Shown one piece after another: positions 1-64,000 of a stretch of 64,000 nucleotides of DNA (positions are counted from its first letter, which is position 1; every line of letters begins with the position of its first letter). The translations under genes and the position numbers were made by a program. The stretch is from a virus (lineage: Duplodnaviria > Heunggongvirae > Uroviricota > Caudoviricetes). The notes beneath the pieces were generated by a model. The model saw only the letters and a list, made by a program, of their open reading frames with translations, was not told where the DNA came from and searched no databases. The DNA is taken from the IMG/VR virus record IMGVR_UViG_3300037455_000543, positions 59,136-123,135 of that record; one strand, written 5' to 3'.

Positions 1-2
1 GT

Positions 3-83
3 CTAATTGAGGCTCATCATTTAATTAAACAGAAATTGAAGGATATTTGCGGATGTGATGTCCTTTTTGATACAGAATATTAA
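3..83 (+). CDS. 3' end of a truncated CDS
   Basis: Open frame LIEAHHLIKQKLKDICGCDVLFDTEY* from window edge, ends 10 nt before next ATG. Confidence 0.4.
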   Translation, partial: LIEAHHLIKQKLKDICGCDVLFDTEY

Positions 84-92
84 AGGTTAAAT

Positions 93-377
93 ATGCGACA
101 TGTATTAAAAACTTTTGATCCATTATGGGAAGCTAGACTTATAGAAGATATTGTCAAGCATAGTAAAGGCGATATAGAAATAAGAGAAGATGAAAATGAC
201 CATTCTCCTATTATATACAGTAAAAAAGCACAAAGAGGTATTCATCTGGAATCTATAGTTGAAGTATGGCCAGTTGATACCATTGCAGAAAATATAATAG
301 ACCTTTTTGAAAGTGCTATTAATGCTGAAAACTATTTAGCTGGTCTTAATCATGTGTTAGACGATTTAAAGGAATAA
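93..377 (+). CDS. hypothetical protein
   Basis: 94-aa ORF, AAAGG SD-like site, in tightly packed + run. Confidence 0.75.
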   Translation: MRHVLKTFDPLWEARLIEDIVKHSKGDIEIREDENDHSPIIYSKKAQRGIHLESIVEVWPVDTIAENIIDLFESAINAENYLAGLNHVLDDLKE

Positions 378-412
378 AAATCATTATAAAGGCTTAATTA
401 TAAGAGGAAAAT

Positions 413-523
413 ATGACTTGGAAAGAAGTATTTAAAGATGCAATGCCATGGCTATTAATTGGTGGCTCATTACCACTTTTATTAGTTTTTGGCGTAGTTG
501 GCATTTTACAGCTATTAAGTTAA
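413..523 (+). CDS. small membrane protein (36 aa)
   Basis: Manually translated MTWKEVFKDAMPWLLIGGSLPLLLVFGVVGILQLLS; GAGG SD; one TM segment. Confidence 0.6.
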   Translation: MTWKEVFKDAMPWLLIGGSLPLLLVFGVVGILQLLS

Positions 524-535
524 AAGATAATAATT

Positions 536-685
536 ATGAAAACAGAATATGAACGTGAGCAAGAAAAAGATATGGAAGAATATAAGAAAATGAATCCTAG
601 CGATCCATATTGTAATTTCTATGTTCCTGGCTGGCAAGACGGTTCCTATCAAATTGGTGACTGGATATTTTCGCATCATTCATAA
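536..685 (+). CDS. small hypothetical protein (49 aa)
   Basis: Manually translated MKTEYEREQEKDMEEYKKMNPSDPYCNFYVPGWQDGSYQIGDWIFSHHS; fills the gap. Confidence 0.55.
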   Translation: MKTEYEREQEKDMEEYKKMNPSDPYCNFYVPGWQDGSYQIGDWIFSHHS

Positions 686-698
686 TAGAGGTAATATA

Positions 699-1055
699 AT
701 GAAAGTTACAGAAGAAGAACTTTTAAATACAGCGAAGAATGCATGTAATCAGGGTTTTCCATATTTTAAACATGGAATTTCTAGCACACCGCCGCAGTCT
801 ATTGAACGAGATCTTGAAGCAGCAGAACGAATTCGTAAAGTTTTACCGGACTGCTTTAGTGAAGTGAAATGCGATACATCTGATAATATCTGTGGCAATT
901 TTACATTTAAATGTAATATTCCTAATGAAAATCTTCCGAGTAAAAGAATCGAAGCTTATGTATATGTTAACCGATATGATGTTGAAACACATTTTATCAG
1001 TGTGCCAGTAGCTGAAGAATTTTTTAAACAATACATGGATAAAAAAGATGCTTGA
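699..1055 (+). CDS. hypothetical protein
   Basis: ORF 621..1055, start moved to ATG 699 behind GAGG SD. Confidence 0.7.
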   Translation: MKVTEEELLNTAKNACNQGFPYFKHGISSTPPQSIERDLEAAERIRKVLPDCFSEVKCDTSDNICGNFTFKCNIPNENLPSKRIEAYVYVNRYDVETHFISVPVAEEFFKQYMDKKDA

Positions 1056-1146
1056 TCCTACGCACTTTGCATTAGGGATGGGAATAGTTATTGGTGTTCC
1101 TACTCTGATAATTTTAATTTTTTGGTTTATAATTATAAAAATGTGA
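1048..1146 (+). CDS. small membrane protein (32 aa)
   Basis: MLDPTHFALGMGIVIGVPTLIILIFWFIIIKM, hydrophobic, overlaps upstream stop. Confidence 0.55.
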   Translation: MLDPTHFALGMGIVIGVPTLIILIFWFIIIKM

Positions 1147-1413
1147 GTGATTAAAATGTTACTTGGTGTAAATTTATACGATTTATCTAAACAGCTAAAA
1201 ACAGAAAAACCAAAAGAATCATTAGATACAACAGAAAAGCAAATGGCATGGTTAAAAGAAACTGTTATTAGACACCTTACTGAAACGTATGGTGTAGTTG
1301 ATAATATTGAAAATCTTATTACTATAAAATCTAATGATTTCAAAGATGGTAAGGGTGAATATTCTATATCATTTCATGCATTTTGTAACGAATTAAATAA
1401 GAGGAATAAATGA
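1147..1413 (+). CDS. hypothetical protein
   Basis: 88-aa ORF in coupled run. Confidence 0.7.
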   Translation: MIKMLLGVNLYDLSKQLKTEKPKESLDTTEKQMAWLKETVIRHLTETYGVVDNIENLITIKSNDFKDGKGEYSISFHAFCNELNKRNK

Positions 1414-1628
1414 AGCAGTATTTTATAGTTGATAAAGAAACAAAGCACATGGTCGGAAATAGCGTCTATGGAAGTGCTAAAATTGCAGATAAAGATATTG
1501 AAAAAATGGAAGGTGGTTTTAAAAAGTATGAAGTCTATGCATTTGATATAACTAATCTTACTAAAGACCTTATCGTTTATGCAATGACCAATGATAATCC
1601 ATGTGTTTATAAGCAGAGGACTAGATAA
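1410..1628 (+). CDS. hypothetical protein
   Basis: ATGA overlap with upstream gene, GAGG SD. Confidence 0.75.
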   Translation: MKQYFIVDKETKHMVGNSVYGSAKIADKDIEKMEGGFKKYEVYAFDITNLTKDLIVYAMTNDNPCVYKQRTR

Positions 1629-1846
1629 TGGATAGACATTATAGTTATGAAGAAGTAAAAGGTTTAAAGCGTCTATATGAAGACGATATTGAAGCCGGTG
1701 AAAAGTATTGTATTCCACTCCCTAGATGGTATGGCGGAGATTGGAGTGAACAACGATTTGATATTTTAGTAGCTGATAAGCCTATTAAGAAAAGCGGTAT
1801 CAGATTTGGACCGTATTTTAAAGTTTATTCAACGGCAGAACAATGA
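1628..1846 (+). CDS. hypothetical protein
   Basis: TAATG overlap. Confidence 0.75.
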   Translation: MDRHYSYEEVKGLKRLYEDDIEAGEKYCIPLPRWYGGDWSEQRFDILVADKPIKKSGIRFGPYFKVYSTAEQ

Positions 1847-2274
1847 TAAAATACAATTTTATAGAATATGATCATCGTAAGCTAAATCCTGGTGGTTTAG
1901 TCAATATGGTGTATAAGGTATATCCGAGTGGCAAGAAATGGCCAGTCGGGTATTATAGAACTATCTTTGAAGCAGAGATTGAAATTAGATATCTCGAATC
2001 AGCAGAAAAAGAAAACTATCCGATAACATACGAAGTCGAACAGGTTTCTGATTATAAGCTTGATGCACATATTCATGATAGAGCTAAAGAAAAAAGAGAC
2101 GAATTCGAAAAATATAGGCAATATCATCTTGCTGAAGAAAGACGCAAACAAGAACGAGAAAGAAGCTATATGAAATGGCGAAATGAAGTCTTGAAACCTT
2201 GGCTAGAAAAGAATCCAGGAAAAACAGAACATGATATGCCATTAACCTTGAGATTATTTCCGAGCTTATTTTAA
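1843..2274 (+). CDS. hypothetical protein
   Basis: ATGA overlap; charged coiled-coil C-half. Confidence 0.75.
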   Translation: MIKYNFIEYDHRKLNPGGLVNMVYKVYPSGKKWPVGYYRTIFEAEIEIRYLESAEKENYPITYEVEQVSDYKLDAHIHDRAKEKRDEFEKYRQYHLAEERRKQERERSYMKWRNEVLKPWLEKNPGKTEHDMPLTLRLFPSLF

Positions 2275-2276
2275 TT

Positions 2277-2483
2277 ATGATAGATAATGAATTGACAGAA
2301 AGAGTAGCATCTAAAATTCTACAAGCTAGATATGACATGTATATCTGGGCTTGGGTTAAAGGCGATGAATGGCTTAAAGCTCAAAATGAAAAATTGAAAG
2401 CAGAAAATAAACCAGAAATGTATGGCACTGTTGAAGAATATTATAACTATTATTTAAAATATTGGTGTACAGGACACGCATAG
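2277..2483 (+). CDS. hypothetical protein
   Basis: 68-aa ORF in coupled run. Confidence 0.7.
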   Translation: MIDNELTERVASKILQARYDMYIWAWVKGDEWLKAQNEKLKAENKPEMYGTVEEYYNYYLKYWCTGHA

Positions 2484-2484
2484 T

Positions 2485-2706
2485 ATGAAAATATCAGAAC
2501 TTATTGAGTTCTTAAATGAACAAAAAGAACAATATGGCGATATCGAAGTTTGGCATCATGATTATATTGATGATGACCAAGGTTTTATAAAATGTCCGCT
2601 CAATAAGGATATTTTTTATGTAGATAAAGATTTTTATCTGGCTGAAGACGGTTGTCATTATGATATAGCCGGTGGCAAAAAAGATATGTTAATAATTGAT
2701 TATTAA
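2485..2706 (+). CDS. small protein, KISELIxxL..YGDIxV family
   Basis: N-terminus MKISELIEFLNEQKEQYGDIEV resembles ORF 3283. Confidence 0.75.
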   Translation: MKISELIEFLNEQKEQYGDIEVWHHDYIDDDQGFIKCPLNKDIFYVDKDFYLAEDGCHYDIAGGKKDMLIIDY

Positions 2707-2720
2707 AATAAGGAATTAAT

Positions 2721-3200
2721 ATGGAATGGATTAAAGTAGAAGATAAATTACCTGAAAAAGGTCAATATGTTCTCGTTACATTTAAAAACGGTTTCGACAA
2801 TAAACCAAGTTATGGACTTGAAATTGCTGAATATTATGGTAATAATTCATGGGCATTAACTGACGGTGAATACGATGTTGCCGGACCTGTTATTGCATGG
2901 CAAGAATTACCAAAACCTTATATTGAACCTGGATTTAAGGATGCTAAGTTTAATACAATAGACAATCATTATTATCAAATGATAGTAGACGAAGAAGATA
3001 ATTGGCCAGAAGATTATTACATGGTTCAATATACTGGTATAGACGATGACAATAAAACATTTATACATAGAGATTATTATAGGACTGAAAAATTAGCATT
3101 AAATAGAGTAAGTGAACTTTATGATAATTGTAAAATTAAATATATTGCAGCTTATGCCTATGGCGGTAAAGAAATAAAAAGAATATCAAAACCGCAATAA
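2721..3200 (+). CDS. DUF551-like phage protein
   Basis: MEWIKVEDKLPE...VLV...VIAWQELPKPY, typical DUF551-type domain. Confidence 0.7.
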   Translation: MEWIKVEDKLPEKGQYVLVTFKNGFDNKPSYGLEIAEYYGNNSWALTDGEYDVAGPVIAWQELPKPYIEPGFKDAKFNTIDNHYYQMIVDEEDNWPEDYYMVQYTGIDDDNKTFIHRDYYRTEKLALNRVSELYDNCKIKYIAAYAYGGKEIKRISKPQ

Positions 3201-3282
3201 CAAATATTTAGAAAAATTTACGAATCTGGTTCGCCTTAACCAGATTTTTCTATATTTAATATACAAGTTAAGAGGAAATTCA

Positions 3283-3573
3283 ATGGCAAATATTGAAAAA
3301 GATTATAAGATGTATTTGAAAATCAGTGAATTGATTAAGGCACTGAATAAAGTCAAAAAAGAATATGGCGATATTCCAGTTGGCCATATCGATGGCGGAC
3401 TTGAGGTATATTGGAGTCCTAGAAAAATCAAAGAATGGGGCTCAGAAAAAGCTTTTAAAGATGTAGTTCGTGCAAGTAATATCCGTTACTGGGAAAAAGG
3501 TTCTCTTATGGTCGCAATTATAGATTTTCCAGGTTGGGGTTGGAAACCACTTAGTTGTAAGGATGATGACTAA
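3283..3573 (+). CDS. small protein, KISELIxxL..YGDIxV family
   Basis: LKISELIKALNKVKKEYGDIPV; GAGG SD. Confidence 0.75.
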   Translation: MANIEKDYKMYLKISELIKALNKVKKEYGDIPVGHIDGGLEVYWSPRKIKEWGSEKAFKDVVRASNIRYWEKGSLMVAIIDFPGWGWKPLSCKDDD

Positions 3574-3630
3574 TCATGAAAAGAACCGACATTTAAAATG
3601 AGAAAATTTTTCTAATGAAGTAGGAAATAA

Positions 3631-3873
3631 ATGACTCAAGAAGACTTTATGAAACTGTGTCGGGTATATCTTCCGAACTGTCATTTTAAGGACAAAGATA
3701 CTTGTGGTCTTTGTTGTTATAATAATGGCGATGATATTCATAATATCATAGTGGCATTATTACCGGATGGCAGGTTCGCGGTCTATGACAAGTGGCGGGA
3801 TATTACAGAAACATATGATATCGATTATGTGAAAGACTGGCTTGAACATTGTAGTTACAGGTATAAGAAATGA
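3631..3873 (+). CDS. hypothetical Cys-rich protein
   Basis: 80-aa ORF, AGGA SD. Confidence 0.75.
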   Translation: MTQEDFMKLCRVYLPNCHFKDKDTCGLCCYNNGDDIHNIIVALLPDGRFAVYDKWRDITETYDIDYVKDWLEHCSYRYKK

Positions 3874-4040
3874 CCATTAAAGAATTAACAGACGAATTAA
3901 AAAAATATCCTGAAGAAATGATGATTTTAGGCACAGATTCATTACATTGGGTTGATCCTAAAACATTTGAAACATTTTATATTTTGTATAATAGACCAAT
4001 TTTACCGTTTAATATATTAGAGAGTAATTATGACTACTGA
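3870..4040 (+). CDS. small protein, MT(V/I)xELIxxL family (56 aa)
   Basis: Manually translated MTIKELTDELKKYPEEMMI...; ATGA overlap. Confidence 0.65.
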   Translation: MTIKELTDELKKYPEEMMILGTDSLHWVDPKTFETFYILYNRPILPFNILESNYDY

Positions 4041-4515
4041 AGAAGCAGAAATTTCACGCAACAGAGCAAACGAAATCGAAAAATGGCTTAAAGAAGAATA
4101 TCCGAATATTCATGTAGAACACTTACGTGATTGTGGCACAAAGCTATTCTATTTTAAAGATCCGACCAGCGAATATAGATGTATCGGCATGATTCAGATT
4201 CCGATTAGCGTAATACATGAAGAAGTTAACCCGCAGAATGGCCATATACATTGCACATTCGCATATAAGAAAGTAATTTTTAATGCCATCGATGTAGAAT
4301 ATGACATGGAAATCTTCTGGAAGATTTTTGAGCATAATAAGCAGGTTATTAAAGATTATATCGAAAAGTCTTTAAAGGAACAGCTTGTTGGTATCATTAA
4401 ACCGCAGCACCCGGCATATACGATGGATGATGCCATAAATGACATAACAAAAGAACTACAAGACGAAATCGACAGAGAAACAATTAAAAAGATAATTGAA
4501 AAATTAAAAAAATGA
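4030..4515 (+). CDS. hypothetical protein
   Basis: 161-aa ORF. Confidence 0.75.
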   Translation: MTTEEAEISRNRANEIEKWLKEEYPNIHVEHLRDCGTKLFYFKDPTSEYRCIGMIQIPISVIHEEVNPQNGHIHCTFAYKKVIFNAIDVEYDMEIFWKIFEHNKQVIKDYIEKSLKEQLVGIIKPQHPAYTMDDAINDITKELQDEIDRETIKKIIEKLKK

Positions 4516-4673
4516 CAGTAGCACAACTCATTGAAAAACTTAAAGAAATGCCACAAGATATGGAAGTCTATGATTGGAATTACTATCCGGTTGAAGATCC
4601 AATTGTAAAAACCCTAGAATTATGGGCTACTGGTCCAAATGTTGAAGAAAAGACGGTAGTATTTTTTCCGTAG
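4512..4673 (+). CDS. small protein, MT(V/I)xELIxxL family (53 aa)
   Basis: Manually translated MTVAQLIEKLKEMPQDMEV...; ATGA overlap. Confidence 0.7.
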   Translation: MTVAQLIEKLKEMPQDMEVYDWNYYPVEDPIVKTLELWATGPNVEEKTVVFFP

Positions 4674-4676
4674 GAG

Positions 4677-4883
4677 ATGCATAGAAATATGACAGAAGAA
4701 GAGATGAAAAAGTATTCGTATGAAGAACTTTTAAACATGTATTTGCAATTAAAAGAAGAAATGGAAAAAAGAGGACTATATGAGGAGTATTTAGAAGAAA
4801 AAGGCGCCGGTGCAATAGAATTAGACAAAGCAATAAAAAAGTCTTTCGAAAATCTTTATATACCAATGGCCGAAAAGAAATAG
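4677..4883 (+). CDS. hypothetical protein
   Basis: 68-aa acidic helical ORF. Confidence 0.65.
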   Translation: MHRNMTEEEMKKYSYEELLNMYLQLKEEMEKRGLYEEYLEEKGAGAIELDKAIKKSFENLYIPMAEKK

Positions 4884-4910
4884 TATACTATGATATAATG
4901 GAGAATAAAT

Positions 4911-5060
4911 ATGACAGTTGAAGAACTTATAAAAGAATTAGAAAAATTCCCTAAGGATTTACCTGTTATCGATTTTGAACATGACTATATTACAGAAGTT
5001 AATTTAGCTTTAAAATATGACGAGGACAATGATTCTATAGAGGTAGTAAAGGTTTGGTAA
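4911..5060 (+). CDS. small protein, MT(V/I)xELIxxL family (49 aa)
   Basis: Manually translated MTVEELIKELEKFPKDLPV...; GGAG SD. Confidence 0.7.
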   Translation: MTVEELIKELEKFPKDLPVIDFEHDYITEVNLALKYDEDNDSIEVVKVW

Positions 5061-5061
5061 T

Positions 5062-5235
5062 ATGACAGTAAAAGAATTAAATAAAAAATTAGAAAAATAT
5101 ATTGATAAAGGTTTTGGCAATGCCGAATTAAAAACATCTGATCAAGGCGGAAATGACGGTGAAGTCTTAGGTGTTTATGATTATGATGATCCAAATGAAA
5201 ATGATGGCAAGGTTGTAGTTATTGAGATTGCATAA
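5062..5235 (+). CDS. small protein, MT(V/I)xELIxxL family (57 aa)
   Basis: Manually translated MTVKELNKKLEKYIDKGFGNAEL... Confidence 0.65.
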   Translation: MTVKELNKKLEKYIDKGFGNAELKTSDQGGNDGEVLGVYDYDDPNENDGKVVVIEIA

Positions 5236-5396
5236 TAAAAATATATAATGCATATTATTATGAAGTCAACTATTGATTCTGATTTTGGATTGATGCTTAA
5301 TTCTGGGCCTGATCATGGACCTCGTAGATTATCTTTAACATGTGCAGATTTGCAAGAAAATATTCAAGTATATATTCCAACTAAGGAAGAACTTAA

Positions 5397-5404
5397 TATA
5401 AATA
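5397..5404 (+). promoter_or_regulatory. T4-type late promoter TATAAATA (glycan operon 1)
   Basis: Exact TATAAATA 21 nt before ATG 5426. Confidence 0.65.
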
Positions 5405-5425
5405 AAAAGAATTGGTGAGATTATA

Positions 5426-6190
5426 ATGGATAATGTAAAAATTTATGTTTGTTGTCATAAAGATTATGATAATGTTGGTATTGATAATCCATGCTATAAA
5501 TTAATTACTAAAAATAATATAAAAAATAATTCAAAATTAAATATAATAAAAATAGATAAAAGCTTAGACGATAGAATGTGGTCTGAACTTTCTGCTATTT
5601 ATTATATTTGGAAGCACCAAGAATTATATGCTGATTGGATTGGTTTTAATCATTATAGACGTTATTTTGATTTTATGAATGTTGTTCCGCAACAATTTAC
5701 TAAACCAATTATACCTGAACATAGCACATTATTTTTTAATAATTATGCCATGTATGATGTTTGTCATAATAGTGCAGATTTACGTAAAGTATTAAACATT
5801 GTTGCAACAAAATATCAGAAATATTATAATGGCTTTATGTCAATGCTCGATAGCCATATATTATATTCTTATAATATGTTTGTATTACCGCTTAATATTT
5901 TTAAAGAATATTGTGAATTTATTTTTGGCGTTCTTGGCGAATTTGATAAAGAATTAAATATCAATAATGATTATGTATCTATGTTAAAACATATAGCAAA
6001 TCATAGAGAAGCTTATGTTGAACGTGATAATTATCCAAATAATACTTATGAATATCAAGCTAGAGTATTTGGATTTTTGGCCGAACGTTTAACTACTGCG
6101 TTTTTTATGAATTATATGATAAATTTTGGACAAAATGCTGTAGAAGAACGCAAAATTATTATAACAGAAAAAACTTATAATGTGATGTAA
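5426..6190 (+). CDS. DUF4422 glycosyltransferase (galactofuranosyltransferase-like)
   Basis: IYVCCHK, SELSAIYYIWK, IGFNHYRRYF, YNMFV, RVFGFLAERL motifs. Confidence 0.85.
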   Translation: MDNVKIYVCCHKDYDNVGIDNPCYKLITKNNIKNNSKLNIIKIDKSLDDRMWSELSAIYYIWKHQELYADWIGFNHYRRYFDFMNVVPQQFTKPIIPEHSTLFFNNYAMYDVCHNSADLRKVLNIVATKYQKYYNGFMSMLDSHILYSYNMFVLPLNIFKEYCEFIFGVLGEFDKELNINNDYVSMLKHIANHREAYVERDNYPNNTYEYQARVFGFLAERLTTAFFMNYMINFGQNAVEERKIIITEKTYNVM

Positions 6191-6191
6191 T

Positions 6192-6917
6192 ATGTACGAT
6201 ATTGTTTTATCATTCACTTCTTGGAAAGGTCGAATTTATGATGAATCTTTGATTACAGTATTGAATTCGATGCTTAATCAAACCACAACAAGAAACTATA
6301 AAGTTGTATTGGTATTGTCGACTGATGAATTTACAAATAAAGAAAAAGATTTACCTGCAAATTTGCTTAAAATAGCAGAAACTAATGATATATTTGAAAT
6401 TTTATGGACTAAAGAAAATACTAAAGCTTATAAAAAGTATTTTCCAACTCGCAGAAAATACCCAAATGAAAATATTTGTATATTAGATGATGATTCTGAA
6501 TTACATTCTGATTTTGTTAATGTAATGTGCACAATGCTTGATAAAAATCCTGGTAAAATGCTTATTGGCACGAATCATTTTTATCAAAATCAAAACACGA
6601 ATATTGTTCATGTACGATATGGCGCAGCTTGCTATCGACCTGATTCTTTGTATGATTTAGATGAGCATTTCGGAATGAAATACTTTAAAGATCATGATGA
6701 TGAATTATATCTATTGGCATCTGTTTTAAATGGAACACATTCAGTATGTTTTGATTGCCATGCATTAATAGATGTCGATAAATATCAGCAAGATAAAAGA
6801 CTAATGAATGTTGGCAATTTAGAATATGCACATATTGGTAGAATGTGGCTTGATTGTTTAGTCGATAATCCTGAATTGGCAATAATATATAATAAAAATA
6901 AAAATATTAAGAATTAA
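6192..6917 (+). CDS. GT-A fold glycosyltransferase-like protein
   Basis: SFTSWKGRI, AYKKYFP, ICILDDD (DxD) motifs. Confidence 0.7.
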   Translation: MYDIVLSFTSWKGRIYDESLITVLNSMLNQTTTRNYKVVLVLSTDEFTNKEKDLPANLLKIAETNDIFEILWTKENTKAYKKYFPTRRKYPNENICILDDDSELHSDFVNVMCTMLDKNPGKMLIGTNHFYQNQNTNIVHVRYGAACYRPDSLYDLDEHFGMKYFKDHDDELYLLASVLNGTHSVCFDCHALIDVDKYQQDKRLMNVGNLEYAHIGRMWLDCLVDNPELAIIYNKNKNIKN

Positions 6918-6919
6918 TT

Positions 6920-7582
6920 ATGAAAATTTATATAGTTGGAAGTTCAAAGAATATATTTCCACCAGAAGATAACATTCGTAAAAGGTTCTATGTTGATGAA
7001 ACACATGAAGGAGATAACATTGATAAGTTAAATCCTTGGTATTGCGAATTGACTGGTATGTATTATATGTGGAAGCACGAAAAAGAAGATATAGTAGGTC
7101 TTGAACATTATCGTAGAAATTTTATAGGTAAAAATGGTTTACTTAATGAAGATGAAATTAAAGAAATTCTAAAAGACAATGATGTAATTCTTTATCGCAT
7201 GGGTCTTAAACAAAATGCTATGCAGCACATGAATGGCGCAGGAAAAGGAACAGAACTTGCTTTAGGCCTTGCTAATCTTTATGCTAATTATGGTAAAGAT
7301 ATGGCAGATTATTTTTATAAGAATTTTATAGGTGACCATGTTTATTTAGGTAATATGTTTATATGTAAAAAAGAAATAGCTGATAAATTCTTTGATTTTA
7401 TATTTAATGGTATTCTTAAAGATTTTGATAAAATACATCAATTTAAGACTCCACGGATTGACGGATATATTTGCGAATACTTTATGGAACCTTGGTTTAG
7501 ATACAATGGATATAAAATATATAATTGTGAACGCCAAGTAATGGATAAAACATACACAAGAAGACTTCCTAATTGGGCATAA
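6920..7582 (+). CDS. DUF4422 glycosyltransferase (second paralog)
   Basis: NPWYCELTGMYYMWK, VGLEHYRR, GNMFICKK, RIDGYICE. Confidence 0.85.
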   Translation: MKIYIVGSSKNIFPPEDNIRKRFYVDETHEGDNIDKLNPWYCELTGMYYMWKHEKEDIVGLEHYRRNFIGKNGLLNEDEIKEILKDNDVILYRMGLKQNAMQHMNGAGKGTELALGLANLYANYGKDMADYFYKNFIGDHVYLGNMFICKKEIADKFFDFIFNGILKDFDKIHQFKTPRIDGYICEYFMEPWFRYNGYKIYNCERQVMDKTYTRRLPNWA

Positions 7583-8671
7583 ATGAAAACACATTATGAT
7601 ATAATTTTAGTTGGGACTGGACTTTTTAATGCTGTCCTTGCATATCGTTTAACAAGACTTGGAAAATCTGTCCTTGCAATTGAAAAAAGAAATCATATAG
7701 CTGGTAACTGCTATACTTATGAAAAAGACAATATTGATGTTCATCAATATGGAGCACACATTTTCCATACCTCTAATGAAGAAGTATGGAAGTTTGTAAA
7801 TCAGTTTGGTGAATTTAATAGCTTCGTCAATAGCCCGATTGCTAATTATAAGGATGAGATATACAACCTTCCATTTAATATGAATACATTTAATAGGTTG
7901 TATGGTGTTATCACTCCAGAACAAGCAAAGAATGCGATTATGAAGGAAACGCGGGACTGCTTTACTGATAATCCTAAGAATCTTGAAGAACAGGCTATTA
8001 ACTTGGTCGGAAAGAAGATGTATGTGAAGCTCATTAAAGGCTATACAGAAAAACAATGGGGAAGAAAATGCACAGAACTTCCGCCTGAGATTATCAAGCG
8101 TCTTCCTTTGAGATTTACGTACGACAATAATTATTTTAATGATAAGTATCAAGGCATTCCAGTTGAAGGCTATACAAAGCTTATCGAAAAGATGTTTGAC
8201 GGATGTGATATTCTTTTGGAAACCGATTTCCTCAAAGATAAGGAAAAATGGGAATCCATGTCTGATAAGATTTATTATTCTGGTTGTATTGATGAATACT
8301 ATGGATATTGCTATGGACCGCTTGAATATCGTTCTGTTCGATTTGAAACAGTTGAATATGACAAGGAAAACTATCAAGGTAATGCTGTTATAAACTATAC
8401 TTCTGACGAAGAACCTTTCACAAGAATTATTGAACACAAGTGGTTCAATAATAAAGGTAGTGATAAGACTATTGTTAGTCGAGAATATAGTTCTGAATGG
8501 AAGAAAGGTGAAGTTCCATATTATCCCGTAAATAATGAAAAAAATAATGCCTTATATCAAAAATATAAGAATATTAAAAACGATAAGACAATTATGGTTT
8601 CTCGCCTAGGCACATACCGTTATTTAGACATGGGTGACTGTATTGGAGAAGCATTAAATATAGAATTATAA
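7583..8671 (+). CDS. glf: UDP-galactopyranose mutase
   Basis: GTGLFNAV FAD loop, GNCY, HQYGAHIFHT, GYTEKQWG, YQGIP, LEYRS, RLGTYRYLDM. Confidence 0.97.
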   Translation: MKTHYDIILVGTGLFNAVLAYRLTRLGKSVLAIEKRNHIAGNCYTYEKDNIDVHQYGAHIFHTSNEEVWKFVNQFGEFNSFVNSPIANYKDEIYNLPFNMNTFNRLYGVITPEQAKNAIMKETRDCFTDNPKNLEEQAINLVGKKMYVKLIKGYTEKQWGRKCTELPPEIIKRLPLRFTYDNNYFNDKYQGIPVEGYTKLIEKMFDGCDILLETDFLKDKEKWESMSDKIYYSGCIDEYYGYCYGPLEYRSVRFETVEYDKENYQGNAVINYTSDEEPFTRIIEHKWFNNKGSDKTIVSREYSSEWKKGEVPYYPVNNEKNNALYQKYKNIKNDKTIMVSRLGTYRYLDMGDCIGEALNIEL

Positions 8672-8691
8672 AAATATTAAAAAATAAAGAG

Positions 8692-8720
8692 TTTACAGCG
8701 AGACAAAAATTTACTATATT
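8692..8720 (+). promoter_or_regulatory. sigma70-like early promoter
   Basis: TTTACA-17 bp-TATATT. Confidence 0.7.
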
Positions 8721-8762
8721 TTAATTGCGATGGGTGTCCGTCATAATATAAAGGAAAATTAA

Positions 8763-9173
8763 ATGGATCCGACAACATTAACAATTATTGCTATTATCTG
8801 CCCGATTTTAACAGGTATAGGTGGTGTATTTTTAGGTCATTATTTAGCGAGCAAACGAATAGATATAGAAATACAGAAACTTATAAAAAAAGACATTCAA
8901 ACAGAAAAACGGCATAAAGAAGAAAAATTTGAAAATGCTATACAATATTGGGGAATTTTAGGAAATTTCTCGGTTACTTCCAAAGATAAAAATGATAAAA
9001 AAGAATGGTCAATTTATGAAAAGTTTTATCTTATGGAATGTAAAGAACGAAAAGATTTATACCAATGGTTAAAGACTAATCAAATAATGGAAGTTTCTGA
9101 TTTTATCTATTGGCTTGACAAAAAAATCCCTCAATGGCAAGTCACTAGATTTTTAGAACCAATTAAACGATAA
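8763..9173 (+). CDS. membrane-anchored hypothetical protein
   Basis: N-terminal TM helix; own early promoter inside glycan cluster. Confidence 0.7.
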   Translation: MDPTTLTIIAIICPILTGIGGVFLGHYLASKRIDIEIQKLIKKDIQTEKRHKEEKFENAIQYWGILGNFSVTSKDKNDKKEWSIYEKFYLMECKERKDLYQWLKTNQIMEVSDFIYWLDKKIPQWQVTRFLEPIKR

Positions 9174-9205
9174 TAAAAAGGTTAGCAAAATGCTAACCTT
9201 CTTTT
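9174..9205. terminator. bidirectional intrinsic terminator
   Basis: AAGGTTAGCA-aaa-TGCTAACCTT flanked by A and T runs between convergent genes. Confidence 0.75.
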
Positions 9206-9821
9206 ATATATGTGTTATAATACCAGTTATACTTCGTTTATTATTTGTTTTTATATTTGCTATAATTTGTATTTGCTTAATATTCTTGATAACTTCTTCA
9301 GTTTTTACCTGTCCAGGATAACCTACTGGTATAATGTTAGAAATTATATCATTAAGATACTGTAAAGTGCCTTTGTTATTATGAAAAACATATTCATTAG
9401 CATTATGAACATTAGTTGATGTATGTAAATCTTCTATAATATATTGTCCGCCAGATTTTAAGCAGTCAAATAACATTTCAAATGATTTTATTTGATGTTC
9501 TATAATATGAGAGCCATCATCTACAATAATATCTATGTTTTTATTATTTGAGAGATTTGATAATTGTTCTATATTTCCTTGATCTAATAGTTTTACTTCT
9601 ATGTTAGAATTAAATGATAAATGAGATTTATCATTAATGTCATAACCAACTATTTTTGCGGTCGGATAATAGTCTGCCCACATTCTTAATGAAGCACCAT
9701 CTAGTACACCAATTTCCCATAGTTCATTAATGTTTTTATTTAATTCTTTTTCATAAGAATTACAAAAATCATGTAAATAAGCTTTATCAGTATTATATTT
9801 TATGCCTAATTCATTTAACAT
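9204..9821 (-). CDS. SAM-dependent sugar O-methyltransferase-like protein
   Basis: TDK..H, WEIGVLDGASLRMW, GYDI, DQG, DIIVDDGSH, YIIEDL (MycE/TylE-type pattern). Confidence 0.8.
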   Translation of the reverse strand: MLNELGIKYNTDKAYLHDFCNSYEKELNKNINELWEIGVLDGASLRMWADYYPTAKIVGYDINDKSHLSFNSNIEVKLLDQGNIEQLSNLSNNKNIDIIVDDGSHIIEHQIKSFEMLFDCLKSGGQYIIEDLHTSTNVHNANEYVFHNNKGTLQYLNDIISNIIPVGYPGQVKTEEVIKNIKQIQIIANIKTNNKRSITGIITHI

Positions 9822-9829
9822 ATTATCCC

Positions 9830-10489
9830 CTATTGTTCAAGTTTTTTCCAACTTACACCTTTAATGTGTCTAAAAAATGAATTGTCTTTAAAATAAACGA
9901 AGTTATATTTTGCGACATTTTCATAAAGGCCTCGTCCAGTATCATAGCACATTTGATGCGTTATATCCAAAAATTTATCTTCTGTTAAAAATTTTAAATT
10001 CATTTCTATGAATTTTTTACGATTTATAAAACAACAATGCGGAGCAACTCTAGGCATTCTTGTACTTCCTATATCTTCAGGAGTTATACAAGAATAAAAA
10101 GGCTGATTACTTTCAATTAAAAAATCAATTTTATCATCAAAAACTTCATTAATAATTACATCAGTATCAAATAAAAGAATAATATCAGCATTAGATATAT
10201 TGTAAATATAATTATCTACTGTATATGCATGATGAGCTGAACCATATAATGATGCTGACTTACGTAAATGAATTTTATTTTTTTCTTTTAATGTATTGAT
10301 AAAATTATTAGCTTCTTTATGAAAATTTATAATATTAAATAAACTATTATTATCTTCAAAATTAATTGGTCCATTATTTATAATTGTAATCTCAAATTGA
10401 TATTTTTTAATACATTTATATAAACCTATTATGAGCTGTTTTACATAATCTGGTGTATTAAAATTCACTGTTAATGCTTCTATTTTCAT
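9830..10489 (-). CDS. GT2-like glycosyltransferase
   Basis: Start moved to MKIEALTVNFNT; IINNG, HHAYTVD, LLFDTDV (DxD). Confidence 0.7.
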   Translation of the reverse strand: MKIEALTVNFNTPDYVKQLIIGLYKCIKKYQFEITIINNGPINFEDNNSLFNIINFHKEANNFINTLKEKNKIHLRKSASLYGSAHHAYTVDNYIYNISNADIILLFDTDVIINEVFDDKIDFLIESNQPFYSCITPEDIGSTRMPRVAPHCCFINRKKFIEMNLKFLTEDKFLDITHQMCYDTGRGLYENVAKYNFVYFKDNSFFRHIKGVSWKKLEQ

Positions 10490-10494
10490 ATATA

Positions 10495-10508
10495 TATTTA
10501 TATAAATA
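10495..10508. promoter_or_regulatory. overlapping divergent late promoters
   Basis: TATAAATA on - (10495-10502) and + (10501-10508) between divergent glycan operons. Confidence 0.7.
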
Positions 10509-10512
10509 AAAT

Positions 10513-11187
10513 ATGACATATACAATAATTCAAGCAGTGACAAATAGTTATGATAAAATTTTTGATTGTAATGATTTAAATGCAACAGAACGATTATTGT
10601 TTACCGATAATAAAACTAATGTAAAAAATTGGAATATCCAATATATAAAACCCGCAAAAGATTATCCATTTGATGATATTTTCAGTATTCGATGGAATCC
10701 ATTTAAATATACAAATACTGATTATGTAATATGGTTAGATGGTAGTATTAAAATAAATGGTAGTGTTAAAAAATATATTGATGAAATGATAAAAACAAAT
10801 AGTGATTTTGGTGTTCTTAAACATCCGTTTAGGAATAATATATTTGATGAATATCGTGAATGGTGCAAAATAAGAAATTATAATCAAACTATGGCATTTA
10901 AATGGTTAAATTATATTACAGAAAATGGTTGGAATCCTAAAAACATTGGATTATATCAAGTTAATGTATGTATATTTAAAAATACGGAAAGAATTAAGCA
11001 ATTTTGTTTAGACGCATGTAAAGAATTACATGTAATGGATAATAAACATTTTGAACGTTTAGATCAACCAATAATTACGTATTTGTTAAAAACTAAATAT
11101 AAAGATTTAAATATTTTAGAACTTAGTGAAAAAATGTATAAAAATTCGAAAGAATTAAAATGGGTTTATAAACATCCAAAAAGATAA
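10513..11187 (+). CDS. DUF616-like glycosyltransferase
   Basis: AVTNSYD, LLFTDN, IWLDGSI, KHPFRNNIFDE, RLDQPII. Confidence 0.75.
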   Translation: MTYTIIQAVTNSYDKIFDCNDLNATERLLFTDNKTNVKNWNIQYIKPAKDYPFDDIFSIRWNPFKYTNTDYVIWLDGSIKINGSVKKYIDEMIKTNSDFGVLKHPFRNNIFDEYREWCKIRNYNQTMAFKWLNYITENGWNPKNIGLYQVNVCIFKNTERIKQFCLDACKELHVMDNKHFERLDQPIITYLLKTKYKDLNILELSEKMYKNSKELKWVYKHPKR

Positions 11188-11208
11188 ATTAAATATTGGT
11201 ATAAAAAT

Positions 11209-12330
11209 ATGGAAAAACCAGTTATATTATTTGAAAGTATTCCAGATTTTACAGGTAGTTCATTATCATTATATAATGAGTTTATTAGGCGTGGTTTTGA
11301 TAAAAAATATGATTTATTGTGGACCGTCTCTAAAACAGCAAAACTAAACCCAAAATTTAGAACTGTTTCATTATTTAAAATGGAAAATAGCAATTTAATT
11401 GATAATACTATACAAAATCAAAATATACTAAAAAGAACAAAGCTTATAATAGATAGTAACAGGTTAATTAAAAAACCGTCAATTAATTCTTATAGAATAC
11501 ATGTAAGACATGGCTGTGCTTTTAAAGACTGTTCAAAAATATATTATAAAAATGTTGGAGAATTAGATGCTATAATTACGACATCAAAAGAAATGAAATC
11601 GATTGACCAAAAATTTTGGGCTTCATGTGTAAAAGATAAATTTATTATTACTGGTTTACCATCAACCGACCGTTTATTTAAACCAACTGACCTATATTCA
11701 AATGGATTTATTTATGAATTAACAAAAACTAATAATAAATTTACAAAAATTATTGGTTGGCTTCCTACATTTAGAACAGGTAAAAGCGGTATTTTTGCCG
11801 GAAAAAAATTTAAATTTGGAATACCAATTCTGTATAATCTTGAGGATTTAAAGGAAATTAATGAATATTTAAAACAGCAAAACATATTATTACTTATACA
11901 AATTCATCACTATCAAATGAAAGATTTTGTAGTTCCTGAATTATCAAATATAATTTATATAACTGAGCAAATTAAACAAAAATATAATATAACTACCCAT
12001 GATTTAATGCCTGCATTTGATGCATTAATTACAGATTATTCTGCTGCATACCATGAATATATTTTATTAGATAGACAAATAGGTTTAACCATAGATGATT
12101 TAGTTGAATATAGCAAAACTGAAGGTTTTTGTTATAATTATCTTGATTGGATAAAAGGTAAATATATATTGGATAAATCTGATTTACTGTCATTTATAAA
12201 TAATGTTATAACAGATAATGATACTGAAAAAGAAAAAAGAGAACAAAGTTTACATAAAATACATGATTTTATTGATGGAAACTCAACTAATAGGGTTATA
12301 GATTATTTAATAGTGAATGCAAAATTATGA
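11209..12330 (+). CDS. CDP-glycerol glycerophosphotransferase (TagB/TagF family)
   Basis: HVRHG..FK, ITGLPSTD, IGWLPTFR, IHHY, DALITDYSAAYHEYILLDR, DGNSTNRV. Confidence 0.85.
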   Translation: MEKPVILFESIPDFTGSSLSLYNEFIRRGFDKKYDLLWTVSKTAKLNPKFRTVSLFKMENSNLIDNTIQNQNILKRTKLIIDSNRLIKKPSINSYRIHVRHGCAFKDCSKIYYKNVGELDAIITTSKEMKSIDQKFWASCVKDKFIITGLPSTDRLFKPTDLYSNGFIYELTKTNNKFTKIIGWLPTFRTGKSGIFAGKKFKFGIPILYNLEDLKEINEYLKQQNILLLIQIHHYQMKDFVVPELSNIIYITEQIKQKYNITTHDLMPAFDALITDYSAAYHEYILLDRQIGLTIDDLVEYSKTEGFCYNYLDWIKGKYILDKSDLLSFINNVITDNDTEKEKREQSLHKIHDFIDGNSTNRVIDYLIVNAKL

Positions 12331-12962
12331 ATTTAATGGAATATCTATATAAAACTTATGGGCAAAAAAGAGTAGATGATATTCTTTATTATTTGCCAGC
12401 AGATAAAAATTATCAAATTCTAAAACAACATTTAGAATTAACAGAATATACTGAAGAAAATCTTTCTCACTATAAATCTTTAGTAATTTCGAAACTTGAA
12501 TGTAAAATATCAGACAAGCTTTTTCTTTATGATCTTTCAAATATTATAGCTAATACAGATTTTAAGTTTAAAGATTATAATACAATTATTACTTATGGAA
12601 CTTTTGATTTATTTCATATTGGTCATTTGAAATTACTTGAAAGAATTTCAAAGATGTGTAATAATTTAATCGTTGCAGTTTCTACCGATGAATTTAATGC
12701 ACTTAAGGGTAAGAAATGCATTATTCCTTTTGAACAAAGAGCTGCTATTGTTGCTGGATGCAAATATGTCACAAAAGTTATTCCTGAAACTTGCTGGGAA
12801 CAAAAAGAAAAAGACATTGAAAAATATAATGTAGATGCTTTTGTAATGGGAGATGATTGGAAAGGAAAATTTGATTTCTTAAAAGAAAAGTGCGAAGTAG
12901 TTTATCTGCCACGCACTCCTGATATTTCTACAACTTTATTAAAAACAACAATAGGTAAATAA
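12327..12962 (+). CDS. tagD: glycerol-3-phosphate cytidylyltransferase with ~80-aa N-terminal extension
   Basis: ITYGTFDLFHIGH, AVSTDEFN, MGDDWKGKFD, LPRTPDISTT. Confidence 0.9.
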   Translation: MNLMEYLYKTYGQKRVDDILYYLPADKNYQILKQHLELTEYTEENLSHYKSLVISKLECKISDKLFLYDLSNIIANTDFKFKDYNTIITYGTFDLFHIGHLKLLERISKMCNNLIVAVSTDEFNALKGKKCIIPFEQRAAIVAGCKYVTKVIPETCWEQKEKDIEKYNVDAFVMGDDWKGKFDFLKEKCEVVYLPRTPDISTTLLKTTIGK

Positions 12963-12965
12963 ATT

Positions 12966-13589
12966 ATGTTATGTGTATTAGGCTGTTTAGATACAAAATA
13001 TGGAAAAGAAATAGCAAATGAAATGTTAAACTGGTTAAAACCAGAACATGATGTTCTTGAAATACACCAAGAACCACCTGGAGAATTATTTGAATATCCT
13101 GCGATAAATTATGTTATAAAATTAGCAATTGATACAAATGAACCAGTATTATATGTACACACGAAAGGTGCAGGAAATCCAATACCGCCACAATATAAAA
13201 AATATATAATAAATAAAAATATTAATGTTCCCAAAACAGCGACTAAACAAGATTGTCAGAAAACAGTTAGAAACATGTGGAAACATGAATTTACTGGCGA
13301 AAGATTACAAAATTATTTAACAGCAATAAATACAAATAAACCAACAGTTGTATGTCCATTAACTGGTATTGAAAAAGTTACTTGGCAAAATGGGTGGATA
13401 ATTAATCCGGCAGCTGCAAAAATATTAAGAGAAAGTTTTCATTTTGATTCAAATAGATATTATTATGAAAATTTATTTTCAAAAACAAATATAAATGTTA
13501 TTGGCATGATTTCAAATACATGTAATCGTAAAGATAATTTATATTTAAAAAAAATGTGGAATATAATTTGGAAATTTTATAATATTTAA
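12966..13589 (+). CDS. glycan-cluster protein with YxHTKG motif
   Basis: LYVHTKG motif, seen in glycosyltransferase-like viral proteins; cluster context. Confidence 0.6.
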   Translation: MLCVLGCLDTKYGKEIANEMLNWLKPEHDVLEIHQEPPGELFEYPAINYVIKLAIDTNEPVLYVHTKGAGNPIPPQYKKYIINKNINVPKTATKQDCQKTVRNMWKHEFTGERLQNYLTAINTNKPTVVCPLTGIEKVTWQNGWIINPAAAKILRESFHFDSNRYYYENLFSKTNINVIGMISNTCNRKDNLYLKKMWNIIWKFYNI

Positions 13590-14197
13590 ATATTAAAAAA
13601 TTCTTTTATTATTTTTAAATTATTTTTTACGGTCGGTTCAGGATTTTCAATTCTATTTACTAAAATCGTTTTACAAAAATTATCATTTCTTTTTATATTT
13701 TTATTTTTTGTAATTATTATACGTTTATATTGACTATTACAATTAGCGATATCATTTAAATTATATTTTATATTAGAATTACCTAATGTTTCTTCTCTAA
13801 TTAAAAAACATGGTTCTTCTTTAAGGCTTAACATTCTTTTTGTGCGTTCAATATATTTTTCATTAACAAATTCCCAAATTTTATTATAGCAAATATCACC
13901 TGTCCAATGTTCTTCAATATCATATTTCTTTTTTTGAATAATTTGTGTTGCTGTTGGATCAAAAATATAATGAACATAATTAATTTCTATCTTATTATCT
14001 ATTCTTATAATAAATGTATTTGGTTTAATTTTTGATTTATCCATTTCATAATTAAACCAATTTATATTTTTAAAATTATTTAACACTTCATATATACTAT
14101 CATATGATGAAATCATCCAAATAAAAGGATTATTAAATTTATTATTGGTTTGCTGATATAATCTGCCACCACAACAATTATTAGAAATTACAAACAT
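13586..14197 (-). CDS. DUF1919-like polysaccharide biosynthesis protein
   Basis: ISNNCCGGRLYQ...FNNPF, YVHY, W...Y.ERTKRM. Confidence 0.75.
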   Translation of the reverse strand: MFVISNNCCGGRLYQQTNNKFNNPFIWMISSYDSIYEVLNNFKNINWFNYEMDKSKIKPNTFIIRIDNKIEINYVHYIFDPTATQIIQKKKYDIEEHWTGDICYNKIWEFVNEKYIERTKRMLSLKEEPCFLIREETLGNSNIKYNLNDIANCNSQYKRIIITKNKNIKRNDNFCKTILVNRIENPEPTVKNNLKIIKEFFNI

Positions 14198-14225
14198 TAT
14201 TTTCTCATTATTTCTTTTATGCTCA

Positions 14226-14540
14226 CTATTTCTTATCCAGCTTATGGATTAATTTTTCTATATATTTTTTAATATCTTCTTTATCCTGTTCAGAAGAAAA
14301 CCACTTGCCTTTACCATCGCAGCTTACACAAAGATCATCTTCGTCAAAGAAAATATCGCAAACAGTTAGTCTTTCATTAATGTCAGTAATCTTAATACTG
14401 TTACCGTCATACCAGGCAGTTCCGATTTTTTCTTCTCTAAGAGAATCATTTAAATATTGACAGAGGTCGTCATATCCTTCAATAGATTCTACAAGATAAC
14501 CGGCGGTTTTTAATGTATTGATTGCTTCATTTAGATTCAT
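14226..14540 (-). CDS. LNEA-motif late protein
   Basis: MNLNEAINTLKTAGYLVES. Confidence 0.8.
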   Translation of the reverse strand: MNLNEAINTLKTAGYLVESIEGYDDLCQYLNDSLREEKIGTAWYDGNSIKITDINERLTVCDIFFDEDDLCVSCDGKGKWFSSEQDKEDIKKYIEKLIHKLDKK

Positions 14541-14543
14541 GAT

Positions 14544-14897
14544 TTAACCTTCGCCCCATTTGCCAGGTTCAAACATATCGGCAGGTCTTTCATTTTCCGG
14601 TAAGCACTTACTCAAACAGTCATAGAAAGCGGCCAATGCTTCGGACGCAGCCAAGATATCTTGCTGTAAGAATTCAATATCTGACTTTTTTGCTAAAATG
14701 TCACCAGCTTTTAGGTTTCTCATCTTAGTCAGATAGCTCATATAATATTTCCAGTCCGGACAAAGATATTCGTCCGTAATATATTCTGACAAGTTTTGAA
14801 TCGATTTCACGTCTTCCTGGCTAACCTGATAACCATCGAGATCTTCTACCAAATAATCGTTCTTGGAAAGAACTTTTAATGCTTCGTCTAAATTCAT
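14544..14897 (-). CDS. LNEA-motif late protein
   Basis: MNLDEALKVLSKNDYLVED. Confidence 0.8.
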   Translation of the reverse strand: MNLDEALKVLSKNDYLVEDLDGYQVSQEDVKSIQNLSEYITDEYLCPDWKYYMSYLTKMRNLKAGDILAKKSDIEFLQQDILAASEALAAFYDCLSKCLPENERPADMFEPGKWGEG

Positions 14898-14909
14898 AAA
14901 TAAAACCCG

Positions 14910-14942
14910 TTTACAGTTCCATCGTTTTTTATTATATTTATA
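14910..14942. promoter_or_regulatory. overlapping early (+) and late (-) promoters
   Basis: TTTACA(14910)-17-TATATT(14933) on +; TATAAATA on - at 14935-14942. Confidence 0.7.
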
Positions 14943-14945
14943 ATT

Positions 14946-15257
14946 ATGATTCAGGAACAGGAAAAATTAGACAACGCCCTAGCGGTTATCAAGGATATTA
15001 AGGAAAGGGCTAAAACTAGACGACATCTATGGCTTCATTATCTTGAAACGAGCGGTAAAAATCCCAATGATCTCTGGATTTTGAGGATGACTGACGGTAA
15101 TTATGATGTCACAGATGATGGCGTATTCTATGTAATCTGGGATAACGGCGAATATTGCTACGCATTTATCCCCATGGATTTTGTTTTCATGACTGACAAG
15201 GAAATCGGCGAGATGATTACAAGGGACAGAACAGTCAAGCGTGAATGGGAGAAGTAA
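14946..15257 (+). CDS. hypothetical protein
   Basis: First gene after early promoter. Confidence 0.75.
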   Translation: MIQEQEKLDNALAVIKDIKERAKTRRHLWLHYLETSGKNPNDLWILRMTDGNYDVTDDGVFYVIWDNGEYCYAFIPMDFVFMTDKEIGEMITRDRTVKREWEK

Positions 15258-15712
15258 TGGTCGATATTAAAGATTTTATCAATAATATGTGCAATGACTC
15301 TAAAATCGTATATGTATTTGATGCAGTTCATGGCGCTAATGTAGAGGAATCAAAGAAGATTACTCTTGTAAATACTTCTTTACTCGATGACGTCATTCGT
15401 ATTCTTTATGGCATGGTGGAATGCTTTAAACCGGAAGTATTTCCAACAATGTCGATTATTCTCTATCATCCTGAACTCATGCATACTCAATGGGAATTAG
15501 ATAATGCTGAAGTTCAAAATTGTACTGGAATTCCAGCAAATGTAGGCCATATTATTAGCGGATATATGGGTGAAAGAAAAAATAAGCGTGCTGCATCTTT
15601 TAAATTTATGGACGATTTACTTAGTCAGTTAGAAAAACAAGGCGTAACAGTATATCGTCTTGCAGGCGATTACATGAAAGAACAAAATAAAAATAAAGAA
15701 GGTAATAATTAA
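15257..15712 (+). CDS. hypothetical protein
   Basis: TAATG overlap; ORF track start 15245. Confidence 0.7.
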   Translation: MVDIKDFINNMCNDSKIVYVFDAVHGANVEESKKITLVNTSLLDDVIRILYGMVECFKPEVFPTMSIILYHPELMHTQWELDNAEVQNCTGIPANVGHIISGYMGERKNKRAASFKFMDDLLSQLEKQGVTVYRLAGDYMKEQNKNKEGNN

Positions 15713-15714
15713 TT

Positions 15715-16200
15715 ATGAGTAATTATAGACGAGGTACTTATAAGAATGACAAGATGAAAGAATCCCTGATGGAGTTGGGTCGTCTCAGGGCGCAGAGAAA
15801 ACAGCTCGATAACCAGATTAACAAGATTCTGAAAGACGCTGATGATCCGGTTGACTTGGGTGACGGATTCTTCCAACGCAGAAACATTCTGTTCGTAGAT
15901 TTCTCTGAATTCCAAGAGGTATGTAGCAAAAACGATCTTGATGTTTCCATCGACGAAAACCTTGACATTTTACATGATACCAGTTTCCCGAGTAGCTGCA
16001 GTGAGATTAACGAACTGGATGAAGATTCTACCATCGATGCAGCAATTAAGTATCTGGATAATACGGTTGCTATGCTTAACATGTTCAGGGCAAATCTTGA
16101 CAGGGCAAAGGATTCAGGCTGCGAATACCTGGTCGACTACGGTTGCACCGAACCGAAGGATTTTGACTTCAACGACGACGATGACGATGACGATGATTAA
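15715..16200 (+). CDS. acidic hypothetical protein with poly-Asp tail
   Basis: Ends DFDFNDDDDDDDD; basic N-terminus. Confidence 0.75.
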   Translation: MSNYRRGTYKNDKMKESLMELGRLRAQRKQLDNQINKILKDADDPVDLGDGFFQRRNILFVDFSEFQEVCSKNDLDVSIDENLDILHDTSFPSSCSEINELDEDSTIDAAIKYLDNTVAMLNMFRANLDRAKDSGCEYLVDYGCTEPKDFDFNDDDDDDDD

Positions 16201-16522
16201 CGTAACATTGGAAAGAGAAAAGTTCATGATTGCCTGTCGTGCGTTTTTCCCAAATTGTGAATTCGCAGGACTGGACGAAAAAGGGCCAAACATTTTCATG
16301 AATGAAGTCGAATACGCTCCTGAAAAGCATGTCTGGGCAAGTCTCTATCTTAACCAGCCAGGCGATAAGCCAGGAAAACCAGTCTGGCTGGAAGAACCAG
16401 TCTATAAGCTGGCCTATGAAATCGACAAGCGAAGTTATGCTACACGAGAGAACGAAGTCTTTTTTGTGGATCTCAAAGCATTCTCAAATGCGCTTAAGGA
16501 ATTAAAAAAGGTTGACGGTTAG
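16193..16522 (+). CDS. hypothetical protein
   Basis: 3' part of ORF 15938; ATG 16193 overlaps upstream stop. Confidence 0.65.
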   Translation: MINVTLEREKFMIACRAFFPNCEFAGLDEKGPNIFMNEVEYAPEKHVWASLYLNQPGDKPGKPVWLEEPVYKLAYEIDKRSYATRENEVFFVDLKAFSNALKELKKVDG

Positions 16523-16540
16523 TCGGCCTTTTATTATATC
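16508..16540 (+). promoter_or_regulatory. terminator hairpin with embedded early-type promoter
   Basis: AAGGTTGAC-ggtta-GTCGGCCTT+T run; TTGACG(16512)-17-TATATC. Confidence 0.55.
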
Positions 16541-16560
16541 GCCTATTTTTTGAAAACTCT

Positions 16561-16568
16561 TATAAATA
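16561..16568 (+). promoter_or_regulatory. late promoter TATAAATA
   Basis: Exact match 19 nt before ATG 16588. Confidence 0.7.
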
Positions 16569-16587
16569 ATAAAAATAGGAGTTTCAA

Positions 16588-16851
16588 ATGAATTTAAACG
16601 AAGCCACTCAGCTTTTAAAGAAAAACGGATATATTGTTGAATCTGTTTTCGATGAACCACAATATAAAGAATGGTACGGAATTTTCCACGATAAACTTTT
16701 GGACGGTTTTGTAAGTCTGGAAATCGATGATAAATTTGAGCAGTTCTTAGAAGACCATAAGAACGAAATCCAGCGTGGCTTCCTTATGGGTAAACCGCCT
16801 AAGGCATTTTCTTATTCGATTCTCGATAAATATTTAAACGAGCTGCAATAG
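16588..16851 (+). CDS. LNEA-motif late protein
   Basis: MNLNEATQLLKKNGYIVES; AGGAG SD. Confidence 0.8.
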   Translation: MNLNEATQLLKKNGYIVESVFDEPQYKEWYGIFHDKLLDGFVSLEIDDKFEQFLEDHKNEIQRGFLMGKPPKAFSYSILDKYLNELQ

Positions 16852-16881
16852 AACAGAACGTAATTAATAATTATGCTTTTT

Positions 16882-16917
16882 AAAAGGGTTGACATTTAGT
16901 CGACCCTTTTCTATATT
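16882..16917 (+). promoter_or_regulatory. terminator/early-promoter module
   Basis: AAAAGGGTTGAC-attta-GTCGACCCTTTT; TTGACA(16889)-17-TATATT. Confidence 0.75.
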
Positions 16918-16924
16918 TAAAAAT

Positions 16925-17146
16925 ATGAAATTTAGACTATATGCTTATCGACGTTCAACTGGTGAAGGAATTATGAAAGAATATCGTAAATTCCTTGATG
17001 GCGCAATAGAAGCCAATAAGTTGAAGAAAGACCCAGATATTGTCTATGTAACGTTAGGAGAAATAACCAAAGACTATTCAGGAATAGTTACTGTAGGACC
17101 AAAACCAATCTTGTTTACCCCAATTGAAGAAAAATATTGGAACTAA
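16925..17146 (+). CDS. hypothetical protein
   Basis: Start moved to ATG 16925 after promoter. Confidence 0.7.
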   Translation: MKFRLYAYRRSTGEGIMKEYRKFLDGAIEANKLKKDPDIVYVTLGEITKDYSGIVTVGPKPILFTPIEEKYWN

Positions 17147-17158
17147 AAAGGAGCAAAA

Positions 17159-17572
17159 ATGTCTAAGACAATCGCAGTAAAACATGGAACTTATAAAAAC
17201 TATGACTACATGGTGTTAAATGCCCGTGGAACTCATTTTTGTGCTTATGTAAGACTTCCAGAATCTCATCCATTTTATAAGCTTCCGTATGATGCTATTG
17301 ATTTGGATTGCCATGGCGGTTTAACCTTCAGTGAAATGACAGACTTCGAGAATGTTCGTCTCAGAGTATGGGATCCTGGGTGTGGATTATGGTGGATCCC
17401 TGGCCGTTGGGAAGAAGAAAAAGTAAAGAAAGGTTACTGGATTGGCTGGGATTATTATCACGATGGTGATTTCTGTCCGGCGTTTCCAGAACGCGGCGGT
17501 AGAGAATGGACTGCTGATGAAATTGTTCTCGAAGCAAAAATGGTAATTGAAGAACTAATCAAGAAGGAATAA
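17159..17572 (+). CDS. conserved phage protein (HGGLTF/WIGWD motif)
   Basis: FCAYVRLP..HP, CHGGLTFS, WIGWDYYH: common phage family of unknown function. Confidence 0.75.
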   Translation: MSKTIAVKHGTYKNYDYMVLNARGTHFCAYVRLPESHPFYKLPYDAIDLDCHGGLTFSEMTDFENVRLRVWDPGCGLWWIPGRWEEEKVKKGYWIGWDYYHDGDFCPAFPERGGREWTADEIVLEAKMVIEELIKKE

Positions 17573-17575
17573 ATC

Positions 17576-17935
17576 ATGGCGGAAAGCTTAGGAAAAATAT
17601 TATTCAATAAAGCCAACGCGGTAAATGACCATATCGATGAAAAGAAGATTGACCTGCTTTATAAGTTGGCTATCAATATGGCTACTAAAGAAGCAAATGC
17701 CGGTAAATATTCAGTAAATATAACTATCAATCAACGCGAATATGACGATGAATGTCCTTATTTTGACTTTACCTATGATTCACCCCGTCTGTTCGATAAA
17801 GTCATCCCAGAAGTAGTTAAAAAGCTGAATAATGAAGATATAGTAGTTAGTGTACATAAGAGTCCAGAAGGTCAGGTATTTCATTGGATTATGACATTGA
17901 TGTTCGGCAAAGACCAAGTTAACAAGAAGAAATAG
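17576..17935 (+). CDS. hypothetical protein
   Basis: 119-aa ORF, AAGGA SD. Confidence 0.75.
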   Translation: MAESLGKILFNKANAVNDHIDEKKIDLLYKLAINMATKEANAGKYSVNITINQREYDDECPYFDFTYDSPRLFDKVIPEVVKKLNNEDIVVSVHKSPEGQVFHWIMTLMFGKDQVNKKK

Positions 17936-17945
17936 GAGTTTAATT

Positions 17946-18449
17946 ATGTCTGGAGTTACATATCTTGGTATATTAGCTGTAATATTTCTTATTACTGTAC
18001 TGTTAGTTTGCGTAGGCAGTGATGGTGAAGAAGCGGATTTTGATAAATTTTGCGAAGGCCATCCATTTATGGGCTTTTTTGTTATACTTAATTGTGTAAC
18101 ATTGACTTTTGGTTTTGTTATAGGTGCATTCTGGTTTATGTCTTATATTCTTTCACCTACCACAGAACCAAAATATACAACCGAATATGCTGTAAAGGAA
18201 CAACCTAAAAATAAGGCAGAAGTAGTTAAGGTTGTAAATGATGCAATCAAGGAAACAAATCGAAAAACAGATGAAAGCAAGTGGCTACTGGAAAACAAGA
18301 AAACTAAATTGACAGTAAAGGCTGAAATTGAGGAAGGTTCCAATATCAAGGAAGCAAAGCTGGAATTTGTTGTCGACAGCGTAACTGATAAAGATATTGA
18401 TTTTGCACATAATGCCATTGCTGGAATTGTAAGTCAAATTCAGGAATAA
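17946..18449 (+). CDS. two-TM membrane protein, paralog of 18451
   Basis: Two hydrophobic segments; C-terminal LLENKKTKLTVKAEIE module. Confidence 0.8.
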   Translation: MSGVTYLGILAVIFLITVLLVCVGSDGEEADFDKFCEGHPFMGFFVILNCVTLTFGFVIGAFWFMSYILSPTTEPKYTTEYAVKEQPKNKAEVVKVVNDAIKETNRKTDESKWLLENKKTKLTVKAEIEEGSNIKEAKLEFVVDSVTDKDIDFAHNAIAGIVSQIQE

Positions 18450-18450
18450 T

Positions 18451-19170
18451 ATGACAAATAATCAAAAAGAAATACTTTTTTACGTTATTTGTATTATAGT
18501 AGTTTTTATTTTTGCAAGTGTTAGTTATATTACAGAATTTTGGGATAATAAAGATGCAGAATTTAGAAATTCTGTAAGATATGTAGAAAAAGATAATTTT
18601 GGAAGACCAAGATATTATACTTATAAAAATATAGACCAAACTTGTGCTGAATATTATGGTTATTCAAGACCTGGCCGTACTATAAAAAGAGTAAAACATA
18701 TAGTACATCCAAGTTGGATAAAGTATCTTACTCTTTTTTATGATGATGAATCTGTTGTATGTTTTTATTATGATAGACCTGAAGTCACAGGCGAATTAGA
18801 GTTTATATTTGATAAATGGGATGATGAGCATGAACCATTACATGATAATAAAGTAATCGGCCGCATGAAAAAACCTCCGATTGAAAATAGAGATGCTTTT
18901 ATTAAATGCCTTGAACAAAATGAACCATTACAAGCCAGGGTTGAAGTAATAAATGCAGTAAATGATGCTATTAAGGAAAATAATCAGAAAATAGACGAAA
19001 CTAAACAATTATTGGAAAATAAGAAAACTAAGCTGACTGTAAAGGCAGAAATCGAAGACGGTTCTACTATTAAAGAAACAGAAATCGAATTTACTCTTGA
19101 CAGTTTAGGCGATAATGATATTGATTTAGCAAATCATGCTATACTTAACATTCTAACAAAAGAAGACTAA
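18451..19170 (+). CDS. single-TM membrane protein, paralog of 17946
   Basis: N-terminal TM; same C-terminal module. Confidence 0.8.
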   Translation: MTNNQKEILFYVICIIVVFIFASVSYITEFWDNKDAEFRNSVRYVEKDNFGRPRYYTYKNIDQTCAEYYGYSRPGRTIKRVKHIVHPSWIKYLTLFYDDESVVCFYYDRPEVTGELEFIFDKWDDEHEPLHDNKVIGRMKKPPIENRDAFIKCLEQNEPLQARVEVINAVNDAIKENNQKIDETKQLLENKKTKLTVKAEIEDGSTIKETEIEFTLDSLGDNDIDLANHAILNILTKED

Positions 19171-19171
19171 T

Positions 19172-19465
19172 ATGCAACCAGTAACAATCATAAAAACTAT
19201 TGACCGCCGAATTAGGCTGTATATCGAAGGCAAATATCTATGTGACCGTTTATCGATTAACGAGTGGAATGCATTATTTAGTCGATATGAAAATGATCCG
19301 GATTCCAAAATAATAAGCCATTTGGAAGAGTCTGAAAACGGTAAGGACTATGCTATAATAGAAACTACGTTAGGAACTGTATTATCAAAAAATGCTATTA
19401 TGGATTTGCAGTTTTTACGTGCCATAGAAGTCGATGGTAAATGGCAAACTGAATGTTTACACTAA
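19172..19465 (+). CDS. hypothetical protein
   Basis: 97-aa ORF. Confidence 0.7.
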   Translation: MQPVTIIKTIDRRIRLYIEGKYLCDRLSINEWNALFSRYENDPDSKIISHLEESENGKDYAIIETTLGTVLSKNAIMDLQFLRAIEVDGKWQTECLH

Positions 19466-19476
19466 AAGGAGAAAAA

Positions 19477-19779
19477 ATGATTAAAAATTTATGTGCAGTC
19501 TTAATTGCATTTTGTCTTGTAAGTCTTATGACAGGATGCGAATCTTATGAAGAACAACAGATTGTTCGGGTTGAGCATGCGAAAGCAAGGTTAATGCCAT
19601 TCGAATATATTAAGGACTTTAATATACAAGAAGACGGATATGATGAACATTTTCGTTTAATCTGTGACCATTCAACAGGTGTTGTATATCTTAAATATAG
19701 TGGTTGGCGTAGTGCTGGTTTAACTCCCTACCTTGATGAAAATCTTAACGTGGTTCGTTGTGATAAGACTATGAAATAA
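19477..19779 (+). CDS. putative lipoprotein, DUF6440-like
   Basis: Lipobox-like LMTGC; DHSTGVVYL...AGLTPYLDE; AAGGAG SD at ATG 19477. Confidence 0.65.
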   Translation: MIKNLCAVLIAFCLVSLMTGCESYEEQQIVRVEHAKARLMPFEYIKDFNIQEDGYDEHFRLICDHSTGVVYLKYSGWRSAGLTPYLDENLNVVRCDKTMK

Positions 19780-19787
19780 GGATTATT

Positions 19788-20267
19788 ATGGCTTATACAA
19801 AAGAAAATCTGGATAATTTTAAAAAGCTTAGTGATGAACTTTGTGCTGCACAAGATGCATTTACAAATCGTGCATGTGAAGTATTTCATCGTATTTTTAC
19901 TGAATATCTTTCTAAATACGATATTGCATCCAGTGAAGACGATACAATCGAATCTGCTTGTTTAGATAGGCTGGGAATAGCTAAACAACAGTATCATGAT
20001 TATATTGATGCAGAACTTGACGGAAAAGGCATTAGCATTAAAGCAACTGGCTGGTATGGCGATCATGATGAGACTTCATATTATTATATTGAAGACGCTG
20101 AATTCTTGTATGACGATGAAAAGCTGACACATTGGATTGGCTATATGTCGAATCTAGCTGAAGCACAGCTCAAAATTAAGAAAGATAGAGAAAAAGCAGA
20201 GCAAGAAGAAATTGAACGTAAAGAACGTGCAGAATATGAACGGTTAAAGGCTAAGTATGAGCAATAA
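19788..20267 (+). CDS. hypothetical protein
   Basis: C-terminal coiled coil ERAEYERLKAKYE. Confidence 0.75.
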   Translation: MAYTKENLDNFKKLSDELCAAQDAFTNRACEVFHRIFTEYLSKYDIASSEDDTIESACLDRLGIAKQQYHDYIDAELDGKGISIKATGWYGDHDETSYYYIEDAEFLYDDEKLTHWIGYMSNLAEAQLKIKKDREKAEQEEIERKERAEYERLKAKYEQ

Positions 20268-20293
20268 AGAATGGGAAATTAAAGGATAAGATA

Positions 20294-20539
20294 ATGATTT
20301 GTTTCAAAGTAACAAAGAAAGGAACTATCGAACTGGATGTATTAAAAACCGATTTCAAAGAACTTGAACAGTTTTCTAATTATCTTAAACGATTCTGTAA
20401 TTACCTTAAAAATACAGGCAATACCCGTGCTGATAACAACAGGTTTTGCCTGGAAGAACTTTGCATGGATGGTAACTTTACCGTAGACCGCTTTGATATC
20501 GAATCTGACGGCGCTACATTCCAGATTGAAAAACGTTAG
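20294..20539 (+). CDS. hypothetical protein
   Basis: 81-aa ORF, AAGGA SD. Confidence 0.7.
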   Translation: MICFKVTKKGTIELDVLKTDFKELEQFSNYLKRFCNYLKNTGNTRADNNRFCLEELCMDGNFTVDRFDIESDGATFQIEKR

Positions 20540-21054
20540 CCTACTATATCCTTAACTATATTAGCTATTGTTTTCTTATAATTATACATTCTCGGAAGAG
20601 TAAATCGTGTAGCTATTCGTCTGACACCAGGATAATGAATAGCTACATTTTTTTCCCAACCATTCAAAGTGCATGGTCCAACGCCTTCGAACTCAATCTT
20701 TCCAGGATTCCCGTTTATATATTTGCCAGGTTCTCTTTTAACATCACGTGTAATATTAATTCCAGGAATCTTCTTAGATAATCCATTTGCACAAGAACCG
20801 GTATATGCCGTGGCATGATAACCTTCAGGCAATGTTTCTTGTAATTCTTTTAACCAAAGGTCACGAGTCTTAGTAAGAGTCTCAAAGATACCATCTAAAG
20901 AAGAATCAGAATCTGTTTCTTCATGGAGCATTTCTCTTTGTTTTGCTATTTTACGAAGTTCTTCAGTACTATACTGCTCATTAGAGCCTAATGGTTCAAA
21001 CTCTTCATTTAACAAGCCAGCAGCTTGATTCATTGTCCATTCATTTAAATTCAT
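20536..21054 (-). CDS. LNE-motif late protein, paralog of 22209
   Basis: MNLNEWTMNQAAGLLNEE; shared C-terminal domain. Confidence 0.8.
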   Translation of the reverse strand: MNLNEWTMNQAAGLLNEEFEPLGSNEQYSTEELRKIAKQREMLHEETDSDSSLDGIFETLTKTRDLWLKELQETLPEGYHATAYTGSCANGLSKKIPGINITRDVKREPGKYINGNPGKIEFEGVGPCTLNGWEKNVAIHYPGVRRIATRFTLPRMYNYKKTIANIVKDIVG

Positions 21055-21082
21055 ATTTTTCACCTTTTATTAAATGTTTCTT

Positions 21083-21109
21083 TATTTATAGATAAAATTT
21101 CTATAAATA
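21083..21109. promoter_or_regulatory. divergent late promoters
   Basis: TATAAATA on - (21083-21090) and + (21102-21109). Confidence 0.75.
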
Positions 21110-21131
21110 ATATAAAATTAAGGAGATTTAA

Positions 21132-22142
21132 ATGAATTTAAACGAAGCTAGGCAAATTCTTAAGACAAACGGTTATTTGTTGCTGAAAGAACGTGAATAT
21201 ACAGACGATGAGGCTAGTAAGATATGGGATGCCCTCGTAGCCCTCAAGAACGAGTATGAAAGAAAGGGTTATACCGTACAGCTTGTCCCTACCGAGAATG
21301 TAAGTTATTATGCCAACCTTGGTTACGATCCGACAATCGGCACGGACTATTATTCTCGCCGTACGGCAGAACAGTATGCCTATAGGAAGGATGTGTTTAA
21401 GGATGGTATAAAGAATATCGTTAAGGACGGAGAGGTGCCTGGGAAGTTCCTGCTATGTATCAAGAAGGAGCCTACTGAGGAGTATAAGGAATACCTGAAA
21501 CGTCGTGGCGTAAGTTCCTATTTCCACAGGTTCGAGATATACATAGGATTTGAACTTTTGAATGGATTCAGCGGTGACGACTTGCACTGGAAAATAAAGA
21601 AGGAGTACTATAACGGTACAGTTGACGAGTTTATTTCCATGGTAAAGAAGAACGTGGTCGACACTGAGAAGGCTTGTAAGGTGCATAATTACCAGAATCT
21701 GAAGTCAAACCTCCCGGGTGTGGCCAAGGATGCTGAGAAAAAAGCTCAGAAACTGAACAAAAAACGAAAATATGACAGGGTAAGGGAGCTGATCCTAGAT
21801 AATCCATTGGATAATTTCGACTTGTGCAGGGAAATTGACGAGGATGCATTGAACAGGGTAATGATGGACCATTTGGTTGATGTGATTGACGAATATGTAC
21901 ATGACGAGTATAACGATGAGGATGGGGAAGTCAAGTGGTGGACCGACGGTGATGATGCATGGGACTATTTCGACGAAGACTTCTGTAAGTTCCTTGATGA
22001 TGAGTATAATGGTGACTTCCGTAAGTTCTGTGAAGAAAGCGAATTAATCGTGGACGGCCAGTTCGACTGGGATTATTTCAACGAATGGCTCGATGAATGG
22101 GACTGGGACAAACCGTCAGAACCTGACAATAATCCATATTAA
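21132..22142 (+). CDS. LNEA-motif late protein with acidic/aromatic C-terminus
   Basis: MNLNEARQILKTNGYLLLKE; D/E/W-rich last ~100 aa. Confidence 0.85.
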   Translation: MNLNEARQILKTNGYLLLKEREYTDDEASKIWDALVALKNEYERKGYTVQLVPTENVSYYANLGYDPTIGTDYYSRRTAEQYAYRKDVFKDGIKNIVKDGEVPGKFLLCIKKEPTEEYKEYLKRRGVSSYFHRFEIYIGFELLNGFSGDDLHWKIKKEYYNGTVDEFISMVKKNVVDTEKACKVHNYQNLKSNLPGVAKDAEKKAQKLNKKRKYDRVRELILDNPLDNFDLCREIDEDALNRVMMDHLVDVIDEYVHDEYNDEDGEVKWWTDGDDAWDYFDEDFCKFLDDEYNGDFRKFCEESELIVDGQFDWDYFNEWLDEWDWDKPSEPDNNPY

Positions 22143-22160
22143 TTATTAAGCTTAAAAATA

Positions 22161-22190
22161 AAAGGGTTGACAAATGTCAATCCTTTTTCT
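22161..22190. terminator. bidirectional terminator with palindromic TTGACA/TGTCAA stem
   Basis: AAAGGGTTGACA-aa-TGTCAATCCTTT then T run; no -10 at 17 bp. Confidence 0.75.
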
Positions 22191-22208
22191 TTTTCTGTAT
22201 TTTAATAT

Positions 22209-23078
22209 TTATCTTTTAATATATTTTTTAATAATATTTTTAACTGTTTTATCTATACTGGCTGTAGGCTTCCATATTTCTCTAGTTGGAAAACCTCGTG
22301 TTCCTGGTATACTAAATACTAACATAATATTATCACCTAAATCTTTACACCAGTCGCCACTATCTTTGTTTTCAAAATACATAAATAAAGGATTTTTTGC
22401 ACAAATCAATTCAATCTGGCCACTTGGTTTATAATTTCTATTATAAATGTCAATATTAGGAATATCGCGAGTAAGACCATTCCATGGAGTATCTTCAGAA
22501 ATATTTGGATTATAGATAGCTTCATGACCATCTGGCAGTTGCTTCTTAAATTCTTCATAGAATTGTTCTGCCAATTCATTTGATGTTATTTTTGTAGTAT
22601 TTTGAATTTGACTTTCGCTTGCTTTTTTAATATTATCTGCATTAAATTTTTCTATACCGTCACGTACTAATCGACCAAGGACTCTTACAATAACTTTAGC
22701 ATTTTCTTCAGGTGTATCAGGCGCAATACTAAATATAGCGCTATTTTTATTATCATCACATGCTTGAATACGCATATAATGATGGTCAGCAGTACATTCA
22801 TCTACTTCATATGCATCAACTCTATATTTTCCGCCGACTGAAAAATCAAAAAGGCTGATCCATTTACTCATTAAACCGCGACATACATTGATAGGAACAT
22901 TCTGTTTTGTGCCTTCGTTTTCTAATAAATCACAGAATAAACTATAGATATCCTCTTTTGAATATGTTTTATCTAGCCAATATTTGTCATCAAGCGGAAC
23001 TTTATCCAATATATCATTTGACATATCTTCATTTAATAAGTTAGCTGCTATAGCCATTACACGTTCGTTTAAATTCAT
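22209..23078 (-). CDS. LNE-motif late protein, paralog of 20536
   Basis: MNLNERVMAIAANLLNED. Confidence 0.8.
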   Translation of the reverse strand: MNLNERVMAIAANLLNEDMSNDILDKVPLDDKYWLDKTYSKEDIYSLFCDLLENEGTKQNVPINVCRGLMSKWISLFDFSVGGKYRVDAYEVDECTADHHYMRIQACDDNKNSAIFSIAPDTPEENAKVIVRVLGRLVRDGIEKFNADNIKKASESQIQNTTKITSNELAEQFYEEFKKQLPDGHEAIYNPNISEDTPWNGLTRDIPNIDIYNRNYKPSGQIELICAKNPLFMYFENKDSGDWCKDLGDNIMLVFSIPGTRGFPTREIWKPTASIDKTVKNIIKKYIKR

Positions 23079-23105
23079 ATTTTTTCACCTAATTATTTTA
23101 TAAAG

Positions 23106-23140
23106 TATTTATAAAAGGGTAATTTATATTACCCTTTATT
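23106..23140 (-). promoter_or_regulatory. late promoter abutting terminator hairpin
   Basis: TATAAATA on - at 23106-23113; hairpin AAAGGGTAA/TTACCCTTT 23114-23137. Confidence 0.65.
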
Positions 23141-23187
23141 TTTTATTAAAATTTCTTTACAGCTAACCATAAATTTTTCTTTTTATT

Positions 23188-24339
23188 TTAATATCCTGGT
23201 GGAAGTGTATATGCATCAAAGTCTAACTTAATTACATATCGTTTTGTTACTGAATCAGCTATTATTATTTGTTTTATAAATGGGACATTGTTTATTGCAC
23301 TCGTGCCATTTGGTGTAGCCAATGTGATTATATTATTGTTTGATGTAATATTAATTTTAATATATGGCTTATTATCAATTAATGTAATGTTTTCTGGCAT
23401 TGTTAATATGACAGTTCCACCCGCATTTGGACCTGTTCCTATCATATGACCATTGAATTCACATTTAATATTATTTCTAACTTCAGTACTAACTTTTACA
23501 TCTGTTGTAAATTCAACGGGAACAGAAACATAACCATGCTTTATCTCACTACTTGGTGCCCCTGTAGACCATGGAACAGAATCATAATCAAATATTAAAT
23601 TTATTGTATAACCAGATTGTGTTTTTATTGCAAGTGGTGTTTCTAAAATATCAGGTTTAATTATAAAATTAATTGGTCTATAACCATAGCCCACCATATC
23701 TGGCGCATTATAATCTGGTTCAATCCAATTTGTAAAATATGTTTTATATGTACTTTGGTTAACTGTTTTTCTATTATCATCTAATAAAATTATATGATCA
23801 AAAAGATCAAAATTTGTTAAATCTATTATTGAATAACTATTATGTTGCATTGATTCTTCGTCGGCATCACTATAAGAATCACTATAATAATAATTAGCAA
23901 AATTAATAATTTTTTCATTATAATCATTTGCATTAAATGATGTAGTATTAGTTATTAAAGCTGGAAAAAATTCAGTAACAATAGTTTCTTTTCCTGGAAC
24001 GTCATAATTAAATATTCCATAATTATTTAACTTCTGGATAAGTGCAGACAATGCATTATTATCTACTGGAGTAGTAGCTTGACTTTCACAGTTACATTGT
24101 TTTATATTAGAAATTGCAGAATTTAAGTCTTGTTGAGTAATGTAATTATTTAATGCAGACTTTAAAGCATAATCATTTAACTTAGACAAAATTTCATTAT
24201 AATTTGCCGTATTTGTAGGTGTAGTCGAATTACTAGGTTTATTAGTAGTATTACTTGTATTACTAGAAGTATTGCTGGTACCAGATTTAACTGTGGTAGG
24301 AATTTTTGGAATTTTTAAATTTGTAACTGCTCTTGCCAT
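23188..24339 (-). CDS. late protein with S/T/N-rich N-terminal linker (putative virion protein)
   Basis: TSNTSSNTSNTTNKPSNSTTPTNT; beta-rich C-terminal domain; late promoter. Confidence 0.75.
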   Translation of the reverse strand: MARAVTNLKIPKIPTTVKSGTSNTSSNTSNTTNKPSNSTTPTNTANYNEILSKLNDYALKSALNNYITQQDLNSAISNIKQCNCESQATTPVDNNALSALIQKLNNYGIFNYDVPGKETIVTEFFPALITNTTSFNANDYNEKIINFANYYYSDSYSDADEESMQHNSYSIIDLTNFDLFDHIILLDDNRKTVNQSTYKTYFTNWIEPDYNAPDMVGYGYRPINFIIKPDILETPLAIKTQSGYTINLIFDYDSVPWSTGAPSSEIKHGYVSVPVEFTTDVKVSTEVRNNIKCEFNGHMIGTGPNAGGTVILTMPENITLIDNKPYIKINITSNNNIITLATPNGTSAINNVPFIKQIIIADSVTKRYVIKLDFDAYTLPPGY

Positions 24340-24366
24340 AAATACTCCTTGTAAGTGGCCATATAT

Positions 24367-24415
24367 TATTTATAAAATATAATAGGTTGACATAAATTTT
24401 AAATTTTACTATATT
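24367..24415. promoter_or_regulatory. late (-) and early (+) divergent promoters
   Basis: TATAAATA on - 24367-24374; TTGACA(24387)-17-TATATT on +. Confidence 0.7.
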
Positions 24416-24422
24416 ATATAAT

Positions 24423-24812
24423 ATGAGTAGTTGGAAAGAATATTTTAAAGGTAAGTTTTACCTTGATGAAATGATTGACAGCATGGTTTTTTGTGACGAT
24501 ACTATGGTCACTAGTGAATGCGGTGATATAGAACCTGCCCGCGAAGATATGGTAGAACTCGTTAAGGCATTAAATGGTGAACCTTACTCACATGCTACAT
24601 TTGACAATCCATATTATAATGGCGATGGTGTTGTTTATTACACGGATAAAACTGATAAAGTCATTATGTTAAATATTCGAGGCTGGGGCTATTTGACAAG
24701 CAGCGGTCTAAGTGATGAAGATGCTGCGGCAGTCCAAGATTCATTTGGCCTCTATGTAGTAGATTGTATGATGCGTATTACAAATACACCGTTGGGTCAA
24801 GTTAATAATTAA
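24423..24812 (+). CDS. hypothetical protein
   Basis: 129-aa ORF after early promoter. Confidence 0.75.
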   Translation: MSSWKEYFKGKFYLDEMIDSMVFCDDTMVTSECGDIEPAREDMVELVKALNGEPYSHATFDNPYYNGDGVVYYTDKTDKVIMLNIRGWGYLTSSGLSDEDAAAVQDSFGLYVVDCMMRITNTPLGQVNN

Positions 24813-24828
24813 AAAGAGAAGAGTTATT

Positions 24829-25740
24829 ATGTTTGATTTTTTGAAAAAGTCTTTTCCAGAATTGAGAAAGGAATCTCCTTATTATATCCAGGCAATGGCG
24901 GGAATTATCACGAAACCGCACGATGTGCATGAACCGTTAGACGGGCAAGATGTCTTTCTCGAAGATTTCTTTATTGGTCAAATTAATCGTATGCCATCTG
25001 GCTTTGATCCGTTGGATTCATGCTATTACCGAGGATTCTATTTGCAACCGGTCAATAACGTAAAAAAGATAGCAGTCGATGAAATCTACAATAAAATCCA
25101 GAAAGCTATCGAAGATGAAGCTAATGCCGTTTATAGTCGTATCGACTTATGTATGGTAGATAAGTCGATTGTTGACGAAATTGCTGACAAGATGAATAAA
25201 ATTCAGTCGTCACGGGATAAATCTAATAAGATTAATCAAATCGTGATAGATAAGAATGAAGTTGCTATGCAGTTTTTCAATGAACTGACAGACCTTATCT
25301 TTGTCAATTTCCAGCAACTTTTTAAGGAAATGGAGAAAAAGGATATTTTCCCAAATATCTATCTGTATCTTAATGACCAACATAAATGTACAATAGAAAT
25401 CCGAACCGAAGAAGAAGGATATCCTGAAAAACACATAGTTACACGTATCTATTTTAATGACCGTTTAGGCCGTACTATGTATGCGACTAATAGGGAATGG
25501 CCTGAAAGAGATATCGGTAAATGTGCATTTAGCGATGATTTTGAGATGTACCCTGCAATCGAAGATTTGCGAAAGCATTATCAAGGTGATAATATTGCAT
25601 TATCGAATGATGACTTGAAGAAAGCTGTTATTAATGATATTGCAACGCACATCATTAAATGCTTAAATAATAAGATAGATTCTTATAACCATAGCATCTC
25701 GTCTTCAGAACAAAATTATAATATTCAAAAGGAAAACTAA
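24829..25740 (+). CDS. hypothetical protein
   Basis: 303-aa ORF. Confidence 0.8.
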   Translation: MFDFLKKSFPELRKESPYYIQAMAGIITKPHDVHEPLDGQDVFLEDFFIGQINRMPSGFDPLDSCYYRGFYLQPVNNVKKIAVDEIYNKIQKAIEDEANAVYSRIDLCMVDKSIVDEIADKMNKIQSSRDKSNKINQIVIDKNEVAMQFFNELTDLIFVNFQQLFKEMEKKDIFPNIYLYLNDQHKCTIEIRTEEEGYPEKHIVTRIYFNDRLGRTMYATNREWPERDIGKCAFSDDFEMYPAIEDLRKHYQGDNIALSNDDLKKAVINDIATHIIKCLNNKIDSYNHSISSSEQNYNIQKEN

Positions 25741-26435
25741 TGGACGAAGTAGAAGAATCTGTTAACGGAATGTGTGATTTGCTTGATAGCACATTCACCT
25801 ATATAAATCCAAATATGGAAGAACCGACTGATGAAGATGTTGCTAAGGAGCGTAAAGCTGCTTTTGCCAAAAGCACAGTCAAGACATTAAAGGAACAACA
25901 TAAAGTTAAACTTCATGATTTCTTTTATAATCTTGAAGAATACTGTCAGCGTGGCAAACGACATTTGCCGGATTTCGCCAGCGACTATTTTGAGTGGGTT
26001 CGTGATTATATTGACATTCTTGAAAAGAAGAATGAAGAACTTGAAAAGGGAATCAAGACCCAAAATGAAAAGAAATACATGTATCGTGTAGAAGTTATTT
26101 ATGAACATGATATGGACACTGAACATCGGCAGGTTTATTTCGGTCCTGACGTCAAGCAAGCTCGTAAAGAATTCATGAATTATTTTAATTTCTTTGATAC
26201 TACTGGCGACGAACTTTATTATTTCCCACTGGAAGAAGTCATCGGTAGTAGAGAAGAACAAAGAAAATATACTGGTCTTGAATTGCAACAAAAATTCTTG
26301 GATATGTTCAATCAACATATTAGAGAAAATAAATCTATCGATTTTAGCTGTGACTGCGATAATTTTGCTACCGAATGTGGTCAAGATGTCGGTGATGGAT
26401 TAGTTGGTTGTAAAGTAGATATATTAGAGGTATAA
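25740..26435 (+). CDS. hypothetical protein
   Basis: 231-aa ORF, TAATG overlap. Confidence 0.8.
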   Translation: MDEVEESVNGMCDLLDSTFTYINPNMEEPTDEDVAKERKAAFAKSTVKTLKEQHKVKLHDFFYNLEEYCQRGKRHLPDFASDYFEWVRDYIDILEKKNEELEKGIKTQNEKKYMYRVEVIYEHDMDTEHRQVYFGPDVKQARKEFMNYFNFFDTTGDELYYFPLEEVIGSREEQRKYTGLELQQKFLDMFNQHIRENKSIDFSCDCDNFATECGQDVGDGLVGCKVDILEV

Positions 26436-26436
26436 A

Positions 26437-26592
26437 ATGAAAAAGCAATACATAAAACCCGCTATGGAAATTCTGGAAGCTGATGTTCAGTCTCAGTTGC
26501 TGGCAGGTTCCAGTGACCCTTGGTGGAAAGAACCTGACCCTCCTGAAGAAGGTTGTGAAAGCTCATGGCATTGTGGCGGTTGGGGTAATTAA
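26437..26592 (+). CDS. RiPP-precursor-like peptide (51 aa)
   Basis: Manually translated MKKQYIKPAMEILEADVQSQLLAGSSDPWWKEPDPPEEGCESSWHCGGWGN; GAGG SD; absent from ORF track. Confidence 0.75.
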   Translation: MKKQYIKPAMEILEADVQSQLLAGSSDPWWKEPDPPEEGCESSWHCGGWGN

Positions 26593-26604
26593 TAACGAAT
26601 AACA

Positions 26605-26640
26605 ATAAGGGTTTACAAAAACCCTTTATTTTTTTATATT
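26605..26640 (+). promoter_or_regulatory. terminator/early-promoter module
   Basis: ATAAGGGTTT-ac-AAAAACCCTTTAT+T run; TTTACA(26612)-17-TATATT. Confidence 0.8.
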
Positions 26641-26647
26641 ATAAAAT

Positions 26648-27055
26648 ATGAGAAAATATTTAGCACATTTAGTCTGGTTAATTCCACTTATCGCATGGAT
26701 GTCATGCTCTGTCATTGCATATACTCATGATAATGAGCATATCGCAAAGGGTGAATGTTTAAAAACTTATACACAGGAGCATTGGCATAAGCATTCTGCA
26801 CCGACATATACCACGCATACTGTAATGCTTTATAATGACAATGCCTATGTAGTAGACGGTGGTTGCGATGTTGCTGCAATTTCATGGAGAGATGAACATC
26901 AAATTATCTATGGATTGGGCATTCTTGGTGTTTTACCATGGGGACTATTCGCCATATTTATCGTTGCCTTTATCTGTGCGGCTTTTGTACTATTATATGA
27001 CATAATTCGTGGCGACGGAAAGAAGAAGAAAAAGAAAGAAAAAGAAAAGGAATAA
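26648..27055 (+). CDS. membrane protein
   Basis: N-terminal and C-terminal hydrophobic segments, Lys-rich tail. Confidence 0.75.
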   Translation: MRKYLAHLVWLIPLIAWMSCSVIAYTHDNEHIAKGECLKTYTQEHWHKHSAPTYTTHTVMLYNDNAYVVDGGCDVAAISWRDEHQIIYGLGILGVLPWGLFAIFIVAFICAAFVLLYDIIRGDGKKKKKKEKEKE

Positions 27056-27057
27056 AA

Positions 27058-27363
27058 ATGTCTAAACCAGTCTCTAAAACAATTTCTAAAAAGTGTCCGT
27101 TATGTCAAGACCCATCTGGAACAGGTAGCTACGAGAAAACATATTATCCAAAAGATACCTTTATGGGTGGATATGTAGGCACATGGTTATCTAAAAATTT
27201 TCGCCTTACTGGAAACAGTCTTACCGTCACTGTTGAGGCTATGCATCAGTCTGAAAGCGATATTTATTACGATTCTGATAATTTCGACAATCCTTCTATA
27301 TCCATGAAATTTAATATATCCACTTGTCCAGTATGTCGTCGAAAAATCAATACTATAAAGTGA
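27058..27363 (+). CDS. zinc-finger-like protein
   Basis: CPLC ... CPVC pairs. Confidence 0.7.
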   Translation: MSKPVSKTISKKCPLCQDPSGTGSYEKTYYPKDTFMGGYVGTWLSKNFRLTGNSLTVTVEAMHQSESDIYYDSDNFDNPSISMKFNISTCPVCRRKINTIK

Positions 27364-27385
27364 ACTATTTACAATCGGAAAAGAA

Positions 27386-27631
27386 ATGACAACGATTACT
27401 TTTAAGAGTTCAATTTGGACTGATTATTATAAGGAACACAGTATCAAGGAACTTGCTGAAGCACTTACCGAAAAATTATATGATTCTACTTCTATCTCTA
27501 CGGCAAGTCATAGAATTATGATTACACCATATCTTACGCCAGATGATATCAAGAAACTGATTGAATTCTTCGAAGAGCATAATGCTTGGCAGACTATTGA
27601 TGGCATGTATATTAACGTTGATGAAGAATAA
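27386..27631 (+). CDS. hypothetical protein
   Basis: 81-aa ORF. Confidence 0.7.
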   Translation: MTTITFKSSIWTDYYKEHSIKELAEALTEKLYDSTSISTASHRIMITPYLTPDDIKKLIEFFEEHNAWQTIDGMYINVDEE

Positions 27632-28356
27632 TGAACTATCTCCAATTACACGATAATGGAAAACTCGGTGTAGATGAACGTAAACTCGCTGATTATTTCG
27701 GTGAGGGTAATTATACTACGTTCTATAAGAAGCATCTTCTTCAGAATAGAATTAAATTGACCGATGACGATTTTATTGCTGGCGAAATTCCGGTTATTTT
27801 TAATGCAATGAAAAAACTCGGAATTGACTACAAGCATGAAGACTATCCTAAGGCATTGGAGAAGTATCTTTATCGTAGAACTTGGGAAACAAAACTAGGC
27901 TACATGAAAGATAAGGTATTTAATGATTATCTTGTCGATCCTGTTTTTATTAAGCCTAAGGACAAGCTCAAGAAATTTACAGGATTTGTCCTATCTTCGA
28001 GAGATGATTGGCTTTTGACTGAAGGTGCAAGCGACGGAACGAACATTATTTGTTCTGAACCGGTAAAATTTGTCTCGGAGTATCGTATTCCAGTCATAAA
28101 CGGCGTTATAAGGGATTATTGTCATTACTTTAGTAATTCTATCATGGTAGACAAAAACGAGGTCCAGAAGATGGTTATGGACTATACAGACGCACCCAGT
28201 GCGTATTGTCTTGATGTTGGAGTATTAGATACTGGCGAAACCGCCCTGATTGAAATAAATGATGCTTTTGCATGCGGTAGCTATACAATGAGTAATGAAG
28301 TATATTCTGAGCTTCTTATTACAAGATGGAATGAATTGAAGAGCCAAAAATGCTAA
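27631..28356 (+). CDS. ATP-grasp domain protein (DUF4343/R2K-like)
   Basis: DYPKAL, VFIKP..KKFTGFV, SEPVKFVSEYR, YCLDVG, LIEINDAF. Confidence 0.8.
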   Translation: MNYLQLHDNGKLGVDERKLADYFGEGNYTTFYKKHLLQNRIKLTDDDFIAGEIPVIFNAMKKLGIDYKHEDYPKALEKYLYRRTWETKLGYMKDKVFNDYLVDPVFIKPKDKLKKFTGFVLSSRDDWLLTEGASDGTNIICSEPVKFVSEYRIPVINGVIRDYCHYFSNSIMVDKNEVQKMVMDYTDAPSAYCLDVGVLDTGETALIEINDAFACGSYTMSNEVYSELLITRWNELKSQKC

Positions 28357-28601
28357 ACGAAGAAAAAACATTTATAATGAAAAAGGACAATTTTATTATT
28401 TGTCCACATTGTAAAAATGATAAGGAGTTTAAGCTTATTGCTGATAAGCTTGAACCTGGTATATATGAAATGAAAATTGGATGTGGCAAATGTAGCTGGA
28501 TTTCTGACGATATCTATGAAGATTGTGGCTATTTTCCAAATATGTCAACCGAAATGATTACATATTGTGTTCATGATTTACATGAACAACAAAAGGATTA
28601 A
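28350..28601 (+). CDS. zinc-ribbon protein
   Basis: CPHC ... CGKC. Confidence 0.7.
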   Translation: MLNEEKTFIMKKDNFIICPHCKNDKEFKLIADKLEPGIYEMKIGCGKCSWISDDIYEDCGYFPNMSTEMITYCVHDLHEQQKD

Positions 28602-28604
28602 CTA

Positions 28605-29153
28605 ATGAAAAATTATAATATGTTTAAAGATTTTAAATTTGAATCTCCAGTTACTGCTGATACTGGCATTCAATTAAAACGTGGATTTTCTTTTACATAC
28701 TACCTATATGGTGTGTATAAGATAATGGAACATATCGATAGATTTAATGGTTTAAATAATATTATTTCATTACGTGAAATGGTTGCAGCATATGACGGCT
28801 GGTCTGGTGATCGACTACCACATACATATCTGGATCGCTGCAATTTTATTTTGAATTTCAATTCTACTGCTGAACGTGACGCTGCAATTCCTGTATTGAA
28901 GAAACTGTGTAGTGAATTAAGAATACGTTATAGAACAGAACAATTTTTTATGGGAATGGATTTTGCGAATTTTTCACATATGGATATCTTCCCATGCAGG
29001 GCATATAAGGAAACGAATGAATATAGGAAAAGGTATAAATTTATGACAGCAGATGAAGTCATGCGTATGGAATTCTTCAAGGATATCCGCAGAGAAAGAG
29101 AATATGAAAAGAAACAGTTGGAAGAATATGAAAAGTCCAAGCAAGTAGGCTAA
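28605..29153 (+). CDS. hypothetical protein
   Basis: 182-aa ORF. Confidence 0.75.
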   Translation: MKNYNMFKDFKFESPVTADTGIQLKRGFSFTYYLYGVYKIMEHIDRFNGLNNIISLREMVAAYDGWSGDRLPHTYLDRCNFILNFNSTAERDAAIPVLKKLCSELRIRYRTEQFFMGMDFANFSHMDIFPCRAYKETNEYRKRYKFMTADEVMRMEFFKDIRREREYEKKQLEEYEKSKQVG

Positions 29154-29177
29154 TATACAAAATAAGGAAAATTATTA

Positions 29178-29912
29178 ATGTTTAATTGGTTTAAGAAAAG
29201 AAAAGCTAAAGAAGATACGTCAAATCCATTGCATAACACCTATGGATATGATAAAACAATCAAAGTTAATGGCGAAACTGCCAGGTTTACAGATCATTTT
29301 CATTTAAATACAAATCGTGATATTTGTATGCTTTCGACAAGTACTATTTTAAATCATCCGTTATTTAATGAAATAAAATTCGGAACGGTTAGTTTAGAGA
29401 AAAATGTAAGCAACTGTACATTGGTTGAAGCACTTTCTAAATGTCGAAGCATTTATCATGAATACATTTATGGCACGATTGACACCAAGTTGATTGATGA
29501 AGTTATTAAAGATACACAATCTATTGTTGACTCATTAGAAAAACTTATTAATTCTGAATATAATGATAAAGTGCTATTTGATAATCCTTATGTTAAAGGC
29601 TATTTGTGTGTAAGTCGTTGTTCAAACATTTCTATTGATATTAGACCATATCAAGTTGATGATTATGTTAATTATTTAAAGGAACATAATTATACTGAAT
29701 ATATTGATGAATATAGAAAGTATATTATCGAAGCATTGGCAAGCGAAGTTAAAAGCAATAACATTCAATATGATCAGCCTAAGGCAAATGTCAGTCTATA
29801 TACTAAATGGAAAGTATCTTACATAGCACAGCTAGAACGCAAAAAGAAAAATGAAGAATATAAGAAAATTATTAGTGAAATATCGGCAGCTTATAGTGCA
29901 GGTATAAGGTAA
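29178..29912 (+). CDS. hypothetical protein
   Basis: 244-aa ORF, AAGGA SD. Confidence 0.75.
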   Translation: MFNWFKKRKAKEDTSNPLHNTYGYDKTIKVNGETARFTDHFHLNTNRDICMLSTSTILNHPLFNEIKFGTVSLEKNVSNCTLVEALSKCRSIYHEYIYGTIDTKLIDEVIKDTQSIVDSLEKLINSEYNDKVLFDNPYVKGYLCVSRCSNISIDIRPYQVDDYVNYLKEHNYTEYIDEYRKYIIEALASEVKSNNIQYDQPKANVSLYTKWKVSYIAQLERKKKNEEYKKIISEISAAYSAGIR

Positions 29913-29921
29913 AAAACCGGG

Positions 29922-29950
29922 TTTACAATAATTTAATCTTTTTCTATATT
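29922..29950 (+). promoter_or_regulatory. sigma70-like early promoter
   Basis: TTTACA-17-TATATT. Confidence 0.7.
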
Positions 29951-29957
29951 TAATATT

Positions 29958-30338
29958 ATGACAATACCTGTATTTCTTTTACTGTTCGTACTAATACTTA
30001 TACTTGTTATTGCATTAGTATGTATTACTGCAGATGATGATCCAGCTTTGGCGACGATACTCTTTTTCCTCGGCATGGTTGGCCTATTATCTTATTGTCA
30101 TTTAACACCGTCTACGTCTGTCATGAAAGAGACCAGATATAAAAATATTCTCGCTGATAGACCAAAATGTATGGATGATTCAGAGCAAGCTGAAACTGTA
30201 GAGTGCTTAAATGATTACAAGGCTTGGTTAGAAGATTCATTATATGCTGTGCATAAACTTGATAGCATAAAAGCTGTTAAGGATTCTATCAAAGAAAATA
30301 TTAATTTTATAAAAGGGAATAAAACAAATGGCAACTGA
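29958..30338 (+). CDS. two-TM membrane protein
   Basis: Two N-terminal hydrophobic helices. Confidence 0.75.
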   Translation: MTIPVFLLLFVLILILVIALVCITADDDPALATILFFLGMVGLLSYCHLTPSTSVMKETRYKNILADRPKCMDDSEQAETVECLNDYKAWLEDSLYAVHKLDSIKAVKDSIKENINFIKGNKTNGN

Positions 30339-30759
30339 ATTAAATCATGTTATTGAATTTGAAGTCGGTGACTGGTCAAAGGATGGTCATAATCAGAGCG
30401 ATACTTTTTTAATCAAATCAAATTATTCAGGCGATGAAATCGATGAAGGTTTCGAACGTTTGAAAAAAGAAAAACACATTGATTTTAAGAAAGTTTGTCA
30501 CGATTATGAAGATAGCGAAATTAAAAATGATGTTTTAGTCAAGCTTATTAAATTAGGTGTTCTTACACAAGAAGAAGTTGATGAAGCTTTAAACGACTAT
30601 GATGGCCGTTATTGCGTAGATAGTGCATTGGATTTAGCTGCAATTGCACTTGATACTCTACATGCTTTTGACCCAGAGTTTGAATGGGAAGAATTTATTA
30701 TTCCAAATAAAGAATCTTGTCAAGCACTTACAGGTATCGGTTACGGTTGCTATTGGTAA
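30328..30759 (+). CDS. acidic hypothetical protein
   Basis: GDWSKDGHNQ...CHDYED...GIGYGCYW. Confidence 0.75.
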   Translation: MATELNHVIEFEVGDWSKDGHNQSDTFLIKSNYSGDEIDEGFERLKKEKHIDFKKVCHDYEDSEIKNDVLVKLIKLGVLTQEEVDEALNDYDGRYCVDSALDLAAIALDTLHAFDPEFEWEEFIIPNKESCQALTGIGYGCYW

Positions 30760-30771
30760 TAAGGTATTATA

Positions 30772-31398
30772 ATGGACGAAATTAAAGAAAGATTTGACCA
30801 AATTATATCTAGTCAAATTGATGCATTAAAAAATAATGTTGAATTTCATTATAGATTATTCAATGAATTTTTTGCAGCGATTAAACAAGATTCAGATTTC
30901 AAAGTTGTAGAAACTTTTCCTGAAGCTAACTCTTGTTATGTAGGGTTTTTATTTACCTATAAAGATTTTAAAGATTATATTTGTGAGGTAATATACAATC
31001 CAGGACAGGCAAATGTTAGACTTAGATTATGCATTATAGCTAAAAAAGATGACATGGATTTTAATTATTTTGCACCTACACTTAACGGCGAAATTTTAAA
31101 ATATTACTGGATTAATGAGTTTCGTGAAGGTCAAACAGAAGAATCCAGACTTAAAGAAGCGATTACATTTACCAAAGAAACAATCGAAGAACATCATAAG
31201 ACAAAAATCCGTCAAGAACATGATTATCTAACTGATCTGGAATTTAGAGCAAAAGTTCAAAAACTGATGCATCCAACAGATGATTATTTGTTTGTCGATC
31301 CGATTACGTGTGAACAAGGAAATCTTTGGTTCTATAATAAACTCGTAGAAAAAATTAAAGCACATCCGAAAATCTGGAAATGGTTTTTTACTGTATAA
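30772..31398 (+). CDS. hypothetical protein
   Basis: 208-aa ORF. Confidence 0.75.
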   Translation: MDEIKERFDQIISSQIDALKNNVEFHYRLFNEFFAAIKQDSDFKVVETFPEANSCYVGFLFTYKDFKDYICEVIYNPGQANVRLRLCIIAKKDDMDFNYFAPTLNGEILKYYWINEFREGQTEESRLKEAITFTKETIEEHHKTKIRQEHDYLTDLEFRAKVQKLMHPTDDYLFVDPITCEQGNLWFYNKLVEKIKAHPKIWKWFFTV

Positions 31399-31409
31399 AG
31401 GAGTAATAA

Positions 31410-32135
31410 ATGGGTATTATATCATGGTATCACCATAGAAAGTTCAAGAAAGTCGAACAGGAACTTTTAAACAAGACACTTAAAGAATGGACTGACGAAC
31501 ATGGTCGTCAACATAAAATCAATGTCAATGAATATTTTAGGATAGAGTTTATAAAAGATCCTGAAGATTCAGGCTGCGATAAAATTGCATTATATTGGAA
31601 AGATTTTGAAAATTCTCTCGATATTTCTCTTGACTTAGATAAGTATTTTAATCAAGAGGTAATTTCATGGCATTATTGTCATTTTCCGGTTTATAAACTT
31701 GTCGGTTATGTTTTTGAAGACATCGAAAAGAATTTTAAAAAGTTTGACGGCATTAAAAATGTATTAATCGATAATACTTATTTAAAGAACTATAGAATTT
31801 ATAATCAGGGTTCTTGGAAGTCAAACGTTGCATATTCTACAATAGTTCATTTACAGCCATATTTCTTTGCTGATTATATTAAAGACATTAAAGAATATTA
31901 TAAATCAAGTAAAAATTTTACAGAAGATATTATTGATAAGTATAGAACGAGATGTCTTGAAGAATTTGCAAAATATAAGACAGTCAATGCAGATGAACCT
32001 GATATTGAAACTTATACTATCGAATCATGGTATAGTCATGTCTATAAGCCAAGTGTAGACTTGGAAGCAAGAACAAAAGAATGTCAAGCTACTATTGACG
32101 AAATTAACAAAATTAAAGAAAAGAAAAATAAGTAA
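31410..32135 (+). CDS. hypothetical protein
   Basis: 241-aa ORF, AAGGAG SD. Confidence 0.75.
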   Translation: MGIISWYHHRKFKKVEQELLNKTLKEWTDEHGRQHKINVNEYFRIEFIKDPEDSGCDKIALYWKDFENSLDISLDLDKYFNQEVISWHYCHFPVYKLVGYVFEDIEKNFKKFDGIKNVLIDNTYLKNYRIYNQGSWKSNVAYSTIVHLQPYFFADYIKDIKEYYKSSKNFTEDIIDKYRTRCLEEFAKYKTVNADEPDIETYTIESWYSHVYKPSVDLEARTKECQATIDEINKIKEKKNK

Positions 32136-32178
32136 CATTAAAAATCAAAAGGCGGCGGGATAAAAGGAGTAATATAAT

Positions 32179-33393
32179 ATGTACGGAAAAAAGCTAGCCT
32201 ATACGGTTAAAATTAAGGACATTAAACCCATTGAAGGTGCTGACAAGATTGAGTTGGCAACTGTAATGGATTATACAGTCGTCGTGAAGAAGAATGAATT
32301 TCAGCCTGGCGATATCGCTATGTATATTGAAGTTGATTCTGTCTTACCAGATGGATTGGATCCTGTCCTTAAGCAGAAGTATGAAGATATAAAGAGCGGT
32401 AAGGATTTACCTAATGCAACCAAGGATGAAATAAAGGCTGCATTGGAGGCTGTTCAAGCACAGTCCAAATATCCGTATTTCGAATTCCTTAGAGATAAGA
32501 AGTTCAAGATTAAGTCTATGAAGCTTTCCAAGTTCGGAGTAATTTCTCAAGGTATCTTGTTCAGACTCGATACTGTAGGTATTACAGAAAAGCTTGGAAC
32601 TGACGTTGACCTTTCCAATCGTTTCAATGTTACCGAAATTGTTCAGGATGCTGAAGAAGCAGGTCTTGTTCAAGAACCGAGAAACAAGTTCTTCAAGTTT
32701 ATGATGAAGTTTGCTTGGTTCCGCAAGTTGAAGCTCGGTGTAAAGTTCAAGTGCGACTGGAAGAATGAATGGCCAGGTAAATCTGATGAAGAAAACGTCC
32801 AGAAGATTTTCTCTAAGATGAAGTCGCAATATGGTGACAAGGAATGGGTAGCTACTGAAAAGCTCGAAGGACAGAACATTACAGTTTATTCTTATACTAC
32901 TAGAGGTTGGTTCGGTAGAAAGAAGAAGAAAATTGGCGTATGTTCGAGAACTCGTTGCTTGCCTGAAAAGGGCTTTGGCGCTCCGTTCTGGAATACTGTA
33001 AAGAGACTTCGTTACGATGAAAAGGTAAAGAAGATTCCTGGTGAATGGTTCTGCCGTGGTGAACATATCGGTCCTGGTATTCAAGGCAACATCTATAACT
33101 TGCCGAGAACTGAAATTCGTTTCTTCGATTTCTACCAGAAGAAGGATGGTAAGTTCGTAAAACTTAACTTCGAAGAGTCTATTGAATTCTCTAAGAAGTG
33201 GGACCTTCCGTTTGTGCCTGTTCTCGATGAACATTATGTTCTTCCGGAAACTGCACAGAAAATGTTGGAACAGTCTGATAAGAACACTGTCTTTGGCAAC
33301 AACCTTAACCACAAGCGTGAAGGTTTTGTCTTGAGACTTCGTGATGACTACAACGTTTCTTTCAAGGTCAAGAACCCGTTCTATTCAATCTAA
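32179..33393 (+). CDS. RNA ligase, DRB0094 family (N-terminal OB/tRNA-binding-like domain)
   Basis: IKPIEGADKIE, YIEVDSVLP, ATEKLEGQN (motif I), RGEHIGPGIQGN, FFD, REGFV, SFKVKN. Confidence 0.88.
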   Translation: MYGKKLAYTVKIKDIKPIEGADKIELATVMDYTVVVKKNEFQPGDIAMYIEVDSVLPDGLDPVLKQKYEDIKSGKDLPNATKDEIKAALEAVQAQSKYPYFEFLRDKKFKIKSMKLSKFGVISQGILFRLDTVGITEKLGTDVDLSNRFNVTEIVQDAEEAGLVQEPRNKFFKFMMKFAWFRKLKLGVKFKCDWKNEWPGKSDEENVQKIFSKMKSQYGDKEWVATEKLEGQNITVYSYTTRGWFGRKKKKIGVCSRTRCLPEKGFGAPFWNTVKRLRYDEKVKKIPGEWFCRGEHIGPGIQGNIYNLPRTEIRFFDFYQKKDGKFVKLNFEESIEFSKKWDLPFVPVLDEHYVLPETAQKMLEQSDKNTVFGNNLNHKREGFVLRLRDDYNVSFKVKNPFYSI

Positions 33394-33419
33394 TTAAACA
33401 TAATAACTTCAAATAATAT

Positions 33420-33454
33420 AAAGGGTTTACAAAAACCCTTTATTTTTTTATCTT
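33420..33454 (+). promoter_or_regulatory. terminator/early-promoter module
   Basis: AAAGGGTTT-ac-AAAAACCCTTT+T run; TTTACA(33426)-17-TATCTT. Confidence 0.75.
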
Positions 33455-33462
33455 TCGATAGA

Positions 33463-34068
33463 ATGAAAAAAGATCCTGAACATTTAGAACAAGTCGCTAA
33501 TCTATTTAAAACGTATATCCCTTATACTGACGGTAAGATTACCCGGTTTTTTGCGCCATATGATGGTAGGGCTAATATTCATGTTAATGAATCAAATATA
33601 GTTTATAGCGGTGTACCTATTTACACAATGTTTCCTTCTGACAAATATTATACAACAGATAAATATACTACCGATACTAATGGCTTTATGTTAAAGTCAA
33701 ACATTAAAAATACTGAAAACGTCAAGAAAGGTGATTTAATCTGTATCGTTGTTGAACCGTATAGCAAGAATATTCAAAAATCTATAAAAGATTACTTCAT
33801 GATAGAACCTAAAATTGCTGACTTAAGAAGGGAAATCGACGAAGTTAAACATGGGAATTATGGACTGCCTAGAATAAATACATCATTTTTAAATTATATT
33901 CATTCTATTGCGCCAGACTTCTTAAAACCGAATGCAGACGAAATTAATAAAAGTGTTGCCAGGTTAACTAACGATATAGAAAAATGTAAATCGGAAAAAA
34001 CAAAACTTTGTAATAAGTTAAAACAATATTATTCTACTGAAATTTCAAAATTGAGGCAATATCTATGA
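33463..34068 (+). CDS. hypothetical protein
   Basis: 201-aa ORF with C-terminal coiled coil. Confidence 0.75.
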   Translation: MKKDPEHLEQVANLFKTYIPYTDGKITRFFAPYDGRANIHVNESNIVYSGVPIYTMFPSDKYYTTDKYTTDTNGFMLKSNIKNTENVKKGDLICIVVEPYSKNIQKSIKDYFMIEPKIADLRREIDEVKHGNYGLPRINTSFLNYIHSIAPDFLKPNADEINKSVARLTNDIEKCKSEKTKLCNKLKQYYSTEISKLRQYL

Positions 34069-34367
34069 TTTCAACTATGTTTCAAGCTGTTTTATTTGGC
34101 ATCATGTTTGCAGTTTTAATTATCTTATTAGGTGGTTTTATAATGGCCACAATATGGTTATCACTCGATTTATTATTCGGCGATTATCGTAACTGGAAAG
34201 CTATTGGTAGATTTTTTGTAAAAATTGGACATGGATTTAAAATAACAGCAATCTGGATATTTGAAAAAGTAGCTTATTTATTGGGAACAAAACAAAGAAA
34301 TAAAAAAGAAAGACAGTATAGAATTAATACACTGTCTAATAGATTTATGAACTTTAATAAGCTTTAA
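34065..34367 (+). CDS. membrane protein
   Basis: Long N-terminal hydrophobic segment; ATGA overlap. Confidence 0.7.
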   Translation: MISTMFQAVLFGIMFAVLIILLGGFIMATIWLSLDLLFGDYRNWKAIGRFFVKIGHGFKITAIWIFEKVAYLLGTKQRNKKERQYRINTLSNRFMNFNKL

Positions 34368-34933
34368 GTTAATTTATCGAATATTTCTCGATTATTCTTT
34401 TCATAAACAAAAATAATCTTCGTTTCAGGATTGCCAAGAATAATCGGCAAATAACATTTTGTGAACTGAGCAAATTGTTCGTCAGTCATTAAATCTAAAC
34501 CGATGTAAAGAATAAGGTCATACGGTCTTGAACAAATACATCCGTCCAACAATGTGCCACATGATATACATACATTATTGCTGAGAACTATAAAATCAGG
34601 ACCTTCTGCAATAATCGAAATATAATTTTCCTTTATTTCGCTAATACGCGTGACAGCAAAGTTGATGTATGATTTAATGGTTGAAAAGAATGACTTGACT
34701 GATATATCTTTCGGTGCGCCTACAACTATATTTTTCTGTGAACTTGTCAATGCATACCAGACTAGGTAAAATTCAGGTTCAGCTAGGCCCATATATTTAT
34801 CTTTTAACTGTATGCAATTATGTTGTTTGGTCTTGAATTTATTTATTAGCATTCTTGGTTCACCGAACAATATAGAGCCAAACAGGCCTTCAATCATATT
34901 TTCCGGTTCTTTTAGCATGTCATCTAATGTCAT
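34364..34933 (-). CDS. degenerate terminase-ATPase-like late protein
   Basis: LVWYAL...KNIVVGAPK...IVLSNNVCI...DLILYIG...F...LPII...TKIIFV recalls T4 gp17-type ATPase without Walker motifs. Confidence 0.5.
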   Translation of the reverse strand: MTLDDMLKEPENMIEGLFGSILFGEPRMLINKFKTKQHNCIQLKDKYMGLAEPEFYLVWYALTSSQKNIVVGAPKDISVKSFFSTIKSYINFAVTRISEIKENYISIIAEGPDFIVLSNNVCISCGTLLDGCICSRPYDLILYIGLDLMTDEQFAQFTKCYLPIILGNPETKIIFVYEKNNREIFDKLT

Positions 34934-34951
34934 TTTCACCTCTTATTACCG

Positions 34952-34984
34952 TTTACAAAATTAGATAATTTTATTATATTTATA
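34952..34984. promoter_or_regulatory. overlapping early (+) and late (-) promoters
   Basis: TTTACA(34952)-17-TATATT; TATAAATA on - at 34977-34984. Confidence 0.7.
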
Positions 34985-35010
34985 TACAAAAATTAATTAG
35001 GAAAAATTTA

Positions 35011-35766
35011 ATGTTAAAAAGAACAAGAAAAACATATATCGTATCTGATTTGCACTTCGACCATGCAAATATTGTCAGATATTGCAATAGGCCATATCAT
35101 GTAGAACCGCCTAACAGTAATCCTATCAATAAGCCTGCAGTCGAAGCGATGAACGAAGATATTTTGAAGCAATTCGACCGTCTTCCAGAAGATTGCGATA
35201 TCTGGAACCTTGGCGATGTATTCTTCGCTGGTTCTAGGTTTAAGGATTATCGTAAGCCTGAAAAGATTGCCGAATTGAAAGATAGGGTTGCTCGTATGAA
35301 GCAAGGTAATCGTAAGTTATTCCTTGTCTTGGGCAATCATGACGATGTTCATCTGCATAATAAAGACCGCATTGAATATTATTATGACCTTGGATTTGAC
35401 AAGGTTTATGATACGCCGGTTATTCTTGAAAATAAGTATATCTTATCTCATGAACCGTTGTATATTAAGCCTGGTTCAGATTTTATCAATCTCTATGGCC
35501 ATACGCATGATCTTGCAATCCAGGAAGATTATTTCTGCTATGACTACGAGAACTATGCTATGGAATGCAGAGTATTTGATAAGGCTGGTCAAGAACATCC
35601 ACCCATTCAGAAGCGTTATCCAGATCGCATTATTGATTTAAAGAATTATAAGAATGTATGCTTGGATCATAATAACGGCATTCTCGAATGGACAGGAGAT
35701 TATTTTAAACAGGCTACGCTTTGCTGGCCAAATAAGGAAGAAAAGAATGAAAACGAAAAGAACTAA
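35011..35766 (+). CDS. calcineurin-like metallophosphoesterase
   Basis: SDLHFDH, LGDV, GNHD, SHEP, GHTH. Confidence 0.9.
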   Translation: MLKRTRKTYIVSDLHFDHANIVRYCNRPYHVEPPNSNPINKPAVEAMNEDILKQFDRLPEDCDIWNLGDVFFAGSRFKDYRKPEKIAELKDRVARMKQGNRKLFLVLGNHDDVHLHNKDRIEYYYDLGFDKVYDTPVILENKYILSHEPLYIKPGSDFINLYGHTHDLAIQEDYFCYDYENYAMECRVFDKAGQEHPPIQKRYPDRIIDLKNYKNVCLDHNNGILEWTGDYFKQATLCWPNKEEKNENEKN

Positions 35767-36214
35767 CACATTTGAAACTAACTCATCTTCGGTACATACA
35801 TTGACTATTGCATCTGCTGAAGATTTTGAAAAGTTCGAAAACTGCGATATGCTTTTGAACTATGAAACTTTGGTTCCTGCAGAAGATGTCTATAAAGAGA
35901 TGATGGAAACTCTTGCTGAAGCCGAAGATAAAATGACAGAGGATTACCGTAAGACTTATAAGGATTCTCTTACATTTGAAAAGTTCAAGGAAGTACTTAA
36001 GGGCCTCAGTGATACCGATTTGTCTTGGCATAATCGCGACAAAGCATATAATAATATCAACGATGACTACAGTGCTGTTATCGGCGGAATGCGTGAAGAT
36101 GTAACTACGCTTGACTGCCTCGGTAATGAATATTATGAAACTTATGTCGAAAGATATAAAACAAAGTCCGGTGACGAAATCGTTGCATTTGGTTACTTCG
36201 GAAGAGACGGCTAA
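35747..36214 (+). CDS. FETNSSS-motif protein 1
   Basis: MKTKRTNTFETNSSSVH; start moved to ATG 35747. Confidence 0.8.
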   Translation: MKTKRTNTFETNSSSVHTLTIASAEDFEKFENCDMLLNYETLVPAEDVYKEMMETLAEAEDKMTEDYRKTYKDSLTFEKFKEVLKGLSDTDLSWHNRDKAYNNINDDYSAVIGGMREDVTTLDCLGNEYYETYVERYKTKSGDEIVAFGYFGRDG

Positions 36215-36217
36215 TTT

Positions 36218-36724
36218 ATGAAAACCATTAGATTTAATACGTTCGAAACTAATTCTAGTTCTTGCCACGTAGTGACTGTATTGTCTGACTATGAAATCGA
36301 AGAGATAAAGAATGGCGAATCTTTACTTGCGATCTATAAGAGTCAGAATGAAAAGACAATTACTAAAATGTTTGACAATTTTAGATTTAGATACGAAATT
36401 GAACGATTTCAATTTAGTTATGATTATTCGAAAGACGAACCCAAATATATCGATATTCCTCGTGAAACCATGAAGGAACTTTGCGATAAGATTTGGAAAT
36501 TACTTGTCGAAGATTCCAAAAATCCGGTTGAACAATTTACTGTTAAACTCGATGCTATCTTTGCCGAATACAAGTTGGATGAAGATTTTGTCGATTCTGT
36601 AAAAAGCTTTGTAAGTTATTTCGCAGGTAAGTCTGCGCTTGATCATATTTTTGAACGTTTGCAGAAGTATAAAATGCCTAATGGTGATGAAATGAATATC
36701 AGTTGCGTAGAAATGGAGTGCTAG
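36218..36724 (+). CDS. FETNSSS-motif protein 2
   Basis: MKTIRFNTFETNSSSCH. Confidence 0.85.
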   Translation: MKTIRFNTFETNSSSCHVVTVLSDYEIEEIKNGESLLAIYKSQNEKTITKMFDNFRFRYEIERFQFSYDYSKDEPKYIDIPRETMKELCDKIWKLLVEDSKNPVEQFTVKLDAIFAEYKLDEDFVDSVKSFVSYFAGKSALDHIFERLQKYKMPNGDEMNISCVEMEC

Positions 36725-36725
36725 T

Positions 36726-37184
36726 ATGAAAACGATTAGAAATAATACATTTGAAACTAATTCAAGTTCTTGTCATGTTCTTACTGTCGCTGATCAGGCT
36801 GAATATGATTTGGTCAAGAATAATCAGGCAGTAATTTATGTTCCTGTCTATCATTCTCAATCTGAAGATGTTTATGAGTCTGTAATTCTTACTAAGGAAG
36901 GTTTTCTTTCTGTTATAGAAAAACAGGTCGGTGAACAGTATGAAGCCTATTCTACATTCTTTGAAGAATCATGGAATATCATGTTTATGCCTGGCTGTTA
37001 TGATGAACAGCTCGAAGAACTTGCAGTAAAATATAAGGTTCCATGTGATATCAAGCAAAAAGTAGAAGATATTATTTGGCACAGCACTCATGAAGAAGGT
37101 CAGATTGAAATTCTTGATGATGCAATTAAGAAGGAAGTTAACGGTTCTACCGTATATGTAAGTTGTTGGTCTAAATACTGCTAA
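36726..37184 (+). CDS. FETNSSS-motif protein 3
   Basis: MKTIRNNTFETNSSSCH. Confidence 0.85.
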   Translation: MKTIRNNTFETNSSSCHVLTVADQAEYDLVKNNQAVIYVPVYHSQSEDVYESVILTKEGFLSVIEKQVGEQYEAYSTFFEESWNIMFMPGCYDEQLEELAVKYKVPCDIKQKVEDIIWHSTHEEGQIEILDDAIKKEVNGSTVYVSCWSKYC

Positions 37185-38005
37185 TGAGATATTTGTATAA
37201 TATGGAAATTGATAGAGAAATCACAGAACTTGGTCATCGATTGAAAAATATCGAAGAAAGCATCGATCATATCAGAGAATGTACCGAAGCAGAAATTGCT
37301 AAATGTGAGCAAGCTATTGATGACCGTATTGCTTATAATGCATATTATAGTCGTTTTGATCAACCCGCATTTTTAACGACAGACCGTGGATTTTATTGGG
37401 AATGGAAACCTGCTAAAAAAGAGTTTCGTGATTACAAACTTAATAAAATCTATAATTTCTTTATCAGTTATGATGCAAATGATGACGGTATACGTATAAA
37501 GTGGCTTCCATTAGTTGAACGTATCAGGCATATCTGTGTAGACATTGGTAATGTATATTTTAACCATCATGAATCTATCATCGGTGAACATTGCCGTAGT
37601 ATCTATATTGATAGGCCAACATTGATTAAGAACATATTTGTAAAACGCGAACAGGTTGTTAATCAAGGTGATGATGTCTATTCCGTTGAATATATCGATA
37701 TCGATTCTAAGCTAGAAGAAATCTTGAATGATTCAAAACTGGAATATTTGCCGTATGATAAATTTATAAAGCTGAATAAGTTTTATAACTGGTGTAAAGA
37801 AACTAATCGCCATGCTATTCTTGCGGCAAAAACAATATGTGATTATCCAAGAATGTTAAATTCTACTGTTCAATTTGAAGAATTGTATAAAGATGCAATT
37901 GATTGCTATAAGACATATAATCCGCAATGTCTTATTAATGAAAATACAAGGACATATAGAAATAGGCATGGACATCTAAGACCAGGAGTAACTGTAAGAA
38001 TGTAG
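37184..38005 (+). CDS. hypothetical protein
   Basis: 273-aa ORF, TAATG overlap. Confidence 0.75.
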   Translation: MRYLYNMEIDREITELGHRLKNIEESIDHIRECTEAEIAKCEQAIDDRIAYNAYYSRFDQPAFLTTDRGFYWEWKPAKKEFRDYKLNKIYNFFISYDANDDGIRIKWLPLVERIRHICVDIGNVYFNHHESIIGEHCRSIYIDRPTLIKNIFVKREQVVNQGDDVYSVEYIDIDSKLEEILNDSKLEYLPYDKFIKLNKFYNWCKETNRHAILAAKTICDYPRMLNSTVQFEELYKDAIDCYKTYNPQCLINENTRTYRNRHGHLRPGVTVRM

Positions 38006-38035
38006 GTTTACAAAAACCTGCATTTTTTCTATATT
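38001..38035 (+). promoter_or_regulatory. terminator/early-promoter module
   Basis: TGTAGGTTT-acaa-AAACCTGCA+T run; TTTACA(38007)-17-TATATT. Confidence 0.75.
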
Positions 38036-38042
38036 ATAAGAT

Positions 38043-39332
38043 ATGGTATTTGAAACTTTTGATAAAACTGTTGCATCTGGTATGGACCTCTGCCGAGTAA
38101 TCGTTCAGAAGGGTTATGAAGCCTATCTCGTTGGTGGTTGCGTTCGTGATATGATTATGCAAAGACTTGGTATGAGTGACAAGACTGATATTCATGATGT
38201 CGATATTGCTACTAACATGCCTATTGAACAGCTTCAACATAACTTCAAGACTGCAAGTAACAATGGTGAAGCTCATGGCACCATTCTTGTAGAACATGAT
38301 GGTATCTATTTCGAAGTTACTCAGTTCAGAACTGATGGCATCTATTCTGATGGTCGTCACCCTGATTCTGTAACTTTTACTAAGTCTTTCAAGGAAGATA
38401 CTGCTCGTCGTGACTTTACTATCAATGCTATGGGTCTTGACTGCAACGGTATTGTAATTGACCATCACAACGGTATTAAGTGCCTTCAGAATAAGGTTAT
38501 CAATACTGTTGGTGATCCGGTTGAACGTTTTAGTGAAGATGCACTCCGTATTCTCCGCGCATATCGCTTTGCTGCAAGGTATAAGTTCGATATTACTCCT
38601 GAGATTCGTGAAGCTATTCGTAAGACTAAGTATAAGCTCGCAGATATCGCAATGGAACGTGTTTCTGATGAACTTAAGAAGTGCATGTCTTATGGCTATA
38701 CTGAAATCGCCGCTATGGTCAGAATGATGAATACTGACGGTATTTTCCAGATTATCGATCCTAAGGGCTATATTAACCCCATCGAAGCTGAAAATATGCT
38801 TAGTACTCGTGCGGTTCGATTCGTAAATGGTATGGGTAGTAATTATACACCTCTTGGTTCGCTCATATGCATGCTCTGGGGCTCTGATTTAAAAAATGCG
38901 TATCAACACTATAAGTTAGAACACGACGTCTTCAGATGCGCCCAATGGTGCTTTAATCATCTTGATGCATATCATGTATTTGGTGAAGATATTGTTCTGG
39001 CGGTAGAAATGGTCGATAGCAGGTATTTTAACCAGCTTAGAGAGCTTGACGATGCCGTAACTGGTCATCTGATTGACCTCGCCACCTATAAAAAGGTCGG
39101 TCATATTGCAGATTTTGTAAAGACTTATACACAGGATCGTGTTCTCTCTTCTGCCATTGCGAAGTGCGGTTATCAAGGTAAGGCATTTGGTGAAATGCTT
39201 TATAAATTAAAACTTTGGCATTATACACGTCTTAGCGATAACTGTTATTATGAAGATGACGTTATCCTTGAACACCGTGCAATCGAATATATCAAGTCAT
39301 TGGAGGAAGTTAAGAATGCAAAAGAAGGTTAA
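38043..39332 (+). CDS. cca: class II tRNA nucleotidyltransferase (CCA-adding enzyme/poly(A) polymerase family)
   Basis: YLVGGCVRD, DVDIATN, HGT, RRDFTINAM, RFSEDALRILRAYRF. Confidence 0.88.
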   Translation: MVFETFDKTVASGMDLCRVIVQKGYEAYLVGGCVRDMIMQRLGMSDKTDIHDVDIATNMPIEQLQHNFKTASNNGEAHGTILVEHDGIYFEVTQFRTDGIYSDGRHPDSVTFTKSFKEDTARRDFTINAMGLDCNGIVIDHHNGIKCLQNKVINTVGDPVERFSEDALRILRAYRFAARYKFDITPEIREAIRKTKYKLADIAMERVSDELKKCMSYGYTEIAAMVRMMNTDGIFQIIDPKGYINPIEAENMLSTRAVRFVNGMGSNYTPLGSLICMLWGSDLKNAYQHYKLEHDVFRCAQWCFNHLDAYHVFGEDIVLAVEMVDSRYFNQLRELDDAVTGHLIDLATYKKVGHIADFVKTYTQDRVLSSAIAKCGYQGKAFGEMLYKLKLWHYTRLSDNCYYEDDVILEHRAIEYIKSLEEVKNAKEG

Positions 39333-39558
39333 GTTTACGATTGAATGCGAAATGGAAGAGAGATGGAAAGACTATTTCCTTTCATTTCTTAAAACCATGG
39401 AATTCTTTGGCCAGGCAGGCCATTCTGAACTTCTTGGTTTTTATTCTGATGGTGACGGCGACTTCAGGCCCAAGTTCGATTTCAAAGGAACCGAATATAC
39501 GCCTAAGGAGTCAATTCTCAGCAAGGAAATGTCAGTTAACTTCTTCGATGCTGGCTAA
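39316..39558 (+). CDS. conserved phage hypothetical protein
   Basis: FTIECEMEERW...GHSELLGFYSDGDGDFRPKF; GGAGG SD at ATG 39316. Confidence 0.75.
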   Translation: MQKKVKFTIECEMEERWKDYFLSFLKTMEFFGQAGHSELLGFYSDGDGDFRPKFDFKGTEYTPKESILSKEMSVNFFDAG

Positions 39559-39560
39559 AA

Positions 39561-39568
39561 TATAAATA
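39561..39568 (+). promoter_or_regulatory. late promoter TATAAATA
   Basis: Exact match upstream of 39660-40703 unit. Confidence 0.65.
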
Positions 39569-39659
39569 ATACATGAAATGTATTAGTTTATAAAATAAAA
39601 ATAACTGTATCGTCACAAGCGATATAGTTTCTTTTATTTTGTGGCAAAGGAAATTTAAT

Positions 39660-40163
39660 ATGGTAGTTCATAAGAAAGGTCATAAGAATAGCAAGGGCGA
39701 AAAAGCCGAATGGTGTATTGTTTCCCATAAAACCGGAAAAATTCTAAGTTCCCATAAGTCAAAAGCCGCAGCAAAAGCACATTTACAGCAAATGCATATA
39801 TTCAAAGAAGCACAAGATACAATCGATATGCTTGTAAACGATTTTAAAATCAATGCTTTGCTTGAACAGATGAATAACTGGGAAGTCAAAACCATGGGTT
39901 ATGAAAAATACTTGTCTATCCAGGTAAACCCAAATCTTGAACTTTATGTTTCAGTTAGCTGGGATGGAAGAGGAGAGGAATATTTTACCGTCGGAAACGA
40001 AAATGTCCCTGATGAAAGTTTTGCCTGCAGAACTGTCGCTGATGTCGCTGAAAAGCTTGAACAATACCTTGATAAACAGGGAAGTCTTATGGAAAGTATA
40101 ATGTCGCTTGATGAAGCATTTACTGTATTGAATGAAAACGGTTATATTACTGAAGCTAGGTAG
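39660..40163 (+). CDS. late protein with basic His/Lys N-domain and C-terminal LDEA motif
   Basis: KKGHKNSKGEKAEWCIVSHKTGKILSSHKSK; C-terminus SLDEAFTVLNENGYITEAR; AAAGGA SD at ATG 39660. Confidence 0.75.
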   Translation: MVVHKKGHKNSKGEKAEWCIVSHKTGKILSSHKSKAAAKAHLQQMHIFKEAQDTIDMLVNDFKINALLEQMNNWEVKTMGYEKYLSIQVNPNLELYVSVSWDGRGEEYFTVGNENVPDESFACRTVADVAEKLEQYLDKQGSLMESIMSLDEAFTVLNENGYITEAR

Positions 40164-40166
40164 TTT

Positions 40167-40703
40167 ATGACAAACAAGAAGTTAACAGAAAATTTTAGTT
40201 TAAATGAATTCATAAAGACTGACCCTACTGACTACCAGCTCCAGTTGCTTCAGTTATTGGCTGACAATTTACAGTCAGTAAGAAACTTCCTTCAAGAATT
40301 CGCATTGCCGAAAAAGACTGTATCTATCAGTATTAATTCAGGTGTTAGAACTCAGGCTGACTATGAACGCCTGATTAAAAATGGCTATAATCCTAGTAAG
40401 ACATCTGACCATTTTTGCGGATATCAGCTTCTGGCAAAACCTACTCTTGGTGCAGCAGATATCAGTGTAAAAAACTGTTCCCTTTCCTTGAAAGAAATCG
40501 CAGCAAAGATTATCGAATGGGATAAAAATGGGCTTGTTCATTTCGGTCAGGTAATCTACGAGAAAAATCCAAAAACCGGTAGCGAATGGATCCATCTCGG
40601 AAATGACCCGCATCAGATATTCAATTTCAACATCGTGGTTGAAAGAAATAAATACTTGATGTCGTTGGATAACGGTAAAACCTATAAAGCATTCAAACTA
40701 TAA
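40167..40703 (+). CDS. peptidase M15A (candidate endolysin)
   Basis: LTENFSLNEF, ISINSGVR, SKTSDH, GAADI, WIHLG zinc ligands. Confidence 0.85.
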   Translation: MTNKKLTENFSLNEFIKTDPTDYQLQLLQLLADNLQSVRNFLQEFALPKKTVSISINSGVRTQADYERLIKNGYNPSKTSDHFCGYQLLAKPTLGAADISVKNCSLSLKEIAAKIIEWDKNGLVHFGQVIYEKNPKTGSEWIHLGNDPHQIFNFNIVVERNKYLMSLDNGKTYKAFKL

Positions 40704-40741
40704 TTGTCACAGTCCTTTTTGGGCACGTTTCAATTGTGACA

Positions 40742-40768
40742 GCACTAGACTTCGGTCTAGTGTTTTTT
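40742..40768 (+). terminator. intrinsic terminator with cUUCGg tetraloop
   Basis: GCACTAGAC-TTCG-GTCTAGTGT-TTTTT. Confidence 0.9.
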
Positions 40769-40773
40769 ATAGG

Positions 40774-40802
40774 TTTACAAAAATAAAATCGTTTACTATC
40801 TT
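40774..40802 (+). promoter_or_regulatory. sigma70-like early promoter
   Basis: TTTACA-17-TATCTT. Confidence 0.7.
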
Positions 40803-40808
40803 TATAAC

Positions 40809-41957
40809 ATGTATATACCGAAATTAGAAGATTATTATAAAGCAGTTGAAGACGGATTATTGTCAAAGCACGAAACCACCGACCTTGTTGGTTTCAAGTA
40901 CAATATTCATACGACTTTTAACAAATTGTGGAATGACGTTACGATTAACGCACGTGGTATTACTTTTGATAAGCATACCGGTGAAATTGTTGCACGCCCT
41001 TTCCGTAAGTTCTTCAATCATTCGGAATTTATTACTATTGACCATGTAACAACGGAGCTTTATGACATTGTTCCTCAAGAATATCGTCCGAATTTGTCTG
41101 GCGCTTTCAGAGTTATGGATAAGCTTGATGGTTTCCTCGCTATTACGTTCTATAACAAATATCTCGGTGAATGGCAAATCAAGACTGGTGGCTCATTCAT
41201 AGCAAAACAGTCTGATTGGGCACAAGATTGGTTTAAAGAACATGTTAACGACACCAAGATGGATAAGGCTAATACTTATCTATTTGAAGGAATTTGGTCT
41301 GGTGACAGACATGTAGTCAAATATGATTACGAAGCACTTAAGCTGTTAGCAGTTATTCCTAATGCGACTGGTAACGAATTGCCGTTAAAGGATATTCGTC
41401 AGGCTGCGGAAGATATGGGTGTTCAGATGGCAGAAGTCAAGAACTATACTAACTTCCAGGATATGCTTAAGGAAGTTGCTGACTATCCGTCAACACTTGA
41501 AGGTGTTGTAGTTACGTTCGATAACGGTTATAAGTGCAAGGTAAAAGGAATTCAATACTGTGAAATGTTCATGGTGTTGAACAACTTGACAGAAAGAGAA
41601 ATCTTTATGCGTTACGATCCTGTCAAGGATATCGTATATGCAAATGTCAATCCGTGCAATGGTTATAAACCGTTGAATGACGAAGTTCTTGTAGTTCCTG
41701 AAGAATTACCGGAAATTTCTGAATATGTCAAGGTTCTTAAGACCAGACAACATGTGTTGGTCGAAACCGTGTTATCTATGGCAAAGGAAATCGACAAGAC
41801 TGGAGTTGACGGTAAGGAACTTTACGATACGGTATGCAAGCGTTGGGAAAATAAGAAAGAATTTATTGGACCGACGATGAGTGCAATTAAATCATTACGT
41901 AAAGGCGATGAAGTATTTGCAGCTACTAAGATTGCATTAAAAAAATTACTTCGTTAA
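40809..41957 (+). CDS. RNA ligase, T4 Rnl1/RnlA-like
   Basis: ARGITFD, ARPFRKFFN, MDKLDGFL, TYLFEGI, EGVVV, KCKVKG. Confidence 0.88.
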   Translation: MYIPKLEDYYKAVEDGLLSKHETTDLVGFKYNIHTTFNKLWNDVTINARGITFDKHTGEIVARPFRKFFNHSEFITIDHVTTELYDIVPQEYRPNLSGAFRVMDKLDGFLAITFYNKYLGEWQIKTGGSFIAKQSDWAQDWFKEHVNDTKMDKANTYLFEGIWSGDRHVVKYDYEALKLLAVIPNATGNELPLKDIRQAAEDMGVQMAEVKNYTNFQDMLKEVADYPSTLEGVVVTFDNGYKCKVKGIQYCEMFMVLNNLTEREIFMRYDPVKDIVYANVNPCNGYKPLNDEVLVVPEELPEISEYVKVLKTRQHVLVETVLSMAKEIDKTGVDGKELYDTVCKRWENKKEFIGPTMSAIKSLRKGDEVFAATKIALKKLLR

Positions 41958-41968
41958 AAGGGGAACTT

Positions 41969-42154
41969 ATGGAACCTGAAACAATTTATGTAATTATGCG
42001 GTCGTTCTACATTGATAGTGAAGAACACCGTGAAGTTGTTACCGCCCGCAGGGATGAAAAGGAAGCCGAAACCTTGTGTAATCAATGGAATCAGGAAGCC
42101 AAAGAGTCCAATGAAGACGAAGACTATTGGTATAGTGAAACCGAACTTTCGTAA
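41969..42154 (+). CDS. hypothetical protein
   Basis: 61-aa acidic ORF. Confidence 0.7.
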   Translation: MEPETIYVIMRSFYIDSEEHREVVTARRDEKEAETLCNQWNQEAKESNEDEDYWYSETELS

Positions 42155-42167
42155 ACAATACTTTAAC

Positions 42168-42497
42168 ATGAAGTTTTTTGAAAAATTAAAAGAACATTTT
42201 TTCAAAGCATTTGAGGATGATATGCCTATTATTGAATTTGTAAGTTATACTGGTGAATGGCCATGTTTGTGTTTCGGAACATTGACCATCAAGGTTGATG
42301 GAAAGGAATATGAAATTGACCATTTAATATCTGGCGGACATGTCTGGTTTGACGATGATTGGGGTGATCATGTCTCATCAGGTCCTTGGTCTATTGATGA
42401 AGATGATATACCGGAAGAAATTCGCCAATATAAGGATGAAATTGAAAAGGTAGTAAATGATAATGTTCCGTGGGGTTGCTGCGGAGGTTGTGTTTAA
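42168..42497 (+). CDS. conserved phage protein (VPWGCCGGCV)
   Basis: YTGEWPCLCFGTL...SGG...GPWS...NVPWGCCGGCV; start moved to ATG 42168. Confidence 0.75.
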   Translation: MKFFEKLKEHFFKAFEDDMPIIEFVSYTGEWPCLCFGTLTIKVDGKEYEIDHLISGGHVWFDDDWGDHVSSGPWSIDEDDIPEEIRQYKDEIEKVVNDNVPWGCCGGCV

Positions 42498-42506
42498 GGA
42501 GGAACT

Positions 42507-42797
42507 ATGTTAAAGAACATCATGGGTATCGTAGCATTCTGTTTGGGCTTTGCTTTTGCGCAACTGTCCGAAGAGATGAAAATTAATCTCAACATGCCTA
42601 TTGACATTAAGGACACAGCTGAGATAAACTATGTTCCTGAGTCAATTACCAAGGCACTGGATAACATGAGAGTCCAGCCTAGACAGAAACATATCATTCT
42701 AAGGCATAATTATTTTGATATTATTGAGCGTTATCTGGAAACAGATACTCTTGACCATTATTGGTATTGGAACTATAAACTGATTATCAATTTTTAA
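42507..42797 (+). CDS. secreted hypothetical protein
   Basis: Signal-peptide-like MLKNIMGIVAFCLGFAFA; AAGGAGG SD. Confidence 0.7.
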   Translation: MLKNIMGIVAFCLGFAFAQLSEEMKINLNMPIDIKDTAEINYVPESITKALDNMRVQPRQKHIILRHNYFDIIERYLETDTLDHYWYWNYKLIINF

Positions 42798-43013
42798 ATG
42801 AGATATTTTATGTGTCCAGTGATAGAAAAATTATTGAGTAATTTATCGCCTAAAAATCGCGAAAAATGGCTTAAACTGTTAAATGAGCCGCAGCCGATTT
42901 ATCATGAACTTTATTCAGTCAATGGTAAACGAGTTTATGGAACTTATTGGGTAGAATATCCGAAAAAGAACAGCCTCGGTAATGTAAATGAATATTTTTA
43001 TAAGGATAAATAA
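42798..43013 (+). CDS. hypothetical protein
   Basis: 71-aa ORF. Confidence 0.65.
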   Translation: MRYFMCPVIEKLLSNLSPKNREKWLKLLNEPQPIYHELYSVNGKRVYGTYWVEYPKKNSLGNVNEYFYKDK

Positions 43014-43321
43014 TGCAAGTATCTGTATCGATTTATGGCACAGCTAAATCTGTATCGCCGGATATTATGGCAAATTTCACATTGAGTGAACATATGCAAA
43101 ATGGCAAATGGTCCTATGGAATCAGAGATTTCAGTTACGATATGCGTAATGAACTTATTGACGAAATAGATGAATCTCGCATGGTCGACAGAATTAAAGA
43201 AAAAATATGTACTTTGATTAATTCACCAGTTGGACCGATGTGGGTAAAGTCACCAGTATTGCGTATATATTACAATCCTGATGACCTCGGAAATGTTACA
43301 GTCAAAAGTTCTTTTGGTTAA
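43013..43321 (+). CDS. hypothetical protein
   Basis: TAATG overlap. Confidence 0.7.
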   Translation: MQVSVSIYGTAKSVSPDIMANFTLSEHMQNGKWSYGIRDFSYDMRNELIDEIDESRMVDRIKEKICTLINSPVGPMWVKSPVLRIYYNPDDLGNVTVKSSFG

Positions 43322-43502
43322 GTAATATTTCTACCATGCGCTGAGCAACATCAGTTCTGATTTTTTCATCCTGAAATATTTCCACAGGCATTTTGTGTCT
43401 TAACATGTCCTGTGCGACAAATGTAAGCCTATCGTCATACGGTAGGTCTTTTATTTTAGTATATTCTTCCATCAATGTTTTGTAAAAACTATAACCTTCC
43501 AT
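43302..43502 (-). CDS. small late protein
   Basis: 66-aa ORF directly behind - strand TATAAATA. Confidence 0.6.
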   Translation of the reverse strand: MEGYSFYKTLMEEYTKIKDLPYDDRLTFVAQDMLRHKMPVEIFQDEKIRTDVAQRMVEILLNQKNF

Positions 43503-43506
43503 GCAG

Positions 43507-43518
43507 TATTTATAAATA
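43507..43518. promoter_or_regulatory. palindromic bidirectional late promoter TATTTATAAATA
   Basis: Self-complementary 12-mer gives TATAAATA on both strands, 4 nt from each ATG. Confidence 0.7.
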
Positions 43519-43522
43519 ATAT

Positions 43523-44467
43523 ATGAATGAAACTGAATTATTTGAAAAATACAAGCAATGGCAGAAATTACTGAATGAAACTAGGGCATTGGATGTCAAT
43601 GAACTTGTCGAATTCTATAAAAATAAGATTTTAAAACTGATTAAACAGAAAGTTTATAATTTCTTGGATCTCTTATGGGATGGAAAGCCAGTTCCAAAAG
43701 TCATGAAAATCCATATTCCTAATCTTATGGCGCCTACTACATTCCGTAAAGATCCTGTAAGAATGAAAGGCCTTTTAGTAAAGATTTATTTCGATACTAA
43801 CAGACTTCGTGATGACTATACTAAGGAAAAAGGTCCAGGAATGGGCGCAATGTATGCCAGTGCATCCGGTGACACAAACCCAGGTTTTGAAGGCGAGCTC
43901 GATCCAGTTCCATTAATGATGAATCTTCCACAGATTTATGGCAAGAACTACTGTAAAAAAGTTAAAGGTGGTTATGTCCTTGAATTTGCCGATATGGTCG
44001 ATGATTTTGGCACCGTCAATGATACGCCTGAAGAAATAGTTGAAGCAATCATGGACGAATACTTCAGAGACTATTTTGCAGAAGTATTGACTCATGAACT
44101 TACCCACTTTGTTCAGTCAAATAACTACTACCTCGACGGAACAGAGAATGCACGTGAATACGATGCTGCTGAAGTTCTTAGAAATGGCCAATATTTAATT
44201 GATACTCTTGAAGTTGAAGCAAGATTACATCAGAAAATGCCTGCATATGTAGATTCAATCCTTAGAGCAAAAAATATCACGCCTATCGCAAAAACGATAA
44301 CAGATAACTTGTTTATGAAGAAAATGAAGAGTGCACCTAGAGACATACAGCAAAAATATTTTAACATGGTATTACGTCTATGTCAAGCAGTCAAGTCTAT
44401 TCCTGGCATAACAAGATATAATTACAATACGCCGAAAATGCGTCGAATGTTACACGACAAAATATAA
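43523..44467 (+). CDS. late protein with HExxH zincin-like motif
   Basis: EVLTHELTHFVQ ... EVEARL; N-terminal LFE/LLNE. Confidence 0.7.
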   Translation: MNETELFEKYKQWQKLLNETRALDVNELVEFYKNKILKLIKQKVYNFLDLLWDGKPVPKVMKIHIPNLMAPTTFRKDPVRMKGLLVKIYFDTNRLRDDYTKEKGPGMGAMYASASGDTNPGFEGELDPVPLMMNLPQIYGKNYCKKVKGGYVLEFADMVDDFGTVNDTPEEIVEAIMDEYFRDYFAEVLTHELTHFVQSNNYYLDGTENAREYDAAEVLRNGQYLIDTLEVEARLHQKMPAYVDSILRAKNITPIAKTITDNLFMKKMKSAPRDIQQKYFNMVLRLCQAVKSIPGITRYNYNTPKMRRMLHDKI

Positions 44468-44470
44468 ATA
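44463..44470 (+). promoter_or_regulatory. late promoter TATAAATA
   Basis: Exact match 20 nt before ATG 44491. Confidence 0.7.
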
Positions 44471-44490
44471 TATTAAAAGGAGGCTATAAC

Positions 44491-44550
44491 ATGGCTAAGA
44501 AAGAAACAAAGCAGAATGTACCACCTTGGGCAAAGGGCGGAAAGGTCTAA
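44491..44550 (+). CDS. 19-aa basic microprotein
   Basis: MAKKETKQNVPPWAKGGKV; AAGGAGG SD; own promoter and terminator. Confidence 0.65.
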   Translation: MAKKETKQNVPPWAKGGKV

Positions 44551-44585
44551 TCCTTACGCATAAAGTTTGAGAATGCATTCAATTT

Positions 44586-44608
44586 GACCGGTTTTTACCG
44601 GTCTTTTT
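44586..44608 (+). terminator. intrinsic terminator
   Basis: GACCGG-ttttta-CCGGTC-TTTTT. Confidence 0.75.
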
Positions 44609-44619
44609 CATTAAATAGG

Positions 44620-44648
44620 TTTACAAACCTCATAAAATATATTATATT
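44620..44648 (+). promoter_or_regulatory. sigma70-like early promoter
   Basis: TTTACA-17-TATATT. Confidence 0.7.
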
Positions 44649-44669
44649 TCATATTGTTGAGGTGTATTG

Positions 44670-44909
44670 ATGTATTTGAAGACTACTTCGCGTATTCAGA
44701 ATCTTTGGGATAAGGCACAACTGCAGCGTAAAGATAACTTTAATTTGACCATGAAGAACGGCAAGAAATATATTGTTAAAAATTACTCTGCAAACAGTAG
44801 CTTTACCATATTTGACTGTAATCATAAAATTTTAGCATACGATATTTCCAATATTGATGATTTAGCTAATTGTATTTTGTCTATCAGTAAATCAAAGGAC
44901 GACGAATGA
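44670..44909 (+). CDS. hypothetical protein
   Basis: ~79-aa ORF, GAGGTG SD. Confidence 0.7.
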   Translation: MYLKTTSRIQNLWDKAQLQRKDNFNLTMKNGKKYIVKNYSANSSFTIFDCNHKILAYDISNIDDLANCILSISKSKDDE

Positions 44910-45265
44910 AAAAACTGTTACTTATCCTCGTTTTCACAATAAGTGCATTTGCGAATGATGACTACTGTCAAAAACTCTATGATGGTTTCAAGTCCGTATT
45001 GGAACCGCAGATGACTTCCTTATGTTCTACCAATGTCCCAGGGACATTCACTTACAGTTTTTATTTTGTCGATGATAGCAGTTTCACTGATATGAAACTG
45101 GTTTTTTCAGTTAATGGAATTAACCACCTCTATCAAAGAAATGTTGAAAAAATACCATTTACAGATACTGACTGTATTACTAATTTTGAAGACACCAAGA
45201 CAATTTTGAGTACATTGTTTATTACACATACATGCAGTAAGGAATATAAAAATTTAAGGAAATAA
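44906..45265 (+). CDS. secreted hypothetical protein
   Basis: Signal peptide MKKLLLILVFTISAFA; four Cys. Confidence 0.75.
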   Translation: MKKLLLILVFTISAFANDDYCQKLYDGFKSVLEPQMTSLCSTNVPGTFTYSFYFVDDSSFTDMKLVFSVNGINHLYQRNVEKIPFTDTDCITNFEDTKTILSTLFITHTCSKEYKNLRK

Positions 45266-45266
45266 T

Positions 45267-45518
45267 ATGTCCGTCAAAAAATACGTAATTTATGAAAAAA
45301 ATTTAGGTAAATATGCAAAGCGAGTTGATACTGATGCATATTATACACTTGGCAATTATAACTCCATGATTGCCCAATTATTGGACTATGCTTTTGACGG
45401 GTTAGAACATACAAAATATGAACTTGGTTATATTGCTCGTAGAGGAGCAAAGAAAGGTCATGTATTTGAAATTCATGAATTGAACATTGAAACAGATGAA
45501 AAGGTGATTGATGGCTAA
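45267..45518 (+). CDS. hypothetical protein
   Basis: 83-aa ORF. Confidence 0.7.
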   Translation: MSVKKYVIYEKNLGKYAKRVDTDAYYTLGNYNSMIAQLLDYAFDGLEHTKYELGYIARRGAKKGHVFEIHELNIETDEKVIDG

Positions 45519-46116
45519 GCTTTATTTTATCAGACATGCGATGACTGATGCTAACCAGTCTGGTTCGATGGTGAAGAATTATGATGATACTCATATTCTA
45601 CCGTTCGATGTCGAAGACTGGAAGAAACGTATCGGTAAGCATATTAATTATAACAAAATGACGGATTTGATTATGACGTCTCCTGCAGCTCGATGCGTAG
45701 AAACTGCGAACTGCATTTTCGGCAATGATTCTGAAATTTTTTATAATGCTAACTTGAAAGAATTTGATTGCGAAGGTCTTGGTGATTTGAAATTTTGGGA
45801 AATCGACGAAAAGACATTCAATGAAAAGACTGGGCTGACCAATGCCGACATGGATTTGCAGATCGATGTCTTAATTGACGCATTCAAGGAAGCTGAAAGA
45901 ATTTGTAATTGTAAGAAGATTATCTGTTTCAGCCATGGAATGGTAATCAGATATATCTATCATTATTTCAATAATAATAAAAAGATTTCGCCTTATGACG
46001 TTATTAACAGCAAGGGTTTTACCTTTGCTAATCTCGACATGTTGGAAGTAGACACTGAAACTGGAAAGACCGAAGTATATAGATTTAAAGAACCGGTCAA
46101 TCATAAAGCTAATTAA
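45511..46116 (+). CDS. histidine phosphatase family protein
   Basis: YFIRHAMT, TSPAARCVET, NLKE, FSHGMVI. Confidence 0.85.
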   Translation: MAKLYFIRHAMTDANQSGSMVKNYDDTHILPFDVEDWKKRIGKHINYNKMTDLIMTSPAARCVETANCIFGNDSEIFYNANLKEFDCEGLGDLKFWEIDEKTFNEKTGLTNADMDLQIDVLIDAFKEAERICNCKKIICFSHGMVIRYIYHYFNNNKKISPYDVINSKGFTFANLDMLEVDTETGKTEVYRFKEPVNHKAN

Positions 46117-46127
46117 GAGAAATAAAT

Positions 46128-47255
46128 ATGAATCAAAAAACGGGTTATTTTTTCGTCAAGAATACACATCATAAGAAACTTACATCGTTAAATATTATTT
46201 ATCATACTGGTCCATCATACGAAGCAAGAGGCCGAAGAGGTGTTGCACACCTGATGGAACACATGATTACAAAATGTATAGATAAATATCAGCCTCAATT
46301 TACAAAAGACTGTATAACATTTAATGCGATGACTTCGACAAATTATATACAGGTTTATTTTACCGGAATTTCTGAAAAACTTACACCTGAACTTAAGCAG
46401 CAACTTGTAAAAGAACTTTTGCATAGTTTTGACAATTTGTCCAAGGAAGATTATAAGATTGAACAGGATGTCGTATTGCAGGAAATTTCTGACGATTTTG
46501 ATTCTCCAGATGACGGCTTCTTTTCAAATATTCTTTACAATTACTATAATGTAACTTTACCTCTTGGAACACCGAAAGATGTGGGTAATTTTACATATGA
46601 ACAGGCTAAGGAACTTGCCGAAAATTTCTTCAATAGACCTGCAGCCATTATTGAACGTGGTGACGAACCGACTGATTTTAGTTTTGTAGAATATAATACT
46701 GATGAACCTTTCCCGATTCTTATCTGGTATAAGGAACGTAATAGAAAGGTCATGGAAGAAGCAGAATCAAATAAATGCATTATCTATGCGATTAATAGAA
46801 AACTCATTAAGAAAACTGACTATATCTTTATGAAAATTGGTTTATTGATGCTTGCTGATGGTGAATCTGATTGTCCTCTGTTTGATGAAATCAGGAATAA
46901 GCGAGGACTAAGTTATTATGCATATGGCGATTTGCTAAAATTCGATAAGACAAGTCTTATGTATCTTACCGCAAGCACAGATAAAGAAAAGGCGGAAGAA
47001 CTTAAAACGATAATGATGGATATCTGTCGCAATGTCAAGAACTATCTGACCAAGGAAAGATACGATAATATTATTGAAATGCTTACGACTAAACGTAAGA
47101 TGAATAGATATACGAATTGGGATAAGGTAGATGAATATATTTTGCCAATGATGCCTCGGTTAAATAAGAAGTCAATGAAATTGCTTTCATATGATAGGGT
47201 TGTAGGAACAATGGAAAAGTATTTCTACAGTCTTGAATTCTTTACCAAAGAATAG
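46128..47255 (+). CDS. peptidase M16 (insulinase family)
   Basis: RGVAHLMEHM (HxxEH), NAMTS, VVLQE, LFDEIRNKRGLSY. Confidence 0.9.
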   Translation: MNQKTGYFFVKNTHHKKLTSLNIIYHTGPSYEARGRRGVAHLMEHMITKCIDKYQPQFTKDCITFNAMTSTNYIQVYFTGISEKLTPELKQQLVKELLHSFDNLSKEDYKIEQDVVLQEISDDFDSPDDGFFSNILYNYYNVTLPLGTPKDVGNFTYEQAKELAENFFNRPAAIIERGDEPTDFSFVEYNTDEPFPILIWYKERNRKVMEEAESNKCIIYAINRKLIKKTDYIFMKIGLLMLADGESDCPLFDEIRNKRGLSYYAYGDLLKFDKTSLMYLTASTDKEKAEELKTIMMDICRNVKNYLTKERYDNIIEMLTTKRKMNRYTNWDKVDEYILPMMPRLNKKSMKLLSYDRVVGTMEKYFYSLEFFTKE

Positions 47256-47257
47256 TA

Positions 47258-47286
47258 TTTACAATTTGACATAAATTTACTATATT
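47258..47286 (+). promoter_or_regulatory. sigma70-like early promoter
   Basis: TTTACA-17-TATATT. Confidence 0.7.
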
Positions 47287-47310
47287 TGACAAAAAACAAA
47301 GGAGTTTCAA

Positions 47311-48435
47311 ATGAAATATCTTATTGGTGGCGCATTCGACCCGATTACACATGCTCATGAAGCAATTATTAAGGCAGTAAGCAAAAAGCTTCGCAAAGAT
47401 GACCAGCTGTTTGTTCTTGTTTCCAATACCGATGAAAAGAATTATAAGACGCCGGTTGACGAACGTATTGCAATGGTGAATGTAGCTTTACATGCAAGAA
47501 ATATCAAGGCCGAAATCTGTAAGCAGAATGTTCGTACTTATGAATACATTATGCATGCTTTCGGTCCTAATGATAAGGATATTACTATCGTTATCGGTGA
47601 AGACGAATGGAAAGCACTGGTCGACGGTAAGTGGAAGTTTGGTAAGCAACTATTGAATAACTATCAATTCCGTGTTGTTCCTCGTTCTAATAGCAATGGC
47701 GTTATTCCTGGTAAATATGCCGAATATGAAAATATGAAGGTTTTGCTCGGAGTCAATACCGAAGGTATTTCCAGTAGCGAAGCACGTAAGATTTTCTATC
47801 GTAATCCTGAATGTCATTACAAGGATGTGAAGCAGTATATCAGCAAGCCGGTTTTTGAATATATCCGTAAGGAAGGCGAACTGACTGATGATCGTGATAT
47901 GCCTATCAAGTCTAACAGTCTTTATGACCAGAACCCGACTAATTATGATGAACTTGAAAAGCAGTGGATTGAAAACTACAAGAAGCAAGGCTGGGGAAAG
48001 TTCGCAAATACTGTCGATATTGTCGGTATTTCCGGTGAAGAAGTTCTGTTGATTCGCCGTAAGAAACCGCCTTACATGAATTACTTCTGCACTCCTGGTG
48101 GATTCTTTAATCCGGTCGACTATATCAACAAGGAAACTAAACTTCCTGAAAAGGCTGATGCTTCTTTGGAACATGCCGCACAGCGTGAATTCCGTGAAGA
48201 AACTTCTCTTAATTTGCCGGTTGAAAAGTTTATTCAGATTAAGACGTATAGTCATATGTTTGACCCGCGTCTCCGTATCATCGATACTGCCGTTTCCGTC
48301 AAGGTAACTGGTAAGGAAAAGAAACTTGCCAAGGCTGGTGACGATGCTAAGGATGCTGCTTGGTTCAACATCAACGAATTGCCTAAGATGGGATTCCATC
48401 ACGAAAAGATTATTGAAGATTACCTTAATAAATAA
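47311..48435 (+). CDS. bifunctional NadD-like (N)MN adenylyltransferase / Nudix ADP-ribose pyrophosphatase
   Basis: GGAFDPITHAH, ISSSEAR (NadD-type); PGG...AAQREFREET Nudix box, DPR. Confidence 0.88.
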   Translation: MKYLIGGAFDPITHAHEAIIKAVSKKLRKDDQLFVLVSNTDEKNYKTPVDERIAMVNVALHARNIKAEICKQNVRTYEYIMHAFGPNDKDITIVIGEDEWKALVDGKWKFGKQLLNNYQFRVVPRSNSNGVIPGKYAEYENMKVLLGVNTEGISSSEARKIFYRNPECHYKDVKQYISKPVFEYIRKEGELTDDRDMPIKSNSLYDQNPTNYDELEKQWIENYKKQGWGKFANTVDIVGISGEEVLLIRRKKPPYMNYFCTPGGFFNPVDYINKETKLPEKADASLEHAAQREFREETSLNLPVEKFIQIKTYSHMFDPRLRIIDTAVSVKVTGKEKKLAKAGDDAKDAAWFNINELPKMGFHHEKIIEDYLNK

Positions 48436-48442
48436 GGTCATT

Positions 48443-48697
48443 ATGAAAAATATCATTAAACATGTTCGTGTGTGGGTAGCTACAATACTTATGTTCCCAT
48501 TCGTGGTAGTTGCCTGCTTAATATCGCTTCTAAGCTTAGTGTTGTTTTCACTTGCGATGGGGCTTATCAAGATTCCTCAAGTGATTGGCTATCTCATTGG
48601 TCCAAAAATCACCCCTGCGGATGGGAAGCGATACAAGAACTGGCTAGTGCGTTTCTTGGATTATATACTTAATAAAGCCGACTGGCCAAACAGATAA
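48443..48697 (+). CDS. membrane protein
   Basis: Long hydrophobic segment; start moved to ATG 48443. Confidence 0.65.
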   Translation: MKNIIKHVRVWVATILMFPFVVVACLISLLSLVLFSLAMGLIKIPQVIGYLIGPKITPADGKRYKNWLVRFLDYILNKADWPNR

Positions 48698-48716
48698 ATT
48701 CTGAATTTTCTTTAGC

Positions 48717-48752
48717 AAGACCGTAGAAACCTACGGTCTTTTATTATAAATA
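48717..48752 (+). promoter_or_regulatory. terminator followed by late promoter
   Basis: AAGACCGTAG-aaac-CTACGGTCTT-TT, then TATAAATA 48745-48752. Confidence 0.75.
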
Positions 48753-48779
48753 TAATAAAACTAACGTTAGAGGAAATTT

Positions 48780-50213
48780 ATGAATAAAATGAAACTTTTT
48801 GAAATGGCTAAGGCTGCTCAAGAACGTATGCTTGACAGACTTCCAGTTAATAAGAAATATATTTTCTTAATTGGCCGTTTTCTTGAATTGCATGGCGATC
48901 ATAATACAATGACTCGCCTCAAACAGTATCTTGAATCTCGTCTTTCTCCTGAAGAATTCAATATGGATAATATTTGCGGTGTATTTGGCGTAGATCCTGC
49001 TGCAAAACATACTGATGCTGGAACAAGAAACAATGAAAATTCTTTCGCAAGTGTTTTTCATGCACGTTTTGAAACACTCTATAATAACATGAAGAATTCC
49101 TTAGCTCGTTCAAAAGACGATATCGATAAGAACTATGTCGATAAGGTTCTCGATTTCTATTCTGCCGTTTATAATCATGAAAATCCGCAAGAAGCCTATG
49201 ATAGACTCAATATGGGTCCGGTAATTGACTGGATTAAAGATAACAAAACTGAAGCAGAAGAACGTTTTGGTCGTCGTTGGGATAAGATTCAGCGTGTTCT
49301 TGCACAATGGCTCGATGACAACTATGAAGGTTCTACCGCTCAAGCTGTAGCTAATTTCTGGGCATGGTGGCGTCAAACTAAAGATGAAAACCCGGATGCA
49401 TTAATGCCTATCGCATTAGCACAAAGATTGGCAAGAGTATTCTGTGAAGAAAATTCTCGTGAAGTTCTTGGTAATTTCCATAACTTCGTATTAAAGAAAG
49501 TATTGGTTACATTGACCGCTGATGACAACGGTGTTCCTGGTGCACTTAAGGCTAAAGTTGGTCAGGCTGTTCGTGACGGTGAAGAATTAGGCCGTATGAC
49601 TGATTACTGCCGTAACCTCGTCAATACCTGGTTCGGAACTGAAGAACCTACAGACGAACAACTTGAAGCAATGCGTAATCGTGGTAACGACGAAGGAAAT
49701 AATGCCAATGTTGTCAATGAAGAAAACTACGAAGATACAATAGGTGATATTCTTGACCCTGCTGATACTGCTAAGCTCTCTTATGCAATGGGTGCTATCC
49801 ATCCAGATGATATACCTGTTACACTTGGAGAACTTGCTGAACAATTAAAAGAGTATATAGATTATGATAAAGTTGGTAAAGTTGATCGTGCGACTGTAAA
49901 AGCTGCATTTATGCATTTCCGCGAGAAAGTAACTTCTAAGGATTTTAGAATCGGTAATGAAATTATTGTTAATGAAAGACTTATAAATTCTATCCAGGAA
50001 TTCTATAATAACTATAAAAATATTTTCAAAATCGGTCTTACTCAAAATGGTTTATTCAAAATCTTCGACGGCCTCTTGACCCATTATTACGAACAGCGTA
50101 CTAAGGAAATTGATGATGAATGGGGCAATAAACAATATGATGATGTTCCAGATGATTATGAACTTGAAGAAGCATTAAGAGTTCTTCATCAAAATGGCTT
50201 CATGATTGACTAA
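48780..50213 (+). CDS. late protein with C-terminal LEEA motif (putative capsid-internal protein)
   Basis: MNKMKLFE...; C-terminus ELEEALRVLHQNGFMID. Confidence 0.8.
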   Translation: MNKMKLFEMAKAAQERMLDRLPVNKKYIFLIGRFLELHGDHNTMTRLKQYLESRLSPEEFNMDNICGVFGVDPAAKHTDAGTRNNENSFASVFHARFETLYNNMKNSLARSKDDIDKNYVDKVLDFYSAVYNHENPQEAYDRLNMGPVIDWIKDNKTEAEERFGRRWDKIQRVLAQWLDDNYEGSTAQAVANFWAWWRQTKDENPDALMPIALAQRLARVFCEENSREVLGNFHNFVLKKVLVTLTADDNGVPGALKAKVGQAVRDGEELGRMTDYCRNLVNTWFGTEEPTDEQLEAMRNRGNDEGNNANVVNEENYEDTIGDILDPADTAKLSYAMGAIHPDDIPVTLGELAEQLKEYIDYDKVGKVDRATVKAAFMHFREKVTSKDFRIGNEIIVNERLINSIQEFYNNYKNIFKIGLTQNGLFKIFDGLLTHYYEQRTKEIDDEWGNKQYDDVPDDYELEEALRVLHQNGFMID

Positions 50214-50221
50214 ATAAAATT

Positions 50222-50290
50222 AAAGAGGATTTCAAAATCCTCTTTTTTAATAGTAATAAAAAGGCGATTTTTGAATCGCCTTATTTTTAT
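50222..50290. terminator. two hairpin terminators between convergent late genes
   Basis: AAAGAGGAT/ATCCTCTTT and AAGGCGATT/AATCGCCTT. Confidence 0.8.
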
Positions 50291-52023
50291 TAGATTTCTT
50301 CCCAGATTTCTATGAAGCTTCCGCCTTCATTAGGTCTGCGTTCATTGAAATCGCCTGGTTTATAATCGAAGACAATCGGATCTTCTGTATCATTCAGCTT
50401 TTCAAGTGCAGCTTCCTTAGTAGGTGCAGCAACAACAACGTTATCTGTGATTGCTGGATTTACATTACCGTTTTCGTCAACTGGGTGATAGTATACACGC
50501 CATTCCTTAGGTCTTGCCATACGGTGAACAGGTCCATTAATTCTTCTTGGTTCTCTGTTTCTCGGTCTTTCACCAGCCGGTTCTTCAGCCGGAGCTTCTT
50601 CAGCAGGTGCTTCTTCTCTTGCAGGAGCTTCTTCAGCAGGTTCTTCAGCCGGAGCTTCCTCACCAGCAGCAGGAATGTCAGCAAACAATTCTTGATATTC
50701 TGCTGGAAGCGGACCAGGTTTTTCATTATCGATTAAACCATGTCCCTGTCTAACGGCAATTTCTTTTTCTTCAGGTTCATTTGGTCTAATTTCAACGAAT
50801 GTAAAGACATTATCAAACTTTTCATCAATTTGATCTTTTACCCATTGAGAAAGACCATTTGCATTATTACAAATATATTGAACATAAATTTTTGCGGTAT
50901 CACCATCAAAATCAGCAGTCAAAGCAATCTTGTTACCTTCAGGGTCATAGTCATCAACCGCTGCTTTAAGTGATTCATATGCTTCTCTAATATTTGCAGT
51001 TTCTTCACCGCCTTCAGTATCAATTTCAACAGCAACCGTTCTTGTAGTTACTCGAACATTTACTTCTGCTGGAGCTTCAGCTGCCGGTCTTTCTTGTCTT
51101 GCTGGTGCTGCAGGTGCTGCAGGTTCTTCATGTGCAGGTTGTGCTTGCTGTGCAGGTTGACCGCCAAGTCTGTGACCACGTGGGTTCGGGTTATCGCCGC
51201 CTCTACCAGTCGGTTGCGGAGGAACAGCGCCATTAATCTTACCGTCTGCTGCAACTGTAATAGCATCCTGATGGTGAGTATCTGTAAGTATCTGGTTAAG
51301 AGAATTAATAAACGATCTTAACTTAGCTTTACCGCGTTCCGGTGCATCAGGAATGAAAGAAGCGAAACCATAAATGAACTTCTTAACCTTATCTGGGTCA
51401 CGTTCCAAAACGTGGTTTGATTTAGCAGATGCATAACAATTCTTAAATGCATTACATCTTGCAAAGGCTGCAGGGTCCATGCCGCGGAATTCATTTGCTT
51501 CGTTAAGCATAAAACCATGCTGACCAAGAACTTCAACTGCTTCTCTGATTTCCTCATCACTTGGATAATATTCATTATTCATATCATCATAAAGATCAGT
51601 TTCTTCATCAGAGTAATCATCAGGAATTCTGCCGTCGTCTTCAGGTTCTTCAAAACCATTAAGCTTTCCTAAATTTTCATCTTCCGGATAATCATCATAG
51701 TTTTCTTCGTCTTCTTGTTCTTCGTCGCCGATATAATCGTTTTCATTATCCAATCTTTGTGATTCTTCATAGATAGCGTCAACGAGCTTATCAACTGCCT
51801 TAGTTGGTTCTATGCCATCTTCATAATATGAATTAATGATATCGGCATACCATTCGTCTTGCATCAATTCATCAATAGACTGATAATTTTCATCGTCTTT
51901 ATATGTATCAGCCCATAAGTCATTTAACTTGGCTACGTAATCTTCAAACGAACCAGTTGCCTGTTCTTTCAAGACATACAAACCATGTTGCTTAATTATT
52001 GATTTAGCTTCATTAATTGTCAT
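50290..52023 (-). CDS. acidic low-complexity late protein with two LNEA-type motifs
   Basis: MTINEAKSIIKQHGLYVLKE; internal EIREAVEVLGQHGFMLNE; EEAPAEEP repeats. Confidence 0.85.
   Translation of the reverse strand: MTINEAKSIIKQHGLYVLKEQATGSFEDYVAKLNDLWADTYKDDENYQSIDELMQDEWYADIINSYYEDGIEPTKAVDKLVDAIYEESQRLDNENDYIGDEEQEDEENYDDYPEDENLGKLNGFEEPEDDGRIPDDYSDEETDLYDDMNNEYYPSDEEIREAVEVLGQHGFMLNEANEFRGMDPAAFARCNAFKNCYASAKSNHVLERDPDKVKKFIYGFASFIPDAPERGKAKLRSFINSLNQILTDTHHQDAITVAADGKINGAVPPQPTGRGGDNPNPRGHRLGGQPAQQAQPAHEEPAAPAAPARQERPAAEAPAEVNVRVTTRTVAVEIDTEGGEETANIREAYESLKAAVDDYDPEGNKIALTADFDGDTAKIYVQYICNNANGLSQWVKDQIDEKFDNVFTFVEIRPNEPEEKEIAVRQGHGLIDNEKPGPLPAEYQELFADIPAAGEEAPAEEPAEEAPAREEAPAEEAPAEEPAGERPRNREPRRINGPVHRMARPKEWRVYYHPVDENGNVNPAITDNVVVAAPTKEAALEKLNDTEDPIVFDYKPGDFNERRPNEGGSFIEIWEEI
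50575..50670 (-). repeat. tandem imperfect coding repeats (EEAPA/EEPA)
   Basis: Repeated ttcttcagc/ttcttcagccggagc units encoding EEAPAEEPAEEAPAREEAPAEEAPAEEPA. Confidence 0.8.
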
Positions 52024-52047
52024 AAATCCTCTAAATTACTTTTATAT

Positions 52048-52055
52048 TATTTATA
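52048..52055 (-). promoter_or_regulatory. late promoter TATAAATA
   Basis: Exact match upstream of 52023. Confidence 0.7.
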
Positions 52056-52069
52056 ACCAAAAATAAGAA

Positions 52070-52096
52070 AAATACCCTGTCAAACAAGGTATTTTA
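52070..52096. terminator. terminator hairpin
   Basis: AAAATACC...GGTATTTT. Confidence 0.6.
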
Positions 52097-52114
52097 GACT
52101 TAATTCTGAATTTC

Positions 52115-52729
52115 TTACTTTAATCTATTGGCCAAATCTCTGATATTTCCACCGTTCTTCAAGAAATCAGTTACACTCATACCGAGACCTGCCCTTCTAG
52201 CTATTTCTGTAGTGCGTTTCGGTGTTCCTCTTCTGTTTTTCAACGGATCTCTTTGACCAATAGCATTTCTATTAATACCTGCTGCCATATCACGGGCACG
52301 GGCATTAGATACTTCATATTTATCGTAATTTTCTTTCAACCAAGTAATAAGCTGGTCAAGGCCTCTTGTGAATGTATCAGTTGTTGTATAGAACGTATCA
52401 GCTTGTAAAACAACAGGTTTCTTGGAACCGTCTTTCAATGTCTTAATAAAAACTCTCGCATTACTGTTATCGCATACGGACAATGTTCCATCATTATTAA
52501 TCTTGATTTCAAACTGGTATGCGCCACGTCCGCCCTTACGTGTAAGCTGTATTTTATTTGCAGAACGACCATTTGTCGGAGACGGAATATAGATATCACC
52601 CATGTCACGTCTAATTCTATTACAAATCCAGTTTGTCATTGTCTGATTATATGCTTCATCAGCCTTTTCATTAATAATAAAATCTATAAGGCTATGCTTT
52701 TTTACGTTCTTATATACAATATTTGACAT
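52115..52729 (-). CDS. basic late protein
   Basis: IINE near N-terminus; Arg-rich C-terminus; TATAAATA at 52749-52756. Confidence 0.75.
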   Translation of the reverse strand: MSNIVYKNVKKHSLIDFIINEKADEAYNQTMTNWICNRIRRDMGDIYIPSPTNGRSANKIQLTRKGGRGAYQFEIKINNDGTLSVCDNSNARVFIKTLKDGSKKPVVLQADTFYTTTDTFTRGLDQLITWLKENYDKYEVSNARARDMAAGINRNAIGQRDPLKNRRGTPKRTTEIARRAGLGMSVTDFLKNGGNIRDLANRLK

Positions 52730-52748
52730 GAACCCTCTCTTTTTATTA

Positions 52749-52807
52749 TATTTATAAGTTCAAAATTAAAAATAATAGTTTACAATAATTCCTATTTTTA
52801 TTATATT
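52749..52807. promoter_or_regulatory. late (-) and early (+) divergent promoters
   Basis: TATAAATA on - 52749-52756; TTTACA(52779)-17-TATATT. Confidence 0.7.
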
Positions 52808-52813
52808 TGTTAT

Positions 52814-53599
52814 ATGACACAATTTGTTTTAATTACTGGCTATATGGGTTGTGGAAAGTCGACTGTTTCCAATATCCTACGTGACAAGTCATTTTACGTC
52901 CTCGATATGGATTCGACGATTAAATTCTTGTATAATAAAGACGTTGGAACAAAAGATCTTCTATGTCAAGTCTTTGGTCATAATGCACTTAAACCCTATG
53001 ACAAAGAACTGAGGACTTGCCTACCAAATATGGAATATCTGCGACAAGAAATGTTTAAACCAGAAAATGCAGAAAAACGCAAATTGTTAATGCACCGTAT
53101 TTTAAATGAACGACTACATCCAGGTATCTTTTTTGAAGGATATGATGATATTCATCGTAAACCGATTGTATTCGTTGAAGCTGCATTAACTGAATCTGTC
53201 CCGGAATTTATAGACATATTTGGAGTAAAGCATGTTATCAATGTTCAATGTGCTGACCATCTTAGACGACAACGTTTACATGAACGAGGAATGACTGATG
53301 AAGATATTGATACTCGTTCCAGACTTCAAAGTTGGCCAGTTTTGCCTAATAGTGTAATTACACACTCAATTACAAATGACCAATCAATAGACGTATTGAG
53401 ACAACAGATAGATACTCTACTTGGTGATAAAAATTTTATCTACGACACTACTAGGCTGGAATTCTTTAAAGAAGTACTTCCAAGAATTCCTACATATGCA
53501 GTCAATAATGCAATTTGTAGTGCGTTTAAATCGGCAAAGGGTTGTAAGAATTGTCCATTCCCATGTGAAGAATGGTTAAATAAAAAGGATAAGACATGA
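52814..53599 (+). CDS. coaE: dephospho-CoA kinase-like P-loop kinase with C-terminal Cys cluster
   Basis: ITGYMGCGKSTV, DMD, VEAA, RRQRLHERG...SRLQ; tail CxxxxxxxCxxCPFPC. Confidence 0.65.
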   Translation: MTQFVLITGYMGCGKSTVSNILRDKSFYVLDMDSTIKFLYNKDVGTKDLLCQVFGHNALKPYDKELRTCLPNMEYLRQEMFKPENAEKRKLLMHRILNERLHPGIFFEGYDDIHRKPIVFVEAALTESVPEFIDIFGVKHVINVQCADHLRRQRLHERGMTDEDIDTRSRLQSWPVLPNSVITHSITNDQSIDVLRQQIDTLLGDKNFIYDTTRLEFFKEVLPRIPTYAVNNAICSAFKSAKGCKNCPFPCEEWLNKKDKT

Positions 53600-53756
53600 A
53601 GTTCACGCTAAACATTCCATTTGAAAAACTTAAAATAACAGATGAAGAATTAGCGAAGAGACAGGAACTCATTAAAAAGCATACCGATGAAAATGGTAAG
53701 GTAGATTTATATCTTGTATTTAAAGATTTTTATGAATGGTTAAATAAAAAGGATAA
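53570..53756 (+). repeat. 23-bp perfect direct repeat pair
   Basis: GAATGGTTAAATAAAAAGGATAA at 53570-53592 and 53734-53756. Confidence 0.9.
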
Positions 53757-53775
53757 AAATGACGAATCAATTTGA
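53596..53775 (+). CDS. small hypothetical protein (59 aa) between direct repeats
   Basis: MKFTLNIPFEKLKITDEELAKRQELIKKHTDENGKVDLYLVFKDFYEWLNKKDKNDESI; ATGA overlap. Confidence 0.65.
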   Translation: MKFTLNIPFEKLKITDEELAKRQELIKKHTDENGKVDLYLVFKDFYEWLNKKDKNDESI

Positions 53776-55096
53776 ATTCATTAAAAATTATATGCAGAGC
53801 TTGTCAGTTTGTAAGACTGAACGAGAATGGGTGCAAGAAGCAGAAACAATCGCTGTCCAGCATGGATTCTCAAAGTTCAATGCTAATACCAAATATGAAC
53901 CGGGCGATAAGGTTTATTTTGTAAATCGCAAGAAAAACTTCGCTGCATTCGTATATGGTAAATATAATATTTCTGCAAACTTGCTCGGTGCTCATATCGA
54001 CTCTCCGAGAATCGACGTGAAGCAACAGCCTTTATATGAATCTGATGGCGTTGCATATTTCGATACTCAATATTATGGTGGTATCAAGAAGTATCAGTGG
54101 ACTACTATTCCGCTCGCAATTCATGGTGTAGTATATAAGGCAAATGGTGATGAAATTAGCGTAAATATTGGCGAAAAGCCGAATGACCCTGTTTTCTGCA
54201 TTACTGACCTTCTTCCTCATCTTGGTCGAACAGCAATGAGCAAGGCTACTGCCGAAGAATTTATCAAGGGCGAAAAACTCGATATTATTGTCGGAACTAC
54301 GCCGATAACGACTAATAACAATGATACTCTCAAGCTTGATGAAAAGGAACCTGTAAAGAAATTCGTTCTTAACTATCTTAAAGAAAACTGGTTAATCGAA
54401 GACGAAGAAGATTTCTGTTCTGCCGAACTTGAAATTGTTCCTGCTGGCCCTGCAAGATTTAGCGGTCTTGACAAGTCTCTTGTTGCTGGTTACGGTCAGG
54501 ATGATAGAGTATGCGCATATACCTCTTTAATGGCTCTTATGGACCTCCAGGACGTCCCGGAACATACGGCAGGTGTAATACTAGTAGACAAGGAAGAAAT
54601 TGGTTCCTGCTGCGCTACAGGCGCGAAATCTCGCTGGTTTGAAGATGTTCTTAGAATGGTTTTCGATTCTCCGAATGAAGGAATGTTTGCAACAAGTCTC
54701 TATAATACCAAAATGCTTTCTTCCGACGTAACTGCTGCTTTTGACCCGCTTTACGGTGATGCCTATGATAAGAAGTCATCTGCAAAGTTTGGAAAGGGAA
54801 TTATGTTCTCCAAGTATAACGGCGGTCGAGGCAAGTCCGGTGGCGCTGATGCAAATCCGGAATTTATTGCCTATGTTCGCGGTTTGATGAAGGAAAATAA
54901 CTGCAAGTATCAGTTTGATTCTATGGGCAAGGTTGACCAAGGCGGTGGCGGAACTATTGCATCTATGGTTTCTGATTTGAATATCAATGTGCTTGATGCT
55001 GGTGTTCCTGTTCTCAATATGCACTCTCCGATGGAACTCGCTCATGTCGATGACATCTATGCTGCATATCTTGCATATATGGCATTCATTAAGTAA
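53759..55096 (+). CDS. M18 family aminopeptidase
   Basis: GAHIDSPR, YYGGIKKYQW, GQDDRVC, DKEEIGS, SSDV, GGGTI, MHSP. Confidence 0.92.
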   Translation: MTNQFEFIKNYMQSLSVCKTEREWVQEAETIAVQHGFSKFNANTKYEPGDKVYFVNRKKNFAAFVYGKYNISANLLGAHIDSPRIDVKQQPLYESDGVAYFDTQYYGGIKKYQWTTIPLAIHGVVYKANGDEISVNIGEKPNDPVFCITDLLPHLGRTAMSKATAEEFIKGEKLDIIVGTTPITTNNNDTLKLDEKEPVKKFVLNYLKENWLIEDEEDFCSAELEIVPAGPARFSGLDKSLVAGYGQDDRVCAYTSLMALMDLQDVPEHTAGVILVDKEEIGSCCATGAKSRWFEDVLRMVFDSPNEGMFATSLYNTKMLSSDVTAAFDPLYGDAYDKKSSAKFGKGIMFSKYNGGRGKSGGADANPEFIAYVRGLMKENNCKYQFDSMGKVDQGGGGTIASMVSDLNINVLDAGVPVLNMHSPMELAHVDDIYAAYLAYMAFIK

Positions 55097-55117
55097 AATA
55101 TTTTTAACATTTAATAT

Positions 55118-55159
55118 AAACTGAAACATATTTACAAGTGTTTCAGTTTTTTCTATATT
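55118..55159 (+). promoter_or_regulatory. terminator/early-promoter module
   Basis: AAACTGAAACA-tatttacaag-TGTTTCAGTTT; TTTACA(55131) in loop-17-TATATT. Confidence 0.75.
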
Positions 55160-55165
55160 TAGACT

Positions 55166-56158
55166 ATGAATTTAGAAGAATTTAAAAAAGAACAAGAAAA
55201 ACTAATTTGTAAACCGGTTCTATCTGTCTATAAGAACGGTAATCACTATGTTGCAATTTTTGCTGATGGAACGAAGATTAAGGAAACAGTCGATCCGGAA
55301 GCTGACCATTTTACACATGAATTCGCAGAAAACAGTGACATTAAGATTACTGACTACTGTGATGGCGGTTGTGTTTATTGTCATGAAAACTCCACTATCA
55401 AGGGAATTCATGGTGACTTGAAGAAAATCGAACCTATGCTTGATACTCTCCATGAAGGAACTGAAATGGCAGTCGGCGGCGGTAATGCTCTTGCTCATCC
55501 TGACCTTATCTGGTTCCTTGAAAAGTTGAAGTCAAAGAGTGTTATTGCGAATATCACGATTAACCAAAGACATCTCCAGCCTTATAAGGATTTAATCTGT
55601 AAGCTCGTTGCCGAAAAGTTGGTTAACGGCATTGGTGTTTCACTGACTGATTCTTCAAATGTTGATGACTTCAAGTTTATTGACACTCTTGGTGAAAATG
55701 TCGTTATCCATACGATTGCAGGTATTCTTACAGAAAAAGATATTGAATGCCTCAAGCATAGGAAAGTTCTTATTCTCGGTTACAAGGACCTTAGACGTGG
55801 ACATACGTTGCTTGAAAAGGAATCTGAAAGTATCAAGAAGAATATTGAATGGCTCAAGGGATTCCTGCCGATTATGAGACATATCTGCAAGGTTATTTCG
55901 TTCGACTGTCTCGGTATCGAACAGATTGACCCGAAGAAGATTTTCAATATGACGGATGAAATGTATAATTCCTTATTCCAAGGTTCAGATACCGATGTAA
56001 CGGATAGCGAAGGAAATATTACATGTTCTACATTCTATATCGACGTTCCGAACATGACTGTTGCAAGAATGAGCACTGCAGCACTCGACCAAAGATTCAA
56101 GTTCGACGGAACGGAAAATGTTCGTGACCTGTTCAAGATTTCAACCAAAGGATGGTAA
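55166..56158 (+). CDS. radical SAM protein
   Basis: KITDYCDGGCVYCHE (CxxxCxxC), GGGN, ANITIN; no SPASM Cys cluster visible. Confidence 0.9.
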   Translation: MNLEEFKKEQEKLICKPVLSVYKNGNHYVAIFADGTKIKETVDPEADHFTHEFAENSDIKITDYCDGGCVYCHENSTIKGIHGDLKKIEPMLDTLHEGTEMAVGGGNALAHPDLIWFLEKLKSKSVIANITINQRHLQPYKDLICKLVAEKLVNGIGVSLTDSSNVDDFKFIDTLGENVVIHTIAGILTEKDIECLKHRKVLILGYKDLRRGHTLLEKESESIKKNIEWLKGFLPIMRHICKVISFDCLGIEQIDPKKIFNMTDEMYNSLFQGSDTDVTDSEGNITCSTFYIDVPNMTVARMSTAALDQRFKFDGTENVRDLFKISTKGW

Positions 56159-56161
56159 TTT

Positions 56162-56917
56162 ATGAAAACTATAAGACTTTGCACATTTGAAACAAACTCG
56201 TCTTCAATGCATGCGATTATTATTCCGGAACGCTCTTTTAATGCACATAAGCATTTGAAAGATATTGTATTCCAATACAATATGGATTTTAGTGAAAGAG
56301 CATTGTATATCCGTAATAAGCCGGAAGAAAAAGCGTCTTATGTATTTCAGCTTATCGTCGGGCAAATTAATTCGTATTTTGTTCCGGTTACAAAAGATGA
56401 CGTTGAAATCCCTGGTGCTGTAACTCATAATGAAAGAGTAATCAAGATGTTTACCGACTGGATGGAACAGTTCAAGGCAGAAGTTCTTGAATGGGAAAAG
56501 ATCAATGTCTCCTTCGGCGGATATGTTATTTCTCGTGAATATACCAATTACAAGGGTGAAGTCGTAAGACAATATCATATTCAAGAACCTGAAGGAACTT
56601 ATGCATCCACTGGTTGTTATGGCCACAAGGGTGTAAACGGTGTTTTGCTTTCACGCCTGTTTGACCGTTTTGACAAGGCAGTAGAAAATATCGATTCTCC
56701 TGACTGGGATAAGCCAGAAGAAATCGAAAAGCGTAACAAAAATTGGGACGCATCCATGTTCTATATTATCAATTTTGTTTTTGACCCGAATGCTGTTATT
56801 ATTCAGTATACTGATGAATACAGTGATGAAGGTCTTGTTGAAATGAAACAGAAAATTAGAGAATATATGGAAATGAATGATTACCGTTGTAATGTTATTT
56901 GGCCTATTGGAGGCTAG
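56162..56917 (+). CDS. FETNSSS-motif protein 4
   Basis: MKTIRLCTFETNSSSMH; 3 nt after radical SAM stop. Confidence 0.85.
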   Translation: MKTIRLCTFETNSSSMHAIIIPERSFNAHKHLKDIVFQYNMDFSERALYIRNKPEEKASYVFQLIVGQINSYFVPVTKDDVEIPGAVTHNERVIKMFTDWMEQFKAEVLEWEKINVSFGGYVISREYTNYKGEVVRQYHIQEPEGTYASTGCYGHKGVNGVLLSRLFDRFDKAVENIDSPDWDKPEEIEKRNKNWDASMFYIINFVFDPNAVIIQYTDEYSDEGLVEMKQKIREYMEMNDYRCNVIWPIGG

Positions 56918-56919
56918 TA

Positions 56920-57642
56920 GTGAAAATCTATAGTAAATTCCAGGATTATTATGATTCTGCTTTGGGTTCTTTTATAGAATCCGAAGTAGTTTATAATCGT
57001 TCTCAAGAAACTGACATTATTTCTTTAATGGATATTCCTGACCTTGGCGAGGAATTCTTTCCGAAGTTTACGGATCATGAAGACTCGTCTTTTCCGGATC
57101 GTCCACAAAATAATATTGTAATCCTTGTCGGTTTCTGTGGAAAATACTATTATGGTTTACATTACGATTACTTTCCTGGAATTGCAAACGATAGTGATTA
57201 TTTTAACTATTGCAAAGAAGCGCATAAGTATATTTCTTTCGAAACATTTAAAGACTATAGAACTCATCCATGGCAAGGTTTATCTGATAAATTTAAATTT
57301 AAGTACAGTCGGTATCTTGATTTAAAAAATCCAGAAGAAACCGATTGGTGGAAAGATGAGGCCTTCATTAAATATGGTCCTGTATTCTCTGTGTTTTATC
57401 CATTACATCATAAGTATGCAAAAGAACCTGCGAAAATCAGGATTGTAAAAAATCCATGTCTCAAAGATTTAAACTTTGTTCAAGTAATGGATCCTTTTAC
57501 ATGTCTTTATAATATAAATGAATGGTTAGATACACATGCAAGGCCTGATGATGCCATCGTTCCTGTTGGCGATGATATCACTCGTTTACAGGCATATGGT
57601 TTTGACAAGAAAACATCTTTTAGGAAAGCAAAAGAAAAATAA
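56920..57642 (+). CDS. conserved phage protein (KIxSKFxDYYD family)
   Basis: GTG start after GGAGG; KIYSKFQDYYD, VGFCGK, NPCLKDLNF, GFDKKTSFR. Confidence 0.75.
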   Translation: MKIYSKFQDYYDSALGSFIESEVVYNRSQETDIISLMDIPDLGEEFFPKFTDHEDSSFPDRPQNNIVILVGFCGKYYYGLHYDYFPGIANDSDYFNYCKEAHKYISFETFKDYRTHPWQGLSDKFKFKYSRYLDLKNPEETDWWKDEAFIKYGPVFSVFYPLHHKYAKEPAKIRIVKNPCLKDLNFVQVMDPFTCLYNINEWLDTHARPDDAIVPVGDDITRLQAYGFDKKTSFRKAKEK

Positions 57643-57691
57643 CGACTTTTAGAAAATTATTTTCATATATAGAATAGAAAGGTTGAGAACA

Positions 57692-57766
57692 ATGATTAAT
57701 TTTAACTATAACAGAATTTCATCATCAAGCGAATCGCACGAGCGGTTTTGCTTTGTTATAGTGTAA
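57692..57766 (+). CDS. possible 24-aa peptide
   Basis: MINFNYNRISSSSESHERFCFVIV after GAAAGG SD-like site. Confidence 0.35.
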   Translation: MINFNYNRISSSSESHERFCFVIV

Positions 57767-57794
57767 ATTAAATTTTACAAAATTTAACGATTAT

Positions 57795-57829
57795 AGACCG
57801 CTTACAAAAGCGGTCTTTTTTTCTATATT
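57795..57829 (+). promoter_or_regulatory. terminator/early-promoter module
   Basis: AGACCGCTT-acaa-AAGCGGTCT+T run; CTTACA(57801)-17-TATATT. Confidence 0.7.
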
Positions 57830-57856
57830 TAACAGTGAAAATTAAAAGGTTCAGTA

Positions 57857-58033
57857 ATGAGAAAAAAGAAAACATTAAAAATTCAAACCTTTACTAATCC
57901 TGAAAATATAGGATTGTATCTGGAAACAAATCAGATTACTCGTGACGACGTTTTGACCGTGACTGAGAGCGTGAAAGAAATAGAATCAACGCACGCAAAA
58001 ATTCAACAATTTACTTTATTCTACTGGGCTTAA
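57857..58033 (+). CDS. small hypothetical protein (58 aa)
   Basis: MRKKKTLKIQTFTNPENIGLYLETNQITRDDVLTV...; AAAGG SD. Confidence 0.6.
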   Translation: MRKKKTLKIQTFTNPENIGLYLETNQITRDDVLTVTESVKEIESTHAKIQQFTLFYWA

Positions 58034-58057
58034 AAAATTTAAAAAGGAAAAATAAAA

Positions 58058-58648
58058 ATGAACAAGAAACTCTTAATCCTCATCGACTGTCAGAACGATT
58101 TTATTACTGGCACTCTTGCAAATCCTCGCGCCGAAGCAAAGATTGCAAACATCGTAAAGAAAGTAAAGGAACACGACGGTATCGTTATCGCAACTCACGA
58201 TACTCACTTTACCAAGCTTCAGGTTGAATCTGCTTGGCCTCCTGCTGAAGGAAAGGCATATGAAGATACTATGGAAGGTCAGATTCTCAAGACTGTCCAC
58301 TGTATCAAGCTTACTGAAGGTTGGGAAATTCAAAAGGATATTCTCGCAGCTTGTCATGAAAAGAATGGCACCAATGGTCCGACTAAGTTCCACTGCATTG
58401 ACAAGTATACGTTCGGTTGGGATGGTTGGAAGGAATACCTCAAGGCCTTCGATTTTGACGAAATTGAACTTTGTGGTTTTGTCGCTGGTATTTGCGTAGA
58501 TTCCAATGCAACTATTCTTCGTGCACTTTTCCCGAACATGAAGATTACTGTTGATGCTGCTTGCACTGCTGGTTTCGGACCTGACGATGAAAAGGCTGCT
58601 TACACCTGCATGAAGATGAAAGAAATTGACGTTATTAACGAGGACTAA
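58058..58648 (+). CDS. pncA: nicotinamidase (isochorismatase family)
   Basis: ILIDCQNDF, ATHDTH, VHC, DKYTFG, CGFVAGICV. Confidence 0.88.
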   Translation: MNKKLLILIDCQNDFITGTLANPRAEAKIANIVKKVKEHDGIVIATHDTHFTKLQVESAWPPAEGKAYEDTMEGQILKTVHCIKLTEGWEIQKDILAACHEKNGTNGPTKFHCIDKYTFGWDGWKEYLKAFDFDEIELCGFVAGICVDSNATILRALFPNMKITVDAACTAGFGPDDEKAAYTCMKMKEIDVINED

Positions 58649-58649
58649 T

Positions 58650-58967
58650 ATGACCGTTGAAATTAAGAAATATAAAAAGAAACCGGTTCAAGTCGAAGCT
58701 GTTCAGATTCCGGATCTCGATGATGCTGAAAATGTAGCGGATATTCTTGACTGGGGTGACGGTCATATCCGTTATGATGATGAAACTTATCCGATGTCAG
58801 GACCTGTTCTTGGTATCGAAACAAAGTCAGGTCATCATTATGCCATCCCGGGTGACTGGATTATTAAAGGAATCGATGGTACGTTTTATGCAACTACTAA
58901 TGAAACTTTCCAGAAACTTTATGAACAGGATAATGGTGATTCAGGCATGGGATGTATCACATGGTAG
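58650..58967 (+). CDS. conserved phage protein (KKPVxVEA/PGDWII family)
   Basis: KKKPVQVEAVQ...PGDWIIKGIDGTFY. Confidence 0.75.
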   Translation: MTVEIKKYKKKPVQVEAVQIPDLDDAENVADILDWGDGHIRYDDETYPMSGPVLGIETKSGHHYAIPGDWIIKGIDGTFYATTNETFQKLYEQDNGDSGMGCITW

Positions 58968-59149
58968 ATTGGGAAGGCTTAACACCTAATAGTATTCGTG
59001 ATTACTATGATGCATATCGAAAAAGAAAAGATTCTATCGGATATAATAAATGGAAATACGAATATAGCAAATTACCTGAAGACTTAACACTCTTCGAAGA
59101 TTTTAAAAACAAAAACAAAACAAACACAAACAATAAAGAGGAAAATAAT

Positions 59150-59788
59150 ATGTTTGATTTTAACTTTGGCAATATGTTTAACGGTATGTTTGGCAAGCTC
59201 GAAAAGGGCAAGTGTGCATTCGCTATGAATGGCGGTATCGCAGTCAAGACATCCAATGGCTTCAAGACTTACAATGTCAAGAAGCAGCGTCTCACCAACG
59301 TCACTAACTTCTGTTTTGACGGTGCAGACTTCTTCTTCGTCCTTCCGACCGCTAAGGTCGCTGTCGGTGACGTTATTCTCGTCGGTGGCAAGCCGAAGTG
59401 CGTTATCGAAGTTGGTAAGGCATCGATTAAGGTTATCGACTATGAAAATAGCGAAATCCGTGAAATCGTTCCGGAACGTCACATCTTCATGGGCGCTACC
59501 GTGTTCTACGGCAAGATCACCAGCCCATTCGGTAATGGTATCGCTGGTAAGGGCAAGGGTATCATGGCCAAGATGATGCAGCTCATGATGATGAAGAGCA
59601 TGATGGGTGGCAATGGCAGTGATGGTAATGGCCTGATGCAGATGATGATGATGCAGAATATGTTCGGCGGTGCTGCAACTGACGGCAATATGTTCGAAAA
59701 CATGTTCGACATCCAGATTGATGAAGACGTTGCCGGTGCTGTAAATCCGGACGACGGCGATGAAGACGAAGATACAGAGGAAAACTAA
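59150..59788 (+). CDS. Met/Gly-rich hypothetical protein upstream of vWA gene
   Basis: GAGG SD at ATG 59150; MMQLMMMKSMMGG..MQMMMMQNMFGG; acidic tail. Confidence 0.8.
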   Translation: MFDFNFGNMFNGMFGKLEKGKCAFAMNGGIAVKTSNGFKTYNVKKQRLTNVTNFCFDGADFFFVLPTAKVAVGDVILVGGKPKCVIEVGKASIKVIDYENSEIREIVPERHIFMGATVFYGKITSPFGNGIAGKGKGIMAKMMQLMMMKSMMGGNGSDGNGLMQMMMMQNMFGGAATDGNMFENMFDIQIDEDVAGAVNPDDGDEDEDTEEN

Positions 59789-59802
59789 AAGGAGGTTAAC
59801 CT

Positions 59803-60690
59803 ATGGGTGGCGGAAGCTTTGATTATTCCAGCTATAAATCTTATTCCAGAAGCTGCGGTAAGGTCCTTGATTCTCGTGGTTATGTAACTAAGGGTCAGAC
59901 ATTTGATCGTTCCTACATGGCAAGTGAACTTGATCCGAAGAATGTTATTCGTGAATGTTGCAATTCCAAGGAACATCCGAATACACTTCCGGTCATTCTC
60001 GCACTTGACGTTACCGGTTCTATGGGTACGGCTTGTAAGAGAACTGCAGAAGCACTTGGTCCTATCGTATTGAATTTGCTCGAAAAGTATAAGGATCGCG
60101 ATATTGAATTCCTTATCATGGGTATCGGTGACGTTGAATGCGACTCCTGCCCGATTCAGGCATCTCAGTTCGAATCTGATGTCCGTATCTCTAAGGATAT
60201 TGACAAGATTTATATGGAACACGGCGGCGGTGGAAACCAGTATGAATCCTATTCTGCTGCATGGTATTTCGGTCTCAATCAGACCAAGCTTGATTGCTAT
60301 GACAAGCAAGGTCGAAAGGGTATCATTATTACCATGGGTGATGAACCGTTAAATCCGTATCTCGAACGTGCAGGTCTTAACGAAGCAACTGGTCATTCTA
60401 ACCAGTCTCGTGTAGATACCAAGGATCTCTATGCTAAGGCTAAGGATAAGTTCGATATTTATCATATCGCTGTAGATGACAATGCTACATGCTATAGAAG
60501 CTATGCAAACCAGATTGAAAAGACTTTCGGTCAGCTTCTTGGCGATAATCTGAAGGTTGCATCGATTAATACCTTGCCTACCATTATCGAAGACTGCATT
60601 AAGCAGACAATCGAACATAATGGTGGTGGTACTACTACTGAAGCACCTAAGAAGACGCAGCTTAACGAAAACGGCGAAATTACTTGGTAA
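59803..60690 (+). CDS. von Willebrand factor A domain protein
   Basis: MGGGSF start, LDVTGSMG (MIDAS), GGGNQYESY, MGDEP. Confidence 0.88.
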   Translation: MGGGSFDYSSYKSYSRSCGKVLDSRGYVTKGQTFDRSYMASELDPKNVIRECCNSKEHPNTLPVILALDVTGSMGTACKRTAEALGPIVLNLLEKYKDRDIEFLIMGIGDVECDSCPIQASQFESDVRISKDIDKIYMEHGGGGNQYESYSAAWYFGLNQTKLDCYDKQGRKGIIITMGDEPLNPYLERAGLNEATGHSNQSRVDTKDLYAKAKDKFDIYHIAVDDNATCYRSYANQIEKTFGQLLGDNLKVASINTLPTIIEDCIKQTIEHNGGGTTTEAPKKTQLNENGEITW

Positions 60691-60694
60691 CTTT

Positions 60695-60729
60695 AAGGGG
60701 TTGAAAAACCCCTTTATTTTTTCTATATT
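60695..60729 (+). promoter_or_regulatory. terminator/early-promoter module
   Basis: AAGGGGTT-gaaa-AACCCCTT+T run; TTGAAA(60701)-17-TATATT. Confidence 0.7.
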
Positions 60730-60738
60730 TAAATTTGT

Positions 60739-61863
60739 ATGACGATTGGTAGAATTATAGTAGGTAGTTCCTACGGCGATGAAGGTAAAGGTACTGTTAC
60801 AGCATTCTATACAAAGAAAGCTGTCGGTAAGGTATTGAATGTTCTAACGAATGGTGGCGCACAAAGAGGACATTCAGTAATATCTGATAATGGCGATTTT
60901 ACTTTCAAACATTTCGGTTCTGGAACATGCTACGGTGCAGACAGTTATTTTTCTCAATTCTTTATCCTTAATCCGATGCAATTCGACAAGGAAAGAAAAC
61001 AGCTGTCTGACAAGCTACCATTCTTTAATAATCTTAATTTTTATCGTCATGAAGACTGTATGTGGTCTACTCCGTTTGACCAGATGTTTAACCTCGCTAT
61101 TGAAGTAAGCAGAGGAAAAGATAGACATGGTTCCTGTGGAATGGGTATCTGGGAAACGGTATTAAGATACAGTAAGATGAAAACATATACACTTGATGAA
61201 TTCTGCTATCTTCCTAAAGAATTCAAAGTTAAGTATCTTAAAGATATTAAACTGTATTTTGAAAACAGGGGTGTAAAACTTCCTAAAGAACTTGTAGAAC
61301 CATGGAACAGTGATTTTCTTATTGAACACTTTATCCAGGATTGCCATACATTAAGATTTATGGCTAAACCTGTAAAGTCGATTACCGAAATCTATCATGA
61401 CTATCAAGAAGTAATCTGTGAAAACGGACAAGGATTGTTATTAAATTCCAATCCGTTCGATGACCATACTACTCCTAGCAATACTGGTTCTCATGATGGT
61501 ATGGCTATTCTTGCAAGTGGACTTAATCTTCCGAATGACGCTATCACGGTTCATTATGTGACAAGACCTTATCTTACAAGACACGGTGACGGCTATCTAA
61601 TTGGTGAAACCGACAAGAATCACATTGCTAGTTCTGTTCCTGAAGATAGAACGAACCATTATAATGATACACAGGGGCATTTTAGATATGCCGCTTTGGA
61701 TATCAATGATTTGGCTAGCAGAATTGGATTTGACTTCATGAGACCGTATGCTGGTGATTTCAAGGTAGAAGTAACGCATTGTGATGAAATGGATCGCGTT
61801 ACTGAATTTGAAAGGCATTTCGGTAAACAAAGAATTCATACATTCGAGTCTCCGAAGGTTTAA
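60739..61863 (+). CDS. purA: divergent adenylosuccinate synthetase-like protein
   Basis: GDEGKG, GGAQRGH, ENGQGLLL, YVTRPYLTRHG; Asp-binding loop atypical. Confidence 0.75.
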   Translation: MTIGRIIVGSSYGDEGKGTVTAFYTKKAVGKVLNVLTNGGAQRGHSVISDNGDFTFKHFGSGTCYGADSYFSQFFILNPMQFDKERKQLSDKLPFFNNLNFYRHEDCMWSTPFDQMFNLAIEVSRGKDRHGSCGMGIWETVLRYSKMKTYTLDEFCYLPKEFKVKYLKDIKLYFENRGVKLPKELVEPWNSDFLIEHFIQDCHTLRFMAKPVKSITEIYHDYQEVICENGQGLLLNSNPFDDHTTPSNTGSHDGMAILASGLNLPNDAITVHYVTRPYLTRHGDGYLIGETDKNHIASSVPEDRTNHYNDTQGHFRYAALDINDLASRIGFDFMRPYAGDFKVEVTHCDEMDRVTEFERHFGKQRIHTFESPKV

Positions 61864-61867
61864 TATA

Positions 61868-61903
61868 AAAGGGGTTTACAAAAACCCTTTTATTTTTTAT
61901 ATT
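61868..61903 (+). promoter_or_regulatory. terminator/early-promoter module
   Basis: AAAGGGGTTT-ac-AAAAACCCTTTT; TTTACA(61875)-17-TATATT. Confidence 0.75.
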
Positions 61904-61930
61904 TGATTAAAATTAAAAAGGATATTAAAA

Positions 61931-63157
61931 ATGACAAAACATCTTCCCCAAATTATCACGCATTTGACCGACAATGACTTCTATAAGTACACTATGGGTC
62001 AAATGTTTGTTCATCAGTTCCACGATATGAAGGTTGAATGGACCTACAAGAACAGAGATCCTGAACGTAAGTTTACTCGTGAGATGATTGATGAAATCAA
62101 TTATCAGATTGACCTTTACTCCAAGCTCCGCTATACTCCATGGGAACTTGAACACTTCGGTAAGATTGATTTCATGAACCATGACTATGTTGGTTTCTTG
62201 AAGCGTTATAGTATTGACCGTAATGAAATCACTTGCGTGTATGACGAAAAGATTCAGCAGCCGGAAATTCACTTCCGTGGTTATAACATCGACGTTTCTT
62301 ATCATGAAGTGCCGGTTATGTCCATTGTTTCTGAAGTCTGGTTCCGTATGACCTATACTCCGGAGGAACAGGCTAAGATTATCGAAGATGCAAAGCAGCG
62401 CTTCATTGAAAAGGTTGATAAGCTCATCAAGGGTGAAATCAAGATTGGCGCATTTAGCGAATTCGGTACTCGCCGTAGATTCTGTAAGGAATTCCAAGAA
62501 TGGGCACTTCGCTATATCAGCCAGTTCCAGTTCAAGGGTACTAAGTTTGTCGGTACTTCTAACGTGTATTTCAGCTTCCTGTTCGGAACTAAGCCGATTG
62601 GAACTATGGCTCACGAAGCCATCGAGCTCGTTGGTCAGGGTCTGCCGATTCATAACCCGGCTTACTCCAACCACTACATGATGAAGCACTGGATTAAGGA
62701 ATACGGTGTTAAGAATGGTATCTATCTTACCGACTGTATCACCACTGATTGCTTCCTCAAGGACTTTACGACTGAATATGCAACGTTGTTCAGCGGCGTA
62801 AGACATGACTCGGGCGATCCGATTGCCTGGGGCGAAAAGATGCTTGCTCACTATATGAAGGTTGGCGTTCCATATGCAAACAAGACTCTCTTGTTCTCGG
62901 ATAGCTTGGACTTCCAGCGTGCAGAAGTTATCTATCAGCGTTTTGCACTCCGTTGTAATGTTGCTTTCGGTATCGGTACCTGGTTGCTCAATGATACTGG
63001 TTGGTTCAAGCCGATGAACCAGGTTATCAAGCTGACCGAAGTAAACGGAATTCCGGTTTGTAAGATCAGCGATGCTGCTGGTAAGTTCATGGGTAAGAGC
63101 GAAGAATATCGCGATTATCTCCAGCGTGCAATCGATTGGCGCGTAAATCACGACTAA
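61931..63157 (+). CDS. pncB: nicotinate phosphoribosyltransferase
   Basis: DNDFYKYTM, EFGTRRR, GTSNV, GTMAHE, RHDSGDP, FSDSL, FGIGT, KISD. Confidence 0.95.
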   Translation: MTKHLPQIITHLTDNDFYKYTMGQMFVHQFHDMKVEWTYKNRDPERKFTREMIDEINYQIDLYSKLRYTPWELEHFGKIDFMNHDYVGFLKRYSIDRNEITCVYDEKIQQPEIHFRGYNIDVSYHEVPVMSIVSEVWFRMTYTPEEQAKIIEDAKQRFIEKVDKLIKGEIKIGAFSEFGTRRRFCKEFQEWALRYISQFQFKGTKFVGTSNVYFSFLFGTKPIGTMAHEAIELVGQGLPIHNPAYSNHYMMKHWIKEYGVKNGIYLTDCITTDCFLKDFTTEYATLFSGVRHDSGDPIAWGEKMLAHYMKVGVPYANKTLLFSDSLDFQRAEVIYQRFALRCNVAFGIGTWLLNDTGWFKPMNQVIKLTEVNGIPVCKISDAAGKFMGKSEEYRDYLQRAIDWRVNHD

Positions 63158-63165
63158 TAATTAAG

Positions 63166-63197
63166 TAAACCCTATTTTGGGGATAGGGTTTATTTTT
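63166..63197 (+). terminator. intrinsic terminator
   Basis: TAAACCCTAT...ATAGGGTTTA+T run after pncB. Confidence 0.75.
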
Positions 63198-63207
63198 AGG
63201 ATTTAAT

Positions 63208-63345
63208 ATGAAAAAGTTACTTAAAATTTTCGGCACAATTCTTGGTATTACCGTTGTTGGTGGGTTAGTTTATAAAGAACGTGAAACCATTGCCGATTTA
63301 CAAAAAAGACTAGTAGAAATGAGACATTTTACGGTTAAGAAGTAA
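63208..63345 (+). CDS. small membrane protein (45 aa)
   Basis: MKKLLKIFGTILGITVVGGLVYKERE...; AGGA SD. Confidence 0.6.
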   Translation: MKKLLKIFGTILGITVVGGLVYKERETIADLQKRLVEMRHFTVKK

Positions 63346-63418
63346 ATATACTTTTACATTTCGACCGTGAAATGTTTTCTATATTTGTACTATAAAGTTT
63401 AAAAGAAAAGGATAATAT

Positions 63419-64000
63419 ATGAAAGAATTGACAGAAAACGTAGTTAAGTGGACCAAGGAAACCTTTGACAAGCTCGGCAAGACTGATGCTGTATTAGGAA
63501 TTTCTGGTGGTAAGGATTCTAGTGTAGTTGCGGCTATTTGTGTCGCTGCACTTGGTAAGGAACATGTTCACGGTGTTTTACTTCCATGCGGTATTCAGAA
63601 GGATATTTCTGACTCCTATAAGCTGGTTGACCATCTTGGTATCGATTATGATGTTCAGGATATTGAAACTCTTGTAAAAGAATCTCTTGCTCTTGTTCCT
63701 GGTGCTGACAAGTCTTATGATGCAAAGACTAACGTAGGTGCAAGACTTCGTACTAACCAGATTATGGTTACTGCACAGACAAATAACTGGTTGATGGCTA
63801 ATACTTGTAACAGGTCGGAAAATTGCTGCGGATATGCTACGTTATGGGGTGATTCGTGTGGTTCTTTTGCTCCAGTTGATATGTTAACAACTGAAGAAAT
63901 TATTGAAATCGGTGATGACCTTGGTCTTCCGTATGAACTTACTCATAAGACTCCTATTGATGGCCTTCAGCCTTTAACTGATGAAGATAAACTTGGTTTT
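63419..64000 (+). CDS. nadE: NH3-dependent NAD+ synthetase (truncated by window edge)
   Basis: Manually translated: LGISGGKDSSV, NVGARLR, NRSE..GYATLWGD, KTPIDGL; not in ORF track. Confidence 0.93.
   Translation, partial: MKELTENVVKWTKETFDKLGKTDAVLGISGGKDSSVVAAICVAALGKEHVHGVLLPCGIQKDISDSYKLVDHLGIDYDVQDIETLVKESLALVPGADKSYDAKTNVGARLRTNQIMVTAQTNNWLMANTCNRSENCCGYATLWGDSCGSFAPVDMLTTEEIIEIGDDLGLPYELTHKTPIDGLQPLTDEDKLGF

Follow-up and report, generated by a model that had tools for sequence, protein, structure and literature searches.

A predicted deamidating NAD+ salvage route encoded by a 424-kb rumen phage

Four NAD+ route genes in separate transcription units

The window analysed here, a stretch of 64,000 nucleotides, belongs to the 424,163-bp genome of a rumen phage with DTR ends and a CheckV completeness of 100%. 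Four genes proposed by the initial annotation, namely pncA, pncB, a NadD-like/Nudix fusion and nadE, were all located and are intact, scattered across 17 kb amid unrelated neighbours (peptidases, a radical SAM enzyme and a vWA/PurA-like cassette) and not forming an operon in this phage. The features of the locus are as follows:

47258-47286, plus strand: promoter-like TTTACA-N17-TATATT before the fusion gene, found by consensus scan
47311-48435, plus strand: NadD-type adenylyltransferase-Nudix fusion, 374 aa
57801-57829, plus strand: promoter-like CTTACA-N17-TATATT, overlapping a terminator hairpin (57795-57816)
57857-58033, plus strand: 58-aa ORF heading the pncA unit, with a 93% identical copy before pncA in the related phage G004
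58058-58648, plus strand: PncA-like nicotinamidase, 196 aa, isochorismatase fold
61875-61903, plus strand: promoter-like TTTACA-N17-TATATT before pncB, with the -35 hexamer in the loop of a hairpin (61868-61891)
61931-63157, plus strand: PncB, nicotinate phosphoribosyltransferase, 408 aa
63166-63192, plus strand: palindromic hairpin with T-run after pncB, a likely terminator (listed on the minus strand by the scan; the plus-strand T-run is visible)
63208-63345, plus strand: 45-aa ORF between pncB and nadE, with a hydrophobic N-terminus and uncertain unit membership
63353-63385, plus strand: TTTACA and TATATT before nadE with a non-canonical 21-nt spacer, read by eye (consensus scan negative)
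63419-64000 (window end), plus strand: NadE, NH3-dependent NAD+ synthetase, 248 aa in full

The nadE gene runs 165 nt past the window, to the equivalent of position 64165 as read from the genome. No Pfam match was obtained for the 58-aa ORF, and a DNA-level search of the phage collection with positions 57800-64000 gave no match.

The promoter-like motif T[TC][TG]A[CA]A-N16-18-TATATT was scanned genome-wide and occurs in 121 copies, about 7 per strand being expected (~8-fold enrichment), with 79 of the copies lying at most 60 nt upstream of an ORF start. The route genes belong to different transcription units, all served by a single sigma70-like promoter class, whose form suggests early timing. 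In this regard, the proposal that the first three genes stand behind early-type promoters applies directly to the fusion and pncB, while pncA is reached through the 58-aa ORF, from the site at 57801-57829, which heads a unit made of that ORF, pncA and downstream ORFs.

PRPP synthetase had been reported as not visible in the window, which is correct, and the search for a Prs family match across the whole genome was likewise empty. Neither Nampt nor Namat was found genome-wide, PncB being the sole NAPRTase-family gene, and PnuC (PF04973), PncC and the Prs-like Adps gave no match in the genome either. The only DNA ligase detected is of the NAD+-dependent type, an ATP-dependent one not being found in the genome; the phage therefore has an NAD+ demand of its own. 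CoaD and a CoaE-like gene are also present. Besides the fusion, the cytidylyltransferase-fold genes are CoaD and a TagD-like gene, the latter known by its label in the initial annotation only. The PurA-like gene at 60739 carries a phrog_1211 label that would make it PurZ; this was not adopted, its best solved-chain matches being PurA at only 36 bits and NCBIfam PurZ reaching 21 bits.

Enzyme assignments

PncB and NadE exceed their curated cut-offs. PncB carries both NAPRTase domains (PF17767 and PF04095) and scores 403.8 bits with NF003704 (cut-off 379) and 336 bits with TIGR01514 (269.55). NadE scores 131.2 bits with TIGR00552 (63.65), 135 bits with PF02540 and 137 bits with phrog_11189 (NAD synthetase); it has the ATP-binding PP-loop motif SGGKDS and is single-domain, lacking a glutaminase domain.

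The PncA-like protein (PF00857) reaches 34 bits with the NCBIfam PncA model NF008623, whose cut-off is 174. Its active-site residues are nevertheless those of a nicotinamidase: among 19 homologues D10, D48, H50, H81, C82, K102 and K116 are invariant and C146 is nearly so. The Asp-Lys-Cys triad (D10, K102, C146) is complete, with K102 aligned to K94 of P. horikoshii PncA (1ilw), and D48, H50 and H81 correspond in the alignment to the DxH and HC motifs found in 1ilw and 2h0r. Such a metal-binding Asp/His/His site separates nicotinamidases from other isochorismatase-like hydrolases. In line with this assignment, the 11 solved chains matched by profile are mostly nicotinamidases, including the two best (1ilw and 2h0r), and the AF2 model (pLDDT 88.6) has nicotinamidases as its top Foldseek matches: 5zn8 (TM 0.75/0.80), 1ilw, 3s2s and 3o90.

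The fusion combines a NadD-type adenylyltransferase (residues 1-190) with an ADP-ribose-pyrophosphatase-type Nudix domain (about 205-374), Pfam placing CTP_transf_like PF01467 at residues 4-160 and NUDIX PF00293 at 232-370. Its top NCBIfam match is TIGR00482 NadD at 70.6 bits, under the cut-off of 112.45; the PRK05379 NadM-Nudix models match the Nudix half only, and the phrog_395 match spans the full length. In 17 homologues (48-94% identity), T13/H16, S154-S156/R159 and R292/E293/E296/E297 are invariant. The (H/T)xGH motif reads T-H-A-H, a T-x-A-H form shared with P. falciparum NaMNAT 5llt, and the ISSTxxR counterpart reads I-S-S-S-E-A-R. In the Nudix domain the REx2EE catalytic residues are intact, and a 14-residue insert puts the first Glu of its Nudix box out of register.

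Compared by sequence with solved chains, the N-domain alone matched NadD and PPAT chains only, and no NadM. By sequence and fold, the closest matches of the Nudix part are slr0787 2qjo, NrtR 3gz8 (with ADP-ribose) and NUDT9. Foldseek searches with the AF2 model (pLDDT 87) returned NadM-Nudix 2r5w/2qjt/2qjo for the whole chain, NadD 2h2a/3e27/5llt for the N-domain (2h2a with a TM of 0.76 by target) and NrtR/NudC/NUDT9 for the Nudix domain. The fusion has, then, the nucleotidyltransferase motifs and fold of NadD at a score short of the curated cut-off, and of the NadM-Nudix/NatV features it has the REx2EE Nudix and lacks both the archaeal-type NadM domain and a NadV/Nampt partner. Automatic clusters in an atlas feature search carried a "PPAT family" label for the N-domain, which was set aside because the phage has a true CoaD elsewhere and a better fit is given by the NadD models, the solved NadD chains and the fold.

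The predicted route and its alternatives

Four related huge-phage records, G001 (411 kb), G002 (415 kb, DTR), G004 and G005, carry the complete set of four genes, and each has one NAPRTase-family gene, PncB-like, and no Nampt. The sole record without the genes, G003, stops just before the PncA slot. A distant relative (L038) has the fusion, PncA and NadE side by side, separated by gaps of 10 nt and 1 nt, and L037 has PncA and PncB no more than 10 kb away from the fusion. PncB is 88% identical to the window form in G001 and 36% identical in G002, G004 and L037, where it occupies the same neighbourhood, whereas NadE identity among relatives holds at 79-92%; these two forms beside a conserved NadE indicate that PncB function is kept through gene replacement. 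The window PncB is nearer to Clostridia PncB (~50% identity to Lachnospiraceae/Butyrivibrio PncB) than to the alternative phage form. The PncA and fusion families are divergent and so far almost confined to huge-phage-sized contigs.

Taken together, our findings make it probable that the phage encodes a working deamidating salvage route of the Preiss-Handler type, predicted to sustain the NAD+ pool in infection. PncA would hydrolyse nicotinamide to nicotinate, PncB would convert nicotinate, host PRPP and ATP to NaMN, the NadD-type domain would adenylylate NaMN to NaAD, and NadE would form NAD+ from NaAD, ammonia and ATP; the fused Nudix domain would most likely split ADP-ribose into AMP and ribose-5-phosphate. 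This enzymatic order, along with an ADP-ribose-type Nudix, was already put forward in the initial annotation, and it draws support from motifs and folds as well as from the curated models and the conserved linkage. The conserved gene linkage argues that the fusion would make NaAD, and the co-occurrence of NadE and PncB, the absence of Nampt and the adjacency in L038 point toward a preference for NaMN over NMN. ADP-ribose is the most likely substrate of the fused Nudix domain, which folds like ADP-ribose-binding Nudix proteins. We infer these substrates, as well as the physiological purpose: such a route would hold the NAD+ pool up whatever cause lowers it, and would buffer NADase-type defences too.

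The PRPP for the route is host-supplied. In this regard, the idea that the phage recycles both products of NAD+ cleavage stands in so far as the Nudix domain could give ribose-5-phosphate; the PRPP step, however, needs the Prs of the host, since the phage has none. Against the route, the ligase releases NMN, which without PncC could not be reused unless the fusion accepts NMN, and both the fusion (70.6 against 112.45 bits) and PncA (34 against 174 bits) score well under the NCBIfam cut-offs. The T-H-A-H reading of the fusion motif, the displaced first Glu of its Nudix box and the scattering of the genes over 17 kb also count against it.

A more specific reading, which overlaps with the salvage route, is that selection has kept the set chiefly for remaking NAD+ out of the nicotinamide that Thoeris, SIR2, TIR or DSR-type NADases release. 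It would then be a fourth NARP-like pathway for counter-defence, in which ADP-ribose would be cleared or reused by the Nudix domain. Acting where NAD+ is synthesised, that domain would remove ADP-ribose or possibly immune signals derived from it. NARP1-3 show that NAD+ rebuilding by phages defeats NADase defences (10.1101/2024.02.11.579819; PMC13464706). The presence of PncA makes the route start at nicotinamide, the very product of these defences, an ADP-ribose-type Nudix is physically fused to one of the enzymes, the promoters are sigma70-like and the set has been retained through gene replacement. An anti-defence role is plausible. As the dedicated purpose of the set, however, we put it forward only tentatively and with some doubt: nothing found here links the route genes to a defence system, each NAD+ would cost three ATP plus host PRPP, the genes are scattered whereas NARP operons are compact, NAD+ is also needed by the phage itself, and CoaD together with the CoaE-like gene suggests general cofactor provisioning.

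It seems unlikely, in turn, that the fusion acts as an NMN adenylyltransferase like NatV, serving mainly to recycle the NMN released by the ligase, rather than as a step dedicated to the deamidated route. The two-domain architecture is that of NadM-Nudix and NatV, the whole-chain fold and phrog_395 match it over its full length, the ligase yields NMN while PncC is absent, and many NadD enzymes accept NMN weakly. However, HMM, sequence comparison with solved chains and fold all identify the N-domain as NadD and not NadM, and NadE, pointless without NaAD, is always present and adjoins the fusion and PncA in L038. Nampt is absent here and in the four relatives, whereas NadV was always present in the surveyed phages with NadM (PMC9503650).

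Finally, the notion that the genes are unrelated metabolic passengers acquired from bacteria and lacking any coordinated function, or that the PncA-like protein is an isochorismatase-fold protein with another substrate, would fit the separate, interleaved units and the low PncA score but is very improbable, given that all four genes co-occur in every long-enough relative, some of them side by side in two, and that the nicotinamidase-specific metal ligands are conserved.

Comparison with known NAD+ systems

Much of the conflict between phages and bacterial immunity centres on NAD+, and none of the three proven phage rebuilding pathways uses the deamidated branch. The present locus is a conserved four-gene candidate for a pathway of this branch and merits a direct test. 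As a discovery it adds little, since gut jumbo phages with this class of pathway have already been published: the novelty implied for the four-gene route in the initial annotation does not hold, complete Preiss-Handler sets having been described in gastrointestinal "NAD-jumbo phages", with a counter-defence role suggested without experiments (Li et al., Microbiome 2024; PMC11662467). That work reports 174 such phages, includes the pncB-nadD-nadE cluster of Kuafu_71 and mentions phage pncA. The phage studied here is a member of this published kind, defined by a genome above 200 kb that carries at least one salvage or Preiss-Handler route in full; it has pncB, a nadD-type gene and nadE, plus pncA. 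It shares with them the gut origin and NAD+ consumers such as the NAD+-dependent ligase. It differs in that its genes are dispersed over 17 kb instead of tightly clustered as in Kuafu_71, and in that its adenylyltransferase is Nudix-fused, the word Nudix being absent from the main text of PMC11662467. Additionally, hosts of the Kuafu clade are assigned to Bacteroidota, while the window phage is T4-like, with hints of a Fibrobacter host.

With NARP1 (Adps and Namat), NARP2 (Nampt and Nmnat) and NARP3 (PnuC and NadR) the locus has in common the rebuilding of NAD+ by a phage from salvage precursors; unlike them, it would proceed in four steps via deamidated intermediates. None of the defining enzymes of NARP1, NARP2 or NARP3 is found in the genome, which excludes all three. 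The earlier statement that NARP1 and NARP2 use different enzymes is therefore correct, and NARP3 (PMC13464706) is absent as well. No pathway named "NARP4" was found in the literature searched. The histidine phosphatase at 45508 was considered as an ADPR-1''-phosphate phosphatase extending NARP1, an idea that was dropped because that phosphatase is a Macro-domain protein (10.64898/2026.01.28.702374).

The bacterial Preiss-Handler pathway (PncA, PncB, NadD and NadE, for example in Clostridia) comprises the same four activities; the window set differs in being phage-borne, in its Nudix-fused NadD and in the divergent families of its PncA and fusion. The architecture of the fusion, with the adenylyltransferase ahead of the Nudix domain, is in turn that of the bifunctional NMN adenylyltransferase/ADP-ribose pyrophosphatase NadM-Nudix from Synechocystis (slr0787, 2qjo) and Francisella (2qjt/2r5w) and of NatV from Vibrio phage KVP40, which acts with NadV in NARP2, and it is to their Nudix part that its own comes closest in sequence and fold. 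Unlike these proteins, its N-domain is NadD-type and its companions are PncB, NadE and PncA, without NadV or Nampt. The fusion mirrors NatV yet belongs to the NadD lineage and, should the counter-defence reading be true, would be its counterpart for the nicotinate branch, having evolved independently.

The four salvage genes and the enzymes absent from the genome

The window corresponds to bases 59,136-123,135 of its IMG/VR source record. This record (424,163 bp, 35% G+C) carries direct terminal repeats and is 100% complete according to CheckV. The four genes that the initial annotation had assigned to a deamidating NAD+ route are all present and intact, as judged from their domains, curated models and the full NadE read from the genome:

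47311-48435, + strand: fusion gene, 374 aa; cytidylyltransferase-like domain at residues 4-160, NUDIX domain at 232-370
58058-58648, + strand: pncA-like gene, isochorismatase-fold protein
61931-63157, + strand: pncB, both NAPRTase domains
63419 onward, + strand: nadE, NAD synthase

PncB scores above the curated cut-offs of two NCBIfam models (403.8 vs 379 bits; 336 vs 269.55 bits), and NadE, even as clipped by the window, exceeds that of TIGR00552 (131.2 vs 63.65 bits). The full protein is a single-domain, NH3-type enzyme of 248 aa with an SGGKDS PP-loop, and ends 165 nt beyond the window. The finding is well supported as a real, new example of an already published kind.

The lack of a PRPP synthetase in the window, previously pointed out, holds for the entire genome, in which no Adps-like protein was found either. 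PncB is the only NAPRTase-family gene of the whole genome, leaving neither Nampt nor Namat, and no PnuC and no PncC/CinA were found in it. The other two cytidylyltransferase-fold genes are CoaD and one labelled TagD-like in an earlier reading. As a consequence, NARP1 (Adps+Namat), NARP2 (Nampt+Nmnat) and NARP3 (PnuC+NadR) can be excluded on gene content for this phage genome.

Assignment of the fusion protein and the nicotinamidase

More than 660 homologues share the two-domain architecture of the fusion, many of them on contigs of 200-460 kb. Across 17 aligned homologues (48-94% identity), the nucleotidyltransferase motifs T13/H16 (T-H-A-H in place of HxGH) and S154-S156/R159 (ISSTxxR) are invariant, as are the Nudix catalytic residues R292, E293, E296 and E297. 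AlphaFold gave a confident model (pLDDT 87, pTM 0.81), whose fold over the whole chain is like that of the Francisella and Synechocystis NadM-Nudix enzymes. Taken alone, however, the N-terminal domain comes closest in fold to NaMN adenylyltransferases of the NadD type (S. aureus 2h2a, TM 0.76 by target; B. anthracis 3e27; P. falciparum 5llt), and a sequence search with this domain retrieved NadD and PPAT chains only, with zero NadM chains. Its best sequence match is the Plasmodium NaMN enzyme, with which it has the unusual T-x-A-H form in common. The score of the fusion stays under the cut-off of the curated NadD model (70.6 vs 112.45 bits). The Nudix half matches the folds of the ADP-ribose-binding Nudix proteins NrtR (3gz8), NudC and NUDT9. 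Since the N-terminal domain is NadD-like in fold and sequence, and the NCBIfam NadM-Nudix models cover the Nudix half only, the fusion unites a domain of NadD type with an ADP-ribose pyrophosphatase-like one of NadM type. Elsewhere, at 131.9-132.4 kb of the record, a second Nudix hydrolase is encoded, which is stand-alone and MutT-like (147 aa); this is G000:C1, and L005:1495-1938 in a stretch of the same genome.

The strongest argument at hand for NaMN as the presumed substrate of the fusion is the constant presence of NadE together with the absence of Nampt, because NadE is of use only when NaAD is made. Among the completely sequenced viral proteomes covered by one survey, NadV accompanies NadM in every NadM-bearing phage (PMC9503650), whereas the present genome combines the fusion with NadE and has no Nampt.

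The PncA-like family comprises about 200 members on huge-phage-sized contigs and conserves the catalytic residues D10, K102 and C146, together with the Asp/His/His metal site (D48, H50, H81) that separates nicotinamidases from other isochorismatase-like hydrolases. The top finds of the family profile are the P. horikoshii and yeast nicotinamidases, and the predicted model (pLDDT 88.6) has nicotinamidases as its best fold matches (B. subtilis 5zn8, TM 0.75/0.80). As the protein falls far under the cut-off of the curated PncA model (34 vs 174 bits), it is a putative, divergent member of the nicotinamidase family.

Transcription units, linkage and cassette behaviour

The motif T[TC][TG]A[CA]A-N16-18-TATATT occurs in 121 copies genome-wide, against about 7 expected per strand, and 79 of these lie at most 60 nt from an ORF start. 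The fusion, pncA and pncB had been placed behind early-type promoters; the enriched motif does precede the fusion, pncB and the small ORF heading the pncA unit, the early timing being presumed. It also precedes the PurA-like, CoaE-like and radical SAM genes, and nadE has the same hexamers upstream with a 21-nt spacer. The late-type TATAAATA box was not found upstream of any of the four genes. At 55118-55159, 57795-57829, 60695-60729 and 61868-61903, terminator and promoter form a cassette in which a G+C-rich hairpin has the -35 hexamer (TTTACA or TTGAAA) within its loop or next to it and the T-run leads into TATATT, so that one unit ends and the next begins within about 35 nt.

In the window the four genes form individual units dispersed across 17 kb, and their linkage is conserved across relatives. 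Of the related IMG/VR records, four (411 kb; 415 kb with direct terminal repeats; 165 kb; 137 kb) each have the fusion, PncA, one PncB and NadE, and the sole one without them (G003) stops exactly at the expected PncA position. On a 220-kb ENA contig (L038; fusion 54% identical), fusion, PncA and NadE adjoin with gaps of 10 nt and 1 nt, and on the contig L037 the fusion has PncA and PncB no more than 10 kb away.

The genes act as interchangeable cassettes. One relative combines a 98% identical PncA with a fusion of only 41% identity. For PncB, identity is 88% in one relative but drops to 36% in three others (G002, G004, L037), although these phages are closely related, the neighbourhood is the same and the NadE nearby keeps 79-92%. 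The window PncB is nearer to Lachnospiraceae/Butyrivibrio (Clostridia) proteins (~50%) than to the other phage form, itself only 38-40% identical to them, and its GC3 (0.52; genome mean 0.32) exceeds that of every other gene of the set. The two forms look like a xenologous replacement, and the retention of function despite it argues for selection on the pathway.

Genes for a histidine-phosphatase-fold protein, an M16 peptidase pair-domain protein and an M18 aminopeptidase (45508-47255 and 53759-55096) hold position around the fusion in most relatives (G002, G004, L012, L013, L039). In the relative L015 (IMGVR_UViG_2236876025_000239), the HisPhos-M16 pair has the fusion some 4 kb upstream of it, not after M16, which is directly followed by the o48780 homologue; the fusion gene is therefore a movable cassette in its own right. 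Three further genes lie between pncA and pncB:

58952-59788: protein without family
59803-60690: vWA-like protein (Atlas score 0.97 to viral 'VWA domain' clusters; phrog_2971)
60739-61863: very divergent PurA-like enzyme (phrog_1211, labelled PurZ; best solved chains PurA, 36 bits)

This trio moves as a block, adjoining PncA in G004 and L039 and NadE in G001. Among the genes of L039 is also one (L039:1-209) for a protein with the Fibrobacter succinogenes major paralogous domain (PF09603, 'Fib_succ_major'), which fits a proposed Fibrobacter host.

NAD+ supply, counter-defence and known systems

Three other genes bear on the purpose of the set:

G000:C1 ~291.6-292.7 kb (L029:1234-2382), - strand: minimal NAD+-dependent DNA ligase, 382 aa, adenylation domain PF01653 (117 bits) and OB domain PF03120
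52814-53599 of the window: CoaE-like dephospho-CoA kinase, below the curated cut-off
G000:C1 ~410.2-410.8 kb (L003:1444-1986): CoaD, above the cut-off (118.7 vs 103.3 bits)

Since its ligase is NAD+-dependent and the whole genome yielded no match to an ATP-dependent DNA ligase (PF01068), the phage has an NAD+ need of its own. CoaD and the CoaE-like gene represent the final two steps of coenzyme A synthesis and point to general cofactor provisioning; together with the ligase, they support a role in NAD+ supply. A counter-defence role is compatible with supply and remains a plausible proposal, which fits well because the route begins at nicotinamide and carries an ADP-ribose-type Nudix domain. 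The phage itself covers only part of the proposed recycling of the two NAD+ cleavage products, since conversion of the Nudix product ribose-5-phosphate to PRPP would need host Prs.

As initially annotated, NARP1 and NARP2 (10.1101/2024.02.11.579819) rely on enzymes other than the phage's four, as does NARP3 (PMC13464706). We found no published test of any phage Preiss-Handler route against a defence. The implied novelty of such a pathway in a phage does not hold, given its precedent among gastrointestinal jumbo phages, 174 of 668 of which have complete salvage or Preiss-Handler routes, including a pncB-nadD-nadE cluster (Li et al., Microbiome 2024, PMC11662467). That study, which included no experiments on these points, also drew attention to NAD+-dependent ligases and put forward a role in counter-defence. 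The present phage shares both the Preiss-Handler set and the NAD+-dependent ligase with those jumbo phages, and its most instructive details are the joining of a NadD-type to a Nudix domain and the PncB replacement.
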